Part shown: positions 1 to 64,000 of the stretch, piece by piece | Layout: every line of letters begins with the position of its first letter | How positions within the stretch are numbered: position 1 is the first letter of the stretch | IMG/VR virus record: IMGVR_UViG_3300047321_000445 | Span: 1-64,000 of that record | Reading direction: 5' to 3' (one strand) | Source: a virus | Length of the DNA: 64,000 nt | Translations under genes and position numbers: made by a program | Notes under the pieces: model-generated | What the model was told of the DNA's origin: nothing | Databases searched by the model: none | What the model saw: only the letters and a program-made list of their open reading frames with translations

Positions 1-11
1 GGTGTGGAGGG

Positions 12-45
12 GGGCTCGGTGCCGTTGTCCTCGGCACCGAGCCCC
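12..45. terminator. GC-rich hairpin downstream of the leftward operon
   Basis: gggctcggtgccg...cggcaccgagccc inverted repeat just past the stop of 68..514(-). Confidence 0.5.
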
Positions 46-67
46 TTCGTATGTGTCCGAGGGAATG

Positions 68-514
68 TCAAAGTAATGGGGCGGTCGAGACACCCGCCAA
101 CCGGTCACCCCCGGGGCGCCCGTGGCCGGGGCCGGCCTGACCGCTCGGGCCCGCCGTGGCGCGCCCCAAGTCAGCTACAGGAAGGCCTACAGGCTTTCCG
201 TCGTGTCCAGCTTCACGACGGCCAGGGCACGGCGCTACGCTGCCGCCCGTGACCCTGAAGCCGACGATGCGGCCCGGCCGGCCCCCGTGCGTGACGTCCA
301 GTTCGATCCGCAGGTCGAGGCCGTAGTAGTTCCTGATGTGCTCGCGGCTGCTTGCGATCCTGGCCCGGATGTTGGCGGCGTCCTCGCGCAGCTCCTCGAT
401 ACGGTCCTCGGCGCGCATGCGGTCCTCCCACGAGGCGTGCATGTACAGGTCGTTGGCCAGGGCGCGGGCCCGGCTCTCCATGGCTTCGGCCTCGGCGAGG
501 ATGGCGGCGCTCAC
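68..514 (-). CDS. hypothetical protein
   Basis: 148-aa ORF, overlaps stop of upstream gene by 4 bp (translational coupling). Confidence 0.7.
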   Translation of the reverse strand: MSAAILAEAEAMESRARALANDLYMHASWEDRMRAEDRIEELREDAANIRARIASSREHIRNYYGLDLRIELDVTHGGRPGRIVGFRVTGGSVAPCPGRREAGHDGKPVGLPVADLGRATAGPSGQAGPGHGRPGGDRLAGVSTAPLL

Positions 515-909
515 CGGGAGATCTCGTCGGCCAGGTCGGAGTGTCCGGCCGCCGTGGCGATGGCGCGCAGAACCGCCGTGGTGTTCGTTCGGTCGAGGCT
601 GCGCAGGACGTCGCCCAGGTTGACGCCGGCGCCGTAGACCTGAATGGACAGGGCGATGTTGAGGATCGTCGTCTGGGTGGTGGAGGCGTGCAGCTCGCCA
701 CGGCCGAAGGCCTTCGCGAGTTCGATCCAGTCGAGCTGATACGGGGCGCCGTCGACCATCACGAACTGCGGGTGGAGGTAGGCGATGCGGCGTAGCCAGT
801 AGTCGTGCTCGATGAGCAGGCCGAGGGCGGCCGTCTCGGTGCCTTCGCGGGCGTACTTCTTGAGGCTGGCGGTCAGTTCGTCCGGGGCGAAGGTGTTGGC
901 AGTGGTCAC
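511..909 (-). CDS. hypothetical protein
   Basis: 132-aa ORF with normal composition, coupled to the recombinase gene. Confidence 0.75.
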   Translation of the reverse strand: MTTANTFAPDELTASLKKYAREGTETAALGLLIEHDYWLRRIAYLHPQFVMVDGAPYQLDWIELAKAFGRGELHASTTQTTILNIALSIQVYGAGVNLGDVLRSLDRTNTTAVLRAIATAAGHSDLADEISR

Positions 910-1907
910 GAGAAGGCTCCAGCGAGCTTGTAGGCGGGGGACTTGTCGAGCTGTTCGCGGCCGAGGTCGTAGCGTTCCGTGGTGGTCGAGTGCGCGTGGC
1001 CCATGAAGATCTGCACGTCGCGCAGGGAGACCTTCATGTCGAGGAGCATGGTGGCGCAGGCGTGGCGCAGGGAGTGCGGGCTGATCTTCTTGGTGAGGCC
1101 GGCCGCGCGGGCGGCGGTCTCCACGATGTAGGCGACCTGGTGGCGGTCGATGCGTTCGCCCTCGTCGTCCAGGAACAGGGCGTTGGTCTGGTCGGTGCGG
1201 GTGGCGAGGTAGGCGTCGACCGCCGCGGCGGCGGGCGGGGCGAGCACCATGTCCTGCTCCTCGCCGCCCTTGCGGAGGACGGTGAGCACGCGGTGGCCGC
1301 GCTGGTGCGAGAGGTTGGCGACGTCGCGAGAGCAGACTTCGGAGACGCGCAGTCCGGCGTGGAGGAGGACGGACACCACGGCGCCGTCGAGCGGGGAGCG
1401 CAGGTGCGCGGCCGCCAGGAGCCGGGTGCCTTCGTCCCGGTCAGGGCCGAGGGTCTGTGACTTGCGGGAGACGGCGGGGAGGTTGAGCCGCTTGTGCCCG
1501 GGGACCGGGTTGCGGGTCAGCAGCTCCTCGTCCACGGCGTAGGTGTAGTAGCCGCGTACGGGAGAGATCTTGCGGGCGATGGTGGCCGGCCGGTGCGGGG
1601 CGTCCGGGTCGGGACGGTGGCGGCTGGCCGCAGGCGGGTTGTTGATCATCCACCGGACGTAGGCGTTCACGTGCAGGCGGCGGGCGGCGAGTGGCGGGGT
1701 GCCGTAGGAGTGGCAGAAGTCGAACCACTGGTTCAGGTCGCGCCGGTAGCCGTCGAGGGTGTTTGGGTTGTTGTAGCCGAGAAGGAACGCTTCGCGTGCT
1801 TGGTCGGATTGTCGGTCGAGCTTGGCGAGCTGCTGCCACTGGGCCGTGTCGTCGTCGTCCACGAGCTCGGCGTCGAGGACGGGAAGTTCGATGGGTGCAA
1901 GGGTCAT
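906..1907 (-). CDS. tyrosine recombinase (XerC/D-like resolvase/integrase)
   Basis: catalytic motifs HAGLRVSE, RKGG, SPHSLRH, MGHAHSTTTERY. Confidence 0.95.
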   Translation of the reverse strand: MTLAPIELPVLDAELVDDDDTAQWQQLAKLDRQSDQAREAFLLGYNNPNTLDGYRRDLNQWFDFCHSYGTPPLAARRLHVNAYVRWMINNPPAASRHRPDPDAPHRPATIARKISPVRGYYTYAVDEELLTRNPVPGHKRLNLPAVSRKSQTLGPDRDEGTRLLAAAHLRSPLDGAVVSVLLHAGLRVSEVCSRDVANLSHQRGHRVLTVLRKGGEEQDMVLAPPAAAAVDAYLATRTDQTNALFLDDEGERIDRHQVAYIVETAARAAGLTKKISPHSLRHACATMLLDMKVSLRDVQIFMGHAHSTTTERYDLGREQLDKSPAYKLAGAFS

Positions 1908-1969
1908 GATCGGGTCCGTCCAGTGAGGGGGCTGGGAACGGGTGTGCGGGGCAAGACTCCCACGTCAGC

Positions 1970-1995
1970 GTCCGCATAACTTGCATTATGCGGAC
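1970..1995. other. dif/res-like recombination site (10-bp arms, 6-bp asymmetric spacer)
   Basis: GTCCGCATAA-cttgca-TTATGCGGAC, 63 bp upstream of the recombinase start. Confidence 0.7.
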
Positions 1996-2073
1996 ACTGA
2001 CTTGGGCGTTCAGACGTTCGATTCTTCGTCAGGAAGCGTTCTAAGCGCGGCCGCTTCCTGACGCTCGGGACGG

Positions 2074-2520
2074 TCAGGGGTACCAGTGGCCCGCGTCGTT
2101 GCGGCGCCGGACGTACATCTCGGCGTACGGCTTGTCGCCGCCCGGAGGCAGCGGGCAGCGGACCACGGCTCCGCACCGGTAGGTCTCGACGACCTCGCCT
2201 TCACCGACGGAGACCTCCTGAATGGTGATCCGGTCGCCGACGCGCAAGCCGAGGAAGTCGGGCGCGTCGACCCGGGCCACGTTGTGCCACCACCAGGCCC
2301 AATCCTTGGGGTTGCCGCGCGGCGCCTGCGGCATCGGCTCGAACAGATCACCGGGCCGGTAGTCGTAGACGTACCGCTCGTCCAGAGCGAGCCGCGTGAG
2401 GTCCCGGGTGGGGCTGTAGAGGTGGCCCCGGTCGAAGGCGGCCGGCACGGACGACTGAGGCAGCACGGTCAGGTCCACGACGGGCGAGAGGTCGGCAAGG
2501 GCGAACAGCGTGTCAGGCAT
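2074..2520 (-). CDS. hypothetical protein
   Basis: 148-aa ORF with GAAGGA RBS. Confidence 0.7.
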   Translation of the reverse strand: MPDTLFALADLSPVVDLTVLPQSSVPAAFDRGHLYSPTRDLTRLALDERYVYDYRPGDLFEPMPQAPRGNPKDWAWWWHNVARVDAPDFLGLRVGDRITIQEVSVGEGEVVETYRCGAVVRCPLPPGGDKPYAEMYVRRRNDAGHWYP

Positions 2521-2791
2521 CGGAATCCTTCTTGGTGTCGGCCGGGGTGGTGCCGTAGATGGCCTTGTGGCATCCCCGGCAGGGGGTGATGGCGCCGAGC
2601 GGGAAGCCGCGTTCGAGGTGTCCGGTCTTGCCGCAGGCCGCGTACAGCAGCGTCCACCACTCCTCGTTCGGGGGCCGCTTGGTGCGGTGGTAGGTGCGGC
2701 CGCGGATGAAGCGGACGCTGTGGATCGGGTACTCCTCGTCCATCGTTGGCGTCGTCTCGGCGGGCGCCGGGGTGGTGTCGGCGGTGGGCAT
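2513..2791 (-). CDS. hypothetical protein (small, Cys-containing)
   Basis: ATG at 2791 after GGAG RBS; ACG...CRGC. Confidence 0.65.
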   Translation of the reverse strand: MPTADTTPAPAETTPTMDEEYPIHSVRFIRGRTYHRTKRPPNEEWWTLLYAACGKTGHLERGFPLGAITPCRGCHKAIYGTTPADTKKDSDA

Positions 2792-2825
2792 CGTGTGCTC
2801 CGTGGGGTGTGCGGGCGGGCGGAAA

Positions 2826-2840
2826 TGTCTCGCGCGAGAC
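2826..2840. repeat. parS-like palindrome copy
   Basis: tgtctcgcgcgagac, same core as the three copies at 12.7-12.8 kb. Confidence 0.6.
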
Positions 2841-2873
2841 GTTTCCGCCGTGGCGCGTGGGCTGGCTGTGGGA

Positions 2874-3077
2874 CTACGCGGTGATGCTGATGTCGGTGAG
2901 CGGCACGCCGCGTTCAAGCTGTGCGTGCAGCTCGCGGAGACGTGCGTAAGCGCGGGCGTCGCGCTTGTTGAGGGCGCGCCGTGCGGCGCCCGGCAGGCTC
3001 TTCCAGCAGATGAGGCAGAGGTATTTGCTGGACTCCCTGGTGCGTCCGCAGGACGTCGGGCAGCGGGGGCCCGTCAT
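2874..3077 (-). CDS. small Zn-finger-like hypothetical protein
   Basis: CPTSC...CLIC; coupled to LuxR gene. Confidence 0.65.
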   Translation of the reverse strand: MTGPRCPTSCGRTRESSKYLCLICWKSLPGAARRALNKRDARAYARLRELHAQLERGVPLTDISITA

Positions 3078-3511
3078 GCTGCGACCTCCCAGTCGCGTCG
3101 GAGGAGGCCGCGCTGCCAGCCGATCGCGACCGCGTGCGCCCGGTCCCTGGCGTCCAGGTCGCGCAGGATCCGCTTGACGCGGGACTTCACGGCGTCGAGG
3201 GACAGCCAGAGTTCGGCGGCAATCTCGGCGTTCGAGTATCCGTCCGCGATCAGCTTCAGCGTGTCGACCAGGTGGTCCTCCAGCTCGCCGGGCAAGCCGG
3301 GGGCCAGGGTGATCACGCCCCTGCGGATCGCGGCGCCAACGAGCGCGGAGTGCCTCCGGTGGGGGATCTGAAGCCTGCGGCACGCCAACGCGATGTCGCT
3401 GATCACCGTGGTCTCGTGGACGCCGAGGCGGTCGGCGGTGTCCAGCCTGCTGACGCCAAGGGCGATGAGTTCGATGACGCGCACCGTGCGCGGGGTCAGG
3501 TCGGCGGTCAT
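3074..3511 (-). CDS. LuxR-family HTH regulator (two HTH repeats)
   Basis: LIADGYSNAEIAAELWLSLDAVKSRVKRILRDLDARDRAHAVA, plus a degenerate N-terminal copy. Confidence 0.85.
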   Translation of the reverse strand: MTADLTPRTVRVIELIALGVSRLDTADRLGVHETTVISDIALACRRLQIPHRRHSALVGAAIRRGVITLAPGLPGELEDHLVDTLKLIADGYSNAEIAAELWLSLDAVKSRVKRILRDLDARDRAHAVAIGWQRGLLRRDWEVAA

Positions 3512-3870
3512 CGGCGGGTGGTCCTTTCCTTGCGGCGGGTGGTCTCCGGGACGCGGGCGTGGCAGCGCATGCAGCGGGTACCGCTCAGGTGGCGGACGGG
3601 CGTGTGCCGGCCGTCCTCGTCGACCGGACAGCGCCGGGTGACGCGCAGGACATCCAGCGCCTCCCGAGCCGGGACGATGAGCGTGCAGTTGTGGGTCATG
3701 CCGTCGCCGGACAGGCGGCAGATGCGGCGGGCGAACTCTGCGAGGGTGTCGCGCTCGTTGCGGACGGTGGCCAGTTCGCGGGCCATCGCGCGTATGAGGA
3801 GCGCGGCCGTGGTCTCGCCGAGGTCGTCGAGGTGCTCGGCGACCTGCTGCGGGTCGAGGGGGGCGGTCAT
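3508..3870 (-). CDS. hypothetical protein
   Basis: ATG with GAGG RBS, coupled. Confidence 0.65.
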   Translation of the reverse strand: MTAPLDPQQVAEHLDDLGETTAALLIRAMARELATVRNERDTLAEFARRICRLSGDGMTHNCTLIVPAREALDVLRVTRRCPVDEDGRHTPVRHLSGTRCMRCHARVPETTRRKERTTRR

Positions 3871-4364
3871 CCGGTCCACCTCTGGCCGTTGCGGACGAGG
3901 AGGGTGAGCGGGCGTACGGGCGCGTCCTCGGACCGTCCGCCTTCGGCGGCGTAGGGCATGCCGTGGGCGAAGGTGGTGTCCGCGCCGGATGCCCACGGCC
4001 AGCCCTGCGCCACGTCGTGGGGACGCGCGCGGGTGAAGATCTGCCCCCGGGCGTCGAGGACGACGTCCCCGTGCTGCCACTCCCCGGCAGGCTCCTCGGC
4101 GGTGGGGAGTTCGACGCGGGCCGTGACCGTGAGGCGGGTGCCGGGCGGGAAGTCCTTGGCGTCGGCGACGAAGCCGGGTCCGGACACCTGCCCGTCGCTG
4201 CCGGTGCGCCCGTTCGCCGGGCCCCAGTAGAGGCCGAGCAGCTTGCGGCCGTCCGGGTTGTCGCTGCTCTTGTACATCCAGGACCGGACGTACTGCGGGT
4301 GCAGAGTCAGGGCCATGGTGGTGGTCTCGGGGTGGTCGGCCGAGAGCCGACGTCGGGGGATCAT
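3867..4364 (-). CDS. hypothetical protein
   Basis: coupled ORF in leftward operon. Confidence 0.65.
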   Translation of the reverse strand: MIPRRRLSADHPETTTMALTLHPQYVRSWMYKSSDNPDGRKLLGLYWGPANGRTGSDGQVSGPGFVADAKDFPPGTRLTVTARVELPTAEEPAGEWQHGDVVLDARGQIFTRARPHDVAQGWPWASGADTTFAHGMPYAAEGGRSEDAPVRPLTLLVRNGQRWTG

Positions 4365-4744
4365 CGGGCAGCCGTCCTCTCGATCGGCGGTGCGGTGGCG
4401 AGGGAGAAGGCCGGGGCGGTGCGCCCGTTCGGCATGACGATCTGCCACGGGCCGCTGAACAGGCCGAAGGAGACCCAGTTGCAGCCGCGCCCGGTGTACT
4501 TCCCCTTCTTCAGGGCGCCGAGGGTGCGGCCGATGCACTCCTGGCCCACCAGGTCGGAGGCGATGACGGCCTCGCCGTCCTTGCGCTCTCGGGGGTGTTC
4601 GGCGAGGGCCTGGCGGAAGTCGTTGCCGTCGGCGACGTCGCCGCAGGACGGGCAGACGAAAGCCCAGTTGAGGGGGTCGTCGCCGAACCGGGCGGACGCC
4701 TCGGCGACGAGTTCAGCCTGTGTGATCTTGCGGTAATCAGTCAC
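4361..4744 (-). CDS. VVA0879-like phage protein
   Basis: RFGDDPLNWAFVCPSCG...QECIGR...GCNW.S.GL pattern. Confidence 0.65.
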   Translation of the reverse strand: MTDYRKITQAELVAEASARFGDDPLNWAFVCPSCGDVADGNDFRQALAEHPRERKDGEAVIASDLVGQECIGRTLGALKKGKYTGRGCNWVSFGLFSGPWQIVMPNGRTAPAFSLATAPPIERTAAR

Positions 4745-5454
4745 GGGGTGTTCTCCGGAAGGGGCTTCAGCGTGGTGGGCGCGGCGAGCAGCCACGGGCG
4801 CTGGTCGTGCGGGCCTCGGCGCTCGACGGTCCAGCCGGCCGCGGTGAGGGTGGCCGCGTAGGCGTCGACCTGCCGGTGCCGTTCGGCCGCCAGCTCGTCG
4901 CGGCTGGGCCGGTTGGGGTCCGACAGGTCGGGCTCGGGCATGCGGTGGTCGATGCGCGCTTTACCGTCGGGGCCTTCGTCGACCCGGTAGCCGGGGGCCG
5001 ACACCGAGCCGTAGCGGTTGTAGTAGGCCGGGGTGTGCTTGGGAAACAGGACGTGCCCGGCTGCGGCAACATTCGCGGTGGCCCGGACGGTGGCGCGGCC
5101 GTGCTGGCGGGACAGCTCCAGGGCGGCGGCGCGTACGTCCTCGGGGACGCTGGTGGCGGTGACCTGCACGATGGCCCCGCAGTCGCAGGGGGTCATGCCG
5201 TGCCACGCGGAGCCGTCACACTCGGGCTGCCACTCGACGGTGACCGGGATCGGGGCCATGACCGTGGCCTCGTTCCAGTCCCCCCAGTTGCTGGGCGGCT
5301 GCTTGCCGCAGGCGGCGTGCACGATGTGGGCCTGGCCCTCTTCGATGGTCAGGAGGTACTGGGTGTCGGCGGGCTGGCAGCCGCATTCGTCGGCGGCGAG
5401 GTCGGGTTCCTGGTCGTCGGGTTCGGCGTCGAACAGGTCGATACTCGGGGGCAT
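4741..5454 (-). CDS. hypothetical protein
   Basis: ATG at 5454 with GAGAGG RBS. Confidence 0.7.
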   Translation of the reverse strand: MPPSIDLFDAEPDDQEPDLAADECGCQPADTQYLLTIEEGQAHIVHAACGKQPPSNWGDWNEATVMAPIPVTVEWQPECDGSAWHGMTPCDCGAIVQVTATSVPEDVRAAALELSRQHGRATVRATANVAAAGHVLFPKHTPAYYNRYGSVSAPGYRVDEGPDGKARIDHRMPEPDLSDPNRPSRDELAAERHRQVDAYAATLTAAGWTVERRGPHDQRPWLLAAPTTLKPLPENTP

Positions 5455-5576
5455 GTGGGCCTCTCGTGGTGTCTGTGTTGACGTTGTGCCGAAAGGTCGT
5501 TCTAATATGGCCTCGTACGGAGCGCGTCCCACGGTCGGGATGGCGCTCCTTTTTTGTGTTCGCAGCACAACGTATC

Positions 5577-5608
5577 TCATTGCGGCCGCATTGAAAACCG
5601 GTTAGGGT
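5577..5608 (+). promoter_or_regulatory. class-A promoter/operator, copy 1
   Basis: TCATTGCGGCCGCATTGA overlapping TTGCGG-N17-TAGGGT; a partial second operator at 5648-5661. Confidence 0.65.
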
Positions 5609-5679
5609 TGCCCGTGTCAGATCAACGACGCACCCGGCCTTCTGGGTTGCGCCCGCATTGAGAAGGAGGAGACCCTGAC

Positions 5680-6192
5680 GTGGACACGAACCGCTCGCGT
5701 CCGCCCTCGGCGCGTCCTCGGGTCGGACGCCCGCCGAACCGGAGACCCACGTTGGCCCGTCCACGTACGTCCCACCTGCCCGACCTGCTCGCCAAGGCCG
5801 CCGACCGGCTGACTGACTTCGGTGAGACCGAGTTGGCCGCGGCCGTACGTGAGGCCCTGGCCAAGCTCACTGCCAGCAAGGCGAGCCCGGACAACCCCAC
5901 GCTCCCGCTGTACGTGCGCAAGGAGACGTGGGAGCGGGCGCAGGCCGCGGGCTCCACCATCGACGCTGTGGAAGCCGGCTTCGCCGCCCTGCTCTCGGGC
6001 AAGTTCACGCCCCAGCGGCTCCCGCGCGGCGGCGACAAGGGCAAGTACAGCTCTCGGTGCTCCGCCCAACGGCAAGCCCAAGTCGAGGCGCACGTCGAGG
6101 CGCACGCCGACGAGCTCGGCTGGGCGCCATCTGCGTCGCAGGTGGCCGCCGCGTGGCTGGAACACAAGTACGGCAAGCCTGCTCGTAAGTAG
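5680..6192 (+). CDS. hypothetical DNA-binding protein (candidate regulator)
   Basis: GTG after GAAGGAGGAG RBS; preceded by two operator copies. Confidence 0.7.
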   Translation: MDTNRSRPPSARPRVGRPPNRRPTLARPRTSHLPDLLAKAADRLTDFGETELAAAVREALAKLTASKASPDNPTLPLYVRKETWERAQAAGSTIDAVEAGFAALLSGKFTPQRLPRGGDKGKYSSRCSAQRQAQVEAHVEAHADELGWAPSASQVAAAWLEHKYGKPARK

Positions 6193-6274
6193 GCGCACCC
6201 TGCCGGGGGTGTAGCGCTGGAGCCGACACCAGCCGCGCCCTCGGTCTCAACGTCACAAGGAGAACAAGGTCCCC

Positions 6275-7285
6275 ATGGCAGCCCCCCAGGCGGCCGGCGT
6301 TCAGGCCGGTAGCCAGACTCAGCACACCCAGAATCAGCCCTCCAACCCCTTCCGTCCCGCGACGAAGCAGAAGGCCAAGGCCCGTATCGCCCTCGGCGGC
6401 ATCGGCGGCTCAGGCAAGACGATGACCATGCTGAAGATCGCCTCGGCGCTGGTTCAGCCCGGCGAGCGGATCGCCGTGGTGGACACCGAGTACGGCTCGG
6501 CGTCCAAGTACGCGAAGGACTTCGAGTTCGATTCCCTGGAGAAGCGCAGCTTCGACCCGAGGGACCTGATCAAGACGGTCGCGGACGCCACCCGCTACGG
6601 GTACGGAGCGCTCTGCGTGGACACCTGGTCGCGGTACTGGTCCGGCAAGGGCGGCATGCTCGCCCTGGTCGACCAGCTCAGCAAGGGCCAGTTCAGCGGC
6701 TGGAAGGAAGTCCGCCCGATCGAGGAGGACATGATGGACGCCCTCCTGTCCTTCCCCGGGCATCTCCTCGTCACCGTCCGCTCGAAGACCGAGTACGTGG
6801 TCGAGCGCAACTCCGAGGGCAAGCAGTCCCCGAAGAAGATCGGCATGAAGTACGACCAGCGCGAAAACCTGGAGTACGAGTTCGACGTCGTCGGCGACAT
6901 GCAGGACGCCACGCTGACGGTGACGAAGACCCGTTGCCCCGACCTGCACGAGCTGGTCGTGCACAAGCCGGACCTGGAGTTCGGTTACACGATCCGTCAG
7001 TGGCTGGAGGACGGCGTCGATCCCGTCGCCACCGGGGCGTTCCGGGAACGGGCGCTCGCCGAGGGCGTCACGTTCGAGGAGTTGGGCGCCCTCATGCAGG
7101 AGGTCCGGGAGATGGGCATCCAGCACCGGCCTTCCAGCGATGCCAACTTCAGGCCGATGAGCCTGGAAATGGTCATTCAGAACCGTGGCCGCGAGGTCCG
7201 TGCCCAGATGCAGCAGTCCGGGACCGGGCGCGCCGCGTACGCGGCCGGCGTCGGCCAGCAGCAGGAGGAGGGCGCGGCAGCATGA
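6275..7285 (+). CDS. AAA_24/Sak4-like phage ATPase
   Basis: Walker A GIGGSGKT, VVDTEYGS, CVDTWS, EYEFDV. Confidence 0.85.
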   Translation: MAAPQAAGVQAGSQTQHTQNQPSNPFRPATKQKAKARIALGGIGGSGKTMTMLKIASALVQPGERIAVVDTEYGSASKYAKDFEFDSLEKRSFDPRDLIKTVADATRYGYGALCVDTWSRYWSGKGGMLALVDQLSKGQFSGWKEVRPIEEDMMDALLSFPGHLLVTVRSKTEYVVERNSEGKQSPKKIGMKYDQRENLEYEFDVVGDMQDATLTVTKTRCPDLHELVVHKPDLEFGYTIRQWLEDGVDPVATGAFRERALAEGVTFEELGALMQEVREMGIQHRPSSDANFRPMSLEMVIQNRGREVRAQMQQSGTGRAAYAAGVGQQQEEGAAA

Positions 7286-7542
7286 TCGGGATCACGTGGC
7301 TCGATGTGCTCTGCGCCTGCGTGGTCGGCGTCGCCTTGAGTGTGCGCGGCTCGCTGCACCGTCGAGAGCGGGCCCGCGAGGTGGAGGCCGAGCGGCGTGA
7401 GGCGTACTGGCGCGAGGTGGAGCGGCAGGCCGCCGAGTTCGCCGCCGAGACCCTCGCCCACGACGAGGCCGAGATGGCCCGCCTGGTCGAGTGGCACCGG
7501 AAGACCTCGGGGACGGGTGACGCCCGTCCCGAGGGTTCGTGA
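7282..7542 (+). CDS. small membrane protein
   Basis: N-terminal hydrophobic stretch, coupled start. Confidence 0.6.
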   Translation: MIGITWLDVLCACVVGVALSVRGSLHRRERAREVEAERREAYWREVERQAAEFAAETLAHDEAEMARLVEWHRKTSGTGDARPEGS

Positions 7543-7940
7543 GCCGTAGAGGCCAGCCGCCGAAGATCCAGCCAGGCCAGTACCCGCAGCTGCTCACGCT
7601 GCTGCGGGCTGGCCTGCGCATGGCCGAGGTGGCGGCCGAGATGGGCGTGACCCGCCAGACCTTGCACAACCTGATCAACCGGGACGAGCAAGTCCGTGAG
7701 GCACGCGACGAGGGCCGACGACGGCGCCACCAGCAGGAGCACGGCCACGAGTCGTGCTACGTGGAGCGCAAGTGTCGTCGGCCCGAGTGCGTCCAGGCCG
7801 CCACCGTCGCCCGTGCTGAGCGTCGCAGCCGCGCCGCCGAGGCAGCCGCGGCCGCCCGTCCCTCCGTGTACGAGCTGGCCGACACGGCAGGTCCCTTCCC
7901 CGAGCGTCCGGCAGAGCCGGGGCTTGCCGACACCGCCTGA
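7539..7940 (+). CDS. HTH protein with HG..Y...C...C motif
   Basis: MAEVAAEMGVTRQTL; HGHESCYVERKCRRPEC. Confidence 0.75.
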   Translation: MSRRGQPPKIQPGQYPQLLTLLRAGLRMAEVAAEMGVTRQTLHNLINRDEQVREARDEGRRRRHQQEHGHESCYVERKCRRPECVQAATVARAERRSRAAEAAAAARPSVYELADTAGPFPERPAEPGLADTA

Positions 7941-7982
7941 CCACAACGATCCCCCCACCCATCCATCCCGCTGGAGGCGGCT

Positions 7983-8681
7983 GTGGACCCTCACGACGTG
8001 CCAGCCGGGCGGGTGTGCCTGTGCTGCACGCGCGCCCTGTACGACGACCTCGGCCGGCTCGTGTGTGACCGCTGCGAGCGGGACATCGCCGACGGCCTGA
8101 CCGAAGTGGCCCGCCTGTGGAGACAGTTGCCCGGCAAGTTGGAGAAGTCCACGGGCGGGGCGGCCGACGAGCCCCGAGTGCACACCTCGAAGATCGACGC
8201 GCCCCTGCCCGGCAACGCGGAGGCTTTGGACCTGGTCGCCGGGGGTGTCGTCGGCGCGCTGATCATCCACGAGGATGCGTGGCGGCGTGAGATGCGGCGC
8301 CTGTATCCGCGGCTGCCGCTCACCCCGTTCCGTGGCAACCAGACCCAGACCCTCGTCGGGGTGCTCGCCTTCCTGCGCGAGCGGCTGCGGTGGGCCTGCT
8401 ACTCGTACGACGGGATCGAGGACCTGAAGGCGGACCTGGACCACCTGGTCGGGCGGATGCAGGCGGTCGTCACCGGGGAGCGACCGAAGCGACCCAAGGT
8501 TCTGCCCGTGCCGTGCCCGCTGAGGCCCAGGGGCGGCCGTGTATGCGGCGGGGAGCTCGCGTTCGACCCCGTCACCAAGCTCATCACCTGCCGTACGTGC
8601 CGTGGCGACATCGGTTACGAGCACTGGGCCGACATCGGCCTGGCCGTCGGCCTCATCGCCATGGATCCCCCGGCCGCCTGA
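7983..8681 (+). CDS. phage hypothetical Zn-ribbon protein
   Basis: CxxC pairs at both ends; GGAGG RBS. Confidence 0.75.
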   Translation: MDPHDVPAGRVCLCCTRALYDDLGRLVCDRCERDIADGLTEVARLWRQLPGKLEKSTGGAADEPRVHTSKIDAPLPGNAEALDLVAGGVVGALIIHEDAWRREMRRLYPRLPLTPFRGNQTQTLVGVLAFLRERLRWACYSYDGIEDLKADLDHLVGRMQAVVTGERPKRPKVLPVPCPLRPRGGRVCGGELAFDPVTKLITCRTCRGDIGYEHWADIGLAVGLIAMDPPAA

Positions 8682-8719
8682 GAACCCCTCCGCTCCACCC
8701 CACTGGAAAGGAACTGCAC

Positions 8720-9277
8720 GTGATACGGAACGAGCCCAGACCGGGCGACATCCTGCTGACCACCATCGACAACCCGGTCGGCACGATGATCGCCGTCGGC
8801 GAGTGGGCGAACGGCAACGGCTTCGGCGTCTACCAGCACGCCGCGATCGTCCTCAACGCCTATCGGACGCTCGACGGTTGGGCGGGCACGGTGCTGGAAG
8901 CCCAGCCGGGCGGCGCCCGCCGTACGCCCCTGCAGACGTACCACGGCCGGCGCACGGTGTACGTGTCGCCGGTCGGGCTGAGCGACGCGCAGCGCTGGGA
9001 CATCACCCAGGAGGCTCGCCTGTACGAGGGGACCCCGTACAGCTTCCTGGACTACGGGGCGATCGCTGCGCACCGCCTGCACGTGCCGCTGCCGCGCCTG
9101 CGCGACTACATCGCCGACTCCGGTCACCTGATCTGCTCCCAGCTCTGCGACCGGGTGTACCGGGACGCCGGGATCCAGCTGTTCCGGGACGGGCGTTGGG
9201 ACGGCTACGTGACTCCGATGGATCTGTGGGACCTGCTGCGGCAGCCGGCCGACAACGTGCTCACGCTCGCGGCGTGA
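8720..9277 (+). CDS. permuted papain-like NlpC/P60 (YiiX-like) protein
   Basis: PGDILL, HAAIV, GTPYSF, ICSQLCDRVYRDAG (His before Cys). Confidence 0.75.
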   Translation: MIRNEPRPGDILLTTIDNPVGTMIAVGEWANGNGFGVYQHAAIVLNAYRTLDGWAGTVLEAQPGGARRTPLQTYHGRRTVYVSPVGLSDAQRWDITQEARLYEGTPYSFLDYGAIAAHRLHVPLPRLRDYIADSGHLICSQLCDRVYRDAGIQLFRDGRWDGYVTPMDLWDLLRQPADNVLTLAA

Positions 9278-9294
9278 GGGAAGAGGAGCGAACA

Positions 9295-9510
9295 GTGAAC
9301 GCCGAACTCATGGACGTGGAAGCCGTGGAGGCTGCGCCGTACGACGGGGCACCGCGGAGCGCGTACGAGGCCGCCGACCTGCTGCTGCACGAGGGGCACC
9401 ATGTGCACTTCGTGGCCGAGGGAGAGTCCATCTGCTACAGCTGGCACTGTCCTCCCGGCCTGCACGTGTCGGGCCGTCCGGCTGCTGCGGATCGTCCGCC
9501 CTCCTACTGA
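9295..9510 (+). CDS. hypothetical protein
   Basis: GTG after GAGGAG RBS. Confidence 0.55.
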   Translation: MNAELMDVEAVEAAPYDGAPRSAYEAADLLLHEGHHVHFVAEGESICYSWHCPPGLHVSGRPAAADRPPSY

Positions 9511-10230
9511 GGGCTGGTGTCTGGACCGCCCCATTACTTTGACATTCCCTCGGACATGGGGCGGTATCCAAGCAGATCAGCGTGCTTTAGGCTGCGCATG
9601 AATGCTGGTCAGGAGCTGTCTCGTCGTCACCCGGGCGTGTACCTTGCGCGGTTGCCGGGACGTATGGGAGTAGGCTGCTGCCGAAACAACATCAAATAGC
9701 AAACCGGGGCCCTTCCCCCTCGCGGCGCCTAGGAACGCCGTGTGCGAGGAAGTGGGACCCCGGGTGCGGGAGCGCCGCCTGGAAGCGGCCTACCGCGTGA
9801 CGACAAAAAGGGTGTCGCATGAACCATGGTACTGGCGTTCCCGAGTACGCCAACCGCAAGACCCGCCACTCCGCCGCGCACTGGCCGGCGTCGAGTAGCG
9901 GGTCTTCCCATGTCCCCGGCCGTTTGAGCCGGATTGAGACTCCCTCGGGCCGTTCGGCCGCGCAGGGCACCAACGCACTCCTGGGGAGGCTGTTGAAGGA
10001 GTAGTCATTCGGGGGCGGCCCCGGCGTTGTCAGCGCCTCCTACCGCCCCGGCCGGTCCGGGTGTTGTCAGCACCCTCTCCCCGGCCCTCATGCCACCGCT
10101 CCGATCGGGCGTCACCCCGGTCGAGCGAAGAACCCGGTGTCAGCCGGGCCCCAGTTGGTTCGCCAGAACCCGAAGCCCTTGTCACGGGGCTTCGTACTTC
10201 CTCACCGATACAAAGAGGAGTGGGTCCATA

Positions 10231-11439
10231 GTGCCCGAGAGCACTGTCACTTGTCACTCTGCGCACCCCCAGGGTGCCGATTCGCCCCAGAATGTCACTC
10301 TCGCGAGTGTCGATTCATCGACAAAAGACGTCCCGTTTGGCCTGGTTCGGGGCGCTGCCGCGCAGTGCCTCGAACACACCCGCTCTCGCCGTACCGGACC
10401 GCGTATCTGGCTGCGTGTCGTGGAGTGGCTCGTCGCGGCCGGCCTGCACCCGAAGGCCAACCAGACGACCCTGGCCATCGCCCGGGACCTGGCCGACCGG
10501 ATGGACTACACCACCGGACACGTCAGGTACGGCCTGGAGGACATGCCCGCACGGCTCGGGGTGTCCCGTGCCACCGTCGCCCGCCACGTCTCCTACCTGC
10601 GCGAGCTGGGCGCCCTGGCCTGGGTGCAGCACGGCAGCAAGGCCAACATCCGGCGCGTCCTTGGCCAGAAGGGCTATGCCGGGACCGCCACCGTGTACGC
10701 CGCGGTGATCCCGGCCGTCTACGACCACGCCATGGGCCACACCCTGATCGGTTCCGGATACGGGGCCCGCATCGTGGTTGACCAGCGCGAACAGGCTGTT
10801 GAGACCCCTTCCCTGACCTTGGTTAATGAAGTGGTTCAGGTTCAGGTAGACAGTGGAAAAAACAACTACATCCCGCGCCAGGGCGCGAGCCGCTCAACCG
10901 ACTCGTCCCCCGGTGAGCAGATCAAAAAGCGCAGCAACAGGCGGGGGGCGAACAAGGGTTCGACGGGACGCAGCGCCTTGCAGGTGGTCGAGGACATCCG
11001 CATCGCCCGCCAGGTGCGGCCCCGGGTGCCGTGGACGCAGCGGGAAGGCCTGCGCCGTCTGGCGTTCGCCCTGCGCCCGCTGATCGATGAGGGCATGGAC
11101 GCCCACGAGGTCGCCGCCTACCTGACCGGCATGTGCCTGACCTGGCGCCCGGCCGCCCCGGCCGCCTACATCCGCACAGAGCTGCTCCGCCGTCAGGAAG
11201 CCCACCACGAGGCCGTGGAGGCCGCCGAGCGGTGGGAGCGCGATCACGGCCCGGAGGGCGCGTTCCGGCTCAACTCCGAGTCCACCCCGTCCCTGATCGC
11301 GGCTGCCCTGGCCGCCAACGCCCAGGGCATGGCCCGCCTGTCCGCCGCCCAGCGGGCACGGGGCCTGGACGACCCGTTCGCCAACCACGACGCAGCCGCC
11401 GCGGCCGACATCGCCGCCTTCCTCGGGAGTCCCGCATGA
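10231..11439 (+). CDS. HTH-domain replication initiator-like protein
   Basis: wHTH MPARLGVSRATVARHVSYLRELGAL; GAGGAG RBS; next to DciA and par genes; start uncertain. Confidence 0.65.
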   Translation: MPESTVTCHSAHPQGADSPQNVTLASVDSSTKDVPFGLVRGAAAQCLEHTRSRRTGPRIWLRVVEWLVAAGLHPKANQTTLAIARDLADRMDYTTGHVRYGLEDMPARLGVSRATVARHVSYLRELGALAWVQHGSKANIRRVLGQKGYAGTATVYAAVIPAVYDHAMGHTLIGSGYGARIVVDQREQAVETPSLTLVNEVVQVQVDSGKNNYIPRQGASRSTDSSPGEQIKKRSNRRGANKGSTGRSALQVVEDIRIARQVRPRVPWTQREGLRRLAFALRPLIDEGMDAHEVAAYLTGMCLTWRPAAPAAYIRTELLRRQEAHHEAVEAAERWERDHGPEGAFRLNSESTPSLIAAALAANAQGMARLSAAQRARGLDDPFANHDAAAAADIAAFLGSPA

Positions 11440-12137
11440 CCGAACAGGAGCCCTCGGGCGTCGACCTGGCCCGCGTGGCGCTCGCCCGCGCCAAGGCCGC
11501 CGCCAAGACTGCCCCGCCCACCGCCCCCAAGACGCGCCGCACCACGTCCAGCCGACGGGGTGGTCCCACCGGCCGCGATCCGATGGCCTTCGGCGCCGCT
11601 ATCGAACGCCTCATGAACGAGCGGGGATGGGAGGTGGCGGCCGAGGGCGGCAGCATCATCGACCGGTGGGCGACCATCGCCCCGGAACTCGTGGGGAAGG
11701 TGTCTGCCGAGCGCTACGACCCGGAGACCGGGACGCTGCACCTGAGGCCGCATGTGGACGCCTACGGCACGCACCTACGGCTGCGGGAGCGGGAGGTCGT
11801 GTACCGCATCAACGCCGCGGCGGGCGGCTCCCCGGTCCGCGCCCTGCGGATCCTGCCCACCGGTGCAGCCGGCCGCGCCCCCGAGCCCGAGACGACCCCG
11901 ACCCGGGCCCCGGCCGCCCCGGCCGCGCCGGTGCCCGTCGAACCCGAGGAGCACGAGGAACGTGAGGAGCGCATGGCGCGCCGCGCGCTCCGGGCCGAAG
12001 AAGCCCGCGCAGCCCACCGTGAGGCCGTCGCCGGACCGCGCCCCGAGGCACCCCCGACCCGCACGCGCGAGAACGCCAGCGACGGCTTCAAGCGCGTCCG
12101 TGCCGTCTACCTCGCCACCCGCAAGCGCCCCACCTGA
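11436..12137 (+). CDS. dciA: DciA (DUF721) family protein
   Basis: SGVDLARVAL..., GRDP..FG..I.RL..ERGW, IIDRWATI, GTLHL pattern of actinobacterial DUF721. Confidence 0.75.
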   Translation: MTEQEPSGVDLARVALARAKAAAKTAPPTAPKTRRTTSSRRGGPTGRDPMAFGAAIERLMNERGWEVAAEGGSIIDRWATIAPELVGKVSAERYDPETGTLHLRPHVDAYGTHLRLREREVVYRINAAAGGSPVRALRILPTGAAGRAPEPETTPTRAPAAPAAPVPVEPEEHEEREERMARRALRAEEARAAHREAVAGPRPEAPPTRTRENASDGFKRVRAVYLATRKRPT

Positions 12138-12158
12138 TCCCGCCGAAGGAACCGCCCC

Positions 12159-12512
12159 GTGAGCCTGCTCCTGGACATCCCCACAGCCGTGCCCCCATGG
12201 TCGCGACCCACTCGAATCGCCCCGCCGCCCACCAAGGCGGGCCGCCGCCGCTGCGAGATCTTCGCGTGGATCGGCCAGCCGTTCCACTCCTGCGACAACT
12301 GCGGCGAACCGTACTGGGACCACCTGTACGAGCCGCCGCACGGCGGAGCGAAGCCGCTGTTCCACGTCGCGCAGTACGACGAGCACCTGCGCGCCTGGGT
12401 CTGGGAACCGGTCGGCAAAGTCATCAGTCGCCCCGCCGCGTGGGCGACCCGCTACCGATGGGGCGGCTACGACGACACAGCCCGCCGCATGGACACGATG
12501 GAGTCAAAGTGA
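12159..12512 (+). CDS. hypothetical protein
   Basis: GAAGGA RBS, CDNC motif. Confidence 0.6.
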   Translation: MSLLLDIPTAVPPWSRPTRIAPPPTKAGRRRCEIFAWIGQPFHSCDNCGEPYWDHLYEPPHGGAKPLFHVAQYDEHLRAWVWEPVGKVISRPAAWATRYRWGGYDDTARRMDTMESK

Positions 12513-12676
12513 CCACACAGCACCGACCCCGCACGGCTCGCCGCGAACCGCGCCCGATACCGCCAGCCGTCTTCGAAGAGGCGCGCTACATGGACGGCTT
12601 GCCGTACGAGACGACCCGCGGCCTGCCCGACCGGGACGGCTTCGACGAGCCGGCCGACGACGGCGAGGGCGCCTGA
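12509..12676 (+). CDS. small hypothetical protein
   Basis: coupled GTG start. Confidence 0.45.
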   Translation: MTTQHRPRTARREPRPIPPAVFEEARYMDGLPYETTRGLPDRDGFDEPADDGEGA

Positions 12677-12677
12677 A

Positions 12678-12814
12678 GTGTCTCGCGCGAGACACTTTCA
12701 CGCCCACCCTGTCCGGTTATCTCCAGGAAAAGTGTCTCGCGCGAGACAGAAACGACTGCGGCCCGGCACCCCCCACCATCAGGGGGCCGGGCCGCAAAGT
12801 GTCTCGCGCGAGAC
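12678..12814. repeat. three 16-18-bp palindromes, putative parS centromere
   Basis: GTGTCTCGCGCGAGACA at ~12678, ~12732, ~12799, just downstream of the par operon. Confidence 0.75.
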
Positions 12815-12818
12815 AGTT

Positions 12819-13781
12819 CTACATGCTGGGCTCGTCCAGCTCAGCGAGCACCGACTGAAGGTCGGACGCCAACTTCAACGCCGCCATCATCGTCTGCCTG
12901 GCAGCGTCTGGAGACACCGCCGCAGCTTCCTTCAGCGTCGTGCGGTCGGACGCGACGATCGCCTTCTGCGCGTTCGCGAGGACCACGGTAGGCGTCACCA
13001 CGGACAGTTCCCGTGTCGGCTCGTAGTCCTCCAGACCGGCCGCCAGCCCCAGCACGTCGCGCTTCACTTCGAGTTGCTTCGCGCTCGTGCCACCAGTCGA
13101 CTCGGCCGCCGACCACACCCGCCGCACCGCTTCCTCGCCGTGTTGCCGCAGGATCGGCGCGAGCACGTCGACCTGCCGAGTCGTCAGCGGACCGGTGTAG
13201 AGAGGAGCGAGCGCTTGCGCCACCGGCCCCTCGTTCACCATGCGGTAGGCATGCGGCCCGGAGACTCCGCACCGCTCCTGTGCCCATCGCCGGAAGCTGC
13301 GGTACTTCTTGCCAGACGCATCCAGCCTGGCCTTGTACGCCTTCGTACGGTGCGCCTGCCGGATCGCTGGCCCGGCCGCAGACAACCACTTCGATTCGAC
13401 CTCGCGCATCTCCTCCTCAGCCTCGACCCGCGCGGCAAGGATGATCTGCTCGCACCGCGTCAGGATCTCGGCAGGGTCCGCCGTGTCAGGCAGCAGGCCC
13501 TCGGACGGTTCCGGCGCGACGACCACCGGGGCCGGGGCGGCGGGCTCAGGCTGTGCAGGCACCGCCGCGGCCGGCTCGGGCGCCGGGCGCGGGCGGCGAG
13601 TTGCAGGCTCCTGCGCCGCCTCCTGGACGGGAGCGGCCTCGGGCTGCCGGGTGGCGGCAGCCCGCTCGGCTTCCAAGACTTCCCGGGTGACCTCGATCGG
13701 CGCGCCGCCCGAGGGCGGCAGCATCCCGCCGCGCCGCTGCTGCCCGGCTCCTGCTCCGATGGGCTGGCCCTTGGCGGCCAT
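12819..13781 (-). CDS. partition partner protein (ParB-like adaptor)
   Basis: coupled downstream of ParA; central helical/HTH-like region. Confidence 0.65.
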   Translation of the reverse strand: MAAKGQPIGAGAGQQRRGGMLPPSGGAPIEVTREVLEAERAAATRQPEAAPVQEAAQEPATRRPRPAPEPAAAVPAQPEPAAPAPVVVAPEPSEGLLPDTADPAEILTRCEQIILAARVEAEEEMREVESKWLSAAGPAIRQAHRTKAYKARLDASGKKYRSFRRWAQERCGVSGPHAYRMVNEGPVAQALAPLYTGPLTTRQVDVLAPILRQHGEEAVRRVWSAAESTGGTSAKQLEVKRDVLGLAAGLEDYEPTRELSVVTPTVVLANAQKAIVASDRTTLKEAAAVSPDAARQTMMAALKLASDLQSVLAELDEPSM

Positions 13782-14578
13782 CAGACGATCACCTTCTCCG
13801 CCTCGCGCAGCGTGATGACGCCCGCACCGGTCGCCTCGTCCTTGGTGATGATGCCGGTCTCGATGAGCAGCGGCACGAAACCGACGAGGTCTTTCCACCG
13901 GGGGCAGTCCGGATCGTCGCTGCTGCCCTTCAGCTGCGGGACACGGCCGAACGCGCGCTTGTAGGCGACGAGCATGGGGATGTCGGTGTCCAGCAGTGGG
14001 TACGCGCCGTCGGCCTGGTCCTCGTACAGCAGGGCGGCCCGAGCCTCGGTCTTGTCACGGCTCGGCTCGCACCGAGACAGGACGTAGAACATGATCGCGC
14101 CGCCGACAGTGTTCCGGGAGGCCGCCATCAACGCGGCCTCCCGCGTCTGCGGGGCCTGCTCAAGGTCGCCCTCGTCCGGGCACAACGGCACGATCAGCTT
14201 GTGCGACCGGCGTACGGCTGCCAGGAACGCGCCGATGTTGCCGCCGCCGACGTCCACCACGATGTCGTCCACGTCGCCCCGGGCACGGACTGCGTCGATC
14301 TCCGCGTCCAGCGTCTCGAACGGGTGCCTGATCACCTCCACCGGCCAGTCGTAGCCGCGCAGTCGGGCCTTGTCCGGCCACTTGCTGGCGGTCTGGCTGG
14401 CGGAGTCCGCGTCGAACAGGACTACGCGCCGGCCAAGGACGGTGGCCTTGAAGAGGGCGGTAAGGACGGCCAGTCGGGTCTTGCCGGTGCCACCCTTGAG
14501 GGCTCCGACCGAGGTCACCTCGGTTTCAACCTGCTCGGGCTGGGCTTCGGGCGAGCCGCTAGGCTCAGGAATGGTCAT
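13781..14578 (-). CDS. parA: ParA family ATPase
   Basis: deviant Walker A KGGTGKT, FDAD, IVVDVGG, LIVP. Confidence 0.92.
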   Translation of the reverse strand: MTIPEPSGSPEAQPEQVETEVTSVGALKGGTGKTRLAVLTALFKATVLGRRVVLFDADSASQTASKWPDKARLRGYDWPVEVIRHPFETLDAEIDAVRARGDVDDIVVDVGGGNIGAFLAAVRRSHKLIVPLCPDEGDLEQAPQTREAALMAASRNTVGGAIMFYVLSRCEPSRDKTEARAALLYEDQADGAYPLLDTDIPMLVAYKRAFGRVPQLKGSSDDPDCPRWKDLVGFVPLLIETGIITKDEATGAGVITLREAEKVIV

Positions 14579-14960
14579 GCATACCTCGCGTGATGCGTTG
14601 CGGTGGCCCCGCCTATGGGGGGCGGGGCCCCGACGGTTTGGGGCTTGAGCGTATCGGGGCCGCCCCGGTGAGCACGGTCCGACCAGGCGGCGAGCATGAT
14701 TTCCGGCACAGAAAAGTGAGAGGCCCTCACGTTTTGCTCGTTCAGCTCGTAGGGTTCTAACCCGAGGCTTGCACTTCCAACGCAATGCGGGGAGTACCGT
14801 TTTGCCGAAACATGCCTCTACAATCCCCCTGACACCAGGGCTGCACCCAAGGGGACCTTGGTCTTGTGGCGCCTCTCTTCACTTCCTTGTCGGCAACTTG
14901 GGTCGGTGAAGGGAGGGCGCCATGCAGCAGGATCAGCCCCCACGAAGCGGAGACCCCCTC

Positions 14961-15353
14961 ATGCCTGCCAGCGAGGTCGGATCCACAGCGCACGCCCCTG
15001 GGCCAGAAGACGAGGCCATGGCATCGGTCGTGTCGCTTCATACCCGCCGCCGCCTCCTCCCGCCGTCCGAGGTCGTCGGGGACGCGAGGGCGGCGGAGTT
15101 CTGGAAGGGCGTGTTCGCCGAGCACGGCTTGAGCCTTGACGGCTCCGCTCCCGTCGAGGACGTCCTGAAGATCGTCGCCGAGCGCATGGAAGCTATGGTC
15201 ACCGGCCTGCTGTACCTGCGGGAAGGCGGTGGACCACGCGAGCTGGAGGCCGACCAGCAGGCTGGCATCGACTACACCGGAGCCACCGAAGTGGTGGGCT
15301 TGCTGCGCGAGATGGCCGCCGCCCCGAAGACGGTGCGCGGCTCGACCAGATAA
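14961..15353 (+). CDS. hypothetical protein
   Basis: GGAG RBS, followed by terminator. Confidence 0.7.
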   Translation: MPASEVGSTAHAPGPEDEAMASVVSLHTRRRLLPPSEVVGDARAAEFWKGVFAEHGLSLDGSAPVEDVLKIVAERMEAMVTGLLYLREGGGPRELEADQQAGIDYTGATEVVGLLREMAAAPKTVRGSTR

Positions 15354-15368
15354 CCAGCGACACCAGAC

Positions 15369-15395
15369 GAAGGGGGCCCATCGCGGGCCCCCTTC
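15369..15395 (+). terminator. intrinsic terminator
   Basis: gaagggggccc-atcgc-gggcccccttc. Confidence 0.7.
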
Positions 15396-15599
15396 TTCAT
15401 GTTCGCGTCATATGCCAGCTACAGTTTTTTCATTCATATGACATAAGACGAGTAGCCACACGATTACAAATTCGTACGCTAGTGCCAAGATAGGAACGCG
15501 CGGGTCCGGCTTCTGCCGTCTCCCGTCTGCTTGGGCGCTCGCCCCCACGTCGCCCGTAAGTACACCGCATGTCCGCACCCGCACTTTGGGGGGATACCC

Positions 15600-16217
15600 A
15601 TGTCTGACGCTTCGGGCGCCGAGAGACGAACGTACGGCCGAGACCTGGCCTACGAGGCGGCCTCCGACCGCCATTGGATGGCCTCCGGATCGACCGCGCC
15701 CGACCTGGCCGACATGGCTCACCGGCGCGCCACCCGGGTCCACCCGGGTCAGCCGCTGAACCTGACGGTCTACGACCTGGCGCTTGACCACGAGCACTCG
15801 TTGGCCGAGTTCGCCCGCGAGCACGGCCACCCCGAGGAGATCCCTTCGGGCCGGACCGCGCTCGCCGCCTACGCGGCCGCCATCTCCATCGACCACCCGG
15901 AGACCGCCGCCGAGTACGAGGCCAGGCAACTCGCCTCCTCCCTCACTGTCGCCCTCACCCTCGGCGACAGCGACGACGCCCTCGGCAGCATCACCTGCCC
16001 GAAGTGTCTGTGTTGGAGCCTGGTGCCCGTGAACGCTCTCGGTCGGTGGTGGGCCAGGTGCTGGGTCCAGTTCTGTTCCCACGACCCGGACCCTGTGCAC
16101 GACCGGGAGGGCACCCAGTCGCCTGTCCCCGGTGGCCGGCCGCGGCTGTGGTCGCTCCAGCGGATCGCGGCCCACCACCTTGCCGAGCTCGGCGAGGGCT
16201 ACGCCCGGTCTGCCTAG
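15600..16217 (+). CDS. hypothetical protein (C-terminal Zn ribbon)
   Basis: TCPKCLCWSL...C...C. Confidence 0.7.
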   Translation: MSDASGAERRTYGRDLAYEAASDRHWMASGSTAPDLADMAHRRATRVHPGQPLNLTVYDLALDHEHSLAEFAREHGHPEEIPSGRTALAAYAAAISIDHPETAAEYEARQLASSLTVALTLGDSDDALGSITCPKCLCWSLVPVNALGRWWARCWVQFCSHDPDPVHDREGTQSPVPGGRPRLWSLQRIAAHHLAELGEGYARSA

Positions 16218-16255
16218 CTCGTCCCGTTGTTACGTCGAACGGATCACGTCTCTCC

Positions 16256-16609
16256 ATGTACCCGATCCCCACCCAGCGCCCGGCGACTCCCTGCGAGGGG
16301 CCTGCCGAAGGCGCCGACGAACCGTGCTGCTGTCCCACCCGCTTGTTCATCTCCTCCCCGCCCACTGACCTGGTGACGTGGGCGAAGGCCGCCGCAGCCA
16401 CCCAGCGCACCCCGTACGCATGGAGTGAACGCAGGTTGCGGGACATCGCGCGGCAGGCCCGCCTGACCACGTATCCGGCCCCGCGCGAGCGCGGCCGCAC
16501 GGGGCGCCCGGCCCAGGCGCTCGTCTCGCTCTCGGCAGTCCTGGAGCTGCACCGCGACGTCAACCGAGGCTGGCACCCCACCATCCCGCCGCCGCGCGGG
16601 AAGCGCTGA
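16256..16609 (+). CDS. hypothetical protein
   Basis: ORF followed by terminator-like hairpin at 16630-16665. Confidence 0.5.
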   Translation: MYPIPTQRPATPCEGPAEGADEPCCCPTRLFISSPPTDLVTWAKAAAATQRTPYAWSERRLRDIARQARLTTYPAPRERGRTGRPAQALVSLSAVLELHRDVNRGWHPTIPPPRGKR

Positions 16610-16691
16610 CCTTCACCGAACCGTCCCTCAAGCCCCGGCCGCATATCCCCAGCGGCCGGGGCTTCTTGCTGTCCGGATACCCGCCACTTTG

Positions 16692-16723
16692 TCATTGCGC
16701 CCGCATTGAAAAAGGGTTATGCT
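16692..16723 (+). promoter_or_regulatory. class-A promoter/operator, copy 2
   Basis: TCATTGCGCCCGCATTGA; TTGCGC-N17-TATGCT. Confidence 0.7.
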
Positions 16724-16801
16724 CGGCCACGCCGACAAGGCGCCTGACCTGGGAAGACACCGTTCTCCCGGGTCGGGCGCGCCAACCCAAGTGGAGCGTC
16801 A

Positions 16802-17113
16802 ATGAGCATCACGCACGAAGTCCCCGTCCTCGCCCGCCACACGATCCCCCTGGCCCACCTGACCCCCGCTCAGCGCACGATCGCCGATGAGGCCCTCGCC
16901 CGCCTCGGCGTCGCCCACGGCCTCATCGAGGACGAGCCCGCCGAGACCGACGCCGCCACCCGCGCCCTCATCACGTGGACGGCCGCCGCAGCCCTCGGCA
17001 TCACCGTCAGCCCCGGCCACGAACTCGCCCAGTGCCACACCTGCCGCGACGTCCTCGACGGCGCCCACGTCACCGAGACGGCCGGACGCCTCCACTGCAC
17101 CCACTGCGACTAG
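16802..17113 (+). CDS. hypothetical protein (Zn ribbon)
   Basis: GGAG RBS; CHTC, CTHC. Confidence 0.7.
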   Translation: MSITHEVPVLARHTIPLAHLTPAQRTIADEALARLGVAHGLIEDEPAETDAATRALITWTAAAALGITVSPGHELAQCHTCRDVLDGAHVTETAGRLHCTHCD

Positions 17114-17275
17114 CAGCCCCCGACTCCCCGGACTCCCGGCCACCCCCCCAGGCCGGTCGAGTCCGGGGCCCCCGGCCGGGCGGGGCCCGGTCGAGCACGC
17201 CCCCAACGCTCCGTGCTCCCGCCCGCCCGGCCACCCCACAACGCCACCACGCCCGATCCGCGAGGAGAGACCGCC

Positions 17276-17851
17276 ATGCCCGACACCCCCGTCAACCGGC
17301 GCAGAGCCCGCATCCTGCGCCTGCTGTGGGACCAGTGGGACCAGGACCGCGCCGCCCACCGCCCCAGCCGGGACATCACCACCAGCACCGTCTGGGAGGC
17401 CTGGTACCACAGCCCCAACGGCCTCGGCCCGTCCCGCGCCACCGCCCGCGACGACCTGGCCCACCTCGCCCGCACCGGCCACCTGGTCGCCAAGACCAAC
17501 CCCAGCGACGGCCACCGCTACTACCGGCTCAACACCGAGTCCGTGGACCGCGCCGGCCTGTGGCTCATGGCCCTGCCCGACGAACACCCCGCGTTCGCCA
17601 CGCTCAACCAGACCTGCGCCTGGCTCGACAACGCCAGCGAGCGCATGTTCCGCGCCGCCTTCCAGCGCGCCTACAACACCGCGGCCTGCGGCTACCCGCT
17701 GCCCGCCCTCGACGCGCACGCCGAACGCCTCTACAACCAGGCCCGCACCGAAGACGACCGGACCGAAGCCGAGGCATTCGACCTCGGAGTGACCGCCGCC
17801 CGCACCGCCCTCGCCCACGGCCAGCCCCAGCACACCGCCGCCGCCGCATGA
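17276..17851 (+). CDS. hypothetical protein with wHTH-like N-terminus
   Basis: PSRATARDDLAHLARTGHL; GAGGAG RBS. Confidence 0.7.
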   Translation: MPDTPVNRRRARILRLLWDQWDQDRAAHRPSRDITTSTVWEAWYHSPNGLGPSRATARDDLAHLARTGHLVAKTNPSDGHRYYRLNTESVDRAGLWLMALPDEHPAFATLNQTCAWLDNASERMFRAAFQRAYNTAACGYPLPALDAHAERLYNQARTEDDRTEAEAFDLGVTAARTALAHGQPQHTAAAA

Positions 17852-17860
17852 CCCGCCCGC

Positions 17861-17893
17861 GCCGTGCCGCCACCTCGACTGTGGCGGCCCGGC
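17861..17893 (+). repeat. CTCGACT-loop hairpin
   Basis: gccgtgccgccac-CTCGACT-gtggcggcccggc. Confidence 0.7.
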
Positions 17894-17919
17894 CCGAACC
17901 CCGAGAGGACCCCAGCGAC

Positions 17920-18621
17920 ATGAGCATCCCGGCCACCGAACGCAGCCCGCTCAGCGCCGAACAGCGCGACCGCCTCGCCGCTCTCCTGCCCGCCGACACC
18001 AGCTCCGCCACCGACCAGCTCCTGATGGACTTCGGCCAGGTCATCCACGACCGCCGCACCCACCAGCACCCGAAGTCGGAAGACCTCTTCTGCCACAACC
18101 TCGCGGGCTGGATGGGCGAGCGCGCGGCCTACCTGCTCCGCCGACTCGTGGACCTCGAAGAGGACAACGCCCGGCTGCGTGGCGAGTCCACCGACCTGAC
18201 CCCGATCCCCGTCCACTGGGACCGGCTCGTCATGCACCCCACCGGCGAGGACACCGACACGATCGTCTGCTGCCAGACCGAGTCCGGGCATCCCGTCGCC
18301 CTGTTCCTGAGCGAGGAATACCGCGAAGCCCTCGGCCTCCAGCTCGTCGACCCCGACCCCGACGCCGAGGCCGACGGACCCGAGTTCTTCCAGCCGGGAT
18401 GGACCTACACCCAGACCTCCAACGCATCCAGTTCGTTGCCGCCGCGCGTGACCTGGACGTTCGATGTCCGCTCGGTCGAGGAGGCGCCCGACGGCCAGCT
18501 CACCGCCCTCGGCTTCCTGCGCGGCGACCACTACGGCACCGGTGTGTGGACCCCGCACGGTGAGTACGACCTCGACGGCTGGACCGTGGTTGCCGACGAG
18601 CCGGAAGGCGACCAGGACTGA
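17920..18621 (+). CDS. hypothetical protein
   Basis: ATG after GAGAGGA RBS. Confidence 0.7.
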   Translation: MSIPATERSPLSAEQRDRLAALLPADTSSATDQLLMDFGQVIHDRRTHQHPKSEDLFCHNLAGWMGERAAYLLRRLVDLEEDNARLRGESTDLTPIPVHWDRLVMHPTGEDTDTIVCCQTESGHPVALFLSEEYREALGLQLVDPDPDAEADGPEFFQPGWTYTQTSNASSSLPPRVTWTFDVRSVEEAPDGQLTALGFLRGDHYGTGVWTPHGEYDLDGWTVVADEPEGDQD

Positions 18622-18806
18622 TGGGCGCGCTCCCCAAGTTGCTCACCCTCGGCCGCGAGCCCGAGCCGCACGAGCGCAGGCACACCGGCCGCATCGCCCT
18701 CGGCAAGGCCCGCGGCCGCGAGGACGCCGAAGAGCTGCTGGCCGCCCTCGGCATCCAGCCCACCGAATGCCGCAAGCCGGCCGAGCCCGCGCAGGAGACA
18801 TCGTGA
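18621..18806 (+). CDS. small hypothetical protein
   Basis: coupled at both ends. Confidence 0.55.
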   Translation: MGALPKLLTLGREPEPHERRHTGRIALGKARGREDAEELLAALGIQPTECRKPAEPAQETS

Positions 18807-19324
18807 CCGAGCCCGCCTACCCGACCGGCGCCTACGACTGGGACCCGGTCCCGGCCGTCAACCTCGCCGTCTACGCCCGCCCCGCGCCGAAGGGCAGCAA
18901 GGACCCCGTCGGCTTCCGGCGCGGCAAGAAGGGCCAGCAGGTCCCCATCCTCAAAGAGTCCTCCCCGTACCTCGAAGCGTGGTCGGGGGCGGTGACGCTC
19001 GCCGTGCGCAGCGCGATTGCCCGCCGCCGCGCCCGCAAGGCCCTCGGACCCGTGTACGCGCACCTCGTCTTCACGATGCCCAAGCCGAAGTCGGCGCTCA
19101 AGCGCACGCGAACCTTCCCGGACAGCTTCCCGGACATCGACAAGTTGGAGCGCGCCACCTACGACGCGATCACCAAGGCCCTGGCCTGGGAGGACGACGG
19201 CCGCGTCCTGGAGAACCACAACGTCAAGGCGTACCCGCTCGAACACCCCGACGCGCTCGACAAGCCCGGCGCCCTCATCCGCCTCTACACCCTCGCCAAG
19301 CCCGAGGAAGGAGACGACCAGTGA
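18803..19324 (+). CDS. rusA: RusA-family Holliday junction resolvase
   Basis: PAPKGSK, PDIDKLERATYDAI, WEDDGRV. Confidence 0.85.
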   Translation: MTEPAYPTGAYDWDPVPAVNLAVYARPAPKGSKDPVGFRRGKKGQQVPILKESSPYLEAWSGAVTLAVRSAIARRRARKALGPVYAHLVFTMPKPKSALKRTRTFPDSFPDIDKLERATYDAITKALAWEDDGRVLENHNVKAYPLEHPDALDKPGALIRLYTLAKPEEGDDQ

Positions 19325-19758
19325 TCCAGCTCCCCGACGACGTCCGCGCGCGCATCGAGACTCTGCTGCGCGACGGCGACGGCGACCAGAGCATCGCCCG
19401 CGAGACCGGGGTGTCCACCCGCCAGGTCCGCAACATCCGCGATGCCCTCCGCATCGCGCGCCTGCCGCGCGGCTCGCTGCCGTCCCCCTCCCTCGAAGCC
19501 CTCTTCTACAGACGGGTCGCACCCACCCCCGACGGCCACATGCTCTGGCCCGACAACCCGTCCCAGCACCGCGCCATCAGGCGAGCCGGCCGCAACTACA
19601 GCGTGAACCAGGTCGCCTTCCGCATCGGCCGAGGCCGCGAGCCCGAAGGCATGGTCCTCACCGGCTGCGACGTCCCCCGCTGCGTCCACCCCAAGCACGT
19701 CGAAGACGAGAACGACCGCGCCCTGTACCGGGCCCTCACCGGAGAAGTCGCCTCATGA
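19321..19758 (+). CDS. HTH protein with degenerate HNH-like C-terminus
   Basis: IARETGVSTRQV; CDVPRCVHPKHV. Confidence 0.65.
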   Translation: MIQLPDDVRARIETLLRDGDGDQSIARETGVSTRQVRNIRDALRIARLPRGSLPSPSLEALFYRRVAPTPDGHMLWPDNPSQHRAIRRAGRNYSVNQVAFRIGRGREPEGMVLTGCDVPRCVHPKHVEDENDRALYRALTGEVAS

Positions 19759-21440
19759 GCACGCCGACACTCGCCTACAAGACGGTCTCTCAGGAGGCCG
19801 AGGAGTACCTGCGGCTGCACCTGCGGAAGAAGACGGTCGCCCAGCAGGCCGAGGCCTTCCTGCGCCGGTCCGAGCAGGCACGCATGCGCCCCCGCCCCCG
19901 TACCTCGGGCGGCCTGCGGTGGATGGATTGGTTCTGTGGCGCAGGAGGCTCCTCCCAGGGCATCGACGCCGTGCCCGGCGCGGAAGTCACCCTCGCGGCG
20001 AACCACTGGACGTTGGCGATCGCCACGCACGCCGCGAACTTCCCCCACGCCCAGCACGAGCGCGGCGACATCCGCGACCTGCCCGTGCACAACTGGCCCG
20101 TCGCTGAAGCCTTCTGGGCCAGCCCCGAGTGCAAGAAGTGGACCCTGGCGCGCGGCAAGTCCCTCGACTACGCCTCCACGGACGTCCCGCTGCCCGGCTT
20201 TGAGCCTGAGGTCAAGGAGGAAGAGGAACGCTCCCGCGCCCTGATGTGGGACGTCCCGAAGTACCTGGAGGGCGTCCAGCGGCGCGGCAAGCTCGTCCTC
20301 GTCGGCGTCATCGAGAACGTCGTGGAAGCCCGCGGCGGCCGCGACTGGAACCGGCTGCTGCGCGACATCCACAACCTCGGCTACAAGACCAGGCTGATCG
20401 CCTTCAACTCGATGCACGCCCAGCACACCCGCACCGGCCGCCCGCCGCAGTCGAGGGACCGCCTGTACCTGGCGTACTGGCACGTCTCCCTCGGCCGTGA
20501 CCCCGACTGGGACAAGTGGCTGCGCCCCGAGGCGTACTGCCCGAAGTGCGACAAGATCGTGTCGGCGGTGCAGCGGTTCAAGAACCCGTCGAAGGACATG
20601 GGCCGCTACCGGCAGTCGTACCTGTACCGGTGCCCGTCGACCGCCTGCGGCAACACCATCGTGGAGCCCGACACACTGCCCGCCCTGTCCGTCATAGACC
20701 CGACGATCGAAGCCACGCGGATCGGGGACCGGCCGAAGTCGGAGAAGCGCCCCGAGGGTCTCTCCCCGGCGACGATGGCCCGCGTCCAGGCGGGGATCCG
20801 CGACTACTGGATGCCGCTCCTCGAGGCGGCCGCCGACGGCGACCAGGTGAACAGGGACACCCTGGCGCCGCTGATCGTGCCGTGCGAGGGACGCGAAGGG
20901 AAGAAGGTCACCAGCGGGGCCGTGCCGATTCGGGCGCAGACCACCCGCCGCGAGACCGGCATCGTCCTGCCCCCGTTCGTCATACCGATGCGCGGCGGCG
21001 GCGACAAGGAGAAAGCCCGGCTCGCCGAGACCAACCCGCTGCACACCGTCAGCGCCGGGGGCAACCACCACGGCTACATCCCCCCGCACACGCTCCTCGT
21101 GCCGTACTACGGCACCGGCAAGGCCACGACCGTCAGTCAGCCCGTCGGCGCGCTGACCACCCGCGACCGGTACGCCATCGCCGCGGTGGGCTGCACCATC
21201 GACATCGCCGACGTCCTGTTCCGCATGTTGGAGCCCGAAGAAGTCGGCCTGGCGATGGCCTTCGCCAACGACTTCCTCGTCCTCGGCGCCAAGCGCCAGC
21301 GGGTCACGCAGTACGGCAACGCCGTCACCCCGCCCATCGCCGAGCTGATCGCCAGCGCCCTCATGGAAGCCGTCACCGGCGAGGAGCTGGACCGCTACCC
21401 CGACCTTGACCCCCGGTACGCACTGGAGATGGCGGCATGA
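19755..21440 (+). CDS. orphan DNA cytosine-C5 methyltransferase
   Basis: motif I DWFCGAGG, IV WASPEC, VI IENV, VIII QSRDR, X QYGNAV. Confidence 0.92.
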   Translation: MSTPTLAYKTVSQEAEEYLRLHLRKKTVAQQAEAFLRRSEQARMRPRPRTSGGLRWMDWFCGAGGSSQGIDAVPGAEVTLAANHWTLAIATHAANFPHAQHERGDIRDLPVHNWPVAEAFWASPECKKWTLARGKSLDYASTDVPLPGFEPEVKEEEERSRALMWDVPKYLEGVQRRGKLVLVGVIENVVEARGGRDWNRLLRDIHNLGYKTRLIAFNSMHAQHTRTGRPPQSRDRLYLAYWHVSLGRDPDWDKWLRPEAYCPKCDKIVSAVQRFKNPSKDMGRYRQSYLYRCPSTACGNTIVEPDTLPALSVIDPTIEATRIGDRPKSEKRPEGLSPATMARVQAGIRDYWMPLLEAAADGDQVNRDTLAPLIVPCEGREGKKVTSGAVPIRAQTTRRETGIVLPPFVIPMRGGGDKEKARLAETNPLHTVSAGGNHHGYIPPHTLLVPYYGTGKATTVSQPVGALTTRDRYAIAAVGCTIDIADVLFRMLEPEEVGLAMAFANDFLVLGAKRQRVTQYGNAVTPPIAELIASALMEAVTGEELDRYPDLDPRYALEMAA

Positions 21441-21886
21441 GCACTGAATGGCTGCTACGCGCCGCCTGCGGAGGCGGTCACGACGACCCCGAGACGTACT
21501 TCCCGCGCGGCCAGGGCTACCCCCTCGCCTCGCGGGAGCAGGAAGCCAAGCGGGTCTGCGCCCGGTGCCCGGTGCGCGAGGAATGCCTGGCGTACGCGAT
21601 CGACAACGACCTCCGCGAGGGCATATGGGGCGGCCTGACCGACAACGAGCGCCGTCCGCTCGACGGCCGGCTCGTGGTCGCACCCGGCCAGACCCCGACG
21701 CAGGCCGTACTCGCCGTCCGCGACCGGCTGGAGGCGTACACCGCCGACGGCCTCGGCCCCAAGGACATCGGCTACCTGCTGGGTGTCTCCACTCAGGCCG
21801 TCGCCGCCGCCCTGGACCACCTGCACAAGACCGAGAACGACCCCGAGCCCGGCCCCACGGCCGGCATAGGAAAGGCAGCAGCCTGA
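21437..21886 (+). CDS. WhiB-family regulator with C-terminal HTH
   Basis: AAC...[14 protein letters not shown]...GIWGG. Confidence 0.92.
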
Positions 21887-22431
21887 TGGCAGGCGAGACC
21901 GTAATCACCCTCGTTGGCAACCTCGTTGACGACCCCGAACTCCGCTTCACCCCCTCTGGGGCGGCCGTCGCGAAGTTCCGTGTCGCGTCCACCCCGCGCA
22001 CCTTCGACCGCGACACCACGGAGTGGAAGGACGGCGAGAGCCTGTTCCTCACCTGCTCCGTGTGGCGGCAGACCGCCGAGAACGTCGCTGAGTCCCTCCA
22101 GCGGGGCATGCGCGTCATCGTGCAGGGACGGCTCAAGCAGCGGTCGTACGAGGACCGTGAGGGCGTCAAGCGGACCGTGTACGAGCTCGACGTCGATGAG
22201 GTCGGCGCGTCCCTGAAGAGCGCCACCGCGAAGGTCACCAAGGCCACGCGCAACGGCGGCCAGCAGGGCGGCGGCCAGGGCGGCCGCGGCGGCTGGAACA
22301 ACGGCCAGCCTGCGCAGTCCTCCGCGCCCCCGGCCGATGACCCGTGGGCCACCGGCCAGGGAGCCGCGCAGGGCGGCGCCGGATGGGGTGACCAGCAGGC
22401 GGGCGGCTACTCGGACGAGCCTCCGTTCTAG
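21886..22431 (+). CDS. ssb: single-stranded DNA-binding protein
   Basis: [25 protein letters not shown]...DEPPF. Confidence 0.97.
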
Positions 22432-22500
22432 GCCGGATGACGGATACGGCCCAACGTCGGGGACCTCGCCCGGTGTTGGGCCGTTTTCATCACCTCATTG

Positions 22501-22532
22501 TCATTGCGCCCGCATTGAAAATCGGTTAGCGT
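22501..22532 (+). promoter_or_regulatory. class-A promoter/operator, copy 3
   Basis: TCATTGCGCCCGCATTGA; TTGCGC-N17-TAGCGT. Confidence 0.7.
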
Positions 22533-22572
22533 GGCGTAGCCAGAAACCGCCCCTGACTAGGGAGAACACCGC

Positions 22573-23154
22573 ATGAGCGACCACACGTACGAGGAACCGG
22601 AGCGGGACGACACCGACCTCCCGGACTGGCTCGCCAAGGCCGAAGCGGCCCGCGACGATGAGGCACTCGTCGAGATCGGCAAGAGGGCTCTCACCAGCAA
22701 GGGCCACGCTGCCGAGGTCAACCGCAAGCTCGCGGCACTCGGTATCGAGCCCATCAGCCCCGCCACCGTCGGCAGGAACGGTGAACTCGTCCCGGCCAAG
22801 CTGACGAACCCCGACTACGAGGCGTACGAAGTCCACGCCACCTGGGACGCCAACGCCCAGCTGGTGCGCCTCCTCGTCGGCGACTGGGAGGACTCGTTCA
22901 CCGGCCTGGAGCCCAGCCAGACCCTGTGGACGCTCGCCGACGTCGCGCACGCCCGCAACGACGGCCCCACCCGCCACCCCGCCAGCATCCGGGTACGGCA
23001 CCCCGACCTGCGCGGGGCCGCCATGAAGGGCGTCAAGCCGGGTCCCGGCAACACCTCCGAGGACACCGCCGCGATCCTGGCCGGCCTCGGCTCGCTCACC
23101 GCGGCGGTCCTGCACCTCGCGGACACCGTCGCCCGCACCAACGCCCAGATCTGA
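22573..23154 (+). CDS. hypothetical protein
   Basis: GGGAG RBS, high-GC3 codon usage. Confidence 0.75.
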   Translation: MSDHTYEEPERDDTDLPDWLAKAEAARDDEALVEIGKRALTSKGHAAEVNRKLAALGIEPISPATVGRNGELVPAKLTNPDYEAYEVHATWDANAQLVRLLVGDWEDSFTGLEPSQTLWTLADVAHARNDGPTRHPASIRVRHPDLRGAAMKGVKPGPGNTSEDTAAILAGLGSLTAAVLHLADTVARTNAQI

Positions 23155-23163
23155 CCCGCCCTT

Positions 23164-23198
23164 CGGGGGTCCGGCCGCTCGACTCGGCCGGGCCCCCG
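23164..23198 (+). repeat. CTCGACT-loop hairpin
   Basis: cgggggtccggccg-CTCGACT-cggccgggcccccg. Confidence 0.8.
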
Positions 23199-23227
23199 CC
23201 CCACGCACATCCCGGAGCAGCCACACC

Positions 23228-23806
23228 GTGAGCACCACCGAACCCGACCCCGACGCCCTCGCCCTCCTCGCCGACGCCGTGGTCCGCCTGCCGGACACCG
23301 TCCTCGAAGAGGCCCTGTACGCGGCCCTCGGCACCGCCATCAAGCAGCGCCGCGACGTGGTCACCGTGGACCGCAAGCAGCACATGGCCGCGATCCACGC
23401 GACCTCGCTCGACATCAAACTCCCGGACGGCACGAAGCTCGCCAGCGTCAGCGCCCCCGGCAGCACGGACGTCGCCAAGGTCACCAACCAGGGCCTGTTC
23501 GTCCGCTGGGTCGCCGAGCACTTCCCCGCCGAGATCATGCAGGCCGTCCGGCCCGCCTGGGAGAAGAAGTTCCTCGGCGGCCTGAGGGAGGGCGAGACCG
23601 GCGCCGAGTGGGCCGACGACACGGGCGAGATCCACGAAGTGCCCGGCGTCGAGTTCGAGACCGTCGAAGGCCGCTCCTCCCTCCGCTTCATCTCGGGCGG
23701 ACACGAGCTCCTCGCCGCCGCCTACCGGGCCGGACTCCTCGACCACCTGAACCTGCCGCCCATCCTCGCCATCGGCCCCGGCCCCAGCGCCGACACGGCC
23801 GCCTGA
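23228..23806 (+). CDS. phage hypothetical protein
   Basis: DTGEIHEVPGVE motif common in phage proteins. Confidence 0.7.
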   Translation: MSTTEPDPDALALLADAVVRLPDTVLEEALYAALGTAIKQRRDVVTVDRKQHMAAIHATSLDIKLPDGTKLASVSAPGSTDVAKVTNQGLFVRWVAEHFPAEIMQAVRPAWEKKFLGGLREGETGAEWADDTGEIHEVPGVEFETVEGRSSLRFISGGHELLAAAYRAGLLDHLNLPPILAIGPGPSADTAA

Positions 23807-23848
23807 CACCCCCTCACCACCCGTACCGACCAGCAGAAAGACACCACC

Positions 23849-24220
23849 ATGAGCAGCGCTCCCACCCGCCTGAACGCCACCGCCTTCGAGCAGGCCGTCG
23901 CCGAGGAAGCAGGCGTCACCGCGGCTGCCGTCCACCGCGTCCTGGACGCCGTCCGTGACGTCGTCGCCCGCGAGATAGCGGCCGGTAACTCCATCGCGAT
24001 CACCAACTTCGGCACCTGGCTGGCCATCGAGCACCCCGCCCGCTACGCCCGCAACCCGCAGACCGGCGGTCGGGTCCTCGTCCCCGGCAAGCAGGGCGTG
24101 AAGTGGCGCACCTCCCCGCGCCTCGCCGAGATCGTCGCCGCCCGCGACACCGAGGCGACCACCCGCAAGCGCCCCAGCGGCCGCCGCAAGCCCGCCGCCA
24201 GCGAGCAGCAGGACGCCTGA
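23849..24220 (+). CDS. HU/IHF family DNA-binding protein
   Basis: IAITNFGTW, ARYARNPQTG. Confidence 0.9.
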   Translation: MSSAPTRLNATAFEQAVAEEAGVTAAAVHRVLDAVRDVVAREIAAGNSIAITNFGTWLAIEHPARYARNPQTGGRVLVPGKQGVKWRTSPRLAEIVAARDTEATTRKRPSGRRKPAASEQQDA

Positions 24221-24280
24221 CCCCATCCCGCCCGGCCCGGGGACGCCACACCGTCCCCGGGCCCTCCCGCCAGGAGCACC

Positions 24281-24733
24281 ATGACCACGCACGAAACGGT
24301 CCGCCTGTGGCACGGCGGAATCCCCGACCTGAAGCCCGGCGACCTGATCACCCCCCACCCGCCCAACGTGGTGGACGGCTGCGCCATCTGCGCCGCCAAA
24401 GCACGCGGCGAGCAGCCCCGTATCCCCGGCATCCCCGGCATCGTGGACCCGCTCACCGAACGCCCTGACCGCGTCTACATCACCCCCGACCGCGAGTACG
24501 CGCGCTTCTACGCCTCCAAGTACCCGACCGGCGACCTGTACGTGGTCGAGCCCGTCGGCGACGTGGAGCCCTCCACCGAGGACCCGTTCCCCACCTTCGT
24601 GGCCCCCGCCGCCCGCGTCATCACGGTCTACTCCCGCGCCGTACGCCTCAGCGACCGGCAGCGCACCACCCTCCGCAACCGGTGGGACCGCGCCGACCAG
24701 GCGCGCGCCTTCGGCCGACTCGCAGGCAGGTAG
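24281..24733 (+). CDS. Arr-like ADP-ribosyltransferase fold protein
   Basis: WHGG..DLKPGDLI, VYIT, LYVVEPVGDVE resemble Arr motifs. Confidence 0.6.
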   Translation: MTTHETVRLWHGGIPDLKPGDLITPHPPNVVDGCAICAAKARGEQPRIPGIPGIVDPLTERPDRVYITPDREYARFYASKYPTGDLYVVEPVGDVEPSTEDPFPTFVAPAARVITVYSRAVRLSDRQRTTLRNRWDRADQARAFGRLAGR

Positions 24734-24735
24734 CC

Positions 24736-25038
24736 GTGAGCGCCGACGAACTCACCCCGTACGAGCGGCTGATGGCCGAAGCCCTCCCCACCGGAACGTT
24801 CGGAGGCGCCCGGCCCCCCAAACCCCAGCGCCGCACCACCGCGGCCCCCGCCGCCCGGTCGTGGACACCCGAGGCGCAGGCCGCCCACGTCGAAACCCTC
24901 CTCAACGGCCTCGACGGCTTCGAGCTGCACGACGAATACGCCGAACACAAGCGCGACCGCCACCGCGAGAAGCGCGCCGAGCAGCGCCCCCGCCTTCGCC
25001 TCATCACCACCGAGCCGGCCGACGAAACGGCCGCCTGA
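24736..25038 (+). CDS. hypothetical protein
   Basis: in-operon ORF. Confidence 0.6.
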   Translation: MSADELTPYERLMAEALPTGTFGGARPPKPQRRTTAAPAARSWTPEAQAAHVETLLNGLDGFELHDEYAEHKRDRHREKRAEQRPRLRLITTEPADETAA

Positions 25039-25059
25039 CCACCCGGAGCAGCGCCACCC

Positions 25060-25491
25060 ATGGACCACATCGAACGCCGCAACCTGGCCGAGACCGCCTT
25101 CCGTCACGCCCTCGCCAACGACCTCGGCGACGCCGCCATAGTCGTCGACCGCATCGCCTCCAACAGCACCCCGATACAGATGTACGCCGTCTGCTGCGCG
25201 TTCGCCTCGGCCGGTGCCGACGCCCTGCGCCGCCAGTACTCGGCCCGCGACCAGGCCCCGGTCGACTTCATGTACATCAACCCCGAGCCCGACAACACCG
25301 CCGCCAGCCCGGCCCGCGCGTTCGCCCGCCGCTTCATCGTCGCCTTCGCCAACCGTGACAACGACATGGCGAAGGCCCTGTTCCTGGTCGCCCTGGAGGC
25401 GCCGGGAGACGGCTTCGAGCACTCCGTCGCAGCGCTCCTCACCGAGGCCGCCAGCATGCACGCCGAAGTCTGCAAGGCACACGAGAGATGA
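25060..25491 (+). CDS. hypothetical protein (paralog of 25787..26221)
   Basis: MYAVCCAFA...FARRFIVAFANRD. Confidence 0.75.
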   Translation: MDHIERRNLAETAFRHALANDLGDAAIVVDRIASNSTPIQMYAVCCAFASAGADALRRQYSARDQAPVDFMYINPEPDNTAASPARAFARRFIVAFANRDNDMAKALFLVALEAPGDGFEHSVAALLTEAASMHAEVCKAHER

Positions 25492-25787
25492 CGCGCGATC
25501 CGCACGCCTGCGGCCTCCTCGCCACCGAGCGCCCCCACAGCCCGACCCTCACCCGCCTCTACCCGTGCGGCTGGCGCTGCGACAACCACGCCCCGTGGGC
25601 CCTCGCAGGCCAGCCCGAACCGCAGGCCGGCCCCGGCTGGCCCTCCCGGGCGTGGACCACCCCCAGCCCGATCAACGACTCCCGCGTCCACGACCAGCGG
25701 GCCATCGCCTCTGGCAAACGCCGCTCCAACCCGCAGGCCTACCGGGCCGCGCAGGCCGCCGTCGCCCCTCCGAAGGAAGCCCAGTGA
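25488..25787 (+). CDS. hypothetical protein
   Basis: RLYPCGWRC..H.P motif; coupled. Confidence 0.65.
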   Translation: MTRDPHACGLLATERPHSPTLTRLYPCGWRCDNHAPWALAGQPEPQAGPGWPSRAWTTPSPINDSRVHDQRAIASGKRRSNPQAYRAAQAAVAPPKEAQ

Positions 25788-26221
25788 TGGACCGAGACCT
25801 GTTCACCCGACTCACCATGGACGCCATGGCGTTCACCGTCCTCAAAGACGCAGACCGCGCCATCGAAGCCCTGGACCAGATCTCCGAGAGCGGCGACCCG
25901 TTCGACATGTACGTCGCCTGCTGCGGCTTCGCCGAGGTCGCCAAGCGCGCCATGCAGACAGTCCTCGGGGAGACGCCGGACCTGTCTGCCGGTGACATGT
26001 GGATCCTTCAGGAAATCGAACCCGGCGCCATGGACGCCGACCCGGTCAAAACGTTCTCCATGCGCTTCATGATCGCCTACGCCAACGACGACAAGGACAC
26101 CACCCCCGCCCTGTACCGGGCAGCGCTGGAAGCCGGACCCGACCAGTTCGCCGAGTCCGTGTGCCAGCTCCTGATCGACGCCGCAGACCTGCACCGCCTG
26201 GCCACCGGACGGCAGTCGTGA
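25787..26221 (+). CDS. hypothetical protein (paralog of 25060..25491)
   Basis: MYVACCGFA...FSMRFMIAYANDD. Confidence 0.75.
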   Translation: MDRDLFTRLTMDAMAFTVLKDADRAIEALDQISESGDPFDMYVACCGFAEVAKRAMQTVLGETPDLSAGDMWILQEIEPGAMDADPVKTFSMRFMIAYANDDKDTTPALYRAALEAGPDQFAESVCQLLIDAADLHRLATGRQS

Positions 26222-26493
26222 CCAAGCCGTACGTCGTGCCCCCCGAGCCCGGCACGGTGCCGCCCGAGACCGTCTCCGCGATCATGCGCGACCCCGACAG
26301 CCCCTATTTCCCGTGCCAGATCACCGTCTTCTGCGACCACTGCGGCCTCAAGGCCACCGGCGACTACCTCGTCCGCGAAGACATGAACAGCCTTGAGCGC
26401 CTGGACGTCGCCCGCCAGTACCTCGTCCAGCACAAGGGCTGGGAGCACACCGACGACGGAGACGACTTCTGCCCCGCCCACGCCTCCCAGTGA
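26218..26493 (+). CDS. small Zn-binding phage protein
   Basis: CDHC...GW...DFCPAH. Confidence 0.7.
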   Translation: MTKPYVVPPEPGTVPPETVSAIMRDPDSPYFPCQITVFCDHCGLKATGDYLVREDMNSLERLDVARQYLVQHKGWEHTDDGDDFCPAHASQ

Positions 26494-26552
26494 CGCACCA
26501 GCCGCCACCGGCCCCCGCCTCCGCGCGGGGGCCCTCCCATGCAAGGACCCAC

Positions 26553-27047
26553 ATGACCACCAACCCTGACGGCCTGGCCGGCGCCTTCGGCGCCGCCCAC
26601 CGCATACCCGCCACCAACTTCCCCGACAACAAGACCACCCTGGACGCCTGGATCATCACCGCCCCCTACTGGCATCCCCTCTGGTCCCAGTACGTCCTGG
26701 CCGTCATCACCCTCGCCGACCTCCCCGGCGTCCCCCCGGCCCACAAAGAGCGGCCCGACGTCACCCACCAGGTCCTCGTCATGACGCTCGACCCGAACTC
26801 CGGTCCCTACGACGCCGCCACCGTCACCGAGCTGCACTTCCTCCAGCCCGGCAACATCGCCGCACAGTTCACCACCACCGACGACCAGGCCCGCGACCTC
26901 GCCCCGCTGTGCGTCCGCGCCGTCGTCGACGGACTTCTCACCCCCGAGACCGCAGACGCCCCCGCCAAAACCCGCGCAGCCTGGCGACAGGTCATCCACC
27001 AGACCCTCGAACACCACCGAGACCCGCACCACGGACGCCTCAACTAG
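26553..27047 (+). CDS. hypothetical protein
   Basis: AAGGA RBS; 164 aa. Confidence 0.7.
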   Translation: MTTNPDGLAGAFGAAHRIPATNFPDNKTTLDAWIITAPYWHPLWSQYVLAVITLADLPGVPPAHKERPDVTHQVLVMTLDPNSGPYDAATVTELHFLQPGNIAAQFTTTDDQARDLAPLCVRAVVDGLLTPETADAPAKTRAAWRQVIHQTLEHHRDPHHGRLN

Positions 27048-27068
27048 CCCCACAGAAAGACCCCGCCC

Positions 27069-27464
27069 ATGCCCGGACGCAAAACCACCCCCACCCGGGC
27101 CAGCGGACCCCTCCCAGCCCTCACCGACATAGAGCACACCGTCCTCGAGGGCCGCGCCAACGGCCTCACCTACACCGAGCTCGCCGACCGCGAGAGCTAC
27201 GCCTACATCAGCATCAAGAAAGCCGCCGCGCGCGCCCTCACCAAACTGGGCGCGCGCGACATGGCCCACGCCATCCTCATCGCCTGCCACGCCGGAATCC
27301 TCGACGGCCGCCCCCAACGCCACGGCGACCACGCCGCATTCGCCGCCCACCAACGCCGCGGCGAAGACCCCTGGGCCTGCACACAAGGCTGCCCCGAAGG
27401 CGAACGCGCCTACCGACGAGACCTCAAAGCCGCCCGCAAAGCCGCCCAACACGACACGACGTAA
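27069..27464 (+). CDS. LuxR-like HTH protein
   Basis: ANGLTYTELA...KLGARDMAHAI. Confidence 0.75.
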   Translation: MPGRKTTPTRASGPLPALTDIEHTVLEGRANGLTYTELADRESYAYISIKKAAARALTKLGARDMAHAILIACHAGILDGRPQRHGDHAAFAAHQRRGEDPWACTQGCPEGERAYRRDLKAARKAAQHDTT

Positions 27465-27475
27465 GGAAAGACAGC

Positions 27476-28036
27476 ATGCTCGGCTTCACCCGGTGCGCGT
27501 CCACAGCGTGCTTCACGCAGGCTGCGGAGTTCATAGTCGGAGTCCCCTTGTGCGACGAGCACATTGAAGCGCTCCGCGAACACTTCGTCCCCCCGAAGAA
27601 TCGCCCGAAGATCGACATGGCAGAGATCTTCCGGATCCGGGCCGAGAACGACGCCTCCCGGACGGTCATCACCGAGCGGGTCAGGCTGACCCCGGAGCAG
27701 AGCGGCACCGATCCGGGGTCAGCGGAAGCGCTGGGCTGCGTCTACTACATCACCTGGCGCAAAGACGACGAGTACATCAAGATCGGCACCTCCCAGAAGG
27801 CCAGCGCCAGATTCAAGCAGCTGACCACCTACACCGGAGACCGCCCTCGACTCCTGGTCGCAGAGCCCGGCGGACGCTCCCAGGAAGCGCTGCGGCACGA
27901 CCAGTTCGCGCACCTGCGGAAGCCCGGCACAGAGCTGTTCCAGTACACCAGCAAGATCGTCGACCACATCGCCGAGCTGCGCGAACGATTCCCGTACTAC
28001 CGCGACTTGACGGACGTCGGCCGCACCTACGACTGA
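27476..28036 (+). CDS. GIY-YIG/T5orf172-like protein
   Basis: VYYI...YIKIGTS....RFKQL...E..RH.QFAHLR..GTELF. Confidence 0.7.
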   Translation: MLGFTRCASTACFTQAAEFIVGVPLCDEHIEALREHFVPPKNRPKIDMAEIFRIRAENDASRTVITERVRLTPEQSGTDPGSAEALGCVYYITWRKDDEYIKIGTSQKASARFKQLTTYTGDRPRLLVAEPGGRSQEALRHDQFAHLRKPGTELFQYTSKIVDHIAELRERFPYYRDLTDVGRTYD

Positions 28037-28050
28037 CGAAAGGCCCAGCC

Positions 28051-28290
28051 ATGATCCCCGGCACCATCGGCGCAGCCGCCGCCTTCACCGCCCTCATCGT
28101 CCTCTGGGCAGGCATCCCCGCAGGCCTCTGGACACGCCCCAAGCGCCGCCCCACACGCCCCAGATGGGCACGAGGACGCCTCCGCGCCCGACTCCACACC
28201 CACCGCCACACCAGAACCCACCGCGCCACCACACGCCCCCGAACCCCCCGCCACCGCACCACACGCCCACACAACCGCACACCCCACTGA
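28051..28290 (+). CDS. small membrane-anchored Arg-rich hypothetical protein
   Basis: hydrophobic N-terminus, low-complexity tail. Confidence 0.35.
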   Translation: MIPGTIGAAAAFTALIVLWAGIPAGLWTRPKRRPTRPRWARGRLRARLHTHRHTRTHRATTRPRTPRHRTTRPHNRTPH

Positions 28291-28384
28291 CCCCGACCAC
28301 CAGGACCCCAGGTCATGAGGGTGGTGGCCGGCCCGGTAGGCCATGACGGTCCTCGCGCGTGAGTCGGCTCGGGACATGCGGATG

Positions 28385-28411
28385 CCCCCGGCCAAGTCGA
28401 GTGGCCGGGGG
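28385..28411 (-). repeat. CTCGACT-loop hairpin
   Basis: reverse strand cccccggcca-CTCGACT-tggccggggg. Confidence 0.85.
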
Positions 28412-28428
28412 GAGTCCAGGGGGGACCG

Positions 28429-29034
28429 TCACGCGGCCAGGGCGACCGCCTCAACCGCGGCGGCGAGAGCCGCGCGCCCGGCCTCGTTCACGGTGAAGGT
28501 CAGACCCTCTCCACGGGCGACCAGGCCCCGCTTGGCGAGGGAGGCGACGGTCCGCCCGTCCGTGGTCTCGCCGCGCTCCAGCGCCGCCGCCATGGCCGGG
28601 CCGACGATCCGCTCAGCCGGGTTCTTCGCGTTGGTCCGCTTCTTGTAGATCTCCAGGCGGTGGGCCCACTCGGCCTCGGCGTTCGCACGGACCGTCTCGT
28701 CGTCGGCCTTCAGCTGGGCCATCACCTCGGCGAAGGAGGTGACGACGATCGTCATCTCGCGGACCGTGACGGCCGCCGCGTCGTCCTCGGCGGCCTCGGC
28801 GATGACCTCGGCGATGACGTCGTGAAAGTCCAGGGCCTGGACGTCCTCGGCCGGGGCCGGCTCGACGACCTCGGTCTCCAGGCGGAGCTTGCCGGTCGGG
28901 GTGTAGACCCGGTGGACCAGGCCGGTCTCGGCGGTCAGCTTCGCGGCGAGCTTGTCGGCCGCCTTGCCCTCGGTGCGGGCGTCCACCTGGACGTCGTCGG
29001 CGGTGGTGATCGTGTAGGCCGGGGTCTTCGCCAT
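28429..29034 (-). CDS. hypothetical protein (paralog of 42042..42719)
   Basis: MAKTPAYTITT...GRTVASLAKRGLV; GAGGAG RBS. Confidence 0.85.
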   Translation of the reverse strand: MAKTPAYTITTADDVQVDARTEGKAADKLAAKLTAETGLVHRVYTPTGKLRLETEVVEPAPAEDVQALDFHDVIAEVIAEAAEDDAAAVTVREMTIVVTSFAEVMAQLKADDETVRANAEAEWAHRLEIYKKRTNAKNPAERIVGPAMAAALERGETTDGRTVASLAKRGLVARGEGLTFTVNEAGRAALAAAVEAVALAA

Positions 29035-29080
29035 GGTGAGCTCCTCAGGTTGGTGGGGCCGGTCTTCCCGTGCCCCGTTC

Positions 29081-29123
29081 GCAAGACCTACTGTACATAC
29101 GTCCCGACGTGAAAACAAGTAGG
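29081..29123 (-). promoter_or_regulatory. class-B promoter/operator
   Basis: TTGTTT-tcacGTCGGGACgtatg-TACAGT (17-bp spacer). Confidence 0.75.
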
Positions 29124-29146
29124 TGGGGGAAACTCCCCGAACACGA

Positions 29147-29183
29147 CTGCGCCCCCGGCCGAGTCGAGCGGCCGGGGGCGCAG
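29147..29183 (-). repeat. CTCGACT-loop hairpin
   Basis: ctgcgcccccggccg-CTCGACT-cggccgggggcgcag. Confidence 0.85.
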
Positions 29184-29195
29184 CGGGGGCGAGGG

Positions 29196-29531
29196 TCAGG
29201 CGGTGCGCTGGGGGTCGGCGTAGAAGGCGCGGATGGCCTGCCACTGCTCCCGGGGGAGCTCGCTTGCGCGGGCGGTCCACCAGGCGCCGGGGCTGCCGGT
29301 GGGGGCGAAGCCGACGGGGAACTCCGTCAGCTCCCCGGTGTGGCTGTACGCGATCTGGGAGTGGCCGTTCGGGCTCTGCAGGGTGGGGCGCGGCACGAGG
29401 AGGCCCACGCGGCGGCGACCCTCCTGCGCGCCGCCGTGGGGCGAGCCCTCGTACAGGGCGACCCAGCGGGGCCGGCTGCCGTAGCGGATGGAGCTGTTGC
29501 GGATGCGGCGGGTGTCGGCGGGCTCGGTCAT
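29196..29531 (-). CDS. hypothetical protein
   Basis: GAGAGGA RBS; flanked by hairpins. Confidence 0.7.
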   Translation of the reverse strand: MTEPADTRRIRNSSIRYGSRPRWVALYEGSPHGGAQEGRRRVGLLVPRPTLQSPNGHSQIAYSHTGELTEFPVGFAPTGSPGAWWTARASELPREQWQAIRAFYADPQRTA

Positions 29532-29554
29532 GAGAGTCCTCTCGTGGTGCGAGT

Positions 29555-29591
29555 GCTGCGCCCCGGCCAAGTCGAGTGACCGGGGCGCAGC
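29555..29591 (-). repeat. CTCGACT-loop hairpin
   Basis: gctgcgccccggtca-CTCGACT-tggccggggcgcagc. Confidence 0.85.
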
Positions 29592-29602
29592 GGGCGTGAG
29601 GG

Positions 29603-29896
29603 TCAGGCGGTGAAGTTGACGTCGGGCCAGTAGACGATCAGGTCCTTGCCCATGGCGTCGGTCCGGACGCGGTCGGCGAGGTCCATGGCCTCCTCGTGGC
29701 GGTCCTCGTCGGCGAGGGTCAGGGCGAGGGCGGTGAGGAACGGGGCGAGGGCGCCCGGGGGGATGACGACGGCCGCGCAGGTGGCGTTGAAGCCGTGCCC
29801 GTAGGCGGGCCGGATCAGGGACTCCTCCTCGTTGATGCTGGCGCGGTCCAGGGCGTCGGTGACGTCCTGGCGGGTGAGGGAGGCGGTGAGGTACAT
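29603..29896 (-). CDS. hypothetical protein (paralog of 31365..31640)
   Basis: FL.A.AL..AD..R...RVRT...G.....WPD. Confidence 0.75.
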   Translation of the reverse strand: MYLTASLTRQDVTDALDRASINEEESLIRPAYGHGFNATCAAVVIPPGALAPFLTALALTLADEDRHEEAMDLADRVRTDAMGKDLIVYWPDVNFTA

Positions 29897-29946
29897 GCGG
29901 TGGTCCTTTCGGATCGGGCGGGGCCGGTGGTGTCCGGCCCCGCTGT

Positions 29947-29993
29947 AAGACTTAGAGTACGCCCGTCCCGACCGTTTAGCAAGTCGGGACGGG
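29947..29993 (-). promoter_or_regulatory. class-B promoter/operator, full inverted repeat
   Basis: cccGTCCCGAC-N10-GTCGGGACggg; TTGCTA...TACTCT. Confidence 0.75.
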
Positions 29994-30004
29994 AGGACAG
30001 CGGG

Positions 30005-30412
30005 TCAGGACACGCGGTGCCCGCCCTCGTACACCCAGTGGATCACCGCGTACGTCGCGTCCACCCGGCGCTCCTGGATCCGCCTGATCGCCGCGTCCCG
30101 CAGCTCCCGGGCGTACGCGTAGGACTGCGCGCCCTCCGTGTACACGATGTCCGTGAAGCGCACGCCCGTGTCGGACAGGTGGCTGTACGCCACCACGTAG
30201 CCGATGACGTCGTGCAGACCGTGCTGGCAGCCCGCGCAGCCCTCCAGCGGGGTCAGCGGCGGGATGGCCGCGCTGGTCACGTACCCGGGAGTGACGCCGG
30301 GCGCAGCGTCCTCGGGCCGCGCCAGCGCCCAGTTGGCACGGAAGGTGACCGACACCCCGTCGGCCTGGTCCGCGCCCAGGTTGAGCATGTCCGGCTTCGG
30401 CTGCTGGTCCAT
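30005..30412 (-). CDS. hypothetical protein
   Basis: GAGGA RBS, own promoter. Confidence 0.7.
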   Translation of the reverse strand: MDQQPKPDMLNLGADQADGVSVTFRANWALARPEDAAPGVTPGYVTSAAIPPLTPLEGCAGCQHGLHDVIGYVVAYSHLSDTGVRFTDIVYTEGAQSYAYARELRDAAIRRIQERRVDATYAVIHWVYEGGHRVS

Positions 30413-30465
30413 CTGGCGTCCTCTCGCTCTCGGGGCCGGTGGTTCCGGTCCCGCTTGATAGAAGA

Positions 30466-30515
30466 AGAGTACCCCCGTCCCAACCATTACGCAAGTCGGG
30501 ACGGGAGGAATGTGC
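30466..30515 (-). promoter_or_regulatory. class-B promoter/operator
   Basis: GTCCCGAC-N10-GTTGGGAC; TTGCGT...TACTCT. Confidence 0.7.
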
Positions 30516-30518
30516 AGG

Positions 30519-30842
30519 TCAGGCCACAGACAAGACCACGCCATCCCACCACGGCGCCACCACCGCGAACACGTCGCCGTTGACCAGCGCCACCGACTCG
30601 GCCGTCCGCAACGGGTCCGCCCCGTCCTGTATCGCGGCCGTCAGCAGCCCCAGCGCACCCACCCGGCTGATCGCCGCGGACTGCTCGCCCACGGACATGC
30701 GGAACGAGTCGCCAGCCGGGAGCAGCACGAGCGCGTGCTCGATCGCGGTTGCAGTGACCGGCCGGAAGCCGGCCCGACGACGTCCCGGCTTGTCACTCGG
30801 GGGGAAGTCCATCCAGCGGGGCAGGGTGATCGGTTCGGCCAT
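30519..30842 (-). CDS. hypothetical protein
   Basis: GAGGA RBS. Confidence 0.65.
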   Translation of the reverse strand: MAEPITLPRWMDFPPSDKPGRRRAGFRPVTATAIEHALVLLPAGDSFRMSVGEQSAAISRVGALGLLTAAIQDGADPLRTAESVALVNGDVFAVVAPWWDGVVLSVA

Positions 30843-30902
30843 GGCCGTCGTCCTCTCTGGGGGTCGACTGGGGGCCGGCCGATCCGGCCCCCAGGGAATA
30901 CG

Positions 30903-31190
30903 TCAGGCGGCGTCCGGAACGGTCCGCAGCGCGCTCATGGCGGCGTCCGTGACGTCCATCGTCTGGCCCCAGGTCGCCTCGACGTCCAGGAACTCGCTGC
31001 CGCCGAAGCCGTCGCGGCCGACGATGCGGGCCTTGACCGGGTCGCTGCCGCTCGCTGCGGGGACCAGGACCGTCCAGGTGTAGGAGCCGTAGGTGACCTC
31101 GGCGGTCGCGCCGAGGTTCGTGCGCTTCCACGAGCCGCGTGCGGCTGCGATGGAGAAGACCAGCTCGGCGGTCGCGGGCGTGATGTCCAT
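30903..31190 (-). CDS. hypothetical protein
   Basis: GGAAGGA RBS. Confidence 0.75.
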   Translation of the reverse strand: MDITPATAELVFSIAAARGSWKRTNLGATAEVTYGSYTWTVLVPAASGSDPVKARIVGRDGFGGSEFLDVEATWGQTMDVTDAAMSALRTVPDAA

Positions 31191-31240
31191 GGGGTTCCTT
31201 CCGGCTGGGGAGGGGCGGTTGTTCCGGTCCCTTCAACACG

Positions 31241-31278
31241 CCTAAGAGTACAGGGGTCCCGACGTGAAAACAAGTAGG
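31241..31278 (-). promoter_or_regulatory. class-B promoter/operator (leftward of divergent pair)
   Basis: TTGTTT-tcacGTCGGGACccctg-TACTCT. Confidence 0.75.
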
Positions 31279-31283
31279 GATGA

Positions 31284-31317
31284 GACTGGATTTACCGTCG
31301 GGACACGTGTACTATAG
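31284..31317 (+). promoter_or_regulatory. class-B promoter/operator (rightward of divergent pair)
   Basis: TGGATT-taccGTCGGGACacgtg-TACTAT. Confidence 0.7.
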
Positions 31318-31364
31318 GGATCACCGGGGCGGGAACGACCCGCCCCACCAGCGAAAGGACGACA

Positions 31365-31640
31365 GTGCTCGAACTCTCCCGCAAGGACTTCACCGAGGCC
31401 TGCGAGCGGGCCCAGGTCTGGGGCTCCGTCACCGTCGACCCCCACCAGGGGCGCGGCGCCACCGGCCCCGGCCTGACTCTCCCGGTCGCCAAGGTGAACG
31501 ACTTCCTCGCCGCCATGGCCCTGATCATGGCTGACGGGGGTCGCAGCTCCGACGCGGTGCACCTCGTCGCCCGGGTCCGTACCGAGCCCCAGGGGCGCGG
31601 CGTGATGGCCTTCTGGCCGGACGCGGTCCTGGTCGACTGA
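31365..31640 (+). CDS. hypothetical protein (paralog of 29603..29896)
   Basis: AAAGGA RBS. Confidence 0.75.
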   Translation: MLELSRKDFTEACERAQVWGSVTVDPHQGRGATGPGLTLPVAKVNDFLAAMALIMADGGRSSDAVHLVARVRTEPQGRGVMAFWPDAVLVD

Positions 31641-31645
31641 TGAGC

Positions 31646-31678
31646 CTGCCCCCGGTCGCTCGACTCGACCGGGGGCAG
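31646..31678 (+). repeat. CTCGACT-loop hairpin
   Basis: ctgcccccggtcg-CTCGACT-cgaccgggggcag. Confidence 0.85.
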
Positions 31679-31686
31679 TGTCGTAG

Positions 31687-31732
31687 TCCAGACTTGTTTT
31701 CACGTCCGGACACGTGTACTGTCTGTCTTGTG
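31687..31732 (+). promoter_or_regulatory. class-B promoter/operator
   Basis: TTGTTT-tcacGTCCGGACacgtg-TACTGT. Confidence 0.7.
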
Positions 31733-31768
31733 AGGCCGGAACAGACCGGCCCCCACGGAAGGAGCCCC

Positions 31769-32332
31769 ATGGACACCCTCCCCGCCTTCACCCCGCTGCC
31801 CGTCTGGACCCCCCAGCTCCGCATGACCGCCCTCGGCTTCACGGCCGAACAGCACGCCATCGTCGACTCCGAGACCGCCAACCGCCGCATCGCCATGGTC
31901 ACCGAGCTCCGCGACCGCGCCGAGACCGCCGAGCGCGACGGCAGCCCGACGGCCGGCATGCTGCGCACCATGCTGGAGCGCGCCGTCGCCTCCGCCCAGC
32001 GCGCACAGACCCGCTGCACCAACAGCGGGGCGCTGCGCACCGACTGCACCACCTGCGACCACAGCCGTCAGCTGGAGCTGCTCGCCCAGGCCGGCGCCTG
32101 GAAGGAGGGGGACTACATCACCTGGCCCGGCGTCGAGCCGGACTGCTACCTCCTCACAGGCGTCAACCGCTTCTACATCACGTACGAGGCCCGCGACGGC
32201 TACCGCGCGACCGTCGACGACACGATCGGCATGTCCCTCGCCGACAAGATCAAGGACTGGCAGCCCGCCACGCCCGAGCAGATCGCCCGCTTCGAGCGCC
32301 TCTACCAGCCCGCCCCCTCCAACTGGGACTGA
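31769..32332 (+). CDS. hypothetical protein
   Basis: AAGGAG RBS. Confidence 0.75.
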   Translation: MDTLPAFTPLPVWTPQLRMTALGFTAEQHAIVDSETANRRIAMVTELRDRAETAERDGSPTAGMLRTMLERAVASAQRAQTRCTNSGALRTDCTTCDHSRQLELLAQAGAWKEGDYITWPGVEPDCYLLTGVNRFYITYEARDGYRATVDDTIGMSLADKIKDWQPATPEQIARFERLYQPAPSNWD

Positions 32333-32339
32333 CCCGCCC

Positions 32340-32372
32340 CTGCGCCCGGCTACTCGACTGAGCCGGGCGCAG
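32340..32372 (+). repeat. CTCGACT-loop hairpin
   Basis: ctgcgcccggcta-CTCGACT-gagccgggcgcag. Confidence 0.85.
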
Positions 32373-32439
32373 CCGCTCCACCCGCCCATCCCCGAGGACC
32401 GGACCGGCCGGCCCCGACCCGCTGAGGGAGGAACCACCA

Positions 32440-32847
32440 ATGATCACCACCGCTGTCACCGACACGGCCGCCGCCCAGACCATCACGCTGCGCACCATCA
32501 CCGGCGACGAGCTGTTCACCGCCACCCGCATGACGGCCGAGGGGCTGCGCGCCTGGCGTTGGGTGCTGCACGGCCTGGAGACCGAGCACGTGCTGTGCAG
32601 CAAGGTGAGCGGGTGGCACCCCCGCGGCTACGTCGTCGCCGACCAGGACGGCCGCCACGTCGGCGTCGTCATCGAAGGCGGCGGGCGCGTCCACGCCGAG
32701 TGGTACGACCCCAGCCGCGAGGACTACTTCTACGCCGGGGCCGGCTCGCGCCTCGCGCACGGTGTCAACGCCGTCCGTGGTCAGCAGGTCTGGGCGCAGC
32801 GTCACCCGTGGAACCCCGCCCCCGTGGCGCGCACCCTCGCCGCATAG
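32440..32847 (+). CDS. hypothetical protein
   Basis: GGAGGA RBS. Confidence 0.75.
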   Translation: MITTAVTDTAAAQTITLRTITGDELFTATRMTAEGLRAWRWVLHGLETEHVLCSKVSGWHPRGYVVADQDGRHVGVVIEGGGRVHAEWYDPSREDYFYAGAGSRLAHGVNAVRGQQVWAQRHPWNPAPVARTLAA

Positions 32848-32852
32848 ATTCT

Positions 32853-32891
32853 CCGTCCCGACTTGTCATCATGTCGGGACGGGAGTAATGT
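32853..32891 (+). promoter_or_regulatory. class-B promoter/operator, full inverted repeat
   Basis: GTCCCGAC-ttgtcatcat-GTCGGGAC; TTGTCA-N17-TAATGT. Confidence 0.75.
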
Positions 32892-32897
32892 CAGTGC

Positions 32898-32933
32898 TGC
32901 GGCGGCGACCACTCGACTTGGCCGCCCGCCGCA
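32898..32933 (+). repeat. CTCGACT-loop hairpin in a 5' leader
   Basis: tgcggcggcgacca-CTCGACT-tggccgcccgccgca directly after the -10 element. Confidence 0.75.
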
Positions 32934-32962
32934 CCACCCACCCGAGATACGGAGACACTCCC

Positions 32963-34384
32963 TTGACCGAGACCACCACCACCCCGACGGCCACCGACGA
33001 GCCCGAGACCCCCGAGTGCCGCCAGCACGGCCCCATGGTGCTGCGCACCAACATCCAGGCCCCCGCCACGGCCACCTGGTACTGCCCTGACGAGGTCTGC
33101 ACCAACACGGTGCTGCACCCGGCGAAGGACACCCCGCGCAAGGGCGAGATCGCCATCGTCCACACCCGCGCCGACGGCACCCTCCTGGAGGGCTCCCGCA
33201 AGGGCGACGGCGTATGGGAGATCGTCCGCGAGCACGGCTTCCGGTCCTCCCGCAACATCGGCCTGTACATCCAGCAGTCCCGCGACAAGGCCGCCAAGCG
33301 CTGGTACATAGACCGTGCCGCCGAGGCCCTGCGCGCGGCCGGCTGGACCGTCGTCATCGACATCGACGAGGACACCCGGCGCAGCTTCGCCGAGGCCGAG
33401 GCGGACCGCGTGGAGCGCGCAGGGAACCGCGCCGACCGGTTCGACGGGTACGCCGACAACGCCGCCTCGCGCTCCGACGCCGCCTATGCCGGGGTCAAGC
33501 GGATCGCCGACGGGATACCGATGGGCCAGCCGATCCTGGTCGGCCACCACAGCGAGGCCGGGGCGCGCCGGGACGTCGCGCGTATGGACGCCGGGATGCG
33601 CCGCAGCATCGACGAGGGCGACAAGGCCGCGCACTGGGCCAGCCGCGCCAAGGCCGCAGGCTCGTACGAGGAGTTCCGGAAGGCTCCGGGGCGCACGCTG
33701 CGCCGCATCGCCAAGCTGGAGGCCGACCTGCGCCGTGTCGAGAAGTGGCTGCGCGGCGAGAGCGCGGGCGGCTTCACCCGGGACCTCACGCCCGCCACGG
33801 TCGCCGAGTTGAACCGGCGCAAGGAGGAGCTGGAGGAAGAGATCGGGTTCTGGCGGCACGTCATTGCCAAGGCCGAGGAAGGCGGCTTCAAGGTCTGGGG
33901 CAAGGCCGACTTCAAGCGCGGCGACTTCGTCCTGTACGGCGGCACCTGGTACGAGGTGCTGCGCGTCAACGCCAAGTCCGTGTCGATCCCGCACATCCAC
34001 AACGGCACCGGCCGCAGGGTCGTGCGCAAGGGCGACGGCCACGTGGCGGACTGGACCTGGTTGGCCCCGTACGACGACGTGCGCGGCCGCAGGACGGCCG
34101 AGGAGCAGGCGGCTGTGGAATCGCCCGCCGAACCGGTCGCCGAGGCCGCTGTGGAGGACGAGAGGCCCGCGCGCTTCGCCGTGGCGATCGAGACCGACGA
34201 GCGGGAGTGGATGCGGTTCCACGAGCGGGACCGCGCGGTCGCCTGCGCGGCGGGCTACGGGCTCGGTGAGGAGTACGTCAAGGACACCCACGAGCCGGCT
34301 GCCGAGGCCGCTGAGGGCGCGGAGAAGCCCGCCGCCGCGGTGCCCGTGATGCACGAGGACCGGTTCCTGCCGCTGGACCGCTGA
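32963..34384 (+). CDS. DUF3560 domain-containing protein
   Basis: GIPMGQPILVGHHSE signature; TTG start after GGAG. Confidence 0.85.
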   Translation: MTETTTTPTATDEPETPECRQHGPMVLRTNIQAPATATWYCPDEVCTNTVLHPAKDTPRKGEIAIVHTRADGTLLEGSRKGDGVWEIVREHGFRSSRNIGLYIQQSRDKAAKRWYIDRAAEALRAAGWTVVIDIDEDTRRSFAEAEADRVERAGNRADRFDGYADNAASRSDAAYAGVKRIADGIPMGQPILVGHHSEAGARRDVARMDAGMRRSIDEGDKAAHWASRAKAAGSYEEFRKAPGRTLRRIAKLEADLRRVEKWLRGESAGGFTRDLTPATVAELNRRKEELEEEIGFWRHVIAKAEEGGFKVWGKADFKRGDFVLYGGTWYEVLRVNAKSVSIPHIHNGTGRRVVRKGDGHVADWTWLAPYDDVRGRRTAEEQAAVESPAEPVAEAAVEDERPARFAVAIETDEREWMRFHERDRAVACAAGYGLGEEYVKDTHEPAAEAAEGAEKPAAAVPVMHEDRFLPLDR

Positions 34385-34397
34385 GCCCCTGGAGTTG

Positions 34398-34434
34398 CTG
34401 CGCCCCTGACCCGGTCGAGTGGTCGGGGGCGCAG
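34398..34434 (-). repeat. inverted variant hairpin (loop CTCGACC on - strand)
   Basis: ctgcgcccctgacc-cggtcgagt-ggtcgggggcgcag. Confidence 0.65.
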
Positions 34435-34482
34435 TCGCGTCCGGGGTCGGCTGCGCCCTGACCAGCAAGGTTTCCAGGAAGG

Positions 34483-34531
34483 GACTTGCTTTCACGTCGG
34501 GACGGGTGTACCTTAAGTCTTGTGAACGGGG
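34483..34531 (+). promoter_or_regulatory. class-B promoter/operator
   Basis: TTGCTT-tcacGTCGGGACgggtg-TACCTT-aagtcttgtgaacgggg. Confidence 0.75.
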
Positions 34532-34556
34532 CACACCGCCCCCGAAGGGAGAGACG

Positions 34557-35396
34557 ATGATCGCCCACAAGCCCACCCTCGCCACGGTCCTCGCAGTCAG
34601 GCCGGCCCAGCTCACCAGCCTCACCCCGGTCGAGATCGACCGCATGAACCTGGTCCTCTGGACAGAGGTCGACCGCCGAGAGGCCGCCGTCGACCGGGCC
34701 GAGGACCGTCTCTTCAGCGCCCTGCTGATCGACAAGGAGAGCGTCCGCCACGGGCGCGGCTGGCGCCAGGTCTGGCCGGTCAGCGTGACCGAGGCGGAGC
34801 GGCTCGCCCGCGAACACCTCGACACGGGTTACGAGATCAGCGACCGCGACAAGCTGATGCGCGGCCTGCACGGCAACCGCTACGCCGAGCAGCTGGCCGC
34901 AGCAGTCGACACGCTGGTGGCCGGCCGGGCCGCGGTGAAGGAGCTCACCGGCGGTCCCGTCGAAGTCCTGGACGACGAGTACCGCCGTCGGGGCGGCTGG
35001 TCGCGCATGCACCTCTGCCTCACTGACGGAGGCCACATCCACACCGGCCGCGAGTGCCCGAGCATCGGCCCCTCCACCCAGCTGGCATGGCTGCCCGAGG
35101 TCTCTGGCATGGACTGGCGCGAGGCGTTCGAGACGGTGATCGCCAAGAGCATGGCGGGGAGCACCCAGGTGATCATGTGCACCAAGTGCTACCGGGACGC
35201 GCCCACCGAGTGGACCGAGAAGCAGGCCGACCCCAACGAGTGCCCCATGTCCCGCAAGGACGCGTTCGAGCACATGACGCCCAAGCAGCGCCGCCTGCAC
35301 CGCAAGTACGCCACCTGCCCGGGGTGCCAGGAGGGCGTGAGCGTGACGAGCGCCTGGAAGTTCCGCAAGCACGGCAAGCCGCAGCGCGCGGTCTGA
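34557..35396 (+). CDS. phage-type hypothetical protein with Cys motifs
   Basis: GWSR....GGHIH....C.S...WLPE.SG...CTKCY.DAP. Confidence 0.8.
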   Translation: MIAHKPTLATVLAVRPAQLTSLTPVEIDRMNLVLWTEVDRREAAVDRAEDRLFSALLIDKESVRHGRGWRQVWPVSVTEAERLAREHLDTGYEISDRDKLMRGLHGNRYAEQLAAAVDTLVAGRAAVKELTGGPVEVLDDEYRRRGGWSRMHLCLTDGGHIHTGRECPSIGPSTQLAWLPEVSGMDWREAFETVIAKSMAGSTQVIMCTKCYRDAPTEWTEKQADPNECPMSRKDAFEHMTPKQRRLHRKYATCPGCQEGVSVTSAWKFRKHGKPQRAV

Positions 35397-35405
35397 CCGG
35401 CAGCT

Positions 35406-35442
35406 GGCTGGGGCCTGGCACTCGACTTGCCAGGCCCCAGCC
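35406..35442 (+). repeat. CTCGACT-loop hairpin
   Basis: ggctggggcctggca-CTCGACT-tgccaggccccagcc. Confidence 0.85.
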
Positions 35443-35479
35443 CCGGGCTCGGCCCCGGTCTGCGCGGGAGTCTTGGCGT

Positions 35480-35527
35480 CCGACTTGTTTTCACGTCGGG
35501 ACGTATGTACTCTAGGTCTTGTCAACG
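35480..35527 (+). promoter_or_regulatory. class-B promoter/operator
   Basis: TTGTTT-tcacGTCGGGACgtatg-TACTCT. Confidence 0.75.
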
Positions 35528-35551
35528 GAACACCGACCCACGGAGGACCCC

Positions 35552-35893
35552 ATGATGATCACCCTCGACCTCCCCGAGGCCCTGAGCTACGAGATCGTCT
35601 ACACGGCCGCGACGACCTGCCTGGCCAACCGTCGCTCGGGCATCTTCGAGTCCATCTCCATCCCTGCCGCCGAGAACCCCGCCGACGGCTGGAACCTGCG
35701 CCTCGTGGCCCTGAACAAGAAGGACGGCAGCACGCTCCTGGTGGACCTGCTGCGCCCCGTGGACGAGCGCTCCCCGTTCGCCGCCAGCGCCCGCGAGCGC
35801 CTGGCCGGAGGCGAGCGCCTGGCCATGCTGCTGGACCTGCTGCCCGAGCAGGCGCGCGGCGAGGTCATCCGCATCCCGCTCACCCGGGACTGA
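35552..35893 (+). CDS. hypothetical protein
   Basis: GGAGGA RBS. Confidence 0.75.
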   Translation: MMITLDLPEALSYEIVYTAATTCLANRRSGIFESISIPAAENPADGWNLRLVALNKKDGSTLLVDLLRPVDERSPFAASARERLAGGERLAMLLDLLPEQARGEVIRIPLTRD

Positions 35894-35909
35894 CCCACCC
35901 CCCCCAGCT

Positions 35910-35942
35910 CCGCCCCCGGCTACTCGACTTGGCCGGGGGCGG
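35910..35942 (+). repeat. CTCGACT-loop hairpin
   Basis: ccgcccccggcta-CTCGACT-tggccgggggcgg. Confidence 0.85.
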
Positions 35943-35973
35943 CCGCCCACCCACCCACCGGAAGGACCCCAGC

Positions 35974-36555
35974 ATGACGACCGCAGCCGCAGGCCTCGGC
36001 GGGCTCATCGCCCGCGCAGCCCCGTTCACCTCGTACCGCACGTACACGTACAACACAGACCCGAACGTCCCGGGCATCCAGGGGCTTGCCACGGTCGCCG
36101 AAGCCACGGAGCTGGTGCGCGCCCACGTGGCTGCTGACAGCCGGCTGCGCAGCACGGCGGCGACCCCCTACGGCGCGGTCATCCTGCACCAGGGCGACAC
36201 GCATATCCGGCTGGAGCCGGGCATCGACGCTCGCCCCCAGCGGCTGACCGGGCGCCAGGCCGACGACCTGCTGCTGATCGGCCGTGTTCAGGACCGGGCG
36301 AAGGTCGTGTGGGAGCCGGCCAAGGGGTGGGCGACGGTCCAGGGCGGGGTGTGGCGCATCCCCGCGGTTTCCACGGAGCGGCTGGTCAGGCGTGGATGGA
36401 TCGCCACGGAGGGCGCCGACGGGGCCCTGGTGACCGTCTCCCTGGCTGGGGTGGTCGCCCTGCAGTGGCGCTACCTCAAGGGCGAGCGGGTGTCGTCGAC
36501 TGCGCGCTGGGCGGAGGACGTGGCCGAGCATGTCGTGGACGTATTCTCCTCGTGA
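35974..36555 (+). CDS. hypothetical protein
   Basis: GAAGGA RBS. Confidence 0.75.
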   Translation: MTTAAAGLGGLIARAAPFTSYRTYTYNTDPNVPGIQGLATVAEATELVRAHVAADSRLRSTAATPYGAVILHQGDTHIRLEPGIDARPQRLTGRQADDLLLIGRVQDRAKVVWEPAKGWATVQGGVWRIPAVSTERLVRRGWIATEGADGALVTVSLAGVVALQWRYLKGERVSSTARWAEDVAEHVVDVFSS

Positions 36556-36556
36556 C

Positions 36557-36607
36557 CCGACTTGCTTTAACGTCGGGACGCCTGTACCTTAGGTCTTGTG
36601 AACGGGG
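36557..36607 (+). promoter_or_regulatory. class-B promoter/operator
   Basis: TTGCTT-taacGTCGGGACgcctg-TACCTT. Confidence 0.75.
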
Positions 36608-36638
36608 CACACCGCCCCGACCGACCGAGGAGGACCCC

Positions 36639-37157
36639 ATGGCCATCACCACCGCGACCGCCACCGGCCAGGCCGAAGCCGACCGCCTGCGCGCCTCGGC
36701 CCGCCAGCACGAAGCGGACGTGATCGAGTCCCGCGACCGCTGCGACACCGACGGCTTCCTCTCCCAGTGGGCGTCCGGCCGCATGGCCGGCCTGGACTAC
36801 CTCGCGGCCGAGATCGCCGAGGCGGGCGGCAAGTGGGACTTCGGCGGCCTCTTCGACCTGGAGGGCAACCTGGTCCCGGCCATCCGGCTCCAGAACCGCT
36901 ACGACGGCTGGTCCTGGAAGCTCCTGGACGAGCGCGGCCGGTGCGCTGGCTGGTTCAACGAGTCCAAGGCCAAGACCGAGGAGCGGCGCGTGGCCGCCCA
37001 CGCCAAGCAGGGCTTCTACGTCGGCCGCGTCCGCGTCCCGGCCAAGGCCGAGATGCAGGGCGGCAACTACTTCTCGGTGCGGGCGGTCCCGGTCCGCCTG
37101 GACGAGGGCTGGGACCCGGAGGCCGAGATCCTCGACAACGGCCAGCCCACGGCCTGA
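36639..37157 (+). CDS. phage-type hypothetical protein
   Basis: S.DRCDTDGFLSQWA motif; GAGGAGG RBS. Confidence 0.8.
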   Translation: MAITTATATGQAEADRLRASARQHEADVIESRDRCDTDGFLSQWASGRMAGLDYLAAEIAEAGGKWDFGGLFDLEGNLVPAIRLQNRYDGWSWKLLDERGRCAGWFNESKAKTEERRVAAHAKQGFYVGRVRVPAKAEMQGGNYFSVRAVPVRLDEGWDPEAEILDNGQPTA

Positions 37158-37170
37158 CACCCCGCCCCTT

Positions 37171-37207
37171 GGCTGCGCCCGGCCACTCGACTTGGCCGGG
37201 CGTGGCC
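37171..37207 (+). repeat. CTCGACT-loop hairpin
   Basis: ggctgcgcccggcca-CTCGACT-tggccgggcgtggcc. Confidence 0.85.
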
Positions 37208-37239
37208 GCCCCCGCCACAAGCCCCAGGAGTAGAGCCCC

Positions 37240-37554
37240 ATGAGCAACCCGCCCACCTCCATCGCCGACCAGCGGCAGGCCTGGAAGAGACTTCGCCCCG
37301 AGGCTCTCGCCCAGCTCGCCACGACCATGAACGCCGCCGAGATAGCCGACGCCTTCGGCGTGGCCCGCCCGGCCGTGGAGCAGCGTCTCGCGTACCACGG
37401 TCTCGTCGCCTGCGTCGGTGGCCCCACGCCCCGCCGCAAGCTCGTCCACAACCGGCTCATCCACTGCCCCGCCACCACGACGCTCGGCACCGTCTGCGGC
37501 GCGCCCCAGGAGCCTGACGGCACCTGCCGGTGGGCCCACCAGCACACGGCCTGA
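37240..37554 (+). CDS. small HTH protein
   Basis: MNAAEIADAFGVARPAV. Confidence 0.7.
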   Translation: MSNPPTSIADQRQAWKRLRPEALAQLATTMNAAEIADAFGVARPAVEQRLAYHGLVACVGGPTPRRKLVHNRLIHCPATTTLGTVCGAPQEPDGTCRWAHQHTA

Positions 37555-37567
37555 CACCCCCCTCCCT

Positions 37568-37604
37568 GGTTGCGCCCGGCCACTCGACTTGGCCGGGCGC
37601 AGCC
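37568..37604 (+). repeat. CTCGACT-loop hairpin
   Basis: ggttgcgcccggcca-CTCGACT-tggccgggcgcagcc. Confidence 0.85.
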
Positions 37605-37651
37605 GCCCCGCTCATCCATCCCCGCTCCATCACCCTCCCGAGGAGAGATCC

Positions 37652-37942
37652 ATGGACACCACCGCTGCATCCACGGCCGGCGCCGAGGACACCCGCCGCG
37701 ACTGGGCCATCGTCGCCATCACCTCCCAGTCCATCCACTGCGCCGACAGGCAGGCCGCCGAGGAGGTGGCTGAAGACCGCCCGCACCTCACGGTCGTCTC
37801 GCGGCCGCTCGGGGGCGAGTGGGAGCCGCTGTCGCAGCCGGTCGTCCCGGTCGACCTGGGGCCGCTGAGCGACGAGCAGCTGGCGGCGCTCCAGTTCGAG
37901 GCCGCGCGGCTGTTGGCGCGCCGTCAGGGCCGCGCGCTGTAG
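37652..37942 (+). CDS. hypothetical protein
   Basis: GAGGAG RBS. Confidence 0.7.
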   Translation: MDTTAASTAGAEDTRRDWAIVAITSQSIHCADRQAAEEVAEDRPHLTVVSRPLGGEWEPLSQPVVPVDLGPLSDEQLAALQFEAARLLARRQGRAL

Positions 37943-38038
37943 TTCCTGCTGAGTCCTGCTGCGCCCCGGTCGACATGGCCGGGGCGCAGTCGCGTTCGGG
38001 GGTGGGCTGTGCCCTGACCAGCGGGTTTTCACCCCTAG

Positions 38039-38086
38039 GCTTGCATGCACGTCGGGACACGTGTACTCTAGGTCTTGTGAACGGGG
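38039..38086 (+). promoter_or_regulatory. class-B promoter/operator
   Basis: TTGCAT-gcacGTCGGGACacgtg-TACTCT. Confidence 0.75.
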
Positions 38087-38115
38087 CAACGCCCCACCCG
38101 ACCGAGGAGGACCCC

Positions 38116-38376
38116 ATGGACACCATCGCCGCCGACAACCTGACCGGCACCTACTACCCCGCCGCCCCCGGCGCCCGCACCTGGCGCGAGGCCCGCCCCC
38201 TCTACATCGGCCGCGACCGCGTCTCGGCCGAGATCACGGCCGACCGCCAGGGCTACGTCTTCGTCGGCCTGCACATGGTCTTCGCCGGGGCCATCCCCGC
38301 CGACGTCCAGGGCAGCGCCGACGTGACCCGCTGGGCCCGCGAGGTGGCCCTGTCCACGCTCACGCTCGCCGCCTGA
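38116..38376 (+). CDS. hypothetical protein
   Basis: GAGGAGG RBS. Confidence 0.75.
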   Translation: MDTIAADNLTGTYYPAAPGARTWREARPLYIGRDRVSAEITADRQGYVFVGLHMVFAGAIPADVQGSADVTRWAREVALSTLTLAA

Positions 38377-38390
38377 CCCACCATCCGCCC

Positions 38391-38427
38391 GCCGCGCCCC
38401 GGCCGCTCGACTAGCCCGGGGCGCGGC
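38391..38427 (+). repeat. CTCGACT-loop hairpin
   Basis: gccgcgccccggccg-CTCGACT-agcccggggcgcggc. Confidence 0.8.
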
Positions 38428-38448
38428 ACCCACCCCGAGAGGAACCCC

Positions 38449-38970
38449 ATGGCCATCGCAGACCTGAAGCTGCTGCCCGCCGTCGCCTTCGACCGCCCCA
38501 CCCAGGACGGCATGAAGCCGCTCCCCGAGGGCTACGACCCGAGCCGGCTGACGATCGTCCGCGCCGACCAGGTGCGCACTGGGGACCTGGTCGTCGGCAG
38601 CGTCGACCAGCCCCTGAAGCGCGGCAGCCTGCTCCGCTGGGCGACGTACCTGGCGGCCGCGTACGTCGCGCAGCCGGGCCCGTACGAGGCCGACTGCGCG
38701 TCCTGCCGGGCCTGGACGTCCACGCCCGTGCCGGATGCCGAGTGGGTGTCCCTGGCCCCGCACGTCCCGCAGCTCGCGGACGAGCTGATCTCCATCGTCC
38801 CGGCGCCCGAGCCGGTGGAGGCCGCACCGCGGCCGTGCGTGCACACCTGCACCTGCGAGAACGGCCGCCTGCGGCAGACGACCCGCAGCTTCTACCCGGC
38901 CGCCATCTGCGGCGACTGTCACCGCCGTCCGTGCGGCGCCTGCCGTGACGCGGCCCGCTCGACCCACTGA
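38449..38970 (+). CDS. Cys-rich hypothetical protein
   Basis: GAGGA RBS; several CxxC. Confidence 0.7.
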   Translation: MAIADLKLLPAVAFDRPTQDGMKPLPEGYDPSRLTIVRADQVRTGDLVVGSVDQPLKRGSLLRWATYLAAAYVAQPGPYEADCASCRAWTSTPVPDAEWVSLAPHVPQLADELISIVPAPEPVEAAPRPCVHTCTCENGRLRQTTRSFYPAAICGDCHRRPCGACRDAARSTH

Positions 38971-38982
38971 TCCCACCTCACG

Positions 38983-39019
38983 GCTGCGCCCCGGCCACTC
39001 GACTTGGCCGGGGCGCAGC
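38983..39019 (+). repeat. CTCGACT-loop hairpin
   Basis: gctgcgccccggcca-CTCGACT-tggccggggcgcagc. Confidence 0.85.
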
Positions 39020-39039
39020 ACCCACACCGAGAGGACACC

Positions 39040-39615
39040 ATGCCCACCTTCACCTTCCCCAGCGGCGCGACCGTCGAGGCGCCCGACGGACTGCCCCTGT
39101 GTGAGCGGCCCGAGACCGTCACGGAGGACGTCGGCCGTTCCATCCTGGTCGGCCTGACCCGCAGCGACCGACCGGTCTTCTCCACCTTCTCCTGTGCCGC
39201 TTACGCCGCCCTCGGTCGCCTGTTCACCATGCGGGGGGACGTTGCCTACGACCGCCGTCGGGCCGAGCGGCTGGAGGCCCGCGGCCGGACCTGGCAGGCG
39301 GGGAACGTGCGCCGCCATGCCGACGAGCGGGAGGCGCGCAACGAACGGCTCCTGGCGCGCATGGTGGCCGACCCGGCGCCGTGCACGTGCGTGATCCCTT
39401 ACGTGCCCGCTGTCGAGCTGGCTGAAGAGGTCGGGGTTCTCAAGGCTGACGTCCTGGAGAAGATCCGCGATCGTGCCGACCGGATGAGGGCGCTCGGGGG
39501 GCGGGACGTGGAGCAGCTCGTTTTCCGCCTGGGCCCCGACGGTGAGGTGCTGGTGGCGCCGATTACGGCTCTGTCGCTGCGGATGCACTTCGCCCAGCCT
39601 GCGCACCTGCGCTGA
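39040..39615 (+). CDS. hypothetical protein
   Basis: GAGGA RBS. Confidence 0.7.
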   Translation: MPTFTFPSGATVEAPDGLPLCERPETVTEDVGRSILVGLTRSDRPVFSTFSCAAYAALGRLFTMRGDVAYDRRRAERLEARGRTWQAGNVRRHADEREARNERLLARMVADPAPCTCVIPYVPAVELAEEVGVLKADVLEKIRDRADRMRALGGRDVEQLVFRLGPDGEVLVAPITALSLRMHFAQPAHLR

Positions 39616-39636
39616 CGCCTGACCCCGGACGCAATA

Positions 39637-39675
39637 CGGCCGTCTGCTGCTTCTCGACTAAGCGGCAGACGGCCG
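39637..39675 (+). repeat. CTCGACT-loop hairpin with an unrelated stem sequence
   Basis: cggccgtctgctgctt-CTCGACT-aagcggcagacggccg. Confidence 0.85.
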
Positions 39676-39717
39676 GCCCCCACCGTAGCAAGACTGAACC
39701 CCCGGAAGGAACCGTTC

Positions 39718-40362
39718 ATGAGCACGACTACGCCCGCCAGACCGGACGTGCCCGCTCTCGCCCACGAGACCGCGCGCATCCTCGGCACTGACTGGCACGC
39801 CCAGCCGGACACGGACTGGGTCAGCGCCTGGGCGCTGCACCACCGGGACGGGCGCCGCGTCCGCCTGTACGGCCCGGAGTACGGCAACGAGGGCCGGCTG
39901 TACATGGAGGGACTGCTGCCGAACGCGCCCGAGGACGAGCGGCCGGACCGGACCGGCCTGGACTCCGGGAACATCTCCGTCGCTGCGTCCTCCCCGGCCC
40001 GCCGTGTGGCCGGGGAGATCACCCGGCGCCTGCTGCCCAAGCTGACCCCGGCGTGCGAGGAGTACCGCCGTCGGCTGGAGGAGCTGCGTACGGCGGAGCG
40101 AGCCCGCGTGGCGGCTGCCCGCAGCCTGGCGGAACTGCCGGGCCTGTCGGAGCCGCGCCGGAACTACCACGACCGGAGGGTGACGGCGTATCACCTGGCC
40201 TGGGACGGGCCGAGGCGCGGCGAGTGGCACGGGGCGAAGCCGTCCGCGCGGATCGACGTGGACGCAGACCGGGAGACGGCTGAGCCGCACGTGTGCATGG
40301 AGCTGCGGGGGCTGTCGCCCGAGCAGGCCGAGCGGGTGCTGCGGGCGCTCATCGAGCCGTAG
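39718..40362 (+). CDS. hypothetical protein
   Basis: GAAGGA RBS. Confidence 0.75.
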   Translation: MSTTTPARPDVPALAHETARILGTDWHAQPDTDWVSAWALHHRDGRRVRLYGPEYGNEGRLYMEGLLPNAPEDERPDRTGLDSGNISVAASSPARRVAGEITRRLLPKLTPACEEYRRRLEELRTAERARVAAARSLAELPGLSEPRRNYHDRRVTAYHLAWDGPRRGEWHGAKPSARIDVDADRETAEPHVCMELRGLSPEQAERVLRALIEP

Positions 40363-40422
40363 GTCTGAGCGTCGTGGGTGTGCCCCGGCCGGGTTGGTCG
40401 GGGCACACCCATATCTGCCTCA

Positions 40423-40474
40423 CGTCCCGACTTGCTTTCACGTCGGGACTCATGCATGCTTGGTCTTGCGAACG
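40423..40474 (+). promoter_or_regulatory. class-B promoter/operator, full inverted repeat
   Basis: GTCCCGAC-ttgctttcac-GTCGGGAC; TTGCTT-N17-CATGCT. Confidence 0.75.
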
Positions 40475-40501
40475 ACACCAGCGACCAGGGATCGGAGATC
40501 C

Positions 40502-41206
40502 ATGCCTCACGCACGCGCTCAGCTCATCGGCGGCCGCGACCGCCAGTGCGACGCCACCGCCGTCTACACGAAGCACAACAAGGTCCGCGCCTACGTCCTC
40601 CTGGACGGCATCGGCGACACCACCGACGTCCACCTCTGGACCCTGCTCACCGCCCGCCGCCTGGCCTACCAGGCGGCAAACGACGCCGACGCCGAGGCCG
40701 GACTGCGCACAGTCCACGCCCGGATCGCCGAGGAGCGCGCCCCGCTCGGCTTGGCCGCAGACTTCGAGCCGTCCGCGGTTGCCGTCGTCGCGGTCGCCAT
40801 CCCCGGCGAGCTGCTCCAGGTCGCATGGTGCGGCGACGCCCGCGCCTACGTCCTGCCCGAAGGCGGCGAGTTGCGGCGGCTGACGACCGACCACAACAAG
40901 CGCCAGTGGCTGATCGACCAGGACCTCCCGTTCGGCCCGTACGACCGTAACCAGGTCCTCTCGTACCTCGGCGACACCGCCGAGGACGCGTCGCAGCGGA
41001 TCGGGACGGCACTCGGTCCCGCCTCGGGCCGCCTGCTGCTGGCCTCGGACGGCGCGTACGAGCCCCTGGAGGACTCGTGCATGGACCTGTCGGCCTACCT
41101 CGTGGGAAGCCCGCGTAAGGCCGCCAGGGACTTCACGCAGGCCGCCATCGACCGCGGCTCGGCCCGCCCGGACAACGCCACGGCCCTGGTCGTCGACTTC
41201 GGCTGA
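40502..41206 (+). CDS. PP2C/PPM-family Ser/Thr phosphatase
   Basis: QCDA, LLDGIG, WCGDARAY, LTTDH, LLLASDG, DNAT. Confidence 0.85.
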   Translation: MPHARAQLIGGRDRQCDATAVYTKHNKVRAYVLLDGIGDTTDVHLWTLLTARRLAYQAANDADAEAGLRTVHARIAEERAPLGLAADFEPSAVAVVAVAIPGELLQVAWCGDARAYVLPEGGELRRLTTDHNKRQWLIDQDLPFGPYDRNQVLSYLGDTAEDASQRIGTALGPASGRLLLASDGAYEPLEDSCMDLSAYLVGSPRKAARDFTQAAIDRGSARPDNATALVVDFG

Positions 41207-41220
41207 TCCCCGCTCACCGT

Positions 41221-41251
41221 CCGCCCCGGCTACTCGACTTGGCCGGGGCGG
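41221..41251 (+). repeat. CTCGACT-loop hairpin
   Basis: ccgccccggcta-CTCGACT-tggccggggcgg. Confidence 0.85.
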
Positions 41252-41289
41252 GCCGCCTCTTCCCACCACACCCACTTGAACGGAGAACC

Positions 41290-41859
41290 ATGGACGCTCA
41301 CGAGTCCCGCAACTTCCTGGCCGGCCTGGCCAAGAGACTCCCCGCCGAGGTCACCGTCGAAGACCGCGAAGGGCCGGTCACCCGCGAGGCACTGCTGCGG
41401 GTCATCCGTAACGACCTGCTGCCGGTCCTGGTCCGCAACCCGCTGCACCGCCACCCGCGCAGGCAGCTCCCCGCCCTCTACGGCCCGGTCGCGGCCGGCC
41501 TGCGTCAGGCCCTGGTCGCCTACAGCTCGGGCCGTGGAGAGGACTTCCTGCCCCGGCTGGAGCAGGCTCTCGAGGCCGCGGCGGCCGCCCGCAAGGCGGA
41601 CGACTACGACCCCGCCACGAAGTACGTGACCGCGACGTCCTGGGCAGTCTCGTGCACCCTGGGCGCGCACATCGACGGCGCGATCCTCAACGTCCACGAC
41701 CTGGACCACGAGGCGGTCAACGGCCACGGCGGCTGGGGCGTGGTCGTCTGGCACCCGGTCCACGACAAGCGGCAGTTCCCCAGCCAGGACGCAGCTCGCG
41801 CCTACGCCCTGCGGATGGGGCTGCTGCAGCGCTTCGTGCCGAGCCGCGTGCTGGTCTGA
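41290..41859 (+). CDS. hypothetical protein
   Basis: GGAG RBS. Confidence 0.7.
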   Translation: MDAHESRNFLAGLAKRLPAEVTVEDREGPVTREALLRVIRNDLLPVLVRNPLHRHPRRQLPALYGPVAAGLRQALVAYSSGRGEDFLPRLEQALEAAAAARKADDYDPATKYVTATSWAVSCTLGAHIDGAILNVHDLDHEAVNGHGGWGVVVWHPVHDKRQFPSQDAARAYALRMGLLQRFVPSRVLV

Positions 41860-41868
41860 CGGTCCCTC

Positions 41869-41905
41869 GCTGCGCCCCGGTCACTCGACTTGACCGGGGC
41901 GCAGC
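41869..41905 (+). repeat. CTCGACT-loop hairpin
   Basis: gctgcgccccggtca-CTCGACT-tgaccggggcgcagc. Confidence 0.85.
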
Positions 41906-41951
41906 CGTGTTCGGGGACGGGCAGGCAGCACTCTCCATCTTTCTTGGGGAA

Positions 41952-42002
41952 CCGACTTGCTTTCACGTCGGGACACGTGCATACTAGGTCTTGCGAACGG
42001 GG
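41952..42002 (+). promoter_or_regulatory. class-B promoter/operator
   Basis: TTGCTT-tcacGTCGGGACacgtg-CATACT. Confidence 0.75.
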
Positions 42003-42041
42003 AACGGAAAGTCCGGCCCCACCAACACCGAGGAGCACACC

Positions 42042-42719
42042 ATGGCTAAGACCCCCGCCTACACGATCACCACCACCGACGACACCAAGGTGGACGAGCG
42101 GACCGAGGGCAAGGCGGCCGACAAGCTGGCCCAGAAGCTCACCGCCGAGACCGGCCTGGTCCACCGGGTCTACACCCCGACCGGCAAGCTCCGCCTGGAG
42201 ACCGAGGTCGTCGAGCCGGCCCCGGCCGATGAGGTCCCCTCGGTCGACATCAGCGAGGTCCCCGAGGCCGCGCCGGTCGAGGCCGAGGCCGAGGCGGAGG
42301 TCGAGGAGGTCGTGGAGGCCGAGGTCGAGGCCGAGGAGGTCGAGGAGGCCCCCGAGACGGCCCCGGTCGAGGTCCGCGAGATGAACATCGTGGTGCCCAG
42401 GGACTTCGTCTCCTACGCGACGCTGATGGACCTGCTCAAGAACGACGACGACGCGGTCCGCGAGGACGCCGCGTCCGAGTGGGCCTTCCGCCTGGAGGTC
42501 TACAAGCGGCGCACGAACGCCAAGGACGCCTCGAAGCGGATCGTCGGCCCGGCCATGGCGGCGGCGCTGGAGCGCGGCGAGACCACCGACGGGCGGACCA
42601 TCGCCTCCCTGGCCAAGCGGGGCCTGGTGGAGCGCGGGGAGGGTCTGGCCTTCACGGTGAACGAGGCCGGGCGCGCGGCCCTGGCCGCTGCGGTCGCCGC
42701 GGTGACCGACACCGAGTGA
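42042..42719 (+). CDS. hypothetical protein (paralog of 28429..29034) with acidic linker
   Basis: MAKTPAYTITT...; EAEVEE repeats. Confidence 0.85.
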   Translation: MAKTPAYTITTTDDTKVDERTEGKAADKLAQKLTAETGLVHRVYTPTGKLRLETEVVEPAPADEVPSVDISEVPEAAPVEAEAEAEVEEVVEAEVEAEEVEEAPETAPVEVREMNIVVPRDFVSYATLMDLLKNDDDAVREDAASEWAFRLEVYKRRTNAKDASKRIVGPAMAAALERGETTDGRTIASLAKRGLVERGEGLAFTVNEAGRAALAAAVAAVTDTE

Positions 42720-42730
42720 TCGTCCCTGAG

Positions 42731-42767
42731 GTTGCGCCCCGGCCACTCGACTTGGCCGGGGCGCGAC
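42731..42767 (+). repeat. CTCGACT-loop hairpin
   Basis: gttgcgccccggcca-CTCGACT-tggccggggcgcgac. Confidence 0.85.
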
Positions 42768-42778
42768 TGCTTCCCTGG

Positions 42779-42822
42779 CCGACTTGCTTTCACGTCGGGA
42801 CGTGTGTACTCTAAGTCTTGTG
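42779..42822 (+). promoter_or_regulatory. class-B promoter/operator
   Basis: TTGCTT-tcacGTCGGGACgtgtg-TACTCT. Confidence 0.75.
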
Positions 42823-42864
42823 AGGGACCGGAACGACCGGCCCACCAACCACCAGGAGGACGCC

Positions 42865-43242
42865 ATGACCGCCACCGCCACCGAGACCCTGGCCCCCGGC
42901 ACCGTCGTGCGCGCCCCCCTCTACCGCAACGGCCAGCCCGTCGGCCGACCCCGCCGCGGCATCGTCCTGCGCACCTTCGCCAGCGACGGCAACCCCAAGT
43001 CCGGCTACCTCGTGTGGTTCTACACGCTCGGGGCGGCCCACAAGGACGGCCAGGGCGACACCAGCACGGTCGGCCTGGTCTTCCCGCGCGAGGCCGAGCG
43101 CGTCGGCACCGTCGCCGACATGGGCGACCGGGTGCTGGCCAACGCCGGTAAGGGCCTGCGCGACTGGCCCACCGGCCGCCAGGCCTGGAACGAGATCTAC
43201 CGCGTCTACGTCGCCCGGAAGCGCGCGGCCGCGCAGGCCTGA
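42865..43242 (+). CDS. hypothetical protein
   Basis: AGGAGG RBS. Confidence 0.75.
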   Translation: MTATATETLAPGTVVRAPLYRNGQPVGRPRRGIVLRTFASDGNPKSGYLVWFYTLGAAHKDGQGDTSTVGLVFPREAERVGTVADMGDRVLANAGKGLRDWPTGRQAWNEIYRVYVARKRAAAQA

Positions 43243-43253
43243 CGGCCCCCCTC

Positions 43254-43290
43254 GCCGGGCCCCGGCCACTCGACTTGGCCGGGGCCCGGC
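43254..43290 (+). repeat. CTCGACT-loop hairpin
   Basis: gccgggccccggcca-CTCGACT-tggccggggcccggc. Confidence 0.85.
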
Positions 43291-43324
43291 ACCCCACCAC
43301 CCTCCGGAAGGAACTGAACCGACC

Positions 43325-43846
43325 ATGAACGTCACCGTCTCGCTCCCGTGCGAGTCCACCGCCGAGGCGAACCTGATCCGCAACGCCGTCAACCGCTACC
43401 GGCACGTCCTCAAGGACCAGGGCGTCGACCCGCGCGACTTCGCCCCGCCCAGCGACGAGGGCGCCGGGTTCGGCTGGGACGCCGTGCAGCGCACCGCAGG
43501 CGACATGAGCGCGGGGAGCGTGACCCACATGTCCCCGCGCATGGCGCGCGCCATCCACCTCGCGTTGCAGGACAAGGCGGCCTGGACCCGCGACCCGGAC
43601 GCGCAGCGCATCGCGGCCGTCCTGATGTCCCGGATCAACCGCCTGATCATCCCGCCGAAGGACGGATGGGTCTGCCCCTACATGCCGTTCGGCCACGCCT
43701 GGACGGGCGACACCGTGTGCCGGTTGTGCGGCGAGACCCGCACCGTCTCCGAGGTCATCACGTCGCTGCTCGCCGGACTGCCCGGCTTCAGCGAGGAGCG
43801 TGCAGCCGCCCTGGTGGCCCGGCACGTCGCCGAGGCCACGGCCTGA
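43325..43846 (+). CDS. hypothetical protein
   Basis: GAAGGA RBS. Confidence 0.7.
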   Translation: MNVTVSLPCESTAEANLIRNAVNRYRHVLKDQGVDPRDFAPPSDEGAGFGWDAVQRTAGDMSAGSVTHMSPRMARAIHLALQDKAAWTRDPDAQRIAAVLMSRINRLIIPPKDGWVCPYMPFGHAWTGDTVCRLCGETRTVSEVITSLLAGLPGFSEERAAALVARHVAEATA

Positions 43847-43867
43847 CGCGCCCCGTCGGGGCATGAG

Positions 43868-43911
43868 GAAGCCCGCTGCACCGGCCGGGAGTGGCCTGTG
43901 CAGCGGGCTTC
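43868..43911. terminator. bidirectional terminator between convergent genes
   Basis: gaagcccgctgca...tgcagcgggcttc. Confidence 0.65.
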
Positions 43912-43924
43912 TTCGTGTCTCCAG

Positions 43925-44674
43925 TCAGGCGCCGGGAGCCGCCTCGAACGTGTACTCGTAGCCGACGACCATGCGGCGGGGCAGGCACCATTCCCCGTAC
44001 TCGATGACCCCCTGCCCGTCCCACAGCCGGTGCGCGCCGGCCAGGATGGGCGCCCCGATCGGCAGGGCGAGGAAATTCGCTTCACGGGCGTCGGCGTCCC
44101 GGCCGTGGACGTCGTCGCGGCCGTTGGTGATGCGGCGTCCGGTGGCCTGCTGGATCCTCAGCAGCAGTCCGGGCGACGTGTGCGGGGACGTCGACAGCAG
44201 CTCGGGAACGCTCCCGGCGAGGTGCGCCGGGTACCAGGTGACGAAGAGCCCGGTTCGCTGCTTGCCCTTGCCGGTGTGCCACTGACGGCGCACCACCTGG
44301 TCGCCCTCGCCGAGGTCGAGGAGCTCGGCCACGTACTGCGGGGGTTTGACCATCTCGGCCGCTGTGACGATCATCGTCTCGCCCTCGGCGAGGACGCTGC
44401 CGGTGCGCAGGACGCGGGTGATCCGCTCGTAGGAGCTGGGGACGACCTCGGGTGCGTTCGCAACGAACGTGCCGCGGCGGCTGGTGGTGATGTAGCCCTC
44501 CACCTGGAGCTGGTCGATTGCCCGCCCGAGGGTGGCGATCGAGACGCCGTGCGACTCGGCCAGCTCTCGCTGTCCGGGCAGCTTGGCGCCCTCCTGATAA
44601 CCGTCCTCGCCGTCGAGGATGCTGCGTCGGATGTCGGCCGCTACGCGCATGTACGGGTGTTCGGTCTCGGGCAT
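43925..44674 (-). CDS. GntR/HutC (UTRA) repressor, KorSA/TraR-like
   Basis: PYMRVAADIRRSI...KLPGQRELAESHGVS..T...A...L..EGYI...RGTFV plus UTRA-like C-terminus. Confidence 0.9.
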   Translation of the reverse strand: MPETEHPYMRVAADIRRSILDGEDGYQEGAKLPGQRELAESHGVSIATLGRAIDQLQVEGYITTSRRGTFVANAPEVVPSSYERITRVLRTGSVLAEGETMIVTAAEMVKPPQYVAELLDLGEGDQVVRRQWHTGKGKQRTGLFVTWYPAHLAGSVPELLSTSPHTSPGLLLRIQQATGRRITNGRDDVHGRDADAREANFLALPIGAPILAGAHRLWDGQGVIEYGEWCLPRRMVVGYEYTFEAAPGA

Positions 44675-44688
44675 GGTCCTTCTCCTGT

Positions 44689-44800
44689 ATGTCCTAGGGC
44701 ACTGACGAGCGTACTAGGACACGCGTAATCCTGGGAGGGGGGAATGCGGGTGCACCCTGGTGAAGTGTCCTAGGTCACGCTATGGTCTGTCCTAGGACAC
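44689..44800. promoter_or_regulatory. four GTGTCCTAGGACAC-type operator sites
   Basis: copies at 44689, 44709, 44765, 44787 between GntR and the rSAM operon. Confidence 0.8.
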
Positions 44801-44858
44801 ACCGCGTAAGCGCCCGACGACTCGACTGCGCCGGGACGCGCTGCTTCAGGAGCGTCAA

Positions 44859-45227
44859 ATGACGAAGACCGTAGACACAGCGAGTGAGACCGCGCCCGTA
44901 GACGTCGCCACGATGCGCGAGGCCATCAGCCGGCTGCTCTTGGCTGAGGCTGAACTGCCCGCCAGCGAGGAGCTGGCGACACTGACCGTACAGCTGCGCG
45001 GGCACATGCAGCTGCTCATCCCGGAAGTCGAGGCAGCCGCCGCGAAGCTGCACAGGGACGACGTGGCCCGGTACTGCGCGCTCGCCTGCCTCGGCACGGC
45101 CCGCAACCGGCTCCAGGAGCGGCCGAACCCGAACCCCGGTGGAGACGTCGCGTACGCCCGGCGTCTGGCCCGCGCGCTCAACGCCCTCGTGGACCACAGC
45201 GAGAACCTGACCGCCCCGAGCTGCTGA
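44859..45227 (+). CDS. DUF6415-like protein
   Basis: PVDVATMR...L...L...LRGHMQLLIPEVE...LARALNAL.DH.E pattern. Confidence 0.6.
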   Translation: MTKTVDTASETAPVDVATMREAISRLLLAEAELPASEELATLTVQLRGHMQLLIPEVEAAAAKLHRDDVARYCALACLGTARNRLQERPNPNPGGDVAYARRLARALNALVDHSENLTAPSC

Positions 45228-45329
45228 CACCCACAGACCCCCGCCCTCGGGCCCCAGTCCATGGACAGGTCGAGCCCGGGGGCGGGTCGCACCATCGGAA
45301 GTCACCTGACACCCGAGGAGAAACACGCC

Positions 45330-46253
45330 ATGACGATCGCTCCCGAGGTTCCCGTCCGGCAGACAGTGCCGGAGTTCCTGGAGCTTGAGATCACCGGCCG
45401 CTGTCAGCTCAGCTGCGGCCACTGCTACGCGGAGTCGGGGCCGACCAACGGCCACGGCACCATGACCGGCGACGACTGGCGGCGGGTCATCACCGAGGCC
45501 GCCGCCCTCGGCACGAAGATCGTGCAGTTCATCGGTGGTGAGCCCACACTGTCGCCCGAATTCGCCGGGCTCGTCTGGCACGCCCTGGAAGCCGGCCTGC
45601 GGGTGCAGGTGTACAGCAACCTGTACCGGGTGCGCGCCGAGCACTGGGACCTGTTCGCGCACCCGCGCGTGAGCCTGGGGACGTCGTACTACTCCGACGT
45701 CCCGGACGAGCACGACGCGATCACCGGCCGGAAGGGCTCTCACGAGTCGACCAGGGCGAACATCGTGGAGGCCATGCGCCGGAACATCCCGGTGAAGGTC
45801 GGCATCGTCCACATGCGTGACGGGCAGCGCTCCGAGGAAGCCCGCGCCGAGATGGCCGCGCTCGGTGTGGCCCGGGTGCACATCGACCGGGTCCGTGCCG
45901 TCGGCAACGCCTCGACGGCGAAGACGCTGATCCCGTCCACGTCGGAGCTGTGCGGGCGGTGCGCGGACGGGAAGGCGGCAATCCTCCCTGACGGGAAGGT
46001 CGCCCCGTGTGTGCTGGGCCGGTTCCTGCCCGCCGGGGACGTCAAGTCTGGTTCCCTGGAGCAGGTGTTCACCGGGCAGCTGTGGGCGCAGGTCGCGGCG
46101 AGCATCCCGCGACAGCAGCGGACCGCCGGGTGCCTGCCGGACGAGGACTCGTGCCAGCCCGCGCCGCGGAACACCGCCCAGGGCTGCAACCCTGACAGCG
46201 ACGGTTCGGACTGCTCGCCGGCCGAGACCCCGGCCTGCGACCCCTCGTACTAG
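45330..46253 (+). CDS. radical SAM/SPASM-like protein with C-terminal CxP repeat tail
   Basis: CQLSCGHC, FIGGEPT, CGRC...ILPDGKVAPC; tail CLPDEDSCQP...CNPDSDGSDCSP...CDPSY. Confidence 0.9.
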   Translation: MTIAPEVPVRQTVPEFLELEITGRCQLSCGHCYAESGPTNGHGTMTGDDWRRVITEAAALGTKIVQFIGGEPTLSPEFAGLVWHALEAGLRVQVYSNLYRVRAEHWDLFAHPRVSLGTSYYSDVPDEHDAITGRKGSHESTRANIVEAMRRNIPVKVGIVHMRDGQRSEEARAEMAALGVARVHIDRVRAVGNASTAKTLIPSTSELCGRCADGKAAILPDGKVAPCVLGRFLPAGDVKSGSLEQVFTGQLWAQVAASIPRQQRTAGCLPDEDSCQPAPRNTAQGCNPDSDGSDCSPAETPACDPSY

Positions 46254-46264
46254 GAGACGCCCGG

Positions 46265-47395
46265 ATGGATTGGCAGACGCACGCACGGCGCCTCGCGGCC
46301 GATGTGGTCCGGCCCGAATCACGCTGGTACGAACCGCTCGCCAGCACGCCCCGGCATGTGTTCGTGCCGCGCTGGTGGGCGAACCGCGACGGAAGTTGGG
46401 AGCTGCGCGACGGTAGCGCCGACCCCGGCGCGTGGATGCGGGCCGCCTACGCGGACCGGACACTCGTGACCCGCATCGGCCCCGTGCACGCCGACCACGC
46501 CGAACCCGGCGCCACGGTCACGGAGGGGAAACCCACGTCCTCATCCACGCTGCCGGGCCTGGTGGTCACCATGTACCGGCACGCGGCCATAGCCGACGAC
46601 TCCCGGGTCCTGGTGACGACCGGCACCGGCTACGGCACGGCACTGCTGTGCCGACGACTGGGCGATGAGCGGGTGACGAGTGTGGACGTCGACCCGCATC
46701 TGGTGAAGGTCGCAGCGGAACGCCTCGATTCCATCGGGGTGCACCCGTACACAGCTGTCGTCGACATCACCCGGCACGATCTGGGGCGGCACGACCGGAT
46801 CGTGTCCACCGTGTCCGTACGAGCCGTGCCGGCCTCGTGGCTGGCCGCTCTGCGGCCCGGTGGGCGGCTCGTGACGACCATCGCGGGAACCGGGTTGATC
46901 CTCATTGCGGACAAGACCGAGGACGGCGGGGCTGTGGGCCGCATCGCCCCCGACGCGGCGGGGTTCATGCGCACTCGCCACGGCGACGACTATGACGACG
47001 CGACAGCGGAGGTGTGGAGGAAGGCGCAGTGGATCGACGGTGAGGAAGTGAGCACCAGCCGGTATCCGCTGTTGTACGTGCCGGACTCGTGGGAGGTGAT
47101 GTCGATGCTGGAGCTGAAGGTCCCGGGCATCGACCACCGGATCGTGCAGAACGGCAGCGAGCGGACGGTGTGGATGCTGCACGCCGACGGCTCCTGGGCC
47201 CGAGCGTACGCAGCGGAGTCCCTCGACTCGCCGACGGTGTATCAGGGCGGTCCCCGCCGCCTGTGGGACGAACTGGAGCGTGTCCGGAACCGGCTCAACC
47301 GTGAGGGCGGGCTCCCCTTGTACGGTGCCCGGGTCACCATCACCCCGGATGGCGTGACCACGCTGTCGCGAGGTTCCTGGTCCCTCACCCTGTAG
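46265..47395 (+). CDS. protein-L-isoaspartate O-methyltransferase (PIMT)-like RiPP methyltransferase
   Basis: PRHVFVP, TSSSTLP, GTGYG, VTSVDVD, DRIVST, LRPGGRLV, QGGPRRLWD. Confidence 0.85.
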   Translation: MDWQTHARRLAADVVRPESRWYEPLASTPRHVFVPRWWANRDGSWELRDGSADPGAWMRAAYADRTLVTRIGPVHADHAEPGATVTEGKPTSSSTLPGLVVTMYRHAAIADDSRVLVTTGTGYGTALLCRRLGDERVTSVDVDPHLVKVAAERLDSIGVHPYTAVVDITRHDLGRHDRIVSTVSVRAVPASWLAALRPGGRLVTTIAGTGLILIADKTEDGGAVGRIAPDAAGFMRTRHGDDYDDATAEVWRKAQWIDGEEVSTSRYPLLYVPDSWEVMSMLELKVPGIDHRIVQNGSERTVWMLHADGSWARAYAAESLDSPTVYQGGPRRLWDELERVRNRLNREGGLPLYGARVTITPDGVTTLSRGSWSLTL

Positions 47396-47563
47396 GGCCC
47401 CTCGACGGCCCCGTCTGTCCGCTCCCCCCCGTGGCGGATGGGCGGGGCCTTTCCGTGCGCTGGGACGGCTGCGGGTGGGCTAGTGTCGTCGGGCTGCGAC
47501 ACCTCCACAGTTTTCCCACGGTCCCGATTGACATGCACGTTGGGTGGGGTGTACGGTCATGGC

Positions 47564-48406
47564 ATGAAGACGCCGCCCGAGACACCACAGCTGCCCGAAA
47601 TCTTCGCCGAACCCTTCGGCCACCTGACCGCGCTCACACCCGGCCTGGACGAAACGGGCCAGCTCGTGGACCGGGTCAAGCGCCTCGGCCCCGCCCTCGA
47701 CGCATGGCCCCAGCTCCAGAAGGCCATCAAGGCCCTGCGCGCCCTCGACGTCCTCGCCGTCCACGAGGCCGGCCGGACCGTCCCCGACCTGGTCAACGAC
47801 CTCGGCATCACACGCGGCCGCGTCTACAGCCTGATCAAGGCCGCCCGCGAGGACCGAGACATCGAGACGAAGGCACAACTGCCCGCCCCGTTCGACACGC
47901 TGCTCGCCCCGCTCCTCGAGGACGCCGGAACGCTGGAGCGCGCGCAGCGGCTCGGACGCATCCTCGCCGACGGCGTCCTCAACGACGGCTCCCGCTACCT
48001 GGCCTGGACCCGCTCGCACGACGTGCTCACGCTGCACCGCAGCCACGGCATCAAGTACGAGACCCTGGCCCCGCTGATCGGCCTGACCAGCGACCGGACC
48101 GCGCACCTCGCCGACATGGCCAAGGGCACCTACAGCCGCAAGCTGCCAGCCGAACGGCGCGAGCGCGACCCCAACGCCCCCCAGCGGAACAAGCCCGGCG
48201 AGAGCGCGCAGGCCGTCGAGGACGCCATGCGCGCACTGGAAAGCCCCTTCAGCATGGCCGAGGTGACCGAGGCGTCCGGCTTCAAGCCGGGCCAGGTGCA
48301 GCGTGTGCTGAAGACGCTCCGGGCCCAAGGCAAGCTGCGCGACGCCGGCCCCCTCCCGAAGGGGGTCGGTGGCCGCAACGTGGCCACGTTCGAGCTGATC
48401 GGCTAG
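47564..48406 (+). CDS. multi-HTH DNA-binding protein, probably leaderless
   Basis: LVNDLGITRGRVYSLI and C-terminal wHTH; TTGACA-N18-TACGGT ends 6 nt before ATG. Confidence 0.7.
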   Translation: MKTPPETPQLPEIFAEPFGHLTALTPGLDETGQLVDRVKRLGPALDAWPQLQKAIKALRALDVLAVHEAGRTVPDLVNDLGITRGRVYSLIKAAREDRDIETKAQLPAPFDTLLAPLLEDAGTLERAQRLGRILADGVLNDGSRYLAWTRSHDVLTLHRSHGIKYETLAPLIGLTSDRTAHLADMAKGTYSRKLPAERRERDPNAPQRNKPGESAQAVEDAMRALESPFSMAEVTEASGFKPGQVQRVLKTLRAQGKLRDAGPLPKGVGGRNVATFELIG

Positions 48407-48470
48407 GACCGGCTGACGGGCGGGCAGTTCACAATGGATGCACCACCCTCGCCGTACCGGGAGACCCGCC

Positions 48471-48632
48471 GTGTCCAACACCCCGATCGACCCGATAACC
48501 GAACTCGCCGCAGGCGCGGCCGCGACGCACGAGCTGTTCACCGCGTACGTCGAAGCCGGGTTCAGCAGGACCGAGGCGTTGCAGCTCACGGTCAGCATCC
48601 TCACCGCTGGCATCGGCGGCTCCGCCCAGTAG
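48471..48632 (+). CDS. small phage-type protein
   Basis: HELFTAYVEAGFSRTEALQL motif. Confidence 0.7.
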   Translation: MSNTPIDPITELAAGAAATHELFTAYVEAGFSRTEALQLTVSILTAGIGGSAQ

Positions 48633-48650
48633 GCGCACGCAGACGCGAGA

Positions 48651-48684
48651 CGGCCCCGCACCCCATGCAGGGGGGTGCGGGGCC
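48651..48684. repeat. 34-bp hairpin direct repeat, copy 1
   Basis: cggccccgcaccccatgcaggggggtgcggggcc. Confidence 0.8.
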
Positions 48685-48792
48685 TTTCCCTTCTCCGTGA
48701 TTACTGGTGACCAGACTTGCAAATACGCTAGGACGTGTGTACTTTCGTGGTGAGGGGGCGGGTCCACCGCCCCCGACGCCGAGGGAGGACAC

Positions 48793-49068
48793 ATGGAGTC
48801 GATTCACATCCCCACCGAGGAGCGCCCTCGCGTGGGCGAGGACGTCACGTACAAGGTCGGCCGCCACACCGTGAGGGCCGTTGTCACCCGCCAGTTCGTG
48901 AACGAGGCGGAAGACGTGGGCGTCGTCGTCTACGGCGACCAGGTGGGGAGCGTCCACCCCGTGGCGCCCGCGCTGCTCAACGTGCAGGCGCCGGACCTCG
49001 ACAAGCTGCACGCCGACGCCCTCGTAGAGGACGAGCTGCGCGCCCTCCTCGACGAGATCGACCACTGA
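48793..49068 (+). CDS. hypothetical protein
   Basis: GGAGGA RBS; own promoter TTGCAA-N17-TACTTT at 48717. Confidence 0.75.
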   Translation: MESIHIPTEERPRVGEDVTYKVGRHTVRAVVTRQFVNEAEDVGVVVYGDQVGSVHPVAPALLNVQAPDLDKLHADALVEDELRALLDEIDH

Positions 49069-49087
49069 CACCGCCAACGAACGACTG

Positions 49088-49121
49088 CGGCCCCGCACCC
49101 CATGCAGGGGGGTGCGGGGCC
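49088..49121. repeat. 34-bp hairpin direct repeat, copy 2
   Basis: identical to 48651..48684. Confidence 0.8.
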
Positions 49122-49135
49122 GTTCCCATTGTCGG

Positions 49136-50377
49136 CTACTCGTCGTCGGCCGCCGCCATGCCGCGCAGCAGGTCCACCACGGCCCGGCAGTCGCCCAACG
49201 CGCGGTGCTCGCCCCCGGCCAAGGGCTGCCATGCGTAGTCCCCGTGGTAGTCGGACCAGTCGCCGACCCATTCCGAGTACGGCAGCATCACGTCCTCCGA
49301 CCGCACCTCGGCGAGCCAGGCCGCGGCGGCCGCTGCCGGGTCCGGGTGGCCGGCCTGCCGGTAGTGGACCGTCAGCTCGTGCCGCAGCCGGCCGACGTCG
49401 AACGGCTCGTTGTAGATCAGGCAGCGGCGACCGTCCAACGCTGCGGTGAGCTGCGGCAGGAGAGTCGTGAACGACGGCGCCCCGGCCACCTTGTCGTCGG
49501 TGATGCCGTGCAGGTCGGACACGTCCGGGGGGATCGGCTCGCCCGGGTTGACGAGCGTGTCCAGCAGCACCTTCCCGCCCGTGCTGTAGACCCCGAGCTC
49601 TACGATCCGCGCCTCGTCGTGCAGGCCGGTGGTCTCGCAGTCCAGCACGGCCACGTCCGGGTCGTCGACCAGGGCCCGCGCCCAGTCCACGAGCTCGGCC
49701 ACACGCCGACGCCGCTCCTCGACCGCGCGCTCCTCGGCCTCCTCGTACTGCCGCTGCCGCTCGGCCCGCTCCAGCTCGTCGCGTACCTTGCACGGCGGAC
49801 ACCACACTGGCGTCCAATACCCGCGCTCGGCCCTCCCCGCGGCGATCTCCTCATCGGTGGCCGTGACCACCTCACAGTCCCGACCCGGGCACGTACGCCG
49901 CCATGCGGCCTCGGCTTCCTGCTCTGCCTGCTGGCGTAGCGCTTTGCGGATGCGGCAGTGCTCGCACGCCCCCCAGCCGTGCACGTCCTTCGCCAACGCC
50001 GAACCGGACTCACGGCGGCACCAATGGCAGGTCCGGGCCCGCCGCTCCTGCGCCTCCTGCTGCGCCCGCCTACGGCAGTCCTCGCAGCGCTGGTACACCA
50101 CATAGCCGCGGACCTCCCGGCACTCGGGGCAGGTACGCCGGGCCGTCATCGCCTGCTGCTGCTTCGCCGACAACGGCCGCATCGCCTCCGCCCCGGCCGG
50201 GTCGTACAGCGGGAACTCGCCCCACCCGTGACCGCGCCGGTACATCCGCAGGAAGCCCACGGGCTGTTGCCCCTCGGCCGGCTTGAGCCGCTGCGCCTTC
50301 AGCTGCGTCGTGGTCCGCAGATGGTCCGGGACGTCGCCGGACTTGTAGACGGGCAGGGCTTCCGATTCCGTGGTCAA
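49136..50377 (-). CDS. DEDDh 3'-5' exonuclease with N-terminal Zn-finger region
   Basis: VLDCETTG, YNEPFD, HRALGDC; multiple CxxC. Confidence 0.88.
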   Translation of the reverse strand: MTTESEALPVYKSGDVPDHLRTTTQLKAQRLKPAEGQQPVGFLRMYRRGHGWGEFPLYDPAGAEAMRPLSAKQQQAMTARRTCPECREVRGYVVYQRCEDCRRRAQQEAQERRARTCHWCRRESGSALAKDVHGWGACEHCRIRKALRQQAEQEAEAAWRRTCPGRDCEVVTATDEEIAAGRAERGYWTPVWCPPCKVRDELERAERQRQYEEAEERAVEERRRRVAELVDWARALVDDPDVAVLDCETTGLHDEARIVELGVYSTGGKVLLDTLVNPGEPIPPDVSDLHGITDDKVAGAPSFTTLLPQLTAALDGRRCLIYNEPFDVGRLRHELTVHYRQAGHPDPAAAAAAWLAEVRSEDVMLPYSEWVGDWSDYHGDYAWQPLAGGEHRALGDCRAVVDLLRGMAAADDE

Positions 50378-50483
50378 CGGGCACCTCCGAGCAGACTGAG
50401 GGGGGTCAGGGACCAAGCACAGCGCACGCCACTGACAACGCGCGGCAGGTCCCGCCCGGCTCGGGCGGGACCTGCCGGGATGC

Positions 50484-50861
50484 TCAGGGCTGCACGTGCA
50501 AGCCCGGTCCCATCGCCGAGAGCCGCACCCATCCCCGGGCCTTCTCCTCGTAGATGTCGACCAGGCCCGCGAACGCAGGCTTCGTGCGCCGCAGCTCGGC
50601 AGCCCATCCGGCCGTCAGCTCCCGGCCGTCGACCAGGACCTGCCCGTCCAGGCCGATCGCCGTGGAGAGGACCCCGCCACCCTTCGGCAGCTTGTGATAG
50701 CTGACGTCGTTGCCGTCCTCCATCAGCCCGGCGCGCACGGCCTCATCCCACGCCGGCTTCAGCCGCTCCAGCTCACTGACCGGGCCGAAGCTGTCCGGCG
50801 CCTCCGACCGCTTGCGCTTGTCGCGTCGCTGCTGCTTGGCGCGCTTCGCGTCACGTCCCAT
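50484..50861 (-). CDS. hypothetical protein
   Basis: AAGGAG RBS. Confidence 0.7.
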   Translation of the reverse strand: MGRDAKRAKQQRRDKRKRSEAPDSFGPVSELERLKPAWDEAVRAGLMEDGNDVSYHKLPKGGGVLSTAIGLDGQVLVDGRELTAGWAAELRRTKPAFAGLVDIYEEKARGWVRLSAMGPGLHVQP

Positions 50862-50886
50862 CAGAACTCCTTTGTCCGGGGGAAAT

Positions 50887-51852
50887 CTACTGGTTGTTCC
50901 GGGGACGGCAGTCACGACACCGGCCCGGCGCCGCCGCCCGAAACGCCCGCTCGCAGCCGTCACACGTCTGCAACGGCAACACCGGCGCGCGCTCCGTCTT
51001 AGGCACGCACGCGGCGGGAGCAGCAGGCAGGAAGTCCGGATGCAGCCGGTGCAGGTATACCGCCGCGAGTGACCGCGCAGTGCTCGTTTCCGCCGTCAGC
51101 TGCTGCTGCAGCGACGTCTCGGACCACCCGGCAGCGAGCGCATCAGCCGCCAGTCCGACCAGCACAGCCCGCTGCTTGCGGCCCGGTCGACGGCCCGCGT
51201 ACGGCAGTGCGTCCACGAACACCGCAGCGGGCGTTTCGTGCTGTGGCGTAGCGCCGCCCCCTCCGCCTCCTCCCTGGACGTCAGCGGCCGCGGGCTGCGG
51301 CTGCTCACCAGGGGGAAGGGGGGAGGTAGGGATCACTTCGGGATCTATAAGGGATTGAGCGTCAACCTGGGGCGGGGTCGGCGTCACATTGACTCCGGGT
51401 CGGCTCCAATTTGACTCGGGGTAGGCGTCATTCTGATGTATCAGCAGGTCAGAGGGCTCCGGGGCGTCCGGGGTGCCAGCCAGCGAGCCGGCCGGGTCGC
51501 CCTGGCTGTCGTCCTCGAAGGTGATGGCTTCGATCAGGTTGTCCCGGTACTGCCGCGGCTCCTGCCGCATGGTCGCCAGTAGCGGCAGGTTCACCCGGGT
51601 CAGGTTCGAAATCGGCTCGCCCGTCCTCGGGTTCACCCGGCGCACTGACTTGACCAGACCGCGCGTGGCCAGCTTGCGCTTCACCCGCTGCACCGTGCTG
51701 CGGGACGTGCCGCAGTCGGCCGCGAGCCGGGCCTCACTCGGCCAGCAGTAGCCGTGCATGTCGGTGTAGTTCGTCAGCGCGAGCAGCAGCAGCTTTTCAC
51801 TGCCGTCCAAGCCGTCGGCCTCGAACACGAGGCTCATGTGGGCAACGCTCAC
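50887..51852 (-). CDS. phage-type HTH replication initiator-like protein
   Basis: EKLLLLALTNYTD.HGYCWPSEARLAADCGTSRSTVQR; C-terminal CDGC...CRDC. Confidence 0.75.
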   Translation of the reverse strand: MSVAHMSLVFEADGLDGSEKLLLLALTNYTDMHGYCWPSEARLAADCGTSRSTVQRVKRKLATRGLVKSVRRVNPRTGEPISNLTRVNLPLLATMRQEPRQYRDNLIEAITFEDDSQGDPAGSLAGTPDAPEPSDLLIHQNDAYPESNWSRPGVNVTPTPPQVDAQSLIDPEVIPTSPLPPGEQPQPAAADVQGGGGGGGATPQHETPAAVFVDALPYAGRRPGRKQRAVLVGLAADALAAGWSETSLQQQLTAETSTARSLAAVYLHRLHPDFLPAAPAACVPKTERAPVLPLQTCDGCERAFRAAAPGRCRDCRPRNNQ

Positions 51853-52048
51853 CGCGCAGTCCTCACAGCGCAGTTCGCACGCCGGGCGTGCTTGTGTACC
51901 ATCGCTGGTGCCTTTCACGTGCGGCGGGTTGCGCCCCGCCGTGATGGTTCTTCGAGCGGCCACCGGATCCGACCCCGGTGGCCGCTCTTGTTTTTGGCCG
52001 ACGCTCGCAAGCTCCTGACCAGCGCTGATCATGCCGCCCCTTGCATTG

Positions 52049-52069
52049 TTGTGCAAGTGTCTTGTACAA
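52049..52069. repeat. TTGT(A/G)CAA-N5-TTGTACAA site
   Basis: matches the repeats at 52491-52535. Confidence 0.6.
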
Positions 52070-52193
52070 CCTACCCAGAGCGACAACCCCCGAAGTGGAG
52101 AGGAGGTAACCCGTGAATGTCGCCTCCCTCTTGGTAGACGGCTACACACCGCTACCGTTGTCACATTCGGATGGACAACACGGAGGATGCGCA

Positions 52194-52451
52194 GTGGCCG
52201 ACGAGACCGACCCGCTTCTCAACATGGATGAGGTCGCGGCTCTCATCGGCGTGCGTCCCATGACCATGCGCACGTACCACAACCGTGCGAAGAGGGCGCG
52301 AGACGACGGCTACGCCACCGAGGCGCACCTGCCCGAGCCTGACCGCATGTGGGGCCGTACCCCGAGCTGGCGCCGCTCCACGATCGAGCGGTGGCGGTTG
52401 GCGCGCGCCAACCGGCCCAACGTGATTGACGTCCCGCCAGCCGAGGACTGA
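52194..52451 (+). CDS. AlpA/excisionase-like HTH protein
   Basis: LLNMDEVAALIGV..., LPEPD...GRTPSWRRSTIERW. Confidence 0.75.
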   Translation: MADETDPLLNMDEVAALIGVRPMTMRTYHNRAKRARDDGYATEAHLPEPDRMWGRTPSWRRSTIERWRLARANRPNVIDVPPAED

Positions 52452-52490
52452 TCTCCCGAGCAACAGATGACTTGACCTAGGACACCGCAG

Positions 52491-52535
52491 GGTTGTACAA
52501 GTGTATTGAACAGGTTGTACAAGTCTCTTGAACAA
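52491..52535. repeat. two 22-bp tandem repeats (iteron/operator-like)
   Basis: ggttgtacaagtgtattgaaca / ggttgtacaagtctcttgaaca. Confidence 0.7.
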
Positions 52536-52559
52536 CCCTCCCGGAAGGAGCGGTGCGCG

Positions 52560-52790
52560 ATGACCACCAAGCACACGCACCAGGTCGTGTTCGGTCGCCG
52601 GGTCGACGGGTGCCCGCGCTGCGCGGAGCTCGCAGCGGGCGCCGAGCCGGTCCGCTGGAGGGGCTGGACGCGCGAGCGTGAGCTCACCGGTGGCTACCCG
52701 ACCAGCCGTGAGATTGACGCCCACTTCGCCCCGGGTGGACCGCACACCCGAGGCGACTGCGGCCCCGTCTGCACGTTCGGGGACTGGTGA
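52560..52790 (+). CDS. small hypothetical protein
   Basis: AAGGAG RBS; CPRC...CGPVCTFGDW. Confidence 0.7.
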   Translation: MTTKHTHQVVFGRRVDGCPRCAELAAGAEPVRWRGWTRERELTGGYPTSREIDAHFAPGGPHTRGDCGPVCTFGDW

Positions 52791-52852
52791 CCGCAATCGG
52801 CGGCAGTCCGCGCCGAGTTCGGATGGATCAGTTCCGGAAACGTCTTCCCATC

Positions 52853-52888
52853 GTGTCCTAGGACAAGATACGTTCCGTCCTAGGACAT
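52853..52888. promoter_or_regulatory. two GTCCTAGGAC operators upstream of the transfer operon (a further copy at 52472)
   Basis: gtgtcctaggacaa and ccgtcctaggacat, 22 bp apart. Confidence 0.8.
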
Positions 52889-52928
52889 GCGTTCCCCTCT
52901 CGCACGTCTCCTCGAAAGGACCCCTCAC

Positions 52929-54515
52929 GTGACCGCCGCAGTCTCGGCCCGTCTGCTGAGCACCGCCACGGCCGCTCCCGTTCCGGGACCGCCGACCGCC
53001 GTTCCGGGCACGGCGGCTGCCACTTCGGTTCCGTCCCGCTCGGTTCCCGACGCGGTCTCCGTCGTTCCGGACACGGCGCCTGCCGTTCCCGACGCGGCCC
53101 CCGCCGTTCCGGGCGCGGCCTCCGAGCGTTCCGGACGCGCCCTGTCCGCCGTCGCCATCGTCGGCGGTGCCATCCTCGCCGGGATCGGTTTCACCGGCTC
53201 CTACAACGCGTTGAGGGACCTGGCTTTCAAGCACGGCTTGGGCACCTTCTCCTACGCCTTCCCGGTCGGTATCGACGCCGGGATCGTGGTCCTGTACGTG
53301 CTGGACCTGTACCTGATCCGTCGTCGCTCTCCGTGGCCGCTGCTGCGGTCGCTGGCCCACCTGCTGACCGTCGCCACCATCGTCTTCAACGCGGCCTCAG
53401 CTGACGGGCCGGCCAGTGCCGACCCGATCGGCACCGCGATGCACGCGGTCATCCCCGTCATGTTCGTCGCCTCCGTGGAGGCCGCCCGCAGGCTCGTCGT
53501 GCGGGTGTCTGACTTTGAGGACGGCCGTGACAGTCAGGGCATCCCGCTGACCCGCTGGGCGCTCTCCCCGGCCCCCACGTACGCCCTGTGGCGCCGCATG
53601 AAGCTGTGGGACAAGCAGTCCTACCAGGAGGTTGTGGCGCTGGAGCAGGAGCGCACCGTGTACAAGGCCATGCTCCAGCGCCGGTACGGCAGGCGCTGGA
53701 AGAGGCGCGCCCCGAAGGACGAAATGCTGCCCCTGACTATGGCCCGCTACGGCCTGACAGTTGACGAAGCCCTCGCCCTGCCCCGGCAGGCGCTGGAAGC
53801 CGAGCAGCTGCGCAAGGAGCAGAACGAGGCCCTGGAGCTGGAGGCGCAGCAGCGCGCCGAGGAGCGCGCCGCCGCAGCCCGCATCCACAGCATCAACACG
53901 CAAGGTGACGTCGAGGCGGCCACGCACGCGACCGCGGCGAGGGTCGACGCGGCGAAGTCGGCCGCGAACGCGACCCGCACAGAGGCCGAGCTCGCCGCCG
54001 AGACGCAGTCCCGCATCGCCCAGGAGACCGCGCAGGCGGTCGAGTCGGCGGAGGCCGCCGAAGCTCGACGGCGCGCAGCCGAAGCCGAGCGGGCCGCAGC
54101 CGAAGCGCGAGCCGTCGCAGCCGAAACGAACCAGGCCGCTGCCGGAATGGAAGAGGCCGCGTCCGAAGCGCGCGCCCGTGCCGCCGAGAACGCCCGGCGC
54201 GAGGCCGTAGCACGGGCGGAACTTGAGACCGCTGAGCGGACCGCAGCCGAAGCCAGGCAGCGTGCAGCCGAAGCCAGGGAGCGTGCGGCCGGAATCGAAC
54301 TCCGTGCAACCGAAGCGGAGGATGCCGCCCGCCTCACGCCCCGGGAACGGACCGTCCGCAAGGTCGCCCGCATGGCACTGGTCGAGCACGACGGCCGCCT
54401 CACACAGCTCCCGCTCGAAGCCATCACCGAAGCGTTCGGGGTGTCTTCCACGACCGCCTCGGAGTACCGCAAGGAAGCCGGCGCGCTGATCGCCGACGGA
54501 TACCGGATCCACTGA
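52929..54515 (+). CDS. DUF2637 membrane/coiled-coil spread protein (SpdB-like)
   Basis: GF.GSY.AL..LA..HG...FPVGIDAGI; TM helices, WALSP..T..LWRRMKLW, coiled coil, C-terminal HTH. Confidence 0.8.
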   Translation: MTAAVSARLLSTATAAPVPGPPTAVPGTAAATSVPSRSVPDAVSVVPDTAPAVPDAAPAVPGAASERSGRALSAVAIVGGAILAGIGFTGSYNALRDLAFKHGLGTFSYAFPVGIDAGIVVLYVLDLYLIRRRSPWPLLRSLAHLLTVATIVFNAASADGPASADPIGTAMHAVIPVMFVASVEAARRLVVRVSDFEDGRDSQGIPLTRWALSPAPTYALWRRMKLWDKQSYQEVVALEQERTVYKAMLQRRYGRRWKRRAPKDEMLPLTMARYGLTVDEALALPRQALEAEQLRKEQNEALELEAQQRAEERAAAARIHSINTQGDVEAATHATAARVDAAKSAANATRTEAELAAETQSRIAQETAQAVESAEAAEARRRAAEAERAAAEARAVAAETNQAAAGMEEAASEARARAAENARREAVARAELETAERTAAEARQRAAEARERAAGIELRATEAEDAARLTPRERTVRKVARMALVEHDGRLTQLPLEAITEAFGVSSTTASEYRKEAGALIADGYRIH

Positions 54516-54533
54516 CCAGAGAAGGGACCAGCC

Positions 54534-54809
54534 GTGTACGGCTCCCGTCGCTCCACCCTCATTGAGGCCGCGGCTGCCATCGGCCAGCGTGTCGTCGCCG
54601 CCGCCCGCCTGTTCTTCAACCTCGCGACCAGCTTCTCCGACTGGTCCCCGACCGGCTTGTACGCGGCGGCCGCCACCGCCCGCTACATGGCCGCGCACCA
54701 GCTGATCGACCAGGCAGAACGCCAGGTCGACGGCGACCCCGACGTCACCTTGGACCAGGTCCGCCAGCCGCTGTGGTTCGGCGCTACGACGCTTCACGAG
54801 GAGCAGTGA
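54534..54809 (+). CDS. hypothetical protein
   Basis: in-operon ORF with RBS. Confidence 0.6.
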   Translation: MYGSRRSTLIEAAAAIGQRVVAAARLFFNLATSFSDWSPTGLYAAAATARYMAAHQLIDQAERQVDGDPDVTLDQVRQPLWFGATTLHEEQ

Positions 54810-55474
54810 TGACGACTCCCACCGGTTCCGGTGCCCGGACGACCCCGTACGACTGGAAAGACGACGCTGGCTCTGGGTGGGCCGGGAGCGACCCGAACGC
54901 GACGCGGCCGACGCGACAGGCCCCGCCCCGGCCCCGTCCCGAGGCGAACGGCGGGGCCACGGCCGGCCCGCGCGTGTCCAAGGAGCGCAACATCCACGTG
55001 CACATCGGCGAGGGTGGCGACGGCAAGGACGGCGGCAAGGGCGGCGGCAAGGGTGGTAACGGTGCAGGTCAGGCCGCTTCCGGCGCGCCCGGCAACCACC
55101 AGGGCGACGGCATGATCGCGACTATCGAGCGCATCGAGTTCAAGTCGGAGAAAGACATCCTGGCCCTGGCCAAGGCCGTCAACCGGCTGGGCCGCGAGCT
55201 GCACTTCATCCTCGGCATGCGCGCCGAGGAGATCCAGGCCGTCCTGTCCACCTACAAGGGCAAGTGGTACACGTTCGGCGCCTCTTCGAGGGTCAAGGCC
55301 CGCCTGGTCGCCATGCACCTCAAGGTCAGCGCGGAGGCCGCGAAGGCCCTCGGTGTCGGCGCCCTGAAGATGGCGTACGCCTTTGACCGGCACTTCGTGA
55401 AGCCCGAGCAGGAAGCCAAGAAGCGGCGCAACGGCCAGAAGGCCCGCCGCGAGTTCACGATCGGAGAGGAGTAG
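54809..55474 (+). CDS. plasmid transfer protein TraA-like
   Basis: Gly-rich N-terminus; position immediately upstream of traB. Confidence 0.6.
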   Translation: MTTPTGSGARTTPYDWKDDAGSGWAGSDPNATRPTRQAPPRPRPEANGGATAGPRVSKERNIHVHIGEGGDGKDGGKGGGKGGNGAGQAASGAPGNHQGDGMIATIERIEFKSEKDILALAKAVNRLGRELHFILGMRAEEIQAVLSTYKGKWYTFGASSRVKARLVAMHLKVSAEAAKALGVGALKMAYAFDRHFVKPEQEAKKRRNGQKARREFTIGEE

Positions 55475-55479
55475 CGGCC

Positions 55480-57603
55480 ATGGCCCGCGTCACCAGCACC
55501 ACCAACGGCAAGACCGAGCAGGTCAACACGGCGCAGGCCACGGACCTCGTGCCGGTCGGCAAGGGGGGTGTCGTCTCCCACCTGCTCGGCAAGGCACTGC
55601 CGTACGCCTCTCCGTGGCTCGGCGCCGGTGCACTCCCGCCGCTCGCCGGGCTCGCCACGAACACCATGTGGGGCGACACCGCCGTCCACGCCGGGTTCGC
55701 CTCCGCAGGGCTCGGGATCGGCGGAGCCGTCCTCTCCGCTGTGACCTGGCAGGTTGCCGGGGGGAACAACAAGTTCCGTCGCTTCCGGCGCGCCCAGGCC
55801 ACCGCGAGCGTGGCGGCGGGGATGGGCTGGCTGACGGCCGCGACCTCGGCCGGCCCGTTCGGCCACCCCATGATCGACCTGTGGCTGATGGGGGGCGGCC
55901 TGTTCGCCGCCTCCTGGAACATCCGGTCGGTCATGCGGAACGCCCACGACGAGACTGAGCAGGTCGAGGGCAAGAGCGGACTGGGCAAGATCGCTGAGGC
56001 GATCGGGCTGGAGAAGGTGAAGGTCAGGGACGCCAAGGGCAACGGCAAGGGCATGGTGAAGGCGGCCATCGAGGTCGCTCCCGGGGCGACCCTGGACGAC
56101 GTGCAGGCGGCTCTCCCGAAGCTGACCGCGGCCCTGCACGTCCCCGGCTCCGGTGCCACCGTCACCAAGGACCTGGAAAACGCTGGTGAGGGCGTCATCA
56201 ACCTGCGTGTCGCAGACCTGCTGAAGGACGGAGTCGAGTTCATACCGCCCATCCGGCTGGGCATGCTGCCGAACGAACCGCTGCCGCTCGGCCTGTACGC
56301 GGACGGCGAAGAGTTCATCATCAACCCGTTCGACGCCGAGATCCTCCAGCACCTGCTGGTCATGGGCGTCACCGGCGCAGGCAAGAGCGAGTTCGCCCGC
56401 GGCCTGCTCGCCCACCTGATGACCCGCCGCAAGATGACCGTGATGGTCGTCGACACCGCCAAGGGCCGTCAGTCCATGGGGCACATTGCCCACGGGGTGG
56501 ACTGGTTCGTCACCACCACCCGCGAGGCAAAGCACCTGCTCAAGGCCCTGCCCGGGGCCATCCAGGCACGCGGCGACGTCCTCGCGGAAGAGGGCCTGGA
56601 CCAGTGGACACCCAAGTCCAGGCTGAACGCCATGGTGGTCTGGGTCGAAGAGGCCGCCGACCTCGCCGACTTCGCCGAGCTGGACGAGATCGCCCGCAAG
56701 GCGCGCTCGGTCGGCATCTGGCTGGTGATCTCGCTCCAGCGCGCGACCTGGACGAACGTGTCCACCGACGTCCGCGCCAACCTCCAGGCGTCCGCGTGCT
56801 TCGGCGTGGACACCGCAGGGGACGCCGGATTCGGCCTGCCCGCCCGCGTGACCGACGCAGGCGCCATCCCGGACTGGGGCGCCACCCGACCCGGCTACGC
56901 CTTCGCCACCGGCATGGGAATCCCCGATAACCGCTGGACGATGGAGTGGCGCTCGGGCCTGACCGACCGGGAGTTCCTGTCCGCGCTGGTCACGGCCGCA
57001 ACACCGTTCCGTGACCCGCTGGACGACACGACCGCGAAGGCCCTGGGTTTGGCGTACGCGCAGCGCACCCGCCCGGGCACGAACCGGATGAACATGCAGG
57101 CCAGCGAGGCGCAGGAGGCCAGCTCCGCTCAGCAGCTGCTGGCCGCCGCGCACGTGCTGGGCGAGGCACTGGAGGACGCCGGAGTGGACCTGAACAGTCT
57201 GCCCACGGGCAGCGACGACGAGCGCATCGAGGTGGAGATGGAGGACGCATACGCCGAGGTCATGGGCATGATCCCGGACGATCCGGAGCCGGGCGCGCCG
57301 TACGCGAACCTGGATCTGGACGACGACATGCCCGAAGACACCGACACCGGGATGGAGTTCGCGGAGCCCGAGAAGCTTCCGCCTGCGGACGCCCGGCGCC
57401 TGCTGCACGAGCAGCTGCACGAGTGGGCGCAGCGGGACCGGCTCACGTTCCAGCCTGCGGACCTGGCCCCGGTCACGGTCGCAGCCGGCCGGAAGCGGCC
57501 GTGGCTCCAGGGCGAGTTGAAGCGGCTGGTGGAGGCGGGTGTGCTGCGGCACGACTCGCACGGCGAGTACGACATCGTCCAGTCGCCGCTTGTGCCCGCA
57601 TAG
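55480..57603 (+). CDS. traB: FtsK/SpoIIIE-type conjugative DNA translocase TraB
   Basis: N-terminal TMs, Walker A GVTGAGKS, Walker B VWVEEA, ISLQR, C-terminal wHTH. Confidence 0.9.
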   Translation: MARVTSTTNGKTEQVNTAQATDLVPVGKGGVVSHLLGKALPYASPWLGAGALPPLAGLATNTMWGDTAVHAGFASAGLGIGGAVLSAVTWQVAGGNNKFRRFRRAQATASVAAGMGWLTAATSAGPFGHPMIDLWLMGGGLFAASWNIRSVMRNAHDETEQVEGKSGLGKIAEAIGLEKVKVRDAKGNGKGMVKAAIEVAPGATLDDVQAALPKLTAALHVPGSGATVTKDLENAGEGVINLRVADLLKDGVEFIPPIRLGMLPNEPLPLGLYADGEEFIINPFDAEILQHLLVMGVTGAGKSEFARGLLAHLMTRRKMTVMVVDTAKGRQSMGHIAHGVDWFVTTTREAKHLLKALPGAIQARGDVLAEEGLDQWTPKSRLNAMVVWVEEAADLADFAELDEIARKARSVGIWLVISLQRATWTNVSTDVRANLQASACFGVDTAGDAGFGLPARVTDAGAIPDWGATRPGYAFATGMGIPDNRWTMEWRSGLTDREFLSALVTAATPFRDPLDDTTAKALGLAYAQRTRPGTNRMNMQASEAQEASSAQQLLAAAHVLGEALEDAGVDLNSLPTGSDDERIEVEMEDAYAEVMGMIPDDPEPGAPYANLDLDDDMPEDTDTGMEFAEPEKLPPADARRLLHEQLHEWAQRDRLTFQPADLAPVTVAAGRKRPWLQGELKRLVEAGVLRHDSHGEYDIVQSPLVPA

Positions 57604-57805
57604 CAGTAACCCACCGTGATCACCTCACTGTCACGGTCCCGGCCTGACTTTGACTGTCAGGCCGGGAGGGGGCCCTAAGGAAAGTCACCTGACAACGGGC
57701 CTAAAAACGGCTCTGACAGCCCGTCTGACTGTCAAAACAGCCCTCCCCGGCACCCGCCTGACAGCCACCCGCTGTAACCGAACGCCTGAACAGGAGCTCC
57801 ATCCC

Positions 57806-58330
57806 ATGAACCGTCTGCCCGAGCCCGAGCTGCGGCAGCCCCCCGCCAAGCAGGCCGGGCAGCCTGACGTCGACCGCACGGTCGACCAGCTCGTGAACGC
57901 CGTCGACCAGGCCCTCCTGGCGCGAGCCCCGTACGTCGTTCCGACGTCCTTCCGCGACGAGACGAAGACGCCCAAGATCGGCAACGCGATGCCCGTGGCG
58001 CAGCCCGGCCGGCCGCCCATGAGCCAGCGGGCCGTCGACCTCAACACGACCATGCTCGCCGGGGGAGCCACCTTCACCATGGTCGGCGGAACGGTATCGG
58101 TCGTCATGTACGTGTCCCAGTGGGCCGACCCGGCGGTCTGCGGCATCGTCTTCGGGTCGCTTGTGGCCCTGCCCCTCGCCCTGGGCCGCCTCATGAGACG
58201 CACCAAGGAGGTTGTGGAGGCCGCCCCGGCCACCCACAACCACTTCTACGAGGCGCCCGTCACGAACGTGACCGTGGAGAACCACACCAAGGGGATCATC
58301 GCCACGAACCGCAACGAGCTGCCCAAGTAG
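57806..58330 (+). CDS. SpdD-like membrane protein
   Basis: two TM segments, HNHFYEAPVT..TV pattern, downstream of traB. Confidence 0.6.
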   Translation: MNRLPEPELRQPPAKQAGQPDVDRTVDQLVNAVDQALLARAPYVVPTSFRDETKTPKIGNAMPVAQPGRPPMSQRAVDLNTTMLAGGATFTMVGGTVSVVMYVSQWADPAVCGIVFGSLVALPLALGRLMRRTKEVVEAAPATHNHFYEAPVTNVTVENHTKGIIATNRNELPK

Positions 58331-58427
58331 CCTCCCGTCCACGGCCCCGGCCCCGAACTCCCTCGGGTGCCGGGGCCGTTGACGTGTGTCACACTGCGCG
58401 GTGGCTAACACACGTCCAGGGGGGACC

Positions 58428-58757
58428 ATGCGCCACATCACCACCGCGGCGGCCGCCGTCTGCGCGGCCGCCGTGCTCGCGCTCACCGGCTGCTCCAGCT
58501 CCGACACCAGCAAGCCCGCCAAGCCTTCGCCGGCTGCGTCCTCGAGCGCCCCGGCGAAGCCGAAGCTGTCGGCGGCCGAGCAGATCAAGGCGTGCACCGA
58601 TGCGATCGCCGCAGGGCAGGACAAGGGGGACGGCGCACCGGAGTGCACGGACCTGTCGGCGGACGACTACATGAAGGCGCTCCAAGACGCGAACGAGCAA
58701 GGCCGGGGCGGGTTGCAGAAGCTCATCGATGAGGCGTCGAAGTCGGCGCAGCCGTGA
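58428..58757 (+). CDS. lipoprotein
   Basis: signal peptide with lipobox LTGC. Confidence 0.8.
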   Translation: MRHITTAAAAVCAAAVLALTGCSSSDTSKPAKPSPAASSSAPAKPKLSAAEQIKACTDAIAAGQDKGDGAPECTDLSADDYMKALQDANEQGRGGLQKLIDEASKSAQP

Positions 58758-58882
58758 TCTCGGTGGAACTCTGCTTGACAGAAAGATCGCACCGAGGCGA
58801 CTATCTGCTTCGCTAGGTTCAATGCGCGTCAGGGTCACCCCTTCCACCCGGGGTGGCCCTTTTGCATGTCCCGGGAGCATCC

Positions 58883-59077
58883 ATGGCGTATACCCCCGTC
58901 CTCCTCGCCCCCGGCGATGTCGCCCACCTGATCCGGCGCCCTGTCGGCACGGTCACCCGCTGGGCGTCCGAGGGGCGGCTCACCTCCTACGACGGCATGT
59001 ACGACTGGCTGGAGCTGCAAGACGTGGTCGCCGGACGCCTTCGCGTCCCGCCTGTCCGCCACGCTGCCGCGGCCTGA
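58883..59077 (+). CDS. small HTH protein
   Basis: DVAHLIRRPVGTVTRWASEGRL. Confidence 0.65.
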   Translation: MAYTPVLLAPGDVAHLIRRPVGTVTRWASEGRLTSYDGMYDWLELQDVVAGRLRVPPVRHAAAA

Positions 59078-59099
59078 ACCGACACCTGGGAGGCGCCTG

Positions 59100-59282
59100 G
59101 TGGCTAACGCTGCCCCCAACCCCACACCCGCCCCCGTCACCCGTGATGTAGCCCTCCAGCACGCTGCCCGTCTGCTCCTGGCCGCCGAGATGCTGACCGA
59201 CCAGGCGCTCATGGCCCGGTACGAGTCGCTTGCGGACTCGTGGATCGTGATGGCCCACACCCTCGGCGGCGACAGCGAGTAG
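59100..59282 (+). CDS. small hypothetical protein
   Basis: GGAGG RBS. Confidence 0.6.
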   Translation: MANAAPNPTPAPVTRDVALQHAARLLLAAEMLTDQALMARYESLADSWIVMAHTLGGDSE

Positions 59283-59460
59283 ACCGCCCCATAGACCGGC
59301 CCCCTTCGCCTAGTGCTCGGGCGAAGGGGGCCTTTCCACGCCTGCCGTCGCGTATTGAGGGGTGCGCGACGGCAGGCCCCCTCTTGCCCGGTCCCGGCCG
59401 CCGACTCCACGGCCGGGACCGGTGCCCTCCTTCTCCGACGACTTCACGGGAGGCCGCCTC

Positions 59461-60195
59461 ATGCCGTGGCTCTTGGGCCGGGGAAACAGCGAGCTGGGCG
59501 CCGAAGGCATCTACCACTGGTCGCTGCCCGCGTGGGTGGTCGAACTCCCGTGGGGTGGCCACTTCAACGTGTGTCCGTCCGCTTCGGCGTGCGCCCCCCT
59601 CTGTTACGCCAGGAAGGGCACTTACCAGTTCTCCAACGTCAAGGCCGCCCACATGCGGAACCTGCTGCTGACCTTGCAGGACCTGCCCGAGTTCGAGCGG
59701 CAGATGACTGAAGAGGTCCAGCACCCCCGCTACCAGGGCGGATACGTCCGCATTCACGACAGTGGGGACTTCCATAGCCAGGACTACCTGGAGGCGTGGC
59801 TGCGGATCATCCGCTCCGCTAAGGGCGTTCGTTTTTACTGCTATACGAAGGAAGTCGCCCTCTTTCAGGACGTGGTGGAACCCGACCCGCCCGCCAACTT
59901 CGGCTGGGTCTACAGCCTCGGCGGCAAGCAGGACCAGGCCATCGACCTGGCCACCATGCGGCACGCCGACGTGTTCCCCAGCGAGGAAGCGATCGCCTAC
60001 CACGGCTACGCCTCGCAAGACGCCTCCGACCTCCTCGCCGTCTACGGCGAAGACCTGCGGGTCGGCATCCCGGCGAACAACATCCCCCAACTGCGCCGCG
60101 AGCAAGGCATGCAGTCCTTCGGCTCGCTCCAGCGCATCCGCGACAACCAGGCACAGGCCAAGTCCGGCCGGCGCCGCCCTTCCGACCCTGAGTGA
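59461..60195 (+). CDS. GP88-like (phage gene product 88) protein
   Basis: WSLPA, CPSASACAPLCYARKG, VRIHDSGDF, FYCYTK. Confidence 0.75.
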   Translation: MPWLLGRGNSELGAEGIYHWSLPAWVVELPWGGHFNVCPSASACAPLCYARKGTYQFSNVKAAHMRNLLLTLQDLPEFERQMTEEVQHPRYQGGYVRIHDSGDFHSQDYLEAWLRIIRSAKGVRFYCYTKEVALFQDVVEPDPPANFGWVYSLGGKQDQAIDLATMRHADVFPSEEAIAYHGYASQDASDLLAVYGEDLRVGIPANNIPQLRREQGMQSFGSLQRIRDNQAQAKSGRRRPSDPE

Positions 60196-60207
60196 TGAGG
60201 ACCCCTC

Positions 60208-61011
60208 ATGCCTGCTGGCTACCTCGAAACCCGCGACGTCCCGATCGCCGACCTCACCCCCTACCCGGGCAACGCGAAGCGGGGCGACGTCGAGGCGATT
60301 CGCCGGTCCCTGACCCGTAACGGCCAGTACCGGTCCCTGATCGTGAGGCAGACCAGCGACGGCGCGCTGATCGTGCTCGCCGGAAACCACACGATGCAGG
60401 CCCTCGCCGCCAACGGCGAACAGACGGCGCGCTGCGAGGTCATCAGCTGCGACGACGCCGAGGCCAAGCGGATCAACCTCGCGGACAACCGGCTGTCGGA
60501 GCTGGGCACGTGGGATGACGGCGCGCTCACCGCGCTGCTGAAGGACGTGCAGGACGACCTGGAAGGCACCGGGTACGGGGCCGACGACCTGGACGAGCTG
60601 CTGCAAGCCACGGGCGAACTCGCGGCCGGTGCGACGGAGTTCCTGACGGACTTCCTCACCCCGCCCCCGGCTGTGCCCGCCCCCGCGGCCCCGGTCCCTT
60701 CGGTCCCTTCGGCTCCGGGTACTCCCGGCCAGGAGGCGCCGGCTGCGGACACGGCGTCGGACGACACGGGCACCGTCCCGCCCCCGGCCCCGATCACCCC
60801 GGCGCAGCCGTACGAGCCGCCCCCGGCCGTGCCCGCGCCGACCGGGCCACTGGTGACGCCTATCCAGTGGATCGTCACCGTCGAGCAGCGCGACATCATC
60901 CGGGCCGCCCTCAAGCACGCCCAGGAGACGAACGGCCTGGACAACTCCTCCGCCGCCCTCACCGCCGTGTGCGCGGCCTACCTCGAAACCCAGGAGAGCA
61001 ACCCCTCATGA
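60208..61011 (+). CDS. ParB/sulfiredoxin N-terminal domain protein
   Basis: LTPYPGNAK, SL...GQYRSLIV, VLAGNHT, LADNR. Confidence 0.85.
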   Translation: MPAGYLETRDVPIADLTPYPGNAKRGDVEAIRRSLTRNGQYRSLIVRQTSDGALIVLAGNHTMQALAANGEQTARCEVISCDDAEAKRINLADNRLSELGTWDDGALTALLKDVQDDLEGTGYGADDLDELLQATGELAAGATEFLTDFLTPPPAVPAPAAPVPSVPSAPGTPGQEAPAADTASDDTGTVPPPAPITPAQPYEPPPAVPAPTGPLVTPIQWIVTVEQRDIIRAALKHAQETNGLDNSSAALTAVCAAYLETQESNPS

Positions 61012-61505
61012 GCGAAACCCACGCCTACGGCCACAACCCCATCGACTATGGCCACGACGGTCCCAGCCTGAACATCGTTAACCTGGTCGACGCCATGGAG
61101 GCCATCAAGGTGGACGGTGTCCCCGTCCACGGCGCGGACGCGACCGGGCTGCCGCTGCACTCGAACGGCCACCTGGGTGTCGACATGCTGTCCGTGCCGC
61201 CGAACGCGCAGTTCCCGATCCATACCCACCCGGGCGACCACCTGCTGCTGTGCCTGGAAGGCGAGGGCACCATCACCATCGGCGACGTCACCTACGAGGT
61301 GGAGCCGGGCGACATCTACATGGTGCCCGGCGAGATCCCGCACGCCGTCGGCGCCGGGGGCGCCGGGCACGTCCTGATCGCGACCGGCTCGCCGCACAAG
61401 CCCGTCGACTCCCCGGAACGGATGACGTACACGGACTGGGCGGGCAACCCGACCGGTCGGCCCCTGTTCGTCGACATCGAGGCCGAGCCCGGGTCGGAGT
61501 CGTGA
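61008..61505 (+). CDS. cupin domain protein
   Basis: PIHTHPGDH...GEG...PGDIYMVPGEIPH. Confidence 0.85.
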   Translation: MSETHAYGHNPIDYGHDGPSLNIVNLVDAMEAIKVDGVPVHGADATGLPLHSNGHLGVDMLSVPPNAQFPIHTHPGDHLLLCLEGEGTITIGDVTYEVEPGDIYMVPGEIPHAVGAGGAGHVLIATGSPHKPVDSPERMTYTDWAGNPTGRPLFVDIEAEPGSES

Positions 61506-62287
61506 ACCAGCGCAAGCAGACACTGCGCGAACAGGACGACTGGGGCAAGCTGCGGGCCCGCGCCCGCGCCGAGTGGCCGGACGACAAGCTCGACAACCTG
61601 ATCGACCGCACGGTGGAGCAGATCAAGGACAGCGTCGGCGGCCGCCGTGCCGCGTACGCCTGGTCCGGTGGCAAGGACTCCATCGCCCTCGGCCACGTCG
61701 CCGAGCTCGCCGGGATCCACGACTGCGTCCTTGGCATCTCGAACCTCGAGTTCCCGGCGTTCCTTCAGTGGGTCACCGACCACATGCCGGACGGGCTGAC
61801 CGTGGTCAACACCAGCCAGGATCTGCGCTGGCTGGCGAAGAACCCGAACATGCTGTTCCCGCAAGGCGCGTGGGGCCCGAAGTGGTTCACGGCCATCAAC
61901 CACCGGTCGCAGGCCCGCTACTACCGGGACGAGAAGCTGGACGTGCTGCTGCTCGGACGGCGCCACTCGGACGGCAACTACACCGGCCCGGCTGGCGCGA
62001 CCGAGTACACCAACGCTCAGGGCATCACCCGCTCCTCGCCGATCGCGCACTGGTCCCACACGGCCGTGTTCGCGCTGATCGACCGGGAGAACCTGCCGAT
62101 GCCGCCTTGCTACGACTGGCCGCGCGGCTACCAGGTCGGCACCGGCTCGTGGCCGGCCCGCCAGTGGACCAACAGCATCGACCACGGCTTCGAGGAAGTG
62201 TGGGCGATCGATCCGGACGTGGTCCGTCAGGCCGCGCCCGTGCTGCCGCAGGCTGCGGACTGGATGGCACGCACCGGCCACGCCTGA
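61502..62287 (+). CDS. PAPS reductase-family (PP-loop) protein
   Basis: AWSGGKDS, LLGRR..DG, PIAHWS. Confidence 0.85.
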   Translation: MNQRKQTLREQDDWGKLRARARAEWPDDKLDNLIDRTVEQIKDSVGGRRAAYAWSGGKDSIALGHVAELAGIHDCVLGISNLEFPAFLQWVTDHMPDGLTVVNTSQDLRWLAKNPNMLFPQGAWGPKWFTAINHRSQARYYRDEKLDVLLLGRRHSDGNYTGPAGATEYTNAQGITRSSPIAHWSHTAVFALIDRENLPMPPCYDWPRGYQVGTGSWPARQWTNSIDHGFEEVWAIDPDVVRQAAPVLPQAADWMARTGHA

Positions 62288-62304
62288 GAAGGGAGCAACA
62301 ACCC

Positions 62305-62901
62305 GTGTGCGGGATTTTCGCCTACACCGGGGACGGCGCTCCTGACCGCGAGTTGCTGACCGCCATCACCCGCGCCGCCGCCACCCGAGGGCCGCATGCC
62401 CACGGCTGGACGGCCGGCGACCAGACACACCGGGCGCTCGGTCCGATGGACGCGGCCGCGGCCGCCCTCGCGTGCCAGGACGCCAGCCGGTGTCTGGGGC
62501 ACGCGAGGCTGGCCACCTTCGGCCGGTACGACGACGAGGACGCCATCCAGCCCATCACCGTGAACGGCCACCATGTGGCGTTCAACGGCAACATCTACAA
62601 CCCGGGCGACGTCTACCCGGGCGAGTGGCCTGCCGACACGCACCACCTGGCGCACGCCTACGCCCGCCATCGGGCCGAGCACCCGCCCGGAGCAGCCCTC
62701 TCCCTGGCCTTGCGCCAGGCCGACATGGACGCGGGTGCCGTGGTGGTCCTCGACTCCTCCGGAACCCTCGTCTACTTCCGGCACCGGCTGCCGCTGTTCA
62801 CCTACCGCACCGGCAGCGGCTTCTACCTGGCATCCCGGCGCTTCCACCCCGACGCCGAAGCGGTGCCCGAAAACACTTACGTCCGCGAGGAGCCGCAGTG
62901 A
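62305..62901 (+). CDS. class II (Ntn) glutamine amidotransferase
   Basis: N-terminal MCGIF, RGPHA.G, LGHARLAT, QPI, FNGNIYN. Confidence 0.85.
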   Translation: MCGIFAYTGDGAPDRELLTAITRAAATRGPHAHGWTAGDQTHRALGPMDAAAAALACQDASRCLGHARLATFGRYDDEDAIQPITVNGHHVAFNGNIYNPGDVYPGEWPADTHHLAHAYARHRAEHPPGAALSLALRQADMDAGAVVVLDSSGTLVYFRHRLPLFTYRTGSGFYLASRRFHPDAEAVPENTYVREEPQ

Positions 62902-64000
62902 GACAGTCGTCCGCGCCGTATGTCCACAAGAAAGTGACCCTCGACCGGGTGGACGTGGCCACCGACGTCTACACCCTCGCCTGCGAGCGCATGGCGTACG
63001 TGATGGACAACTTCGACCGGGTACAGGTGCTGTTCTCGGGCGGCAAGGACTCGACTGCCGTCCTGAACGTCGCTCTCGCGGTCGCCCACTCCGATCCGCG
63101 GTTCGCCCGGCACCTGCCGCTGCGGGTGATCTTCTGGGACGAGGAGGCCATCCCGCAGGAGACCGCCGACTACGTGGCCCGCGTCGCAGCCCGCGACGAC
63201 GTGGCGATGGAGTGGCTGTGCCTGCCGGTCCAGCACCGCAACGCGTGCTCTCGCGAACACCCGTACTGGTGGCCGTGGGCCCCGGAGGACGAAGCGAAGT
63301 GGTGCCGTCCGCTCCCGGAGCAGGCCATCACCCACGTGGACGGCTTCGAGACGTGGCCGCCCGAGAAGCGCATGTCCATCCCGGACATGTCGGGGCTGAT
63401 GGCCCCGGCGCCGTACACCACGGCCGCCCTGATGGGCATCCGTGCGCAGGAGTCCCTGATCCGTACCCGGGCGGTCACCCGCCGCGCGGTCGACAACTAC
63501 ATCGTCTACCACTCCGGGTCAAAGACGAACCAGGGCAACCTGTACAAGGCGTACCCGGTCTACGACTGGCGCACCGAGGACGTGTGGGCTGCGACCCGCA
63601 AGTTCGGCTGGGACTACAACAAGGCGTACGACCTGCTGGAGATGGCGGGTGTCGGCCCGAGTCTCCAGCGCTGTTCGCCCGCGTTCGGCGAGGAACCCCT
63701 CCAGAAGATCCACACGTACGCGCAGTGCTTCCCCGAGGTGTGGGGAAAGATGGCCGAACGCGTCCCCGGCATCGGCGCCGCCCAGCGCTACGCGCTCACC
63801 GAGCTGTACGCCTACCGGGACCGGCCCGACAAGCCCGCAGGCATGCCCTGGCCGGACTTCGTGACGCACTACGTGGCCAAGTTCCGGCCGGAAGACCAGC
63901 GGATGATCGCCGCTCGCCTCCGTGAGGAGATGACGAGCCACTACAAGAAGACCCGCGACCCGATCGTCTACAAGATGCCGCACCCGAACACGGGCATCTG
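62898..64000 (+). CDS. IbrA/YbdN-like PAPS reductase (DUF3440) protein, truncated by window end
   Basis: DVYTLACERM...FSGGKDS, FWDEEA, MGIRAQES..R, YPVYDW..EDVW, YN..YD; not in the supplied ORF track because it has no stop. Confidence 0.85.
   Translation, partial: MRQSSAPYVHKKVTLDRVDVATDVYTLACERMAYVMDNFDRVQVLFSGGKDSTAVLNVALAVAHSDPRFARHLPLRVIFWDEEAIPQETADYVARVAARDDVAMEWLCLPVQHRNACSREHPYWWPWAPEDEAKWCRPLPEQAITHVDGFETWPPEKRMSIPDMSGLMAPAPYTTAALMGIRAQESLIRTRAVTRRAVDNYIVYHSGSKTNQGNLYKAYPVYDWRTEDVWAATRKFGWDYNKAYDLLEMAGVGPSLQRCSPAFGEEPLQKIHTYAQCFPEVWGKMAERVPGIGAAQRYALTELYAYRDRPDKPAGMPWPDFVTHYVAKFRPEDQRMIAARLREEMTSHYKKTRDPIVYKMPHPNTGI

Follow-up and report, generated by a model that had tools for sequence, protein, structure and literature searches.

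What would keep a single 7-nt loop constant behind gene after gene, on stems that differ from copy to copy, is the question raised by this locus. The window (the whole 64-kb stretch that was analysed) is the first part of a 97,310-bp element from a rhizosphere metagenome, a Streptomyces temperate phage or phage-plasmid. All 19 hairpins listed in the preliminary description are present, each a GC-rich stem capped by the 7-nt loop CTCGACT. The window contains 30 occurrences of the heptamer where 10.6 would be expected, and none of 100 shuffles reaches 30. Among the 363 listings of hairpins with stems of at least 9 bp in the 97-kb genome, no other loop is nearly as frequent (16 sense and 11 antisense); other terminator-like hairpins of the same genome have unrelated loops. 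The stem length, given earlier as 10-16 bp, holds in part: 16 copies have 8-16 contiguous pairs, but the three with loops at 32353, 32912 and 38406 are imperfect, with a mismatch at or near loop closure. Predicted RNA stabilities range from -25 to -39 kcal/mol (z -3.2 to -7.2), and no copy has a canonical U-tract, as originally stated. The features are listed below, with family hairpins denoted H1, the associated promoter P1 and model scores in bits.

17858-17896 (+): H1 hairpin between two replication-module genes, loop CTCGACT at 17874-17880, then RBS and ATG; 44.7 bits
23164-23198 (+): H1 hairpin, 14-bp stem, 9 nt past the stop codon, RBS and start next; 46.7 bits
28383-28413 (-): H1 hairpin at the end of the leftward operon, convergent gene beyond; 47.9 bits
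28386-29189 (-): inverted paralogous cassette (hairpin, promoter, gene, hairpin), 75% identical to 41864-42761 (+)
29146-29184 (-): H1 hairpin, 16-bp stem, P1 promoter 29101-29118 (-) about 28 nt later; 53.5 bits
29555-29591 (-): H1 hairpin, 15-bp stem, intercistronic, RBS GAGAGGA and ATG next; 55.8 bits, -34.4 kcal/mol
31646-31678 (+): H1 hairpin, 5 nt past the stop codon, P1 promoter about 13 nt later; 48.8 bits
32340-32372 (+): H1 hairpin, closing pair mismatched, intercistronic; 48.5 bits
32896-32934 (+): imperfect H1 hairpin in the 5' leader of the DUF3560 gene, after a P1-like promoter; 33.8 bits, -25.5 kcal/mol
34397-34435 (-): inverted-loop copy, CTCGACC on the - strand, both neighbouring genes on +, with an orthologous inverted copy in S. 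cavernae; 36.4 bits (- strand)
35406-35442 (+): H1 hairpin, variant stem GGCTGGGGCCTGGCA, P1 promoter next; 51.0 bits
35910-35942 (+): H1 hairpin, intercistronic; 53.1 bits
37170-37208 (+): H1 hairpin, 16 pairs including G.U, intercistronic; 53.0 bits
37567-37605 (+): H1 hairpin, intercistronic; 58.1 bits
37958-37990 (+): degenerate relative with family stem GCTGCGCCCCGG, loop lost, P1 promoter next; 27.3 bits
38391-38427 (+): H1 hairpin, intercistronic, RBS about 9 nt past the stem; 45.8 bits
38983-39019 (+): H1 hairpin, perfect 15-bp stem, intercistronic; 56.9 bits, -36.8 kcal/mol
39637-39675 (+): H1 hairpin, non-consensus stem CGGCCGTCTGCTGCTT, same loop (CTCGACC in the S. cavernae ortholog); 45.5 bits, -32.5 kcal/mol
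40374-40412 (+): degenerate relative, 18-bp stem, loop GGT, P1 promoter next; 23.1 bits (best on the - strand)
41219-41253 (+): H1 hairpin, intercistronic; 55.4 bits
41869-41905 (+): H1 hairpin, T-containing tail, then P1 promoter; 54.6 bits
42730-42768 (+): H1 hairpin, P1 promoter about 16 nt later; 54.6 bits
43254-43290 (+): H1 hairpin, best model score, intercistronic; 60.3 bits, -39.2 kcal/mol
29101-42801 (both strands): promoter/operator P1 TTGYTTTCACGTCSGGAC, dyad ACGTC-GG-GACGT, 11 copies (11 matches against 0.16 expected), first bases 29101(-), 31256(-), 31694, 32863, 34486, 35485, 36562, 38041, 40432, 41957 and 42784

The same hairpin family, with loop CTCGACY, is carried by three sister IMG/VR phages of 98-99 kb, by a syntenic element of Streptomyces cavernae and by a linear plasmid of Streptomyces sp. 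NBC_00708. Proteins shared among the six carrier elements, the present one included, are 25-87% identical, and the loop is still CTCGAC. In the S. cavernae genome, 16 of 17 model matches fall inside one element. Among 400 sampled Streptomyces genomes there was no hairpin cluster, the exception being S. cavernae, on which the search was centred, and the Rfam models, including tRNA, gave no match to the hairpins at E values up to 1. Within these searches the family is absent from Rfam and is not a repeat common on Streptomyces chromosomes, which leaves the initial interpretation unrefuted on that score; it is confined to mobile elements.

The placement of the loop is strand-specific. As first described, it follows the gene strand on both sides of the divergence point: the copies at 28395, 29162 and 29570 read on the (-) strand, those from 31659 through 43269 on the (+) strand. 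A CTCGACT hairpin outside the window, at 95437-95475 (-) between the two co-oriented genes of an operon, likewise tracks its genes. In five elements, 72 of 86 copies are co-oriented with the upstream gene and lie no more than 30 nt 3' of its stop codon, which agrees with the earlier statement that most copies closely follow a stop codon. Behind about 13 of the window copies there is nothing but an RBS and start codon, with no promoter between, and the copy said to sit directly after a -10 element is indeed the imperfect hairpin adjoining the P1-like promoter at 32863-32880. The array's final gene (43325-43846) lacks a hairpin of this kind. The inverted variant is also real: at 34397-34435 the (+) strand loop, CGGTCGAGT, is the motif inverted. 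Each of the five elements has exactly one copy whose loop is inverted relative to the neighbouring genes, at non-orthologous places in at least two groups, and a purely sense-RNA model leaves this copy unexplained.

The stems change by compensation. When 31 copies of two elements were aligned, double changes were seen at 15 of the 16 pairs and 89% of cells paired; the covariation score was 0.672 compared with 0.185 in shuffles (0 of 500 reached 0.672) and only 0.10-0.15 when the partners were slid as a control. Stems differ widely between copies, and those with unique stems are perfectly paired. The stem is nevertheless not free to vary, contrary to what its initial description implied, since it keeps a consensus core, CCCCGG with complement CCGGGG; the stem at 39637 does lie outside this consensus and retains the loop, as reported. 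Within the same 31 copies TCGAC is invariant, and 57 of the 58 copies aligned across four elements have CTCGAC[CT]. The loop of one S. cavernae copy is TTCGACC. In nine of 11 orthologous pairs with S. cavernae, loop base 7 is the only loop difference, T here and C there, and it is C in all outgroups. This C-to-T change includes the copy at 39653, whose stem lacks the family consensus, and that at 17874, whose stem also departs from it. Stem bases adjoining the loop vary among copies of one genome, and the loop beside them is constant; together with the base-7 switch, this probably implies that something reads the loop. The proposal of a structured signal is thus borne out by an invariant loop, co-varying stems and a strand that follows the genes, and these support a strand-specific signal with its loop under selection.

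The explanation we prefer, and hold tentatively at slightly less than an even chance, is that of an RNA-level gene-end hairpin acting as a leaky terminator and 3'-end protector, its loop being read by a putative factor. Transcription of a cistron would produce a very stable RNA hairpin of 12-16 bp, 3-21 nt past the stop codon. Lacking a U-tract, it would stop RNA polymerase only inefficiently inside operons, where the RBS and next gene directly follow, and so would attenuate transcription while setting and protecting the 3' end of the upstream message. Termination might be more complete at hairpins whose tail is richer in T and which precede a new promoter under repressor control. The 8-nt tail contains 2.2 T before a promoter compared with 0.53 before an RBS (p = 1.6e-4). 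Efficient termination inside operons appears unlikely because so many copies lead straight into an RBS and start codon, one lies within the operon at 95.4 kb, no U-tract is present and the tails there are poor in T.

The 7-nt loop would be recognised sequence-specifically by a factor acting in trans, the likeliest kind being an RNA-binding protein encoded by the element or its host; this factor would set or tune the outcome, be it termination or antitermination, processing or stability. Lambda nut boxB with N, the MS2 and PP7 coat-protein hairpins and Cas6 repeats offer models of a protein that reads a loop rather than the stem sequence; they differ in loop size and sequence, and nut boxB occurs at one or two sites per genome whereas the hairpins here follow nearly every gene. 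We found no N-like, coat-like or Cas6-like protein, and no candidate reader. The DUF3560 protein is the only one common to all carriers; it also occurs in plasmids with a different hairpin, and its confident structural model matched no solved fold.

A rather unlikely alternative is that these are ordinary U-less Streptomyces terminators or insulators without a loop reader, whose repeated homology lets general recombination shuffle ORFan cassettes, the uniform loop reflecting recent shared ancestry and mutual homogenisation of the copies. In actinomycetes, hairpin 3' ends lacking a U-tract ('I-shaped') occur, and early terminators without poly-U have reportedly been described in phage phiC31. 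Such terminators are likewise GC-rich hairpins soon after a stop codon, without a U-tract, in the early region of a Streptomyces phage, and expected to be leaky; they are, however, individual hairpins with no common loop. The repeated palindromes detected in phiC31 are centred on ACGT (CCTACTC-ACGT-GAGTAGG); these are symmetric, operator-like sites and differ from the CTCGACT hairpin. Termination by hairpins without a U-tract is itself uncertain, because mycobacterial RNA polymerase requires one in vitro (PMC3993855).

The recombinational side of this alternative, which the preferred reading shares as a by-product, has a precedent in the promoter-early stem-loop (PeSL) cassettes of T4-type phages (Arbiol et al. 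2010, PMC2839356; Comeau et al. 2014, PMC4122927). PeSLs too are repeated composites, in which a stable stem-loop between genes is combined with a strong promoter of host type; they cluster where small ORFan genes make up a hyperplastic region, and gains, losses, replacements and rearrangements among related phages have their breakpoints at the motifs. Termination by the stem-loops was demonstrated, as was recombination at them, in one case within the loop itself (PMC2839356). The window has the same composite terminator and promoter layout in an ORFan region, where no array ORF has a Pfam family except DUF3560, PP2C and DUF6409. Its largest internal repeat is bounded by hairpins, the homology between 28386-29189 and 41864-42761 stopping at them; duplication and inversion there are cassette-sized. 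Cassette order differs from that in S. cavernae, and blocks of homology between the two stop no more than about 30 nt from a hairpin or about 60 nt from a promoter. Additionally, the element encodes SSB and RusA, and the genome-wide T versus C at loop base 7 resembles concerted evolution.

The likeness to PeSLs is one of analogy, not homology, since phage lineage and sequence are unrelated. Hairpin and promoter are separable here, two thirds of the hairpins standing alone between co-transcribed genes; the family is paired with two promoter/operator types in different elements, and the promoter bears a repressor-type dyad. PolyG/polyC stems are described for PeSLs, with loop conservation unmentioned in the available part of that account (PMC2839356), whereas here the loop is the invariant part. 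More directly against U-less terminators, CTCGAC is kept across the six elements and adjoining stem bases differ within a genome; homogenisation by conversion is disfavoured because conversion tracts would not stop at the loop. Gene conversion is also unlikely because the non-consensus-stem copies at 39653 and 17874 made the same C-to-T change. Selection on structure alone predicts that the loop should be the fastest-evolving part, and the loops of other terminator-like hairpins in this genome are unrelated to that of H1.

It is quite improbable that the hairpin is a DNA-level site, either a tyrosine-recombinase crossover with inverted arms and an asymmetric 7-bp core or an attC-like or HUH-nickase hairpin, in an array permitting site-specific excision, insertion and inversion of cassettes. 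A gene and site moving together as a DNA cassette would give the same orientation relative to genes, and the one-directional array of gene plus 3' site is integron-like, with cassette-wise variation. Strand exchange requires an identical asymmetric core, which every copy has; homology with relatives usually crosses the hairpin and breaks at its 3' end; an inverted cassette is present, as is the one inverted site per element; and a tyrosine recombinase is encoded at 906-1907. The sense strand has 24 G.U pairs and 18 A.C mismatches, the latter reading as G.U when the strands are swapped; a G.U excess is the classical sign of an RNA structure, and here it is not significant, so these counts may be compatible with DNA-level or two-strand selection and to that extent weigh against the preferred RNA reading. 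However, the carriers share no recombinase or HUH protein, and no homolog of the window recombinase turned up in the searched S. cavernae region, in G002, in G405 or in G406. A recombinase would bind the arms, but these vary and at 39637 are wholly different, and exchange within the loop between different stems would leave the arms mismatched, yet most cells pair and unique stems are perfect. Integron attC sites show the opposite pattern, keeping the stem base and extrahelical bases and varying the loop; here, moreover, no integron integrase lies beside the array and many cassettes own a promoter. Two copies in the replication module and the one in the two-gene operon are not in arrays at all.

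The stoperators reportedly found in cluster A mycobacteriophages and R4-like Streptomyces phages are similar in that a short, asymmetric motif recurs two to three dozen times in short intergenic gaps, within operons and in one orientation relative to transcription. They are 13-bp double-stranded repressor sites without a dyad, whereas here just 6-7 nt are fixed and the flanks must pair with each other, which an operator in duplex DNA does not need.

Finally, it is very improbable that the loop is an RNA-RNA or mimicry signal, forming kissing complexes (CUCG presumably conforms to YUNR, the U-turn motif found in recognition loops of antisense RNAs, and a transcribed inverted copy, of which each of five elements has one, would pair over 7 nt with all other loops) or imitating a tRNA loop as a decoy or processing signal (it is one base from the T-loop TTCGACT seen in Streptomyces tRNA T-arms among the search matches, the S. 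cavernae variant is TTCGACC, the tRNA-Ser(CGA) anticodon loop starts with CUCGA, and stems of at least 12 bp resemble a tRNA minihelix), since the case is one of resemblance, with co-expression and accessibility of the inverted copy presumed, the tRNA model gives no match, the T-loop-defining U54 and G53-C61 closing pair are absent, and anticodon-loop position 37 would be a pyrimidine.

Under the preferred reading of a leaky, loop-read gene end, the hairpins would be that half of each standard cassette boundary which closes a gene, in the variable region of ORFan accessory genes. Their repetition, and that of the promoters, could secondarily provide joints for cassette duplication, inversion and exchange between relatives. 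The hairpins and the repeated repressor-type P1 promoter are the two halves of composite promoter/terminator boundaries. The cassettes bounded in this way are ORFan genes shuffled between relatives, much like PeSL modules, and the hairpin family itself is common to a small clade of phages and plasmids.

The heptanucleotide CTCGACT occurs 30 times in the window, against 10.6 expected, and is by far the commonest loop among the strong hairpins of the whole 97-kb genome. At every position listed in a preliminary description made from the sequence, it was indeed the loop of a GC-rich hairpin. These hairpins, hereafter H1, have stems of 10-16 bp with a predicted RNA stability of -25 to -39 kcal/mol, and they are intergenic, the base of the stem lying 3-21 nt past the stop codon of the upstream gene. 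As had also been proposed, the loop follows the gene strand, reading on the minus strand in the three copies of a leftward operon (28.4-29.6 kb) and on the plus strand in copies among rightward genes. One further copy was found outside the window.

95437-95475 (17437-17475 of L002, a later part of this genome), minus strand, H1 hairpin between two co-oriented genes

This copy splits a two-gene operon that a first-stage note had called hicAB-like, and whose ORFs the gene caller merged; if it terminated efficiently, the two genes would be uncoupled.

When 31 copies of this element and Streptomyces cavernae were aligned without gaps, 89% of cells were paired and 15 of 16 pairs had changed on both sides, giving a covariation score of 0.672 as compared with 0.185 for shuffles and 0.10-0.15 for slid partners. 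The compensated stem changes noted in the preliminary description are thus borne out. Its picture of variable stems needs correcting: although the stem at 39637 is unrelated to the consensus, the stems are not arbitrary, having a core of CCCCGG with its complement CCGGGG from which several copies deviate. The stem bases flanking the loop vary within a genome (CCA/TGG, CCG/CGG, TCA/TGA, CTT/AAG, GCA/TGC and CAC/GTG), and TCGAC was invariant throughout the alignment. A covariance model found 20 copies on the sense strand at 44-60 bits, apart from the imperfect one among them at 32912, which had 33.8 bits. It gave the inverted copy at 34395-34437 a score of 36 bits on the minus strand, and lower scores to two degenerate relatives (37955 and 40374).

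The window is the first 64 kb of a single 97,310-bp contig, classed as a virus, with a GC content of about 70%; the runs listed as containing it are rhizosphere metagenomes of DNA type, with no RNA run among them. Its late region encodes a large terminase, a portal-MuF fusion and further large proteins; a replication and recombination block at 15-27 kb encodes RusA, SSB, WhiB and a DNA methyltransferase; and ParA-like ATPases, a tyrosine recombinase and an FtsK/TraB-like protein are also present. Because of its terminase, portal-MuF, replication, ParA-like, recombinase and FtsK/TraB-like genes, the element is, judged by gene content, a temperate Streptomyces-type phage or phage-plasmid. Searches of phage and plasmid collections, among them a megablast of 28-44 kb, gave no close relatives. 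Apart from DUF3560, PP2C and DUF6409, the ORFs of the hairpin-bearing array belong to no Pfam family, and they are common to relatives only in part. The array is closed by a GntR/UTRA regulator (43925-44674, minus strand), followed by a radical-SAM protein and a methyltransferase (45261-47395, plus strand); no H1 hairpin lies between the last array gene (43325-43846) and the convergent GntR gene. At the extreme left end of the contig (window 9-47) is a 16-bp GC hairpin with the loop TTGTCCT, and the left and right ends of the contig do not form an inverted repeat.

Pattern and covariance-model searches identified five further elements carrying H1.

Further elements carrying H1 hairpins
S. cavernae SYSU K10008, scaffold 9, 30-kb stretch at about 281-312 kb (L040): about 20 copies
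IMGVR_UViG_2934965791_000001 (G002), provirus of 99,284 bp: 16 model matches
IMGVR_UViG_3300010218_000004 (G405), complete with direct terminal repeats, 97,787 bp: 7-10 copies
IMGVR_UViG_3300046499_000591 (G406), 98,216 bp: 15-17 copies
Streptomyces sp. NBC_00708 linear plasmid CP108999.1, 155,135 bp: 4 copies in the 20 kb fetched

The S. cavernae stretch is syntenic with 15.6-43.3 kb of this element at 70-80% nucleotide identity, and the four phage-sized records form one family, as judged by the structural and replication genes that they have in common. Three more IMG/VR contigs had one strong copy each. The relatives carry CTCGACC as their loop, with CTCGACT or TTCGACC as rare variants, and a more distant contig has a hairpin with a CTCAACC loop. 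A stringent pattern gave 21 matches in the species-representative genome collection, about the number expected by chance (about 30 by our own rough estimate), and a looser one gave only background in 400 Streptomyces genomes except in S. cavernae, on which the search was centred. Within the 10.4-Mb S. cavernae genome, 16 of the 17 model matches among the best 150 candidates scored fell in one 15-kb stretch of the element; the hundreds of copies over the host chromosome typical of REP/BIME-type repeats were not found. Rfam returned no match at E values up to 1 for region 15000-48000. With no Rfam match and only background on chromosomes, H1 is therefore not a known family common on Streptomyces chromosomes, the outcome that the preliminary description had named as contradicting it, and our search of the literature on the motif and on conserved-loop hairpins of Streptomyces phages found nothing relevant. 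H1 is a real, strongly non-random and uncatalogued hairpin family.

In five elements, 72 of 86 copies are co-oriented with a gene ending no more than 30 nt upstream, and most of the others reflect rough gene calls. About 13 hairpins in the window have nothing but an A/C-rich spacer before the RBS and start codon of the next gene, with no promoter; five have a promoter 13-51 nt downstream, one stands at the end of an operon and one lies directly after a promoter, in a 5' leader. A repeated promoter/operator, P1, makes up the other half of the cassette boundaries. This 18-nt motif, TTGYTTTCACGTCSGGAC, has 11 copies against 0.16 expected, and contains a dyad, ACGTC-GG-GACGT, flanked by a -35-like TTGYTT and a -10-like TAnnnT. 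It is found 13-86 nt downstream of five true hairpins, the inverted copy and the two degenerate copies.

P1 promoter/operator sites, by first base (span 29101-42801)
29101, minus strand
31256, minus strand
31694
32863
34486
35485
36562
38041
40432
41957
42784

The P1 repeats have the look of a single-repressor regulon covering the ORFan array, and their GTTTTCACGT part resembles what we take to be a half parS site. In G002, G405, G406 and the NBC_00708 plasmid the same hairpin is paired with another promoter/operator, TTGCGTGTAGCTACA; since one hairpin goes with different promoter/operators, hairpin type and repressor type assort independently. Two intergenic hairpins of the leftward operon are of a different kind, being made of the operator half-site CCCGTCCCGACT ... 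GGTCGGGACGGG and having 8-nt A/T-rich loops.

29962-29993, minus strand, operator-half-site hairpin
30472-30507, minus strand, operator-half-site hairpin

One of them has a T-rich tail and is the sole non-H1 terminator-like match near the array.

Do the H1 hairpins act as terminators? They share with canonical intrinsic terminators a GC-rich hairpin shortly after a gene, and lack the U-tract of about 7-9 nt directly after the stem: a hairpin-plus-T-run scan found a canonical tract in no copy, in agreement with the preliminary description. The tails nevertheless differ according to what comes next, with a mean of 2.2 T in the first 8 nt where a promoter follows (at least 10 nt away) versus 0.53 where an RBS follows (Mann-Whitney p = 1.6e-4). 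Tails and positions fit a graded design, with little termination within operons and more at operon ends.

The hairpins also coincide with the joints of rearrangement. The largest repeat in the region pairs 28386-29189 (minus strand) with 41864-42761 (plus strand) at 75% identity over 901 aligned positions; each copy, of about 800-900 nt, comprises a hairpin, a promoter, a gene and a hairpin, and homology ends at the hairpins. Against S. cavernae, cassette order and orientation have changed, and homology blocks typically pass through a hairpin and end at its 3' end, others beginning just past a hairpin or promoter, with HSP ends at most about 30 nt away from a hairpin or about 60 nt away from a promoter. 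This arrangement recalls the promoter-early stem-loop (PeSL) cassettes of T4-type phages, described as strong promoters plus stem-loop terminators in hyperplastic ORFan regions, and as mediating modular shuffling (PMC2839356, PMC4122927). Like PeSL, P1 and H1 join a repeated host-type promoter to an intergenic stem-loop, the array occupies a hyperplastic ORFan region, and indels, replacements and rearrangements between relatives break at the motifs; unlike PeSL, about 13 of the hairpins stand without a promoter. By analogy, the reading that fits best is that a small clade of Streptomyces phages and plasmids has PeSL-like cassette boundaries, of which H1 forms the terminator or 3'-end half. What H1 has in addition is an invariant and apparently co-evolving loop.

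That the hairpins are oriented with transcription and keep a constant position past stop codons favours RNA, over DNA, as the active form. However, a cassette-linked DNA site would have the same orientation, and G.U pairs on the sense strand (24) show no clear excess over A.C mismatches (18). Among DNA readings, a site for a recombinase has the right geometry, in that inverted arms flank an asymmetric 7-bp core as in lox, FRT or dif. Yet the carriers have no recombinase in common; the arms vary between copies, completely so at 39637, and so do not behave as the conserved arms bound by a cognate recombinase at such sites; and exchange within the loop between unlike copies would leave mismatched arms, of which none were seen. 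For stoperators of the L5/R4 type, which are asymmetric double-stranded repressor sites, the orientation and intergenic location of H1 fit, whereas covarying flanks are not one of their properties. Integron attC sites need an adjacent IntI, whereas the only tyrosine recombinase of the window is 27 kb off and has no homologue in other carriers, and they have conserved R''/R' boxes at the base of the stem, extrahelical bases and a variable loop, in contrast to the variable outer stem and invariant loop of H1. The T-arm of tRNA has a 7-nt loop (U54-U55-C56-R57-A58) closed by the pair G53-C61. A T-arm or minihelix mimic does not fit, as the H1 loop starts with C in 85 of 86 copies and its closing pair is mostly A-U or a mismatch. 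The ssDNA promoters of conjugative leading regions were rejected on two grounds, the stems being too short for -35 plus -10 boxes and the element having an FtsK-like TraB, a type of protein that transfers double-stranded DNA; the repeated palindromes of phiC31 are centred on ACGT and are of another kind; and a bidirectional origin does not account for the strand switch, since the copies at 17874, 23178 and 95.4 kb track gene direction rather than distance from 31.3 kb.

In each of five elements, one copy and no more has its loop in the opposite orientation to the genes beside it.

Loop-inverted copies
34397-34435, this window
12595-12637 of L040, the S. cavernae stretch
87913-87959, G002
17133-17169, G405
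74034-74082, G406

The copy in the window is orthologous to that of S. cavernae, and those of G002, G405 and G406 are placed elsewhere. In each element, the transcript of the inverted copy would have a loop complementary to all the others.

If structure alone were under selection, no part would be expected to drift as fast as the loop. Yet 57 of 58 aligned copies, and 85 of 86 in a wider set, have kept CTCGAC, among carriers whose shared proteins are 25-87% identical. Because the loop is fixed while the stem bases beside it vary within one genome, it appears to need a reader. At loop base 7, this element has T in 20 of its 21 copies, and C stands there in 13 of the 17 S. cavernae copies, 15 of the 16 G002 copies and all four on the plasmid; this is the sole loop difference in 9 of 11 orthologous pairs with S. 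cavernae, including 39653, whose stem offers no family homology for gene conversion, and 17874, whose stem is likewise off consensus. From this pattern of substitution we infer that selection has been directional, exerted by a reader that is not the same in this element and in that of S. cavernae, or in their hosts.

We know of no such loop reader for Streptomyces phages or plasmids. Only four proteins are common to this element, S. cavernae, G002, G405 and G406: a 205-aa protein, RusA, SSB and a DUF3560 protein. The 205-aa protein, found in the phages and S. cavernae and resembling DUF7340/7341 clusters only, was rejected as the reader because no plasmid record has a homologue, including the hairpin-bearing NBC_00708 plasmid. 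The DUF3560 protein was likewise rejected. It occurs widely in Streptomyces elements, among them plasmids that have a different hairpin type; its confident structural model (pLDDT 85), a long helical bundle with small beta domains, matches no solved fold, and a sequence search of the PDB gave no match. In many linear Streptomyces plasmids a DUF3560 gene is found no more than a few kb from an end; some of these genes are fused to very large proteins (a 4.6-kb ORF in NZ_CP108601) or carry a ParB-like annotation. When 60 proteins were scanned against PHROG and Pfam, no RNA-binding, antiterminator, Cas6-like, HUH or shared recombinase family came up. A host factor is a possible reader.

We also examined the hairpin types around DUF3560 genes in six plasmid records. 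Three MobF plasmids, pZL1 (NC_023316.1) and those of S. xanthii (NZ_CP061283.1) and S. griseorubiginosus (NZ_CP107769.1), have similar ORFan arrays, in which each gene is preceded by a hairpin with a conserved loop, ATGGCA, between GG and CC, then a conserved CTCGAAAC leader and an RBS; the same hairpin-leader unit also occurs directly after promoters. CTCGAAA is found 16, 10 and 17 times on the gene strand of these plasmids and never on the other. S. phaeochromogenes NZ_CP108590.1 has ATGGCA(G)-loop hairpins with different stems and a different leader. The ATGGCA arrays adjoin MobF relaxase, ArdC, DndC and HNH genes. In our window, a small gene (48793-49068) lies between two hairpins of a separate kind, which have the stem GGCCCCGCACCCC and the loop ATGCAGG in common, and a similar stem recurs at genome 75735-77, past a gene ending at 75726.

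48652-48684, first hairpin of the ATGCAGG pair
49087-49123, second hairpin of the ATGCAGG pair

Since the ATGGCA loops constitute a second family, Streptomyces mobile elements may use hairpins with a fixed loop more generally. Two loop codes have been seen, CUCGAY here and AUGGCA with the CUCGAAAC leader in pZL1-type MobF plasmids. A bolder idea, which we consider improbable, is that each lineage of Streptomyces phages, phage-plasmids and conjugative plasmids has 'punctuation' hairpins of its own, with invariant loops that address dedicated RNA- or ssDNA-binding factors, the reader co-evolving with the loop (C to U at base 7 here) and the one antisense copy per element serving as partner or regulator. 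If true, it would add a new post-transcriptional or cassette-handling layer of control to the accessory and anti-defence gene arrays of actinomycete mobile elements.

Read as PeSL-like, H1 takes the concept of promoter/terminator cassettes that act as joints in modular shuffling beyond the T4-type phages and into actinomycete elements. Over about 90 copies, from six mobile elements or more, the stems turn over and the 7-nt loop stays constant, which clearly bears the mark of a specific molecular reader. With two carriers in culture (S. cavernae SYSU K10008 and Streptomyces sp. NBC_00708), the question of that reader is directly testable. A fixed-loop hairpin could serve Streptomyces synthetic biology as a compact orthogonal insulator, stabiliser or protein-addressable tag, and discovery of the reader would account for the expression, insulation and exchange of large arrays of orphan accessory genes.

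Follow-up and report, generated by a model that had tools for sequence, protein, structure and literature searches.

In the temperate Streptomyces phage phiC31, repeated promoters and conserved palindromes known as CIRs occupy the early region of the genome, and the CIRs are reportedly bound by the phage repressor; direct inspection of the phiC31 sequence (NC_001978) showed that one early promoter occurs approximately 10 times and that at least 11 CIR palindromes are located between genes. One repressor site repeated at many promoters is found in the phage-plasmid P1 (C1 operators) and in the plasmids RK2 and R388 (KorA/KorB, ArdK/StbA); when such an element enters a cell that lacks the repressor, its multi-operator regulon is expressed in a burst. 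In T7, conserved RNase III hairpins placed between early genes are associated with incomplete termination, and define and stabilise 3′ ends. Among related T4-type phages, promoter-early stem-loop (PeSL) motifs bound insertions, deletions and replacements (PMC2839356, PMC4122927).

The locus described here is an array of 25 small genes (GC3-based gene calling) at 28.4–43.9 kb of a phage-plasmid of approximately 97 kb, within a window covering positions 1–64,000 of its record. As in phiC31, the host is a Streptomyces and the life style temperate, a conserved promoter recurs ahead of one small early gene after another (here a predicted promoter and presumably early genes), and another conserved palindromic element recurs between genes, just past the stop codons. 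However, the sequences are unrelated; the operator dyad is embedded in the promoter, the fixed palindrome of phiC31 gives way after the genes to a long hairpin whose stem varies and whose non-palindromic loop is invariant, and the array is divergent, sits on a 97-kb phage-plasmid and holds mostly orphan genes. Unlike the PeSL motifs of T4, promoter and hairpin are separate elements (14 promoters versus 19 hairpins, adjoining at approximately eight junctions), the promoter contains an operator, the hairpins have a conserved loop and lack U-tracts, and the element is temperate, with an actinobacterial host. By comparison with the operators of P1, RK2 and R388, which are spread over a backbone of known functions, these operators are packed into a single 15-kb array of orphan genes, and a second repeated element of RNA type is added. 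The hairpins resemble those of T7 in being conserved and in lying between successive genes inside polycistronic units; their stems are perfect 14–16-bp GC helices closed by a conserved 7-nt loop, whereas the T7 substrates are bulged. They too may stop transcription only in part and set and protect 3′ ends.

The element is a tailed Streptomyces phage-plasmid of 97 kb and not a plain TraB plasmid. It encodes a terminase large subunit (TerL), a portal-MuF protein and a GH25 lysin; two proteins of approximately 1,350 and 1,330 aa at 80.7–88.8 kb, which match no family, are taken as tail proteins from their size and position. Plasmid-type genes include ParA, an FtsK-like TraB, DUF2637 and an Xer-type recombinase, and a GntR regulator is also present. 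Its TerL is 68–69% identical to those of Streptomyces cavernae and of two phage records of approximately 98 kb (L072 and L076), all three of which carry equivalent arrays; a fourth relative, L053, is a linear plasmid with conjugal-transfer genes.

The array is organised in two divergent arms that separate at position ~31280, a left arm of six genes on the minus strand (28429–31190) and a right arm of 19 genes on the plus strand (31365–43846). The first-pass annotation had described some 25 short genes, nearly all domain-free, transcribed outward from this point and built from promoter-gene-hairpin cassettes, and this anatomy is confirmed: the genes fall into 14 units that each open with the same promoter-like block, 18 of the 25 are followed by a hairpin, and Pfam recognises only three (g10, g21 and g24). 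Intergenic gaps have a median of 100 nt within the array versus 32 nt elsewhere, and GC3 is 0.946 versus 0.897 (p = 1e-8). In the left arm, g03 (29603–29896, 97 aa) belongs to phrog_14658, of unknown function, and is 36% identical to its paralog g07. The other five are orphans: g01 (28429–29034, 201 aa; a paralog of g23 with 64% amino acid identity, truncated in S. cavernae), g02 (29196–29531, 111 aa; no Pfam or PHROG match, missing from the S. cavernae array), g04 (30005–30412, 135 aa; S. cavernae ortholog at 71%), g05 (30519–30842, 107 aa; missing from S. cavernae) and g06 (30903–31190, 95 aa; cassette at another position in S. cavernae).

Five right-arm genes have family assignments, namely g10 (32963–34384, 473 aa; YdbA-type DUF3560, PF12083, E = 4.7e-37), g11 (34557–35396, 279 aa; phage family phrog_2433, with conserved His/Cys and no match to a solved fold), g14 (36639–37157, 172 aa; phrog_5855, with weak OB/SSB-like matches only), g21 (40502–41206, 234 aa; PP2C-type Ser/Thr phosphatase, PF00481, E = 1.4e-7, with homologs in S. 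cavernae and L053) and g24 (42865–43242, 125 aa; DUF6409, PF19947, E = 4e-12). The remaining 14 are orphans: g07 (31365–31640, 91 aa; the paralog of g03), g08 (31769–32332, 187 aa; only its C-terminal half retained in S. cavernae), g09 (32440–32847, 135 aa) and g12 (35552–35893, 113 aa), each with a distant homolog in L076, g13 (35974–36555, 193 aa), g15 (37240–37554, 104 aa), g16 (37652–37942, 96 aa; in S. cavernae it follows the g24 ortholog), g17 (38116–38376, 86 aa), g18 (38449–38970, 173 aa; homologs in L053, L054 and L072), g19 (39040–39615, 191 aa; homologs in S. cavernae and two in L072), g20 (39718–40362, 214 aa; S. cavernae ortholog at 74%), g22 (41290–41859, 189 aa; homologs in S. 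cavernae, L054 and L072), g23 (42042–42719, 225 aa; the paralog of g01) and g25 (43325–43846, 173 aa), which ends the arm. Searches of Pfam, PHROG and PADLOC matched none of the 25 genes to families known for anti-defence, defence or takeover.

The promoter-like block is approximately 60 nt long and reads TTGYTT-17-TACTCT around a dyad, GTCCCGAC-N10/11-GTCGGGAC, with the −35 box lying between the half-sites. All 14 array copies are in the sense orientation, 69–102 nt upstream of a start codon, and a leader hairpin and then GGAGGA come after each. On the minus strand, they precede g01 (29060–29134), g03 (29924–29998) and g04 (30436–30510), both with a full dyad, and g06-g05 (31215–31289), the last back to back with the plus-strand copy before g07 (31271–31345). 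The other plus-strand copies precede g08-g09 (31678–31752), g10 (32847–32921, with a full dyad and a short CTCGACT hairpin in the leader), g11 (34470–34544), g12-g13 (35469–35543), g14-g16 (36546–36620), g17-g20 (38025–38099), g21-g22 (40416–40490, full dyad), g23 (41941–42015) and g24-g25 (42768–42842). A fifteenth, degenerate copy lies beyond the array (48701–48775, plus strand), before a 91-aa gene (48793–49068), and has an S. cavernae equivalent at 321971; 14 of the 15 copies thus fall within 16% of the replicon. In a gap-free alignment of 31 copies from the element and S. cavernae, ACTTG, TTcACGTcGGGAC and TGTAct.T are conserved. Only three of the six positions of the −35 box agree with the consensus, and a generic promoter scan called none of these sites. 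The block is a predicted host-type promoter with a dyad operator, whose activity, timing and repression are proposed from its sequence. A conserved two-HTH protein (47564–48406) is a candidate repressor by position only; no repressor was identified, and this protein has no homolog in L054, though the L054 operator is similar.

The hairpins, GC-rich and with a CTCGACT loop, number 15 canonical and four variant copies in the array, and only three in the remaining 82 kb of the replicon (among them 17856–17898 and 23160–23202, both plus strand). They lie 3–20 nt past stop codons, and after 18 of the 25 genes the loop lies 19–38 nt downstream of the stop codon. CTCGACT loops follow g01 (28377–28419), g02 (29144–29186) and g03 (29552–29594) on the minus strand and, on the plus strand, g07 (31641–31683), g08 (32335–32377), g11 (35403–35445), g12 (35905–35947), g14 (37168–37210), g15 (37565–37607), g17 (38391–38427, stem imperfect), g18 (38980–39022), g19 (39635–39677, stem wholly different), g21 (41215–41257), g22 (41866–41908), g23 (42728–42770) and g24 (43251–43293). 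The copy after g16 (37958–37992, plus strand) is a variant with the loop TCGACAT, and that after g10 (34398–34434, minus strand) is inverted, here and in S. cavernae, with GGTCGAG as the mRNA-strand loop. Across an alignment of 36 copies drawn from three elements, pairing holds in 93.5% of cells, compensatory changes occur in 13 of 14 pairs, and the covariation score is 0.69 versus 0.17 for shuffles and ~0.1 with partners slid; CTCGAC is identical in all 36, and orientation matches transcription in 34. Folding energies range from −26 to −39 kcal/mol, with 0–4 T in the next 14 nt and no U-tract, and 10 hairpins sit inside units, upstream of genes without a promoter of their own. Genuine T-tract terminators are found at unit ends, such as the one closing the right arm (43865–43915; −46 kcal/mol, followed by TTCTTCG), which is convergent with the GntR gene. 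The family has no match in Rfam.

Relatives differ by whole cassettes, genes having been gained, lost or moved in blocks the size of a cassette. Of the 25 genes, 15 have counterparts in S. cavernae and the other 10 have been replaced; the cassettes of g06 and g16 have moved. This bears out the gain, loss and shuffling of genes that had been proposed. Homology to S. cavernae ends at gene ends, at the stop codon; for g16, it runs from near the start codon to the stop codon and not into the hairpin loop. In L072, L076 and L053, the same hairpin is kept, the operator differs (GTGTAGCTACAC twice), and shared genes are reordered. The first-pass annotation had also called for breakpoints at the repeats: cassette presence and order do vary, but no repeat junctions were seen, and recombination at the repeats is suggested by the block boundaries.

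The array is probably the variable early/accessory region of a temperate, repressor-controlled Streptomyces phage-plasmid, in which repeated signals would serve both as expression sockets and as homology for recombination. The first-pass annotation, whose interpretation as a whole is partly supported, had instead proposed the establishment and anti-defence island of a conjugative plasmid. On this view, promoters derepressed zygotically after TraB-mediated dsDNA transfer would drive products that protect and establish the incoming plasmid. As such an island the array is possible but unlikely. Like the anti-defence islands of conjugative-plasmid leading regions, of which a Streptomyces conjugative element is one example, it is a dense run of co-oriented small genes that includes DUF3560/YdbA, a family present in leading-region tables (PMC11541004). 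DUF3560 is a plasmid rather than a phage gene, with more than 5000 plasmid matches, 3716 of them conjugative, versus one in 50,697 phage records, so the earlier assignment of this family to plasmid establishment regions is upheld. The element has the TraB-like translocase and GntR regulator, the plasmid L053 combines conjugal-transfer genes with the same hairpin and shared genes, and in the Streptomyces griseorubiginosus plasmid L052 an analogous array, which includes ArdC-like and methylase genes, extends up to a MobF relaxase. However, with the TraB of the element as query, no counterpart was found in S. cavernae, L072, L076 or L053, all of which have the array signals, whereas TerL is common to three of these four (S. 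cavernae, L072 and L076); the frame of a TraB plasmid is not supported, and the array is best read as not specific to TraB conjugation. Furthermore, a MobF query gave no relaxase in the element, no oriT was found there, Pfam detected none of the known anti-restriction, SSB or PsiB families in the array, the carrier is a tailed phage-plasmid, and the promoters are of the ordinary double-stranded kind, not Frpo-type ssDNA promoters. A role in plasmid establishment may nevertheless hold, since DUF3560 is plasmid-type and the plasmids L052 and L053 carry analogous arrays.

It is doubtful that the array is a moron-like block for lysogenic conversion or defence, in which each gene, with its own promoter and stop signal, would be expressed in the carrier state, not early, and would benefit the host or exclude other phages. 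Self-contained promoter-gene-hairpin units, the very high GC3 and a place between functional modules fit this description, but the dyad operator overlaps every −35 box, which argues for coordinated repression, PADLOC defence families gave no convincing match in the array, and in phiC31 the analogous region is an early one. That the hairpins are DNA recombination sites (attC-like or REP/RAYT-like) with a dedicated recombinase, or functionless selfish repeats, is highly improbable: the turnover is cassette-sized, the repeats form hairpins with a conserved core and the replicon has a tyrosine recombinase, but this enzyme is Xer-like and 27 kb distant, most cassettes have their own promoter, unlike integron cassettes, the g16 homology does not end inside the loop, orientation tracks transcription, and the stems lack attC-type bulges.

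As the variable early region of a temperate phage-plasmid, the array could work as follows. A single element-encoded repressor would keep all 14 units off in the carrier state, and the units would fire together upon induction or when infection or transfer brings the DNA into a repressor-free cell. The hairpins would act at the RNA level, stopping transcription incompletely, marking sites for processing or protecting 3′ ends, and their invariant loop suggests a sequence-specific factor that recognises it. Being repeated and near-identical, promoters and hairpins may also provide homology for recombination. The products could serve host takeover, counter-defence or establishment; an anti-defence role is conjectural, the only recognisable families being DUF3560, PP2C and DUF6409. 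The genes may be drawn from a pool common to Streptomyces phages and plasmids. The most novel part of the array is the conserved-loop hairpin family; related elements retain the repeated signals while swapping genes, a variant of the design found in phiC31 and T4.

The region of the window from 28.4 to 43.9 kb holds 25 genes coding for proteins of 86-473 aa, arranged as a minus-strand arm of six (g01-g06) and a plus-strand arm of nineteen (g07-g25) that diverge from ~31,280; genes were called by GC3 in this window of ~70% GC and their start codons refined by Shine-Dalgarno sites. Positions of promoters and hairpins divide the region into 14 transcription units of 1-4 genes each. The promoter-gene-hairpin cassettes described in the first-pass annotation are accurate, with 14 promoter copies and a hairpin after 18 of the 25 genes; as an observation the cassette array is confirmed, and the interpretation attached to it, an establishment and anti-defence island of a TraB plasmid, is partly supported. 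The array differs from the rest of the replicon in its median intergenic gap (100 nt vs 32 nt) and in the GC3 of its genes (0.946 vs 0.897 for the other replicon genes, p=1e-8), the latter being compatible with a tuning for strong host expression and no proof of function. Two paralog pairs lie on opposite arms as inverted duplications, namely g01/g23, promoter included (28422-29124 vs 41951-42726), and g03/g07 (29603-29896 vs 31365-31640); both copies of each pair are retained in the related contig of S. cavernae.

The first of the two repeated signals is a promoter block of ~60 nt, of which the array has 14 copies; a further one lies at 48.7 kb. All copies are sense-oriented and located 69-102 nt ahead of a start codon. 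Over 31 ungapped copies from the window and the S. cavernae contig, the consensus is g.cccgACTTG.tTTcACGTcGGGAC...TGTAct.T..GtcTtg, and the block reads TTGYTT, 17 nt, TACTCT, in the manner of a sigma-70 promoter. The motif GTCGGGAC sits inside the spacer and its inverted partner GTCCCGAC is found just upstream in the best copies, so that the dyad GTCCCGAC-N10/11-GTCGGGAC, the dyad form of a predicted operator, brackets the -35 box. Downstream of every copy comes a small leader hairpin, the stem of which covaries between copies, followed by GGAGGA. The fifteenth copy (48701-48775) is degenerate and isolated and stands ahead of a 91-aa gene whose composition is unusual (GC of 0.34 at second codon positions), the two together spanning 48701-49068. 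It lies, both in the window and in S. cavernae, just downstream of the gene for a conserved two-HTH/wHTH protein of 280 aa (47564-48406), which is, on its position only, a possible candidate for the repressor of the regulon. Small conserved genes at 15-17 kb are further candidates for a regulator. Scans with the exact promoter motif returned the S. cavernae contig as the sole true relative among genomes, only single chance matches in IMG/VR and one chance match in metagenomes.

The second signal is a GC-rich hairpin of 14-16 bp with a CTCGACT loop, the loop being placed 19-38 nt past the stop codon. In 36 copies gathered from three elements, 93.5% of the cells are paired, compensatory changes occur in 13 of the 14 pairs and the CTCGAC of the loop is invariant (36/36); the covariation score reaches 0.69, as compared to 0.17 in shuffles and ~0.1 when the partners are slid, a pattern of RNA type. 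A scan against Rfam over 28000-44500 gave no significant match, the best E-value being 0.28, far below the gathering score. The predicted folding energies of -26 to -39 kcal/mol speak of a strong stem and would invite the reading of a canonical intrinsic terminator; this reading was rejected for want of a U-tract, the 14 nt that follow holding 0-4 T. Terminators of the ordinary T-tract type do occur at 43865-43915, where one closes the right arm, and at 48655-48695. Moreover, ten of the hairpins are located within transcription units ahead of genes lacking a promoter of their own, and the hairpins can thus not be complete terminators. With 19 hairpins vs 14 promoters, the two signals form separate families that are adjacent at ~8 junctions. 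A single hairpin, the one after the DUF3560 gene (34398-34434; L065:12595-12637 in the S. cavernae contig), is inverted relative to transcription, and this orientation is kept in S. cavernae. Readings of the hairpins as integron sites, REP elements or TraB clt sites were rejected, the first two on tested features.

Both signals are conserved in the S. cavernae contig, which is syntenic with window 15-48 kb at 70-80% identity over most aligned blocks and whose array displays the same divergent layout, with the promoter in ~16 copies and the CTCGACY hairpin in 15. Between these signals the genes turn over cassette by cassette. Homologs of 15 of the 25 array genes are present in S. cavernae, ten are absent (g02, g05, g09, g11, g12, g13, g15, g17, g18 and g25), and ~14 genes of the S. 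cavernae array have no counterpart in the window. The backbone order is kept, with two cassettes relocated: the promoter-g06 cassette is innermost in the left arm of the window vs second from the outer end in S. cavernae, and g16 follows g15 in the one vs the ortholog of g24 in the other. For both g06 and g16, the homologous stretch starts with the promoter or close to the start codon and reaches as far as the stop codon. The proposal that cassettes are gained, lost and shuffled is thereby borne out, with 15 genes shared, ten replaced and two moved in blocks ending at promoter or start codon and at stop codon. Some genes differ also in extent, the g01 homolog of S. cavernae being truncated and the counterpart of g08 consisting of the C-terminal half only. 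No close relative of the array turned up among plasmids and phages by megablast, the matches being confined to fragments of DUF3560 and GntR.

Scanning with the hairpin motif retrieved two more virus records, L072 (99.3 kb), with 11 CTCGACC hairpins, and L076 (97.8 kb, bounded by terminal repeats and rated complete), with 5-6. In these two records and in L053, a linear plasmid of Streptomyces sp. NBC_00708, the promoter is of another type, TTGCGT with two GTGTAGCTACAC operators, unlike that of the window. All three have array genes in common with the window, in another order; in L072 the series runs g22, a gene otherwise found only in S. cavernae, g18, DUF3560 and two copies of g19. The large terminase subunits (TerL) of S. 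cavernae, L072 and L076 are 68-69% identical to that of the window replicon. On the strength of shared TerL and shared arrays, the array belongs to a lineage of ~97-99-kb phages in which a single type of hairpin goes with at least two types of operator. This pairing of the same hairpin with two different operators suggests that signals for immunity and expression evolve as modules.

This assignment bears on the nature of the replicon, assembled as a single contig of 97,310 bp flagged as a virus record. Downstream of the window (G000 67733-91549, L001/L002) it carries the phage genes for TerL, a portal-MuF fusion and a GH25 lysin, as well as two proteins of ~1,350 and ~1,330 aa (80.7-88.8 kb) that match no family and are, judging from size and position, probably tail proteins. 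In the window itself, the genes for ParA, a Xer-type recombinase, a C5 methylase, a GntR/UTRA regulator, DUF2637 and an FtsK-like TraB are of plasmid type. The replicon is a phage-plasmid, the bearer of TraB and ParA being also a tailed phage, and is an element of the pZL12 kind. The TraB-plasmid frame of the first-pass annotation is not supported, given the TerL, portal-MuF and lysin genes and the failure of the window TraB, used as a query, to find a match in S. cavernae, L072, L076 or L053; within the lineage, TraB appears to have been added in the window replicon.

As to what the array encodes, Pfam recognizes only DUF3560 (g10), PP2C (g21) and DUF6409 (g24), while g03, g10, g11, g14, g21 and g24 fall into phage families of unknown function in PHROGs. 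DUF3560 has >5000 plasmid matches, mostly to conjugative plasmids, vs one phage record, and Samuel et al. 2024 (PMC11541004) list the YdbA/DUF3560 family in their tables of leading regions; its designation as a gene of plasmid establishment regions is thus supported. Among ArdA/B/C, SSB, PsiB, orphan methylases and DUF3560/YdbA, only the last is recognized in the array, and PADLOC reported no defence family there, a marginal Csm3 row for g20 being disregarded. The product of g11 (34557-35396) is a member of a large family, viral for the most part and counting 1396 cluster representatives, in which His160, His162, Cys208, Cys211, Cys229, Cys254, Cys257 and His272 are invariant and probably bind zinc; its fold, predicted with confidence by AlphaFold (pLDDT 94), has no homolog among solved structures. 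That of g14, also modelled with confidence, is widespread in Streptomyces and occurs in phage Kradal, with weak SSB/OB-like rows at E ~0.1. For the models of g11 and g14, Foldseek found no solved homolog (E of 0.08 or worse) and VIA-align only coiled-coil or helical-hairpin rows with Z <8; sequence searches of the PDB with g10, g11, g14 and g23 gave no match, and in the ESM Atlas g11 grouped with hypothetical clusters from viruses, while no useful lead emerged for g23. Genes other than that for DUF3560 thus yielded no clue to function; by position and analogy, the array genes may have anti-defence or takeover roles.

A cassette array of this kind calls to mind several known systems. An integron does not fit, as there is no integrase in or adjoining the array, the sole tyrosine recombinase is Xer-like (906-1907) and 14 cassettes have their own promoter. 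The leading-region islands of plasmids share DUF3560 and a general look with the array, but no relaxase is matched in the replicon, either by Pfam scans of its large ORFs or by tblastn with the MobF protein of an S. griseorubiginosus plasmid (L052), and no known anti-defence family was recognized in the array by Pfam, PHROGs or PADLOC. In evolutionary terms, the closest concept is that of the PeSLs of T4-type phages: the array likewise has a repeated, predicted sigma-70-like promoter (14 copies) in a region of small ORFans, the insertions, deletions and replacements between the window and S. cavernae are bounded by motifs, and L072 has another gene order. Unlike in PeSLs, promoter and stem-loop are here separate elements rather than one composite motif, and the promoter carries a predicted operator. 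The nearest Streptomyces precedent is the early region of phiC31, where a direct check found ~10 copies of one promoter ahead of early genes and at least 11 CIR palindromes at intergenic sites, often just past stop codons. A repeated conserved promoter and a repeated conserved intergenic element are thus common to both, whereas the motifs ACTTGYTTTCACGTCGGGAC and CTCGACT are unrelated to the GGGTTGCCGACTCCCTTAC and CCTACTCACGTGAGTAGG of phiC31.

The same design, executed with private motifs, is found in the DUF3560 neighbourhoods of other Streptomyces elements, and the architecture is recurrent rather than unique to the window. In the S. griseorubiginosus plasmid (NZ_CP107769.1 82927-113787), an array of 20 kb contains a private promoter with TGGTAATGT in 12 copies and ten hairpins with an ATGGCA loop; further repeats of 90-300 nt are also present. 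This array includes ArdC-like, N6-methylase, DndC and HNH genes, has a MobF relaxase at its end and is a candidate for the true leading region of a Streptomyces relaxase plasmid. In L054 (IMGVR_UViG_2511231200_000001), the dyad GTGCCGAC-N10-GTCGGCAC around TTG departs from that of the window by 1-2 bases per half-site, which suggests from sequence that the two repressors may be related and shifted in specificity, as in heteroimmune phages; no homolog of the 47564-48406 protein was found in L054. Two further elements, L056 and L058, have repeats of their own. The most original elements of the array are its conserved-loop hairpin family, common to two operator types, and its cassette pool, common to tailed phages and plasmids.

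Taken together with the operator dyad, the promoter block would be a promoter for the host RNA polymerase under a single dimeric repressor, keeping the units silent in the carrier state and allowing them to fire jointly on entry or induction. The hairpins would act on the transcript, be it as leaky stops, processing sites or protectors of 3' ends, with a putative factor reading the loop, and recombination between repeats would move the cassettes. A bolder reading, which we hold to be rather unlikely, is that a dedicated trans-acting factor (such as an antiterminator, processing enzyme or stabiliser) reads the CTCGACY-loop hairpin, a cis element so far undescribed, which together with swappable operators would provide Streptomyces phages and plasmids with a standard expression socket for the exchange of entry-phase genes for counter-defence or takeover; if so, the array would offer an abundant supply of new anti-defence proteins, already sorted.

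Candidate entry-phase genes for functional screening can be picked out by the promoters and hairpins, which are also potential compact regulatory parts for Streptomyces engineering. The array offers a clean and testable case of how variable genes are organized in a temperate actinophage/plasmid: ~25 genes without known function could be switched by one type of operator and are punctuated by a second conserved signal of RNA type, and both signals are retained as the genes between them change. Its gene pool is common to tailed phages and plasmids and includes the leading-region gene DUF3560, and thereby links the early regions of phages to the establishment regions of plasmids in Streptomyces.

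Follow-up and report, generated by a model that had tools for sequence, protein, structure and literature searches.

Two adjacent genes on a Streptomyces mobile element, encoding a radical SAM (rSAM) enzyme (45330-46253) and a PIMT-like methyltransferase of the PAMT type (46265-47395), form a two-gene cassette within the window (the whole 64,000-nucleotide stretch of DNA analysed). We propose, with about an even chance of being right, that this cassette is an enzyme-substrate fusion, in which the C-terminal tail of the rSAM, built from Cys-x-Pro (CxP) units, would be the substrate of a self-contained modification system. The methyltransferase ORF starts 11 nt past the rSAM stop. The locus comprises the following features.

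43925-44674, minus strand: GntR/UTRA-family regulator, divergent from the cassette (Pfam GntR 3.8e-12, UTRA 2e-8)
44690-44800, no strand: operator-like palindromes of the TGTCCTAGGACA type in the cassette promoter region (read from the sequence)
44859-45227, plus strand: DUF6415 protein, encoded by the gene that opens the apparent operon (Pfam DUF6415, 5.4e-30)
45330-46253, plus strand: radical SAM enzyme of 307 aa, its CxP tail following a twitch-type C-terminal domain (Pfam Radical_SAM; SkfB as nearest solved relative; AF2)
45402-45425, plus strand: CX3CX2C radical SAM cluster motif (C25, C29, C32), invariant in 112 homologs
45951-46010, plus strand: twitch half-motif CxxC-X10-G-X4-C (C208, C211, G222, C227), invariant in 112 homologs
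46110-46250, plus strand: C-terminal tail predicted to be disordered (residues 261-307) and bearing five CxP units (AF2, CxP statistics, D-[GSTN] link)
46265-47395, plus strand: PIMT-like peptide/protein L-aspartyl O-methyltransferase (PAMT type) of 376 aa with a C-terminal extension (Pfam PCMT, TIGR04188, 1DL5)

The rSAM most likely starts at the ATG at 45330 and not at the 5´ end of the listed ORF (45261-46253), because a GAGGAG lies 8-13 nt 5´ of this ATG and the resulting N-terminus, MTIAPE, is common to homologs. In the radical SAM superfamily (PF04055), a partial TIM barrel bears the CX3CX2C motif that ligates the SAM-binding [4Fe-4S] cluster. The protein combines this motif with a confident AF2 barrel and matches Radical_SAM at 4.5e-17. 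A twitch domain is a truncated SPASM domain, in which a β-hairpin (CX..GX4C) followed by a helix binds one auxiliary cluster. Such a domain, of the SkfB, BtrN and MoaA type, is present in the AF2 model of the rSAM, with the hairpin at E215-218/E223-225 and helices at 243-258. The half-motif aligns with the hairpin of SkfB and PqqE, and its three conserved Cys residues are predicted to ligate one auxiliary cluster. A full SPASM domain (PF13186 / TIGR04085 type) has a seven-Cys motif, CX9-15GX4C - gap - CX2CX5CX3C - gap - C, and two auxiliary clusters. The rSAM contains the first half-motif only, and its Pfam SPASM match is marginal (22.7 bits against a cut-off of 21.5). Downstream of C227 the second half (CX2CX5CX3C) is absent, and CxP units with a spacing of mostly 4-9 residues are found instead. 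The SPASM/twitch-like region named by the sequence-only reading is thus twitch in its half-motif and lacks the second half of SPASM.

The nearest solved relative of the rSAM, which is also its best PDB match, is SkfB (hmmsearch 1.3e-28; Foldseek 1.4e-16), followed by SuiB, EpeE, PqqE, CteB and anSME. Nearly all of these enzymes modify peptides. As judged from alignment and model, the rSAM core resembles a peptide maturase of the thioether-forming RiPP type. The SkfB alignment begins at SkfB residue 112 and query profile residue 19, and the core starts at approximately residue 16; there is therefore no N-terminal RRE (PqqD-like) domain. The enzyme has neither this domain nor the separate leader-core precursor that define a leader-recognition RiPP rSAM.

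As the sequence-only reading had it, the ORF translation has five CxP units within the last 40 aa of the rSAM, and the tail Cys residues begin at 46131 (C268). An acidic loop, PDSDGSD, sits between the third and fourth units in the context C-N-P-D-S-D-G-S-D-C. The rSAM has roughly 1,750 homologs in all. A homolog check on the tail had been suggested earlier, and in 235 homologs the CxP rule is strictly kept while tail length and unit number are hypervariable. Pro is found at +2 for 1357 of the 1399 tail Cys (97%), with a Pro share of merely 17% among tail residues. In the catalytic cores of the same homologs, which serve as a control, only 22 of 1587 Cys (1.4%) are in CxP. CC, CxC and CxxC are essentially absent from the 235 tails. 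The number of units per tail ranges from 0 to 55, and whole units are duplicated in tandem in some homologs (P0052, P0129). Approximately 5% of the homologs have zero or one unit, which indicates that the tail Cys are not obligatory for the fold. The tip of the tail is conserved more than much of the rSAM protein, and the last three CxP Cys (C286, C295 and C303) are nearly invariant in the methyltransferase-linked clade. The tail looks disordered in AF2 models built from two different alignments (pLDDT 42-65 and 28-49; core above 90, and above 94 in the first model), although these models are cofactor-free and the low pLDDT is compatible with a tail that becomes ordered upon cofactor binding. 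The second run used a closer alignment to favour tail-core contacts, and the tail still remained below 50.

The Pfam PCMT match covers residues 97-221 of the methyltransferase. TIGR04188 (NCBIfam), the 'ATP-grasp peptide maturase system methyltransferase', is a subfamily model of graspetide systems. The protein scores 260.7 bits over positions 2-361 of the 363 in this profile, below the cut-off of 380, and no ATP-grasp maturase is adjacent; the neighbourhood contains no ATP-grasp gene. These profile scores place the methyltransferase in a subfamily related to TIGR04188 yet distinct from it. Motif I reads VLVTTGTGYG, in agreement with the atypical VLVTTGTGY noted earlier. Its residues L116, G120, G122 and Y123, together with D141/D143, which bind the ribose, do not vary among 54 homologs, a pattern that marks the atypical motif as a family trait and not as decay. 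A PAMT is described in PMC10787088 by a PIMT-like Rossmann domain, an intact SAM site and an extension longer than 100 aa at the C-terminus. The methyltransferase has all of these, as seen in its PCMT domain, its length of 376 aa and its invariant SAM-site residues, and its best PDB match, 1DL5, is assigned to the PAMT clade in the same paper. By these features the enzyme is intact and of the peptide-modifying type. Characterised PAMTs require that the Asp be held in a ring or in a hairpin anchored through Cys and a metal (PMC10787088; bioRxiv 10.1101/2024.10.02.616296).

The methyltransferase gene lies directly 3´ of the rSAM gene in 77 of 80 genome loci from several actinomycete genera. The flanks of the pair are unconserved, and no gene outside it is common to more than 18 of the 80 loci. 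No conserved ORF of at least 30 aa was found within 3.5 kb outside the pair in these loci, with the limit that short, hypervariable precursors are easily missed by a 30-aa floor and BLAST clustering. A scan of approximately 120 loci for the CxP/acidic pattern of the tail found no other ORF with it; the other frames with at least three CxP are Arg/Pro-rich off-frame reads. Both searches agree with the earlier observation that no separate precursor is evident. Among 5.8 billion proteins, only two short tail-like ones were found, and both look like fragments. No convincing case of a split form, with a tail-less enzyme and a separate CxP peptide, was observed: the candidates L086 and L101 look like pseudogenes, and P0271 (87 aa), considered as a stand-alone tail, appears to be a fragment of a homolog with a long tail. 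In one prophage copy an in-frame TGA precedes the tail. The pair is found on plasmids, at chromosome ends and on prophage-like elements and travels as a two-gene unit, suggesting that its function should be self-contained. This carriage hints at a role in competition or element biology.

The operator-like palindromes upstream of the cassette have a related copy at 52853-52887 (direct-repeat family D4, 35 nt, 83% identity). The DUF6415 gene was found by tblastn in 12 of the 80 related loci, immediately 5´ of the rSAM gene in 11 of them, and a second clustering returned an 11-locus family with DUF6415 as representative. With only 12 of 80 loci, DUF6415 was rejected as an obligate partner of the pair. 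WhiJ/BldB-type regulators and an anti-sigma-like ATPase recur near the pair loci. Assignment to a known anti-phage system was also rejected, since the PADLOC matches are generic only (rSAM core to pVip; a weak Rossmann match to mad2). Neither a protease nor an exporter is encoded in the cassette, and nothing therefore supports the release of a peptide product.

The acidity of the tail tracks the presence of the methyltransferase in the sequences compared, with few independent evolutionary contrasts and a core tree from a quick search that leaves many forks unresolved. Each of the 84 methyltransferase-linked tails contains one D-[GSTN] or more between CxP units (1.8 on average), compared with 4 of 13 tails without the methyltransferase. 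The 13 methyltransferase-less loci are often paired with an ATPase and a kinase-like gene. Two of the methyltransferase-less loci, L052 and L082, retain acidic tails and look like recent losses or disruptions. Given the starred branches of the core tree, methyltransferase linkage must have changed no fewer than four to five times. In one mixed clade, linked tails carry CxPDD[ST] or CxPDND (L093, L095, L100, L103), and the unlinked L112 and L113 are Lys-rich. Sister cassettes without the methyltransferase retain CxP tails, which suggests that the CxP unit must matter to the rSAM itself.

These observations can be combined into a mechanism. The SkfB-like core would hold an auxiliary Fe-S cluster through its three twitch Cys and leave one iron site open. 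A CxP Cys of the tail, from the same molecule or from a neighbouring copy, would bind at or near this site. Radical chemistry would then act on the CxP units, most likely forming Cys-to-carbon thioether crosslinks; Cys oxidation is a weaker alternative. The crosslinks, or a metal bound by the same Cys, may pin the acidic stretch between two CxP units as a small loop. The PAMT could methylate an Asp in this loop, and the methyl ester would be converted into aspartimide or isoaspartate, as happens with other PAMTs. With its substrate tethered, the enzyme would need no RRE. A fusion that modifies its own tail had already been suggested by the sequence-only reading. The variable CxP tail, its disorder, its acidic loops and the lack of an RRE or a precursor favour this suggestion, and the nearly invariant last Cys, which could be Fe-S or metal ligands, weaken it.

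These last Cys also speak for a tail that serves as a cofactor or metal appendage, either as the fourth ligand of the twitch cluster or as an Fe-S/metal reservoir, with both enzymes acting on another substrate. We consider this unlikely, though not negligible. The three twitch Cys together with C286, C295 and C303 could complete a cluster, and AF2, being blind to cofactors, could return low pLDDT for a tail that orders only on cofactor binding. Disorder and variable length are likewise seen in the metal-handling tails of other proteins, such as the His/Cys-rich tails of HypB, UreE and SlyD. However, we know of no Fe-S or metallothionein pattern that follows strict CxP, and the Pro that stands at +2 for 97% of the 1399 Cys, with CC, CxC and CxxC essentially absent, speaks against such a role. 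A range of 0-55 units with tandem duplications of whole units is a poor fit to a structural ligand set. A cofactor role also leaves unexplained the D-[GSTN] loops that track the methyltransferase and an RRE-less enzyme without a nearby substrate gene. A metal could instead serve the methyltransferase. A Zn or Fe-S hairpin formed by the tail Cys may present the Asp loop to this enzyme only, and the resulting aspartimide or isoAsp would tune an rSAM whose radical chemistry targets something else. Type II pamtides and cysimiditides require just such a Cys4-metal hairpin with a loop Asp, and in 84 of 84 methyltransferase-linked tails two CxP Cys flank a loop with Asp-Gly or Asp-Ser. A precedent is found in the FHA-VWA clusters described in PMC10787088, in which the proposed target of a PAMT is a disordered stretch in the protein encoded next to it. 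We regard this possibility as rather improbable: the tail has no CxxCxGxG zinc-ribbon motif of the cysimiditides, and the sister cassettes lacking the methyltransferase still have CxP tails.

The tail may also be incidental, and the pair may act on a conventional substrate encoded elsewhere, which is either too short or variable to detect or is DUF6415, a host protein or an element protein. The 30-aa floor and BLAST clustering leave room for a short hypervariable precursor, the DUF6415 gene immediately precedes the rSAM gene here and in 11 of the 80 related loci, and WhiJ/BldB-type regulators and an anti-sigma-like ATPase recur in the vicinity. We nevertheless find a separate substrate distinctly improbable, since conservation outside the pair reaches at most 18 of 80 loci, the pair is mobile as a two-gene unit and an RRE-less enzyme has no evident way of capturing a free peptide. 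No candidate was found in PMC10787088 either. It is hardly credible that the tail is meaningless low-complexity sequence beside a fortuitous neighbour. High-GC genomes do yield Pro/Ala/Gly-rich low-complexity ends, but the CxP rule holds for 97% of tail Cys in 235 homologs at 35-80% identity, the two genes are neighbours in 77 of 80 loci, which come from several actinomycete genera, and the end of the tail is conserved more than much of the protein.

If the tail is the substrate, the rSAM would be the first radical SAM enzyme to bear its own multi-unit substrate, and the cassettes would represent a new CxP-built RiPP class or a self-modified protein. In such a system the number of units could grow from 3 to more than 50, with interchangeable loop-decorating enzymes (an Asp methyltransferase here; in the sister clade, an ATPase together with a kinase-like protein), and it would be spread by actinomycete conjugative plasmids and prophage-like elements. 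We advance this broader view tentatively and give it somewhat less than an even chance. The question of what the orphan rSAM and PAMT pairs act on gains a testable answer, the tail of the rSAM itself. If this answer is true, a radical SAM example would join the very short list of enzyme-precursor fusions, and Cys-x-Pro would be a new recognition unit. It would also explain how a peptide-modifying rSAM works without a leader-recognition domain, and would widen the rule that the Asp loop must be constrained for a PAMT to act.

The cassette almost certainly belongs to the orphan rSAM-associated PAMT clusters reported by Lee et al., Adv Sci 2023 (PMC10787088, Fig. S13b), which comprise 249 two-gene clusters with no precursor or substrate gene nearby. 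These share its architecture, an rSAM beside a C-terminally extended PIMT-like O-methyltransferase in actinomycetes. The rSAM tail is unmentioned in the searched text of PMC10787088 and in the legend of its Fig. S13 supplement. The papers searched contained nothing relevant on CxP radical SAM enzymes in Streptomyces or on rSAM precursors that are fused or modify themselves. The pair of enzymes is thus already known, and, relative to the text searched, the CxP rule, the disorder, the variation in unit number and the link between methyltransferase and acidic loops are new. The earlier suggestion of a possibly new RiPP type is narrowed accordingly, from the pair, known as an orphan cluster, to the reading of the tail as substrate.

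The PAMT-type methyltransferase is common to the pamtides/imiditides, the cysimiditides and the cassette, and the cassette also resembles these systems in its neighbouring regulators (HTH, DUF397). In type II pamtides the hairpin is Cys-anchored; the candidate Asp of the cassette likewise lies between Cys and is followed by Gly or Ser. Conversely, pamtides/imiditides have a separate small precursor gene with a conserved Asp, which the cassette lacks; its conserved Asp-[GS] is located inside the rSAM tail. The CxxCxGxG zinc ribbon of the cysimiditides is absent. Unlike both groups, the cassette has a radical SAM enzyme, which itself bears the candidate substrate.

Among sacti- and ranthipeptide synthases (SkfB, CteB, AlbA, PapB), SkfB shares with the cassette rSAM its core and its twitch-type auxiliary-cluster domain. 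The substrates of these synthases are Cys-rich like the tail, and the freyrasin type is also Asp-rich. The cassette differs from them in having no RRE and no separate leader-core precursor, and in its use of CxP in place of CxxxD or similar patterns. The sulfatase-maturing anSME lies in the same structural neighbourhood, and there too Pro occupies position +2 from the target Cys, within the substrate motif C/S-x-P/A-x-R (Arg at +4). In the 1365 CxP units, the +4 residue is dominated by E, C, D, P and Y, and Arg is outside the six commonest. Membership of the anSME family was rejected because Arg at +4 and a full SPASM domain are both missing; anSME possesses the complete SPASM, which holds two auxiliary clusters, and acts on a separate protein, whereas the cassette rSAM has the twitch half only. 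Borosin enzymes act in trans within a dimer and depend on a dedicated protease for release. They are N-methyltransferases, whereas the cassette has a radical SAM enzyme, no protease was seen and the fusion is one that we infer. The logic would nevertheless be the same as in the OphMA-type borosins, in which the C-terminal extension of the enzyme is its own substrate.

The radical SAM (rSAM) gene and the PIMT-like methyltransferase gene are arranged with their neighbors as follows, in a window of 70–73% G+C from a 97,310-base IMG/VR record that is viral by classification:

43925–44674, minus strand: divergent GntR/UTRA regulator gene, upstream of the pair
44690–44800: operator-like palindromes of the TGTCCTAGGACA type, ahead of the DUF6415, rSAM and methyltransferase genes
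44859–45227, plus strand: DUF6415 gene, upstream of the pair
45330–46253, plus strand: ORF for the rSAM protein, 307 aa
46265–47395, plus strand: ORF for the PIMT-like methyltransferase, 376 aa, 11 nt past the rSAM stop
52853–52887: palindrome copy of 35 nt, 83% identity, ahead of a DUF2637 gene
55480–57603: FtsK/TraB-like gene, after the DUF2637 gene

GAGGAG 8–13 nt upstream and an N-terminus common to the homologs speak for 45330 as the rSAM start. The related palindromes before the DUF6415 gene and before the DUF2637 and FtsK/TraB-like genes mark the cassette as cargo of a conjugative element, with expression that may be tied to transfer, and suggest the divergent GntR protein as the joint regulator of both. 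Two 40-nt GC-rich hairpins (CGGCCCCGCACCCC...GGGGTGCGGGGCC, 98% identity) are located at 48651–48690 and 49088–49127, on either side of a small ORF (48793–49068). The gene at 49136–50416 on the minus strand encodes a DEDDh/RNase T-type exonuclease whose long N-terminal region is rich in Cys; its PADLOC matches are DEDDh and PDC-S48, the latter a candidate defence system.

The canonical CX3CX2C motif of the rSAM protein (C25/C29/C32) is invariant in 112 homologs. The region first described as SPASM/twitch-like contains a twitch half-motif, C208-x2-C211-X10-G222-X4-C227, with every residue invariant in 112 homologs; the alignments show that the second SPASM half (CX2CX5CX3C) is absent. In related enzymes, three conserved twitch Cys can leave one auxiliary-cluster iron open to substrate, with MoaA as the standard three-Cys example, and in the CteB-peptide structure a substrate Cys reportedly touches an auxiliary cluster. 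The best solved relative in a family profile search is SkfB (1.3e-28), the maturase that forms the thioether in sporulation killing factor. SkfB also ranks first (1.4e-16) in a structure comparison of the AlphaFold2 model (mean pLDDT 88, core >94), followed by SuiB, EpeE/YydG, BlsE, PqqE, CteB and anSME. The core begins at approximately residue 16 in the model and profile, so an N-terminal leader-recognition (RRE) domain is lacking. Around residues 25–32 of the homolog alignment A1, many homologs have C-x3-C-x3-C (e.g. CQLTCSSHC) compared with the C-x3-C-x2-C of the window protein, an unusual within-family variation of the cluster motif.

The sequence-only reading gave the 40 C-terminal residues correctly, with five CxP (Cys-x-Pro) units from 46131 on. 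A 5.8-billion-protein set contains approximately 1,750 rSAM homologs, and the 50%-identity library contains 451 representatives at E <1e-30. Among the 235 homologs that retain the whole twitch motif, Pro occupies +2 after 1,357 of 1,399 tail Cys (97%) and tail Pro content is 17%, whereas just 22 of 1,587 core Cys lie in CxP. CxP is thus kept while the number of units varies from 0 to 55 per tail (mode 5), and tandem duplications are found in P0052 (three copies of an 18-residue unit) and P0129 (approximately eleven copies of an 11-residue unit, ERCHPxVExSA). Among the homologs nearest to the window protein, the final three units hardly vary (C-x-P-x-D-[SG]-x-D-C-x-P-[AS]-x-T-x-A-C-x-P-x-Y); units upstream of these are gained or lost, and alignments of this variable part are unreliable. 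The tail is predicted at pLDDT 42–65 with a broad 112-sequence alignment and at 28–49 with a closer 54-sequence alignment, the core being confident in both.

A sulfatase-motif reading of CxP was ruled out because the +4 position of the units shows no Arg enrichment. Extreme tails occur in the homologs P0163 (the longest protein, 645 aa), P0216, P0198, P0131 and P0129, with a top count of 55 CxP units. Gene 78 of Mycobacterium phage prophi68-1 (L123:2071–2958), which adjoins the integrase in a Mycobacterium abscessus prophage, encodes a 44%-identical homolog with an in-frame TGA (2860–2862) just ahead of a CxP tail that stays in frame for 31 codons; Gly-Pro comes next, so the TGA possibly occupies a unit's Cys position. 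The sequence is identical in prophiGD04-1; for the TGA, a nonsense mutation, read-through and recoding are all candidate explanations.

The methyltransferase matches the whole NCBIfam profile TIGR04188 (graspetide-system methyltransferase) at 260.7 bits, under the model's 380-bit cut-off, and in the PDB it matches T. maritima PIMT (1DL5) best. Motif I, VLVTTGTGYG, was correctly read as atypical, and is a family trait rather than decay, since 54 homologs share the SAM-site residues without exception. RiPP-associated PIMT homologs have been named PAMTs and methylate L-Asp, giving aspartimide or isoaspartate (Lee et al., Adv Sci 2023, PMC10787088).

Sampling 401 actinomycete genomes added more distant family members, linked and unlinked to a methyltransferase gene. 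Every one of the 84 linked tails has one or more D-[GSTN] between CxP units (mean 1.8), compared with 4/13 unlinked tails; two of these four (loci L052 and L082) are placed inside the linked clade and look like recent methyltransferase losses. Starred branches of the core tree, which came from a fast search and leaves many forks unresolved, force at least 4–5 linkage changes. One mixed clade sets linked tails with CxPDD[ST] or CxPDND against Lys-rich unlinked tails. The CxP tail is so associated with the rSAM gene, and the acidic loop with the methyltransferase. Behind the rSAM gene, unlinked members often have an AAA_21 ATPase gene and an APH-like phosphotransferase gene instead. Sister rSAM genes with a CxP tail and no methyltransferase (L106:8724–10498, L107:8887–10457, L108 and L114:6078–7845) are followed by these two genes, the ATPase being ABC/AbiEii-like, and the L114 genome carries both cassette types approximately 8 kb apart.

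What the sequence-only reading saw is confirmed and applies family-wide. The simplest account, at roughly even chances on present comparisons, makes the tail the substrate of the cassette, as that reading proposed for a self-modifying enzyme-precursor fusion; the CxP rule, the disorder, the missing precursor and the loop-methyltransferase link independently favor it. A peptide-maturase-like rSAM protein without an RRE domain would carry its own substrate as a flexible tail in which Cys units repeat, and the three twitch Cys would leave an auxiliary-cluster iron open to it. With crosslinks or metal in place, the loop between a pair of Cys would offer an Asp-Gly or Asp-Ser site to the PAMT; exactly such a ring or hairpin is what characterised PAMTs require. 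The main rival, in which the conserved tail Cys are cluster or metal ligands only, is unlikely beside the loop-methyltransferase link. A hybrid that keeps this link, with the methyltransferase modifying a metal-anchored tail and the rSAM protein acting elsewhere, appears less likely still.

Least probable of these readings is a substrate encoded elsewhere. Clustering of ORFs of at least 30 aa within 3.5 kb, which is blind to shorter precursors, found nothing besides the pair in more than 18 of 80 loci. A six-frame scan of all collected loci found no separate ORF with the CxP/acidic pattern, and a tail query against all shorter proteins gave two matches, both apparent fragments, in agreement with the initial view that no separate precursor ORF is evident. 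The cassette contains no protease or exporter.

The methyltransferase gene is directly downstream of the rSAM gene in 77 of the 80 loci, which are mostly from Streptomyces and also from Kitasatospora, Streptacidiphilus, Planomonospora and Nonomuraea; the flanks are unconserved. Plasmid records with the pair number 28 (22 from Streptomyces); further copies are on several prophage-like IMG/VR contigs and in both terminal inverted repeats of the linear 11.95-Mb chromosome of Streptomyces sp. NBC_00989, approximately 34 kb from each end (L056/L057). Recurrent neighbors are WhiJ-like HTH_31-DUF5753 regulators, an anti-sigma-like HATPase_c_2 protein and DUF6415, with a DUF397 gene beside the pair on one plasmid; regulators of like kind are described near cysimiditide clusters in the cysimiditide paper. 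The fusion hypothesis, first put forward as a possibly new RiPP type, is new in that no precedent was found in the literature searched. The gene pair as such is not, because 249 two-gene rSAM–PAMT clusters, with no precursor or substrate gene identified near them, were already reported among 9,408 PAMTs (PMC10787088, Fig. S13b), and it is a known orphan.
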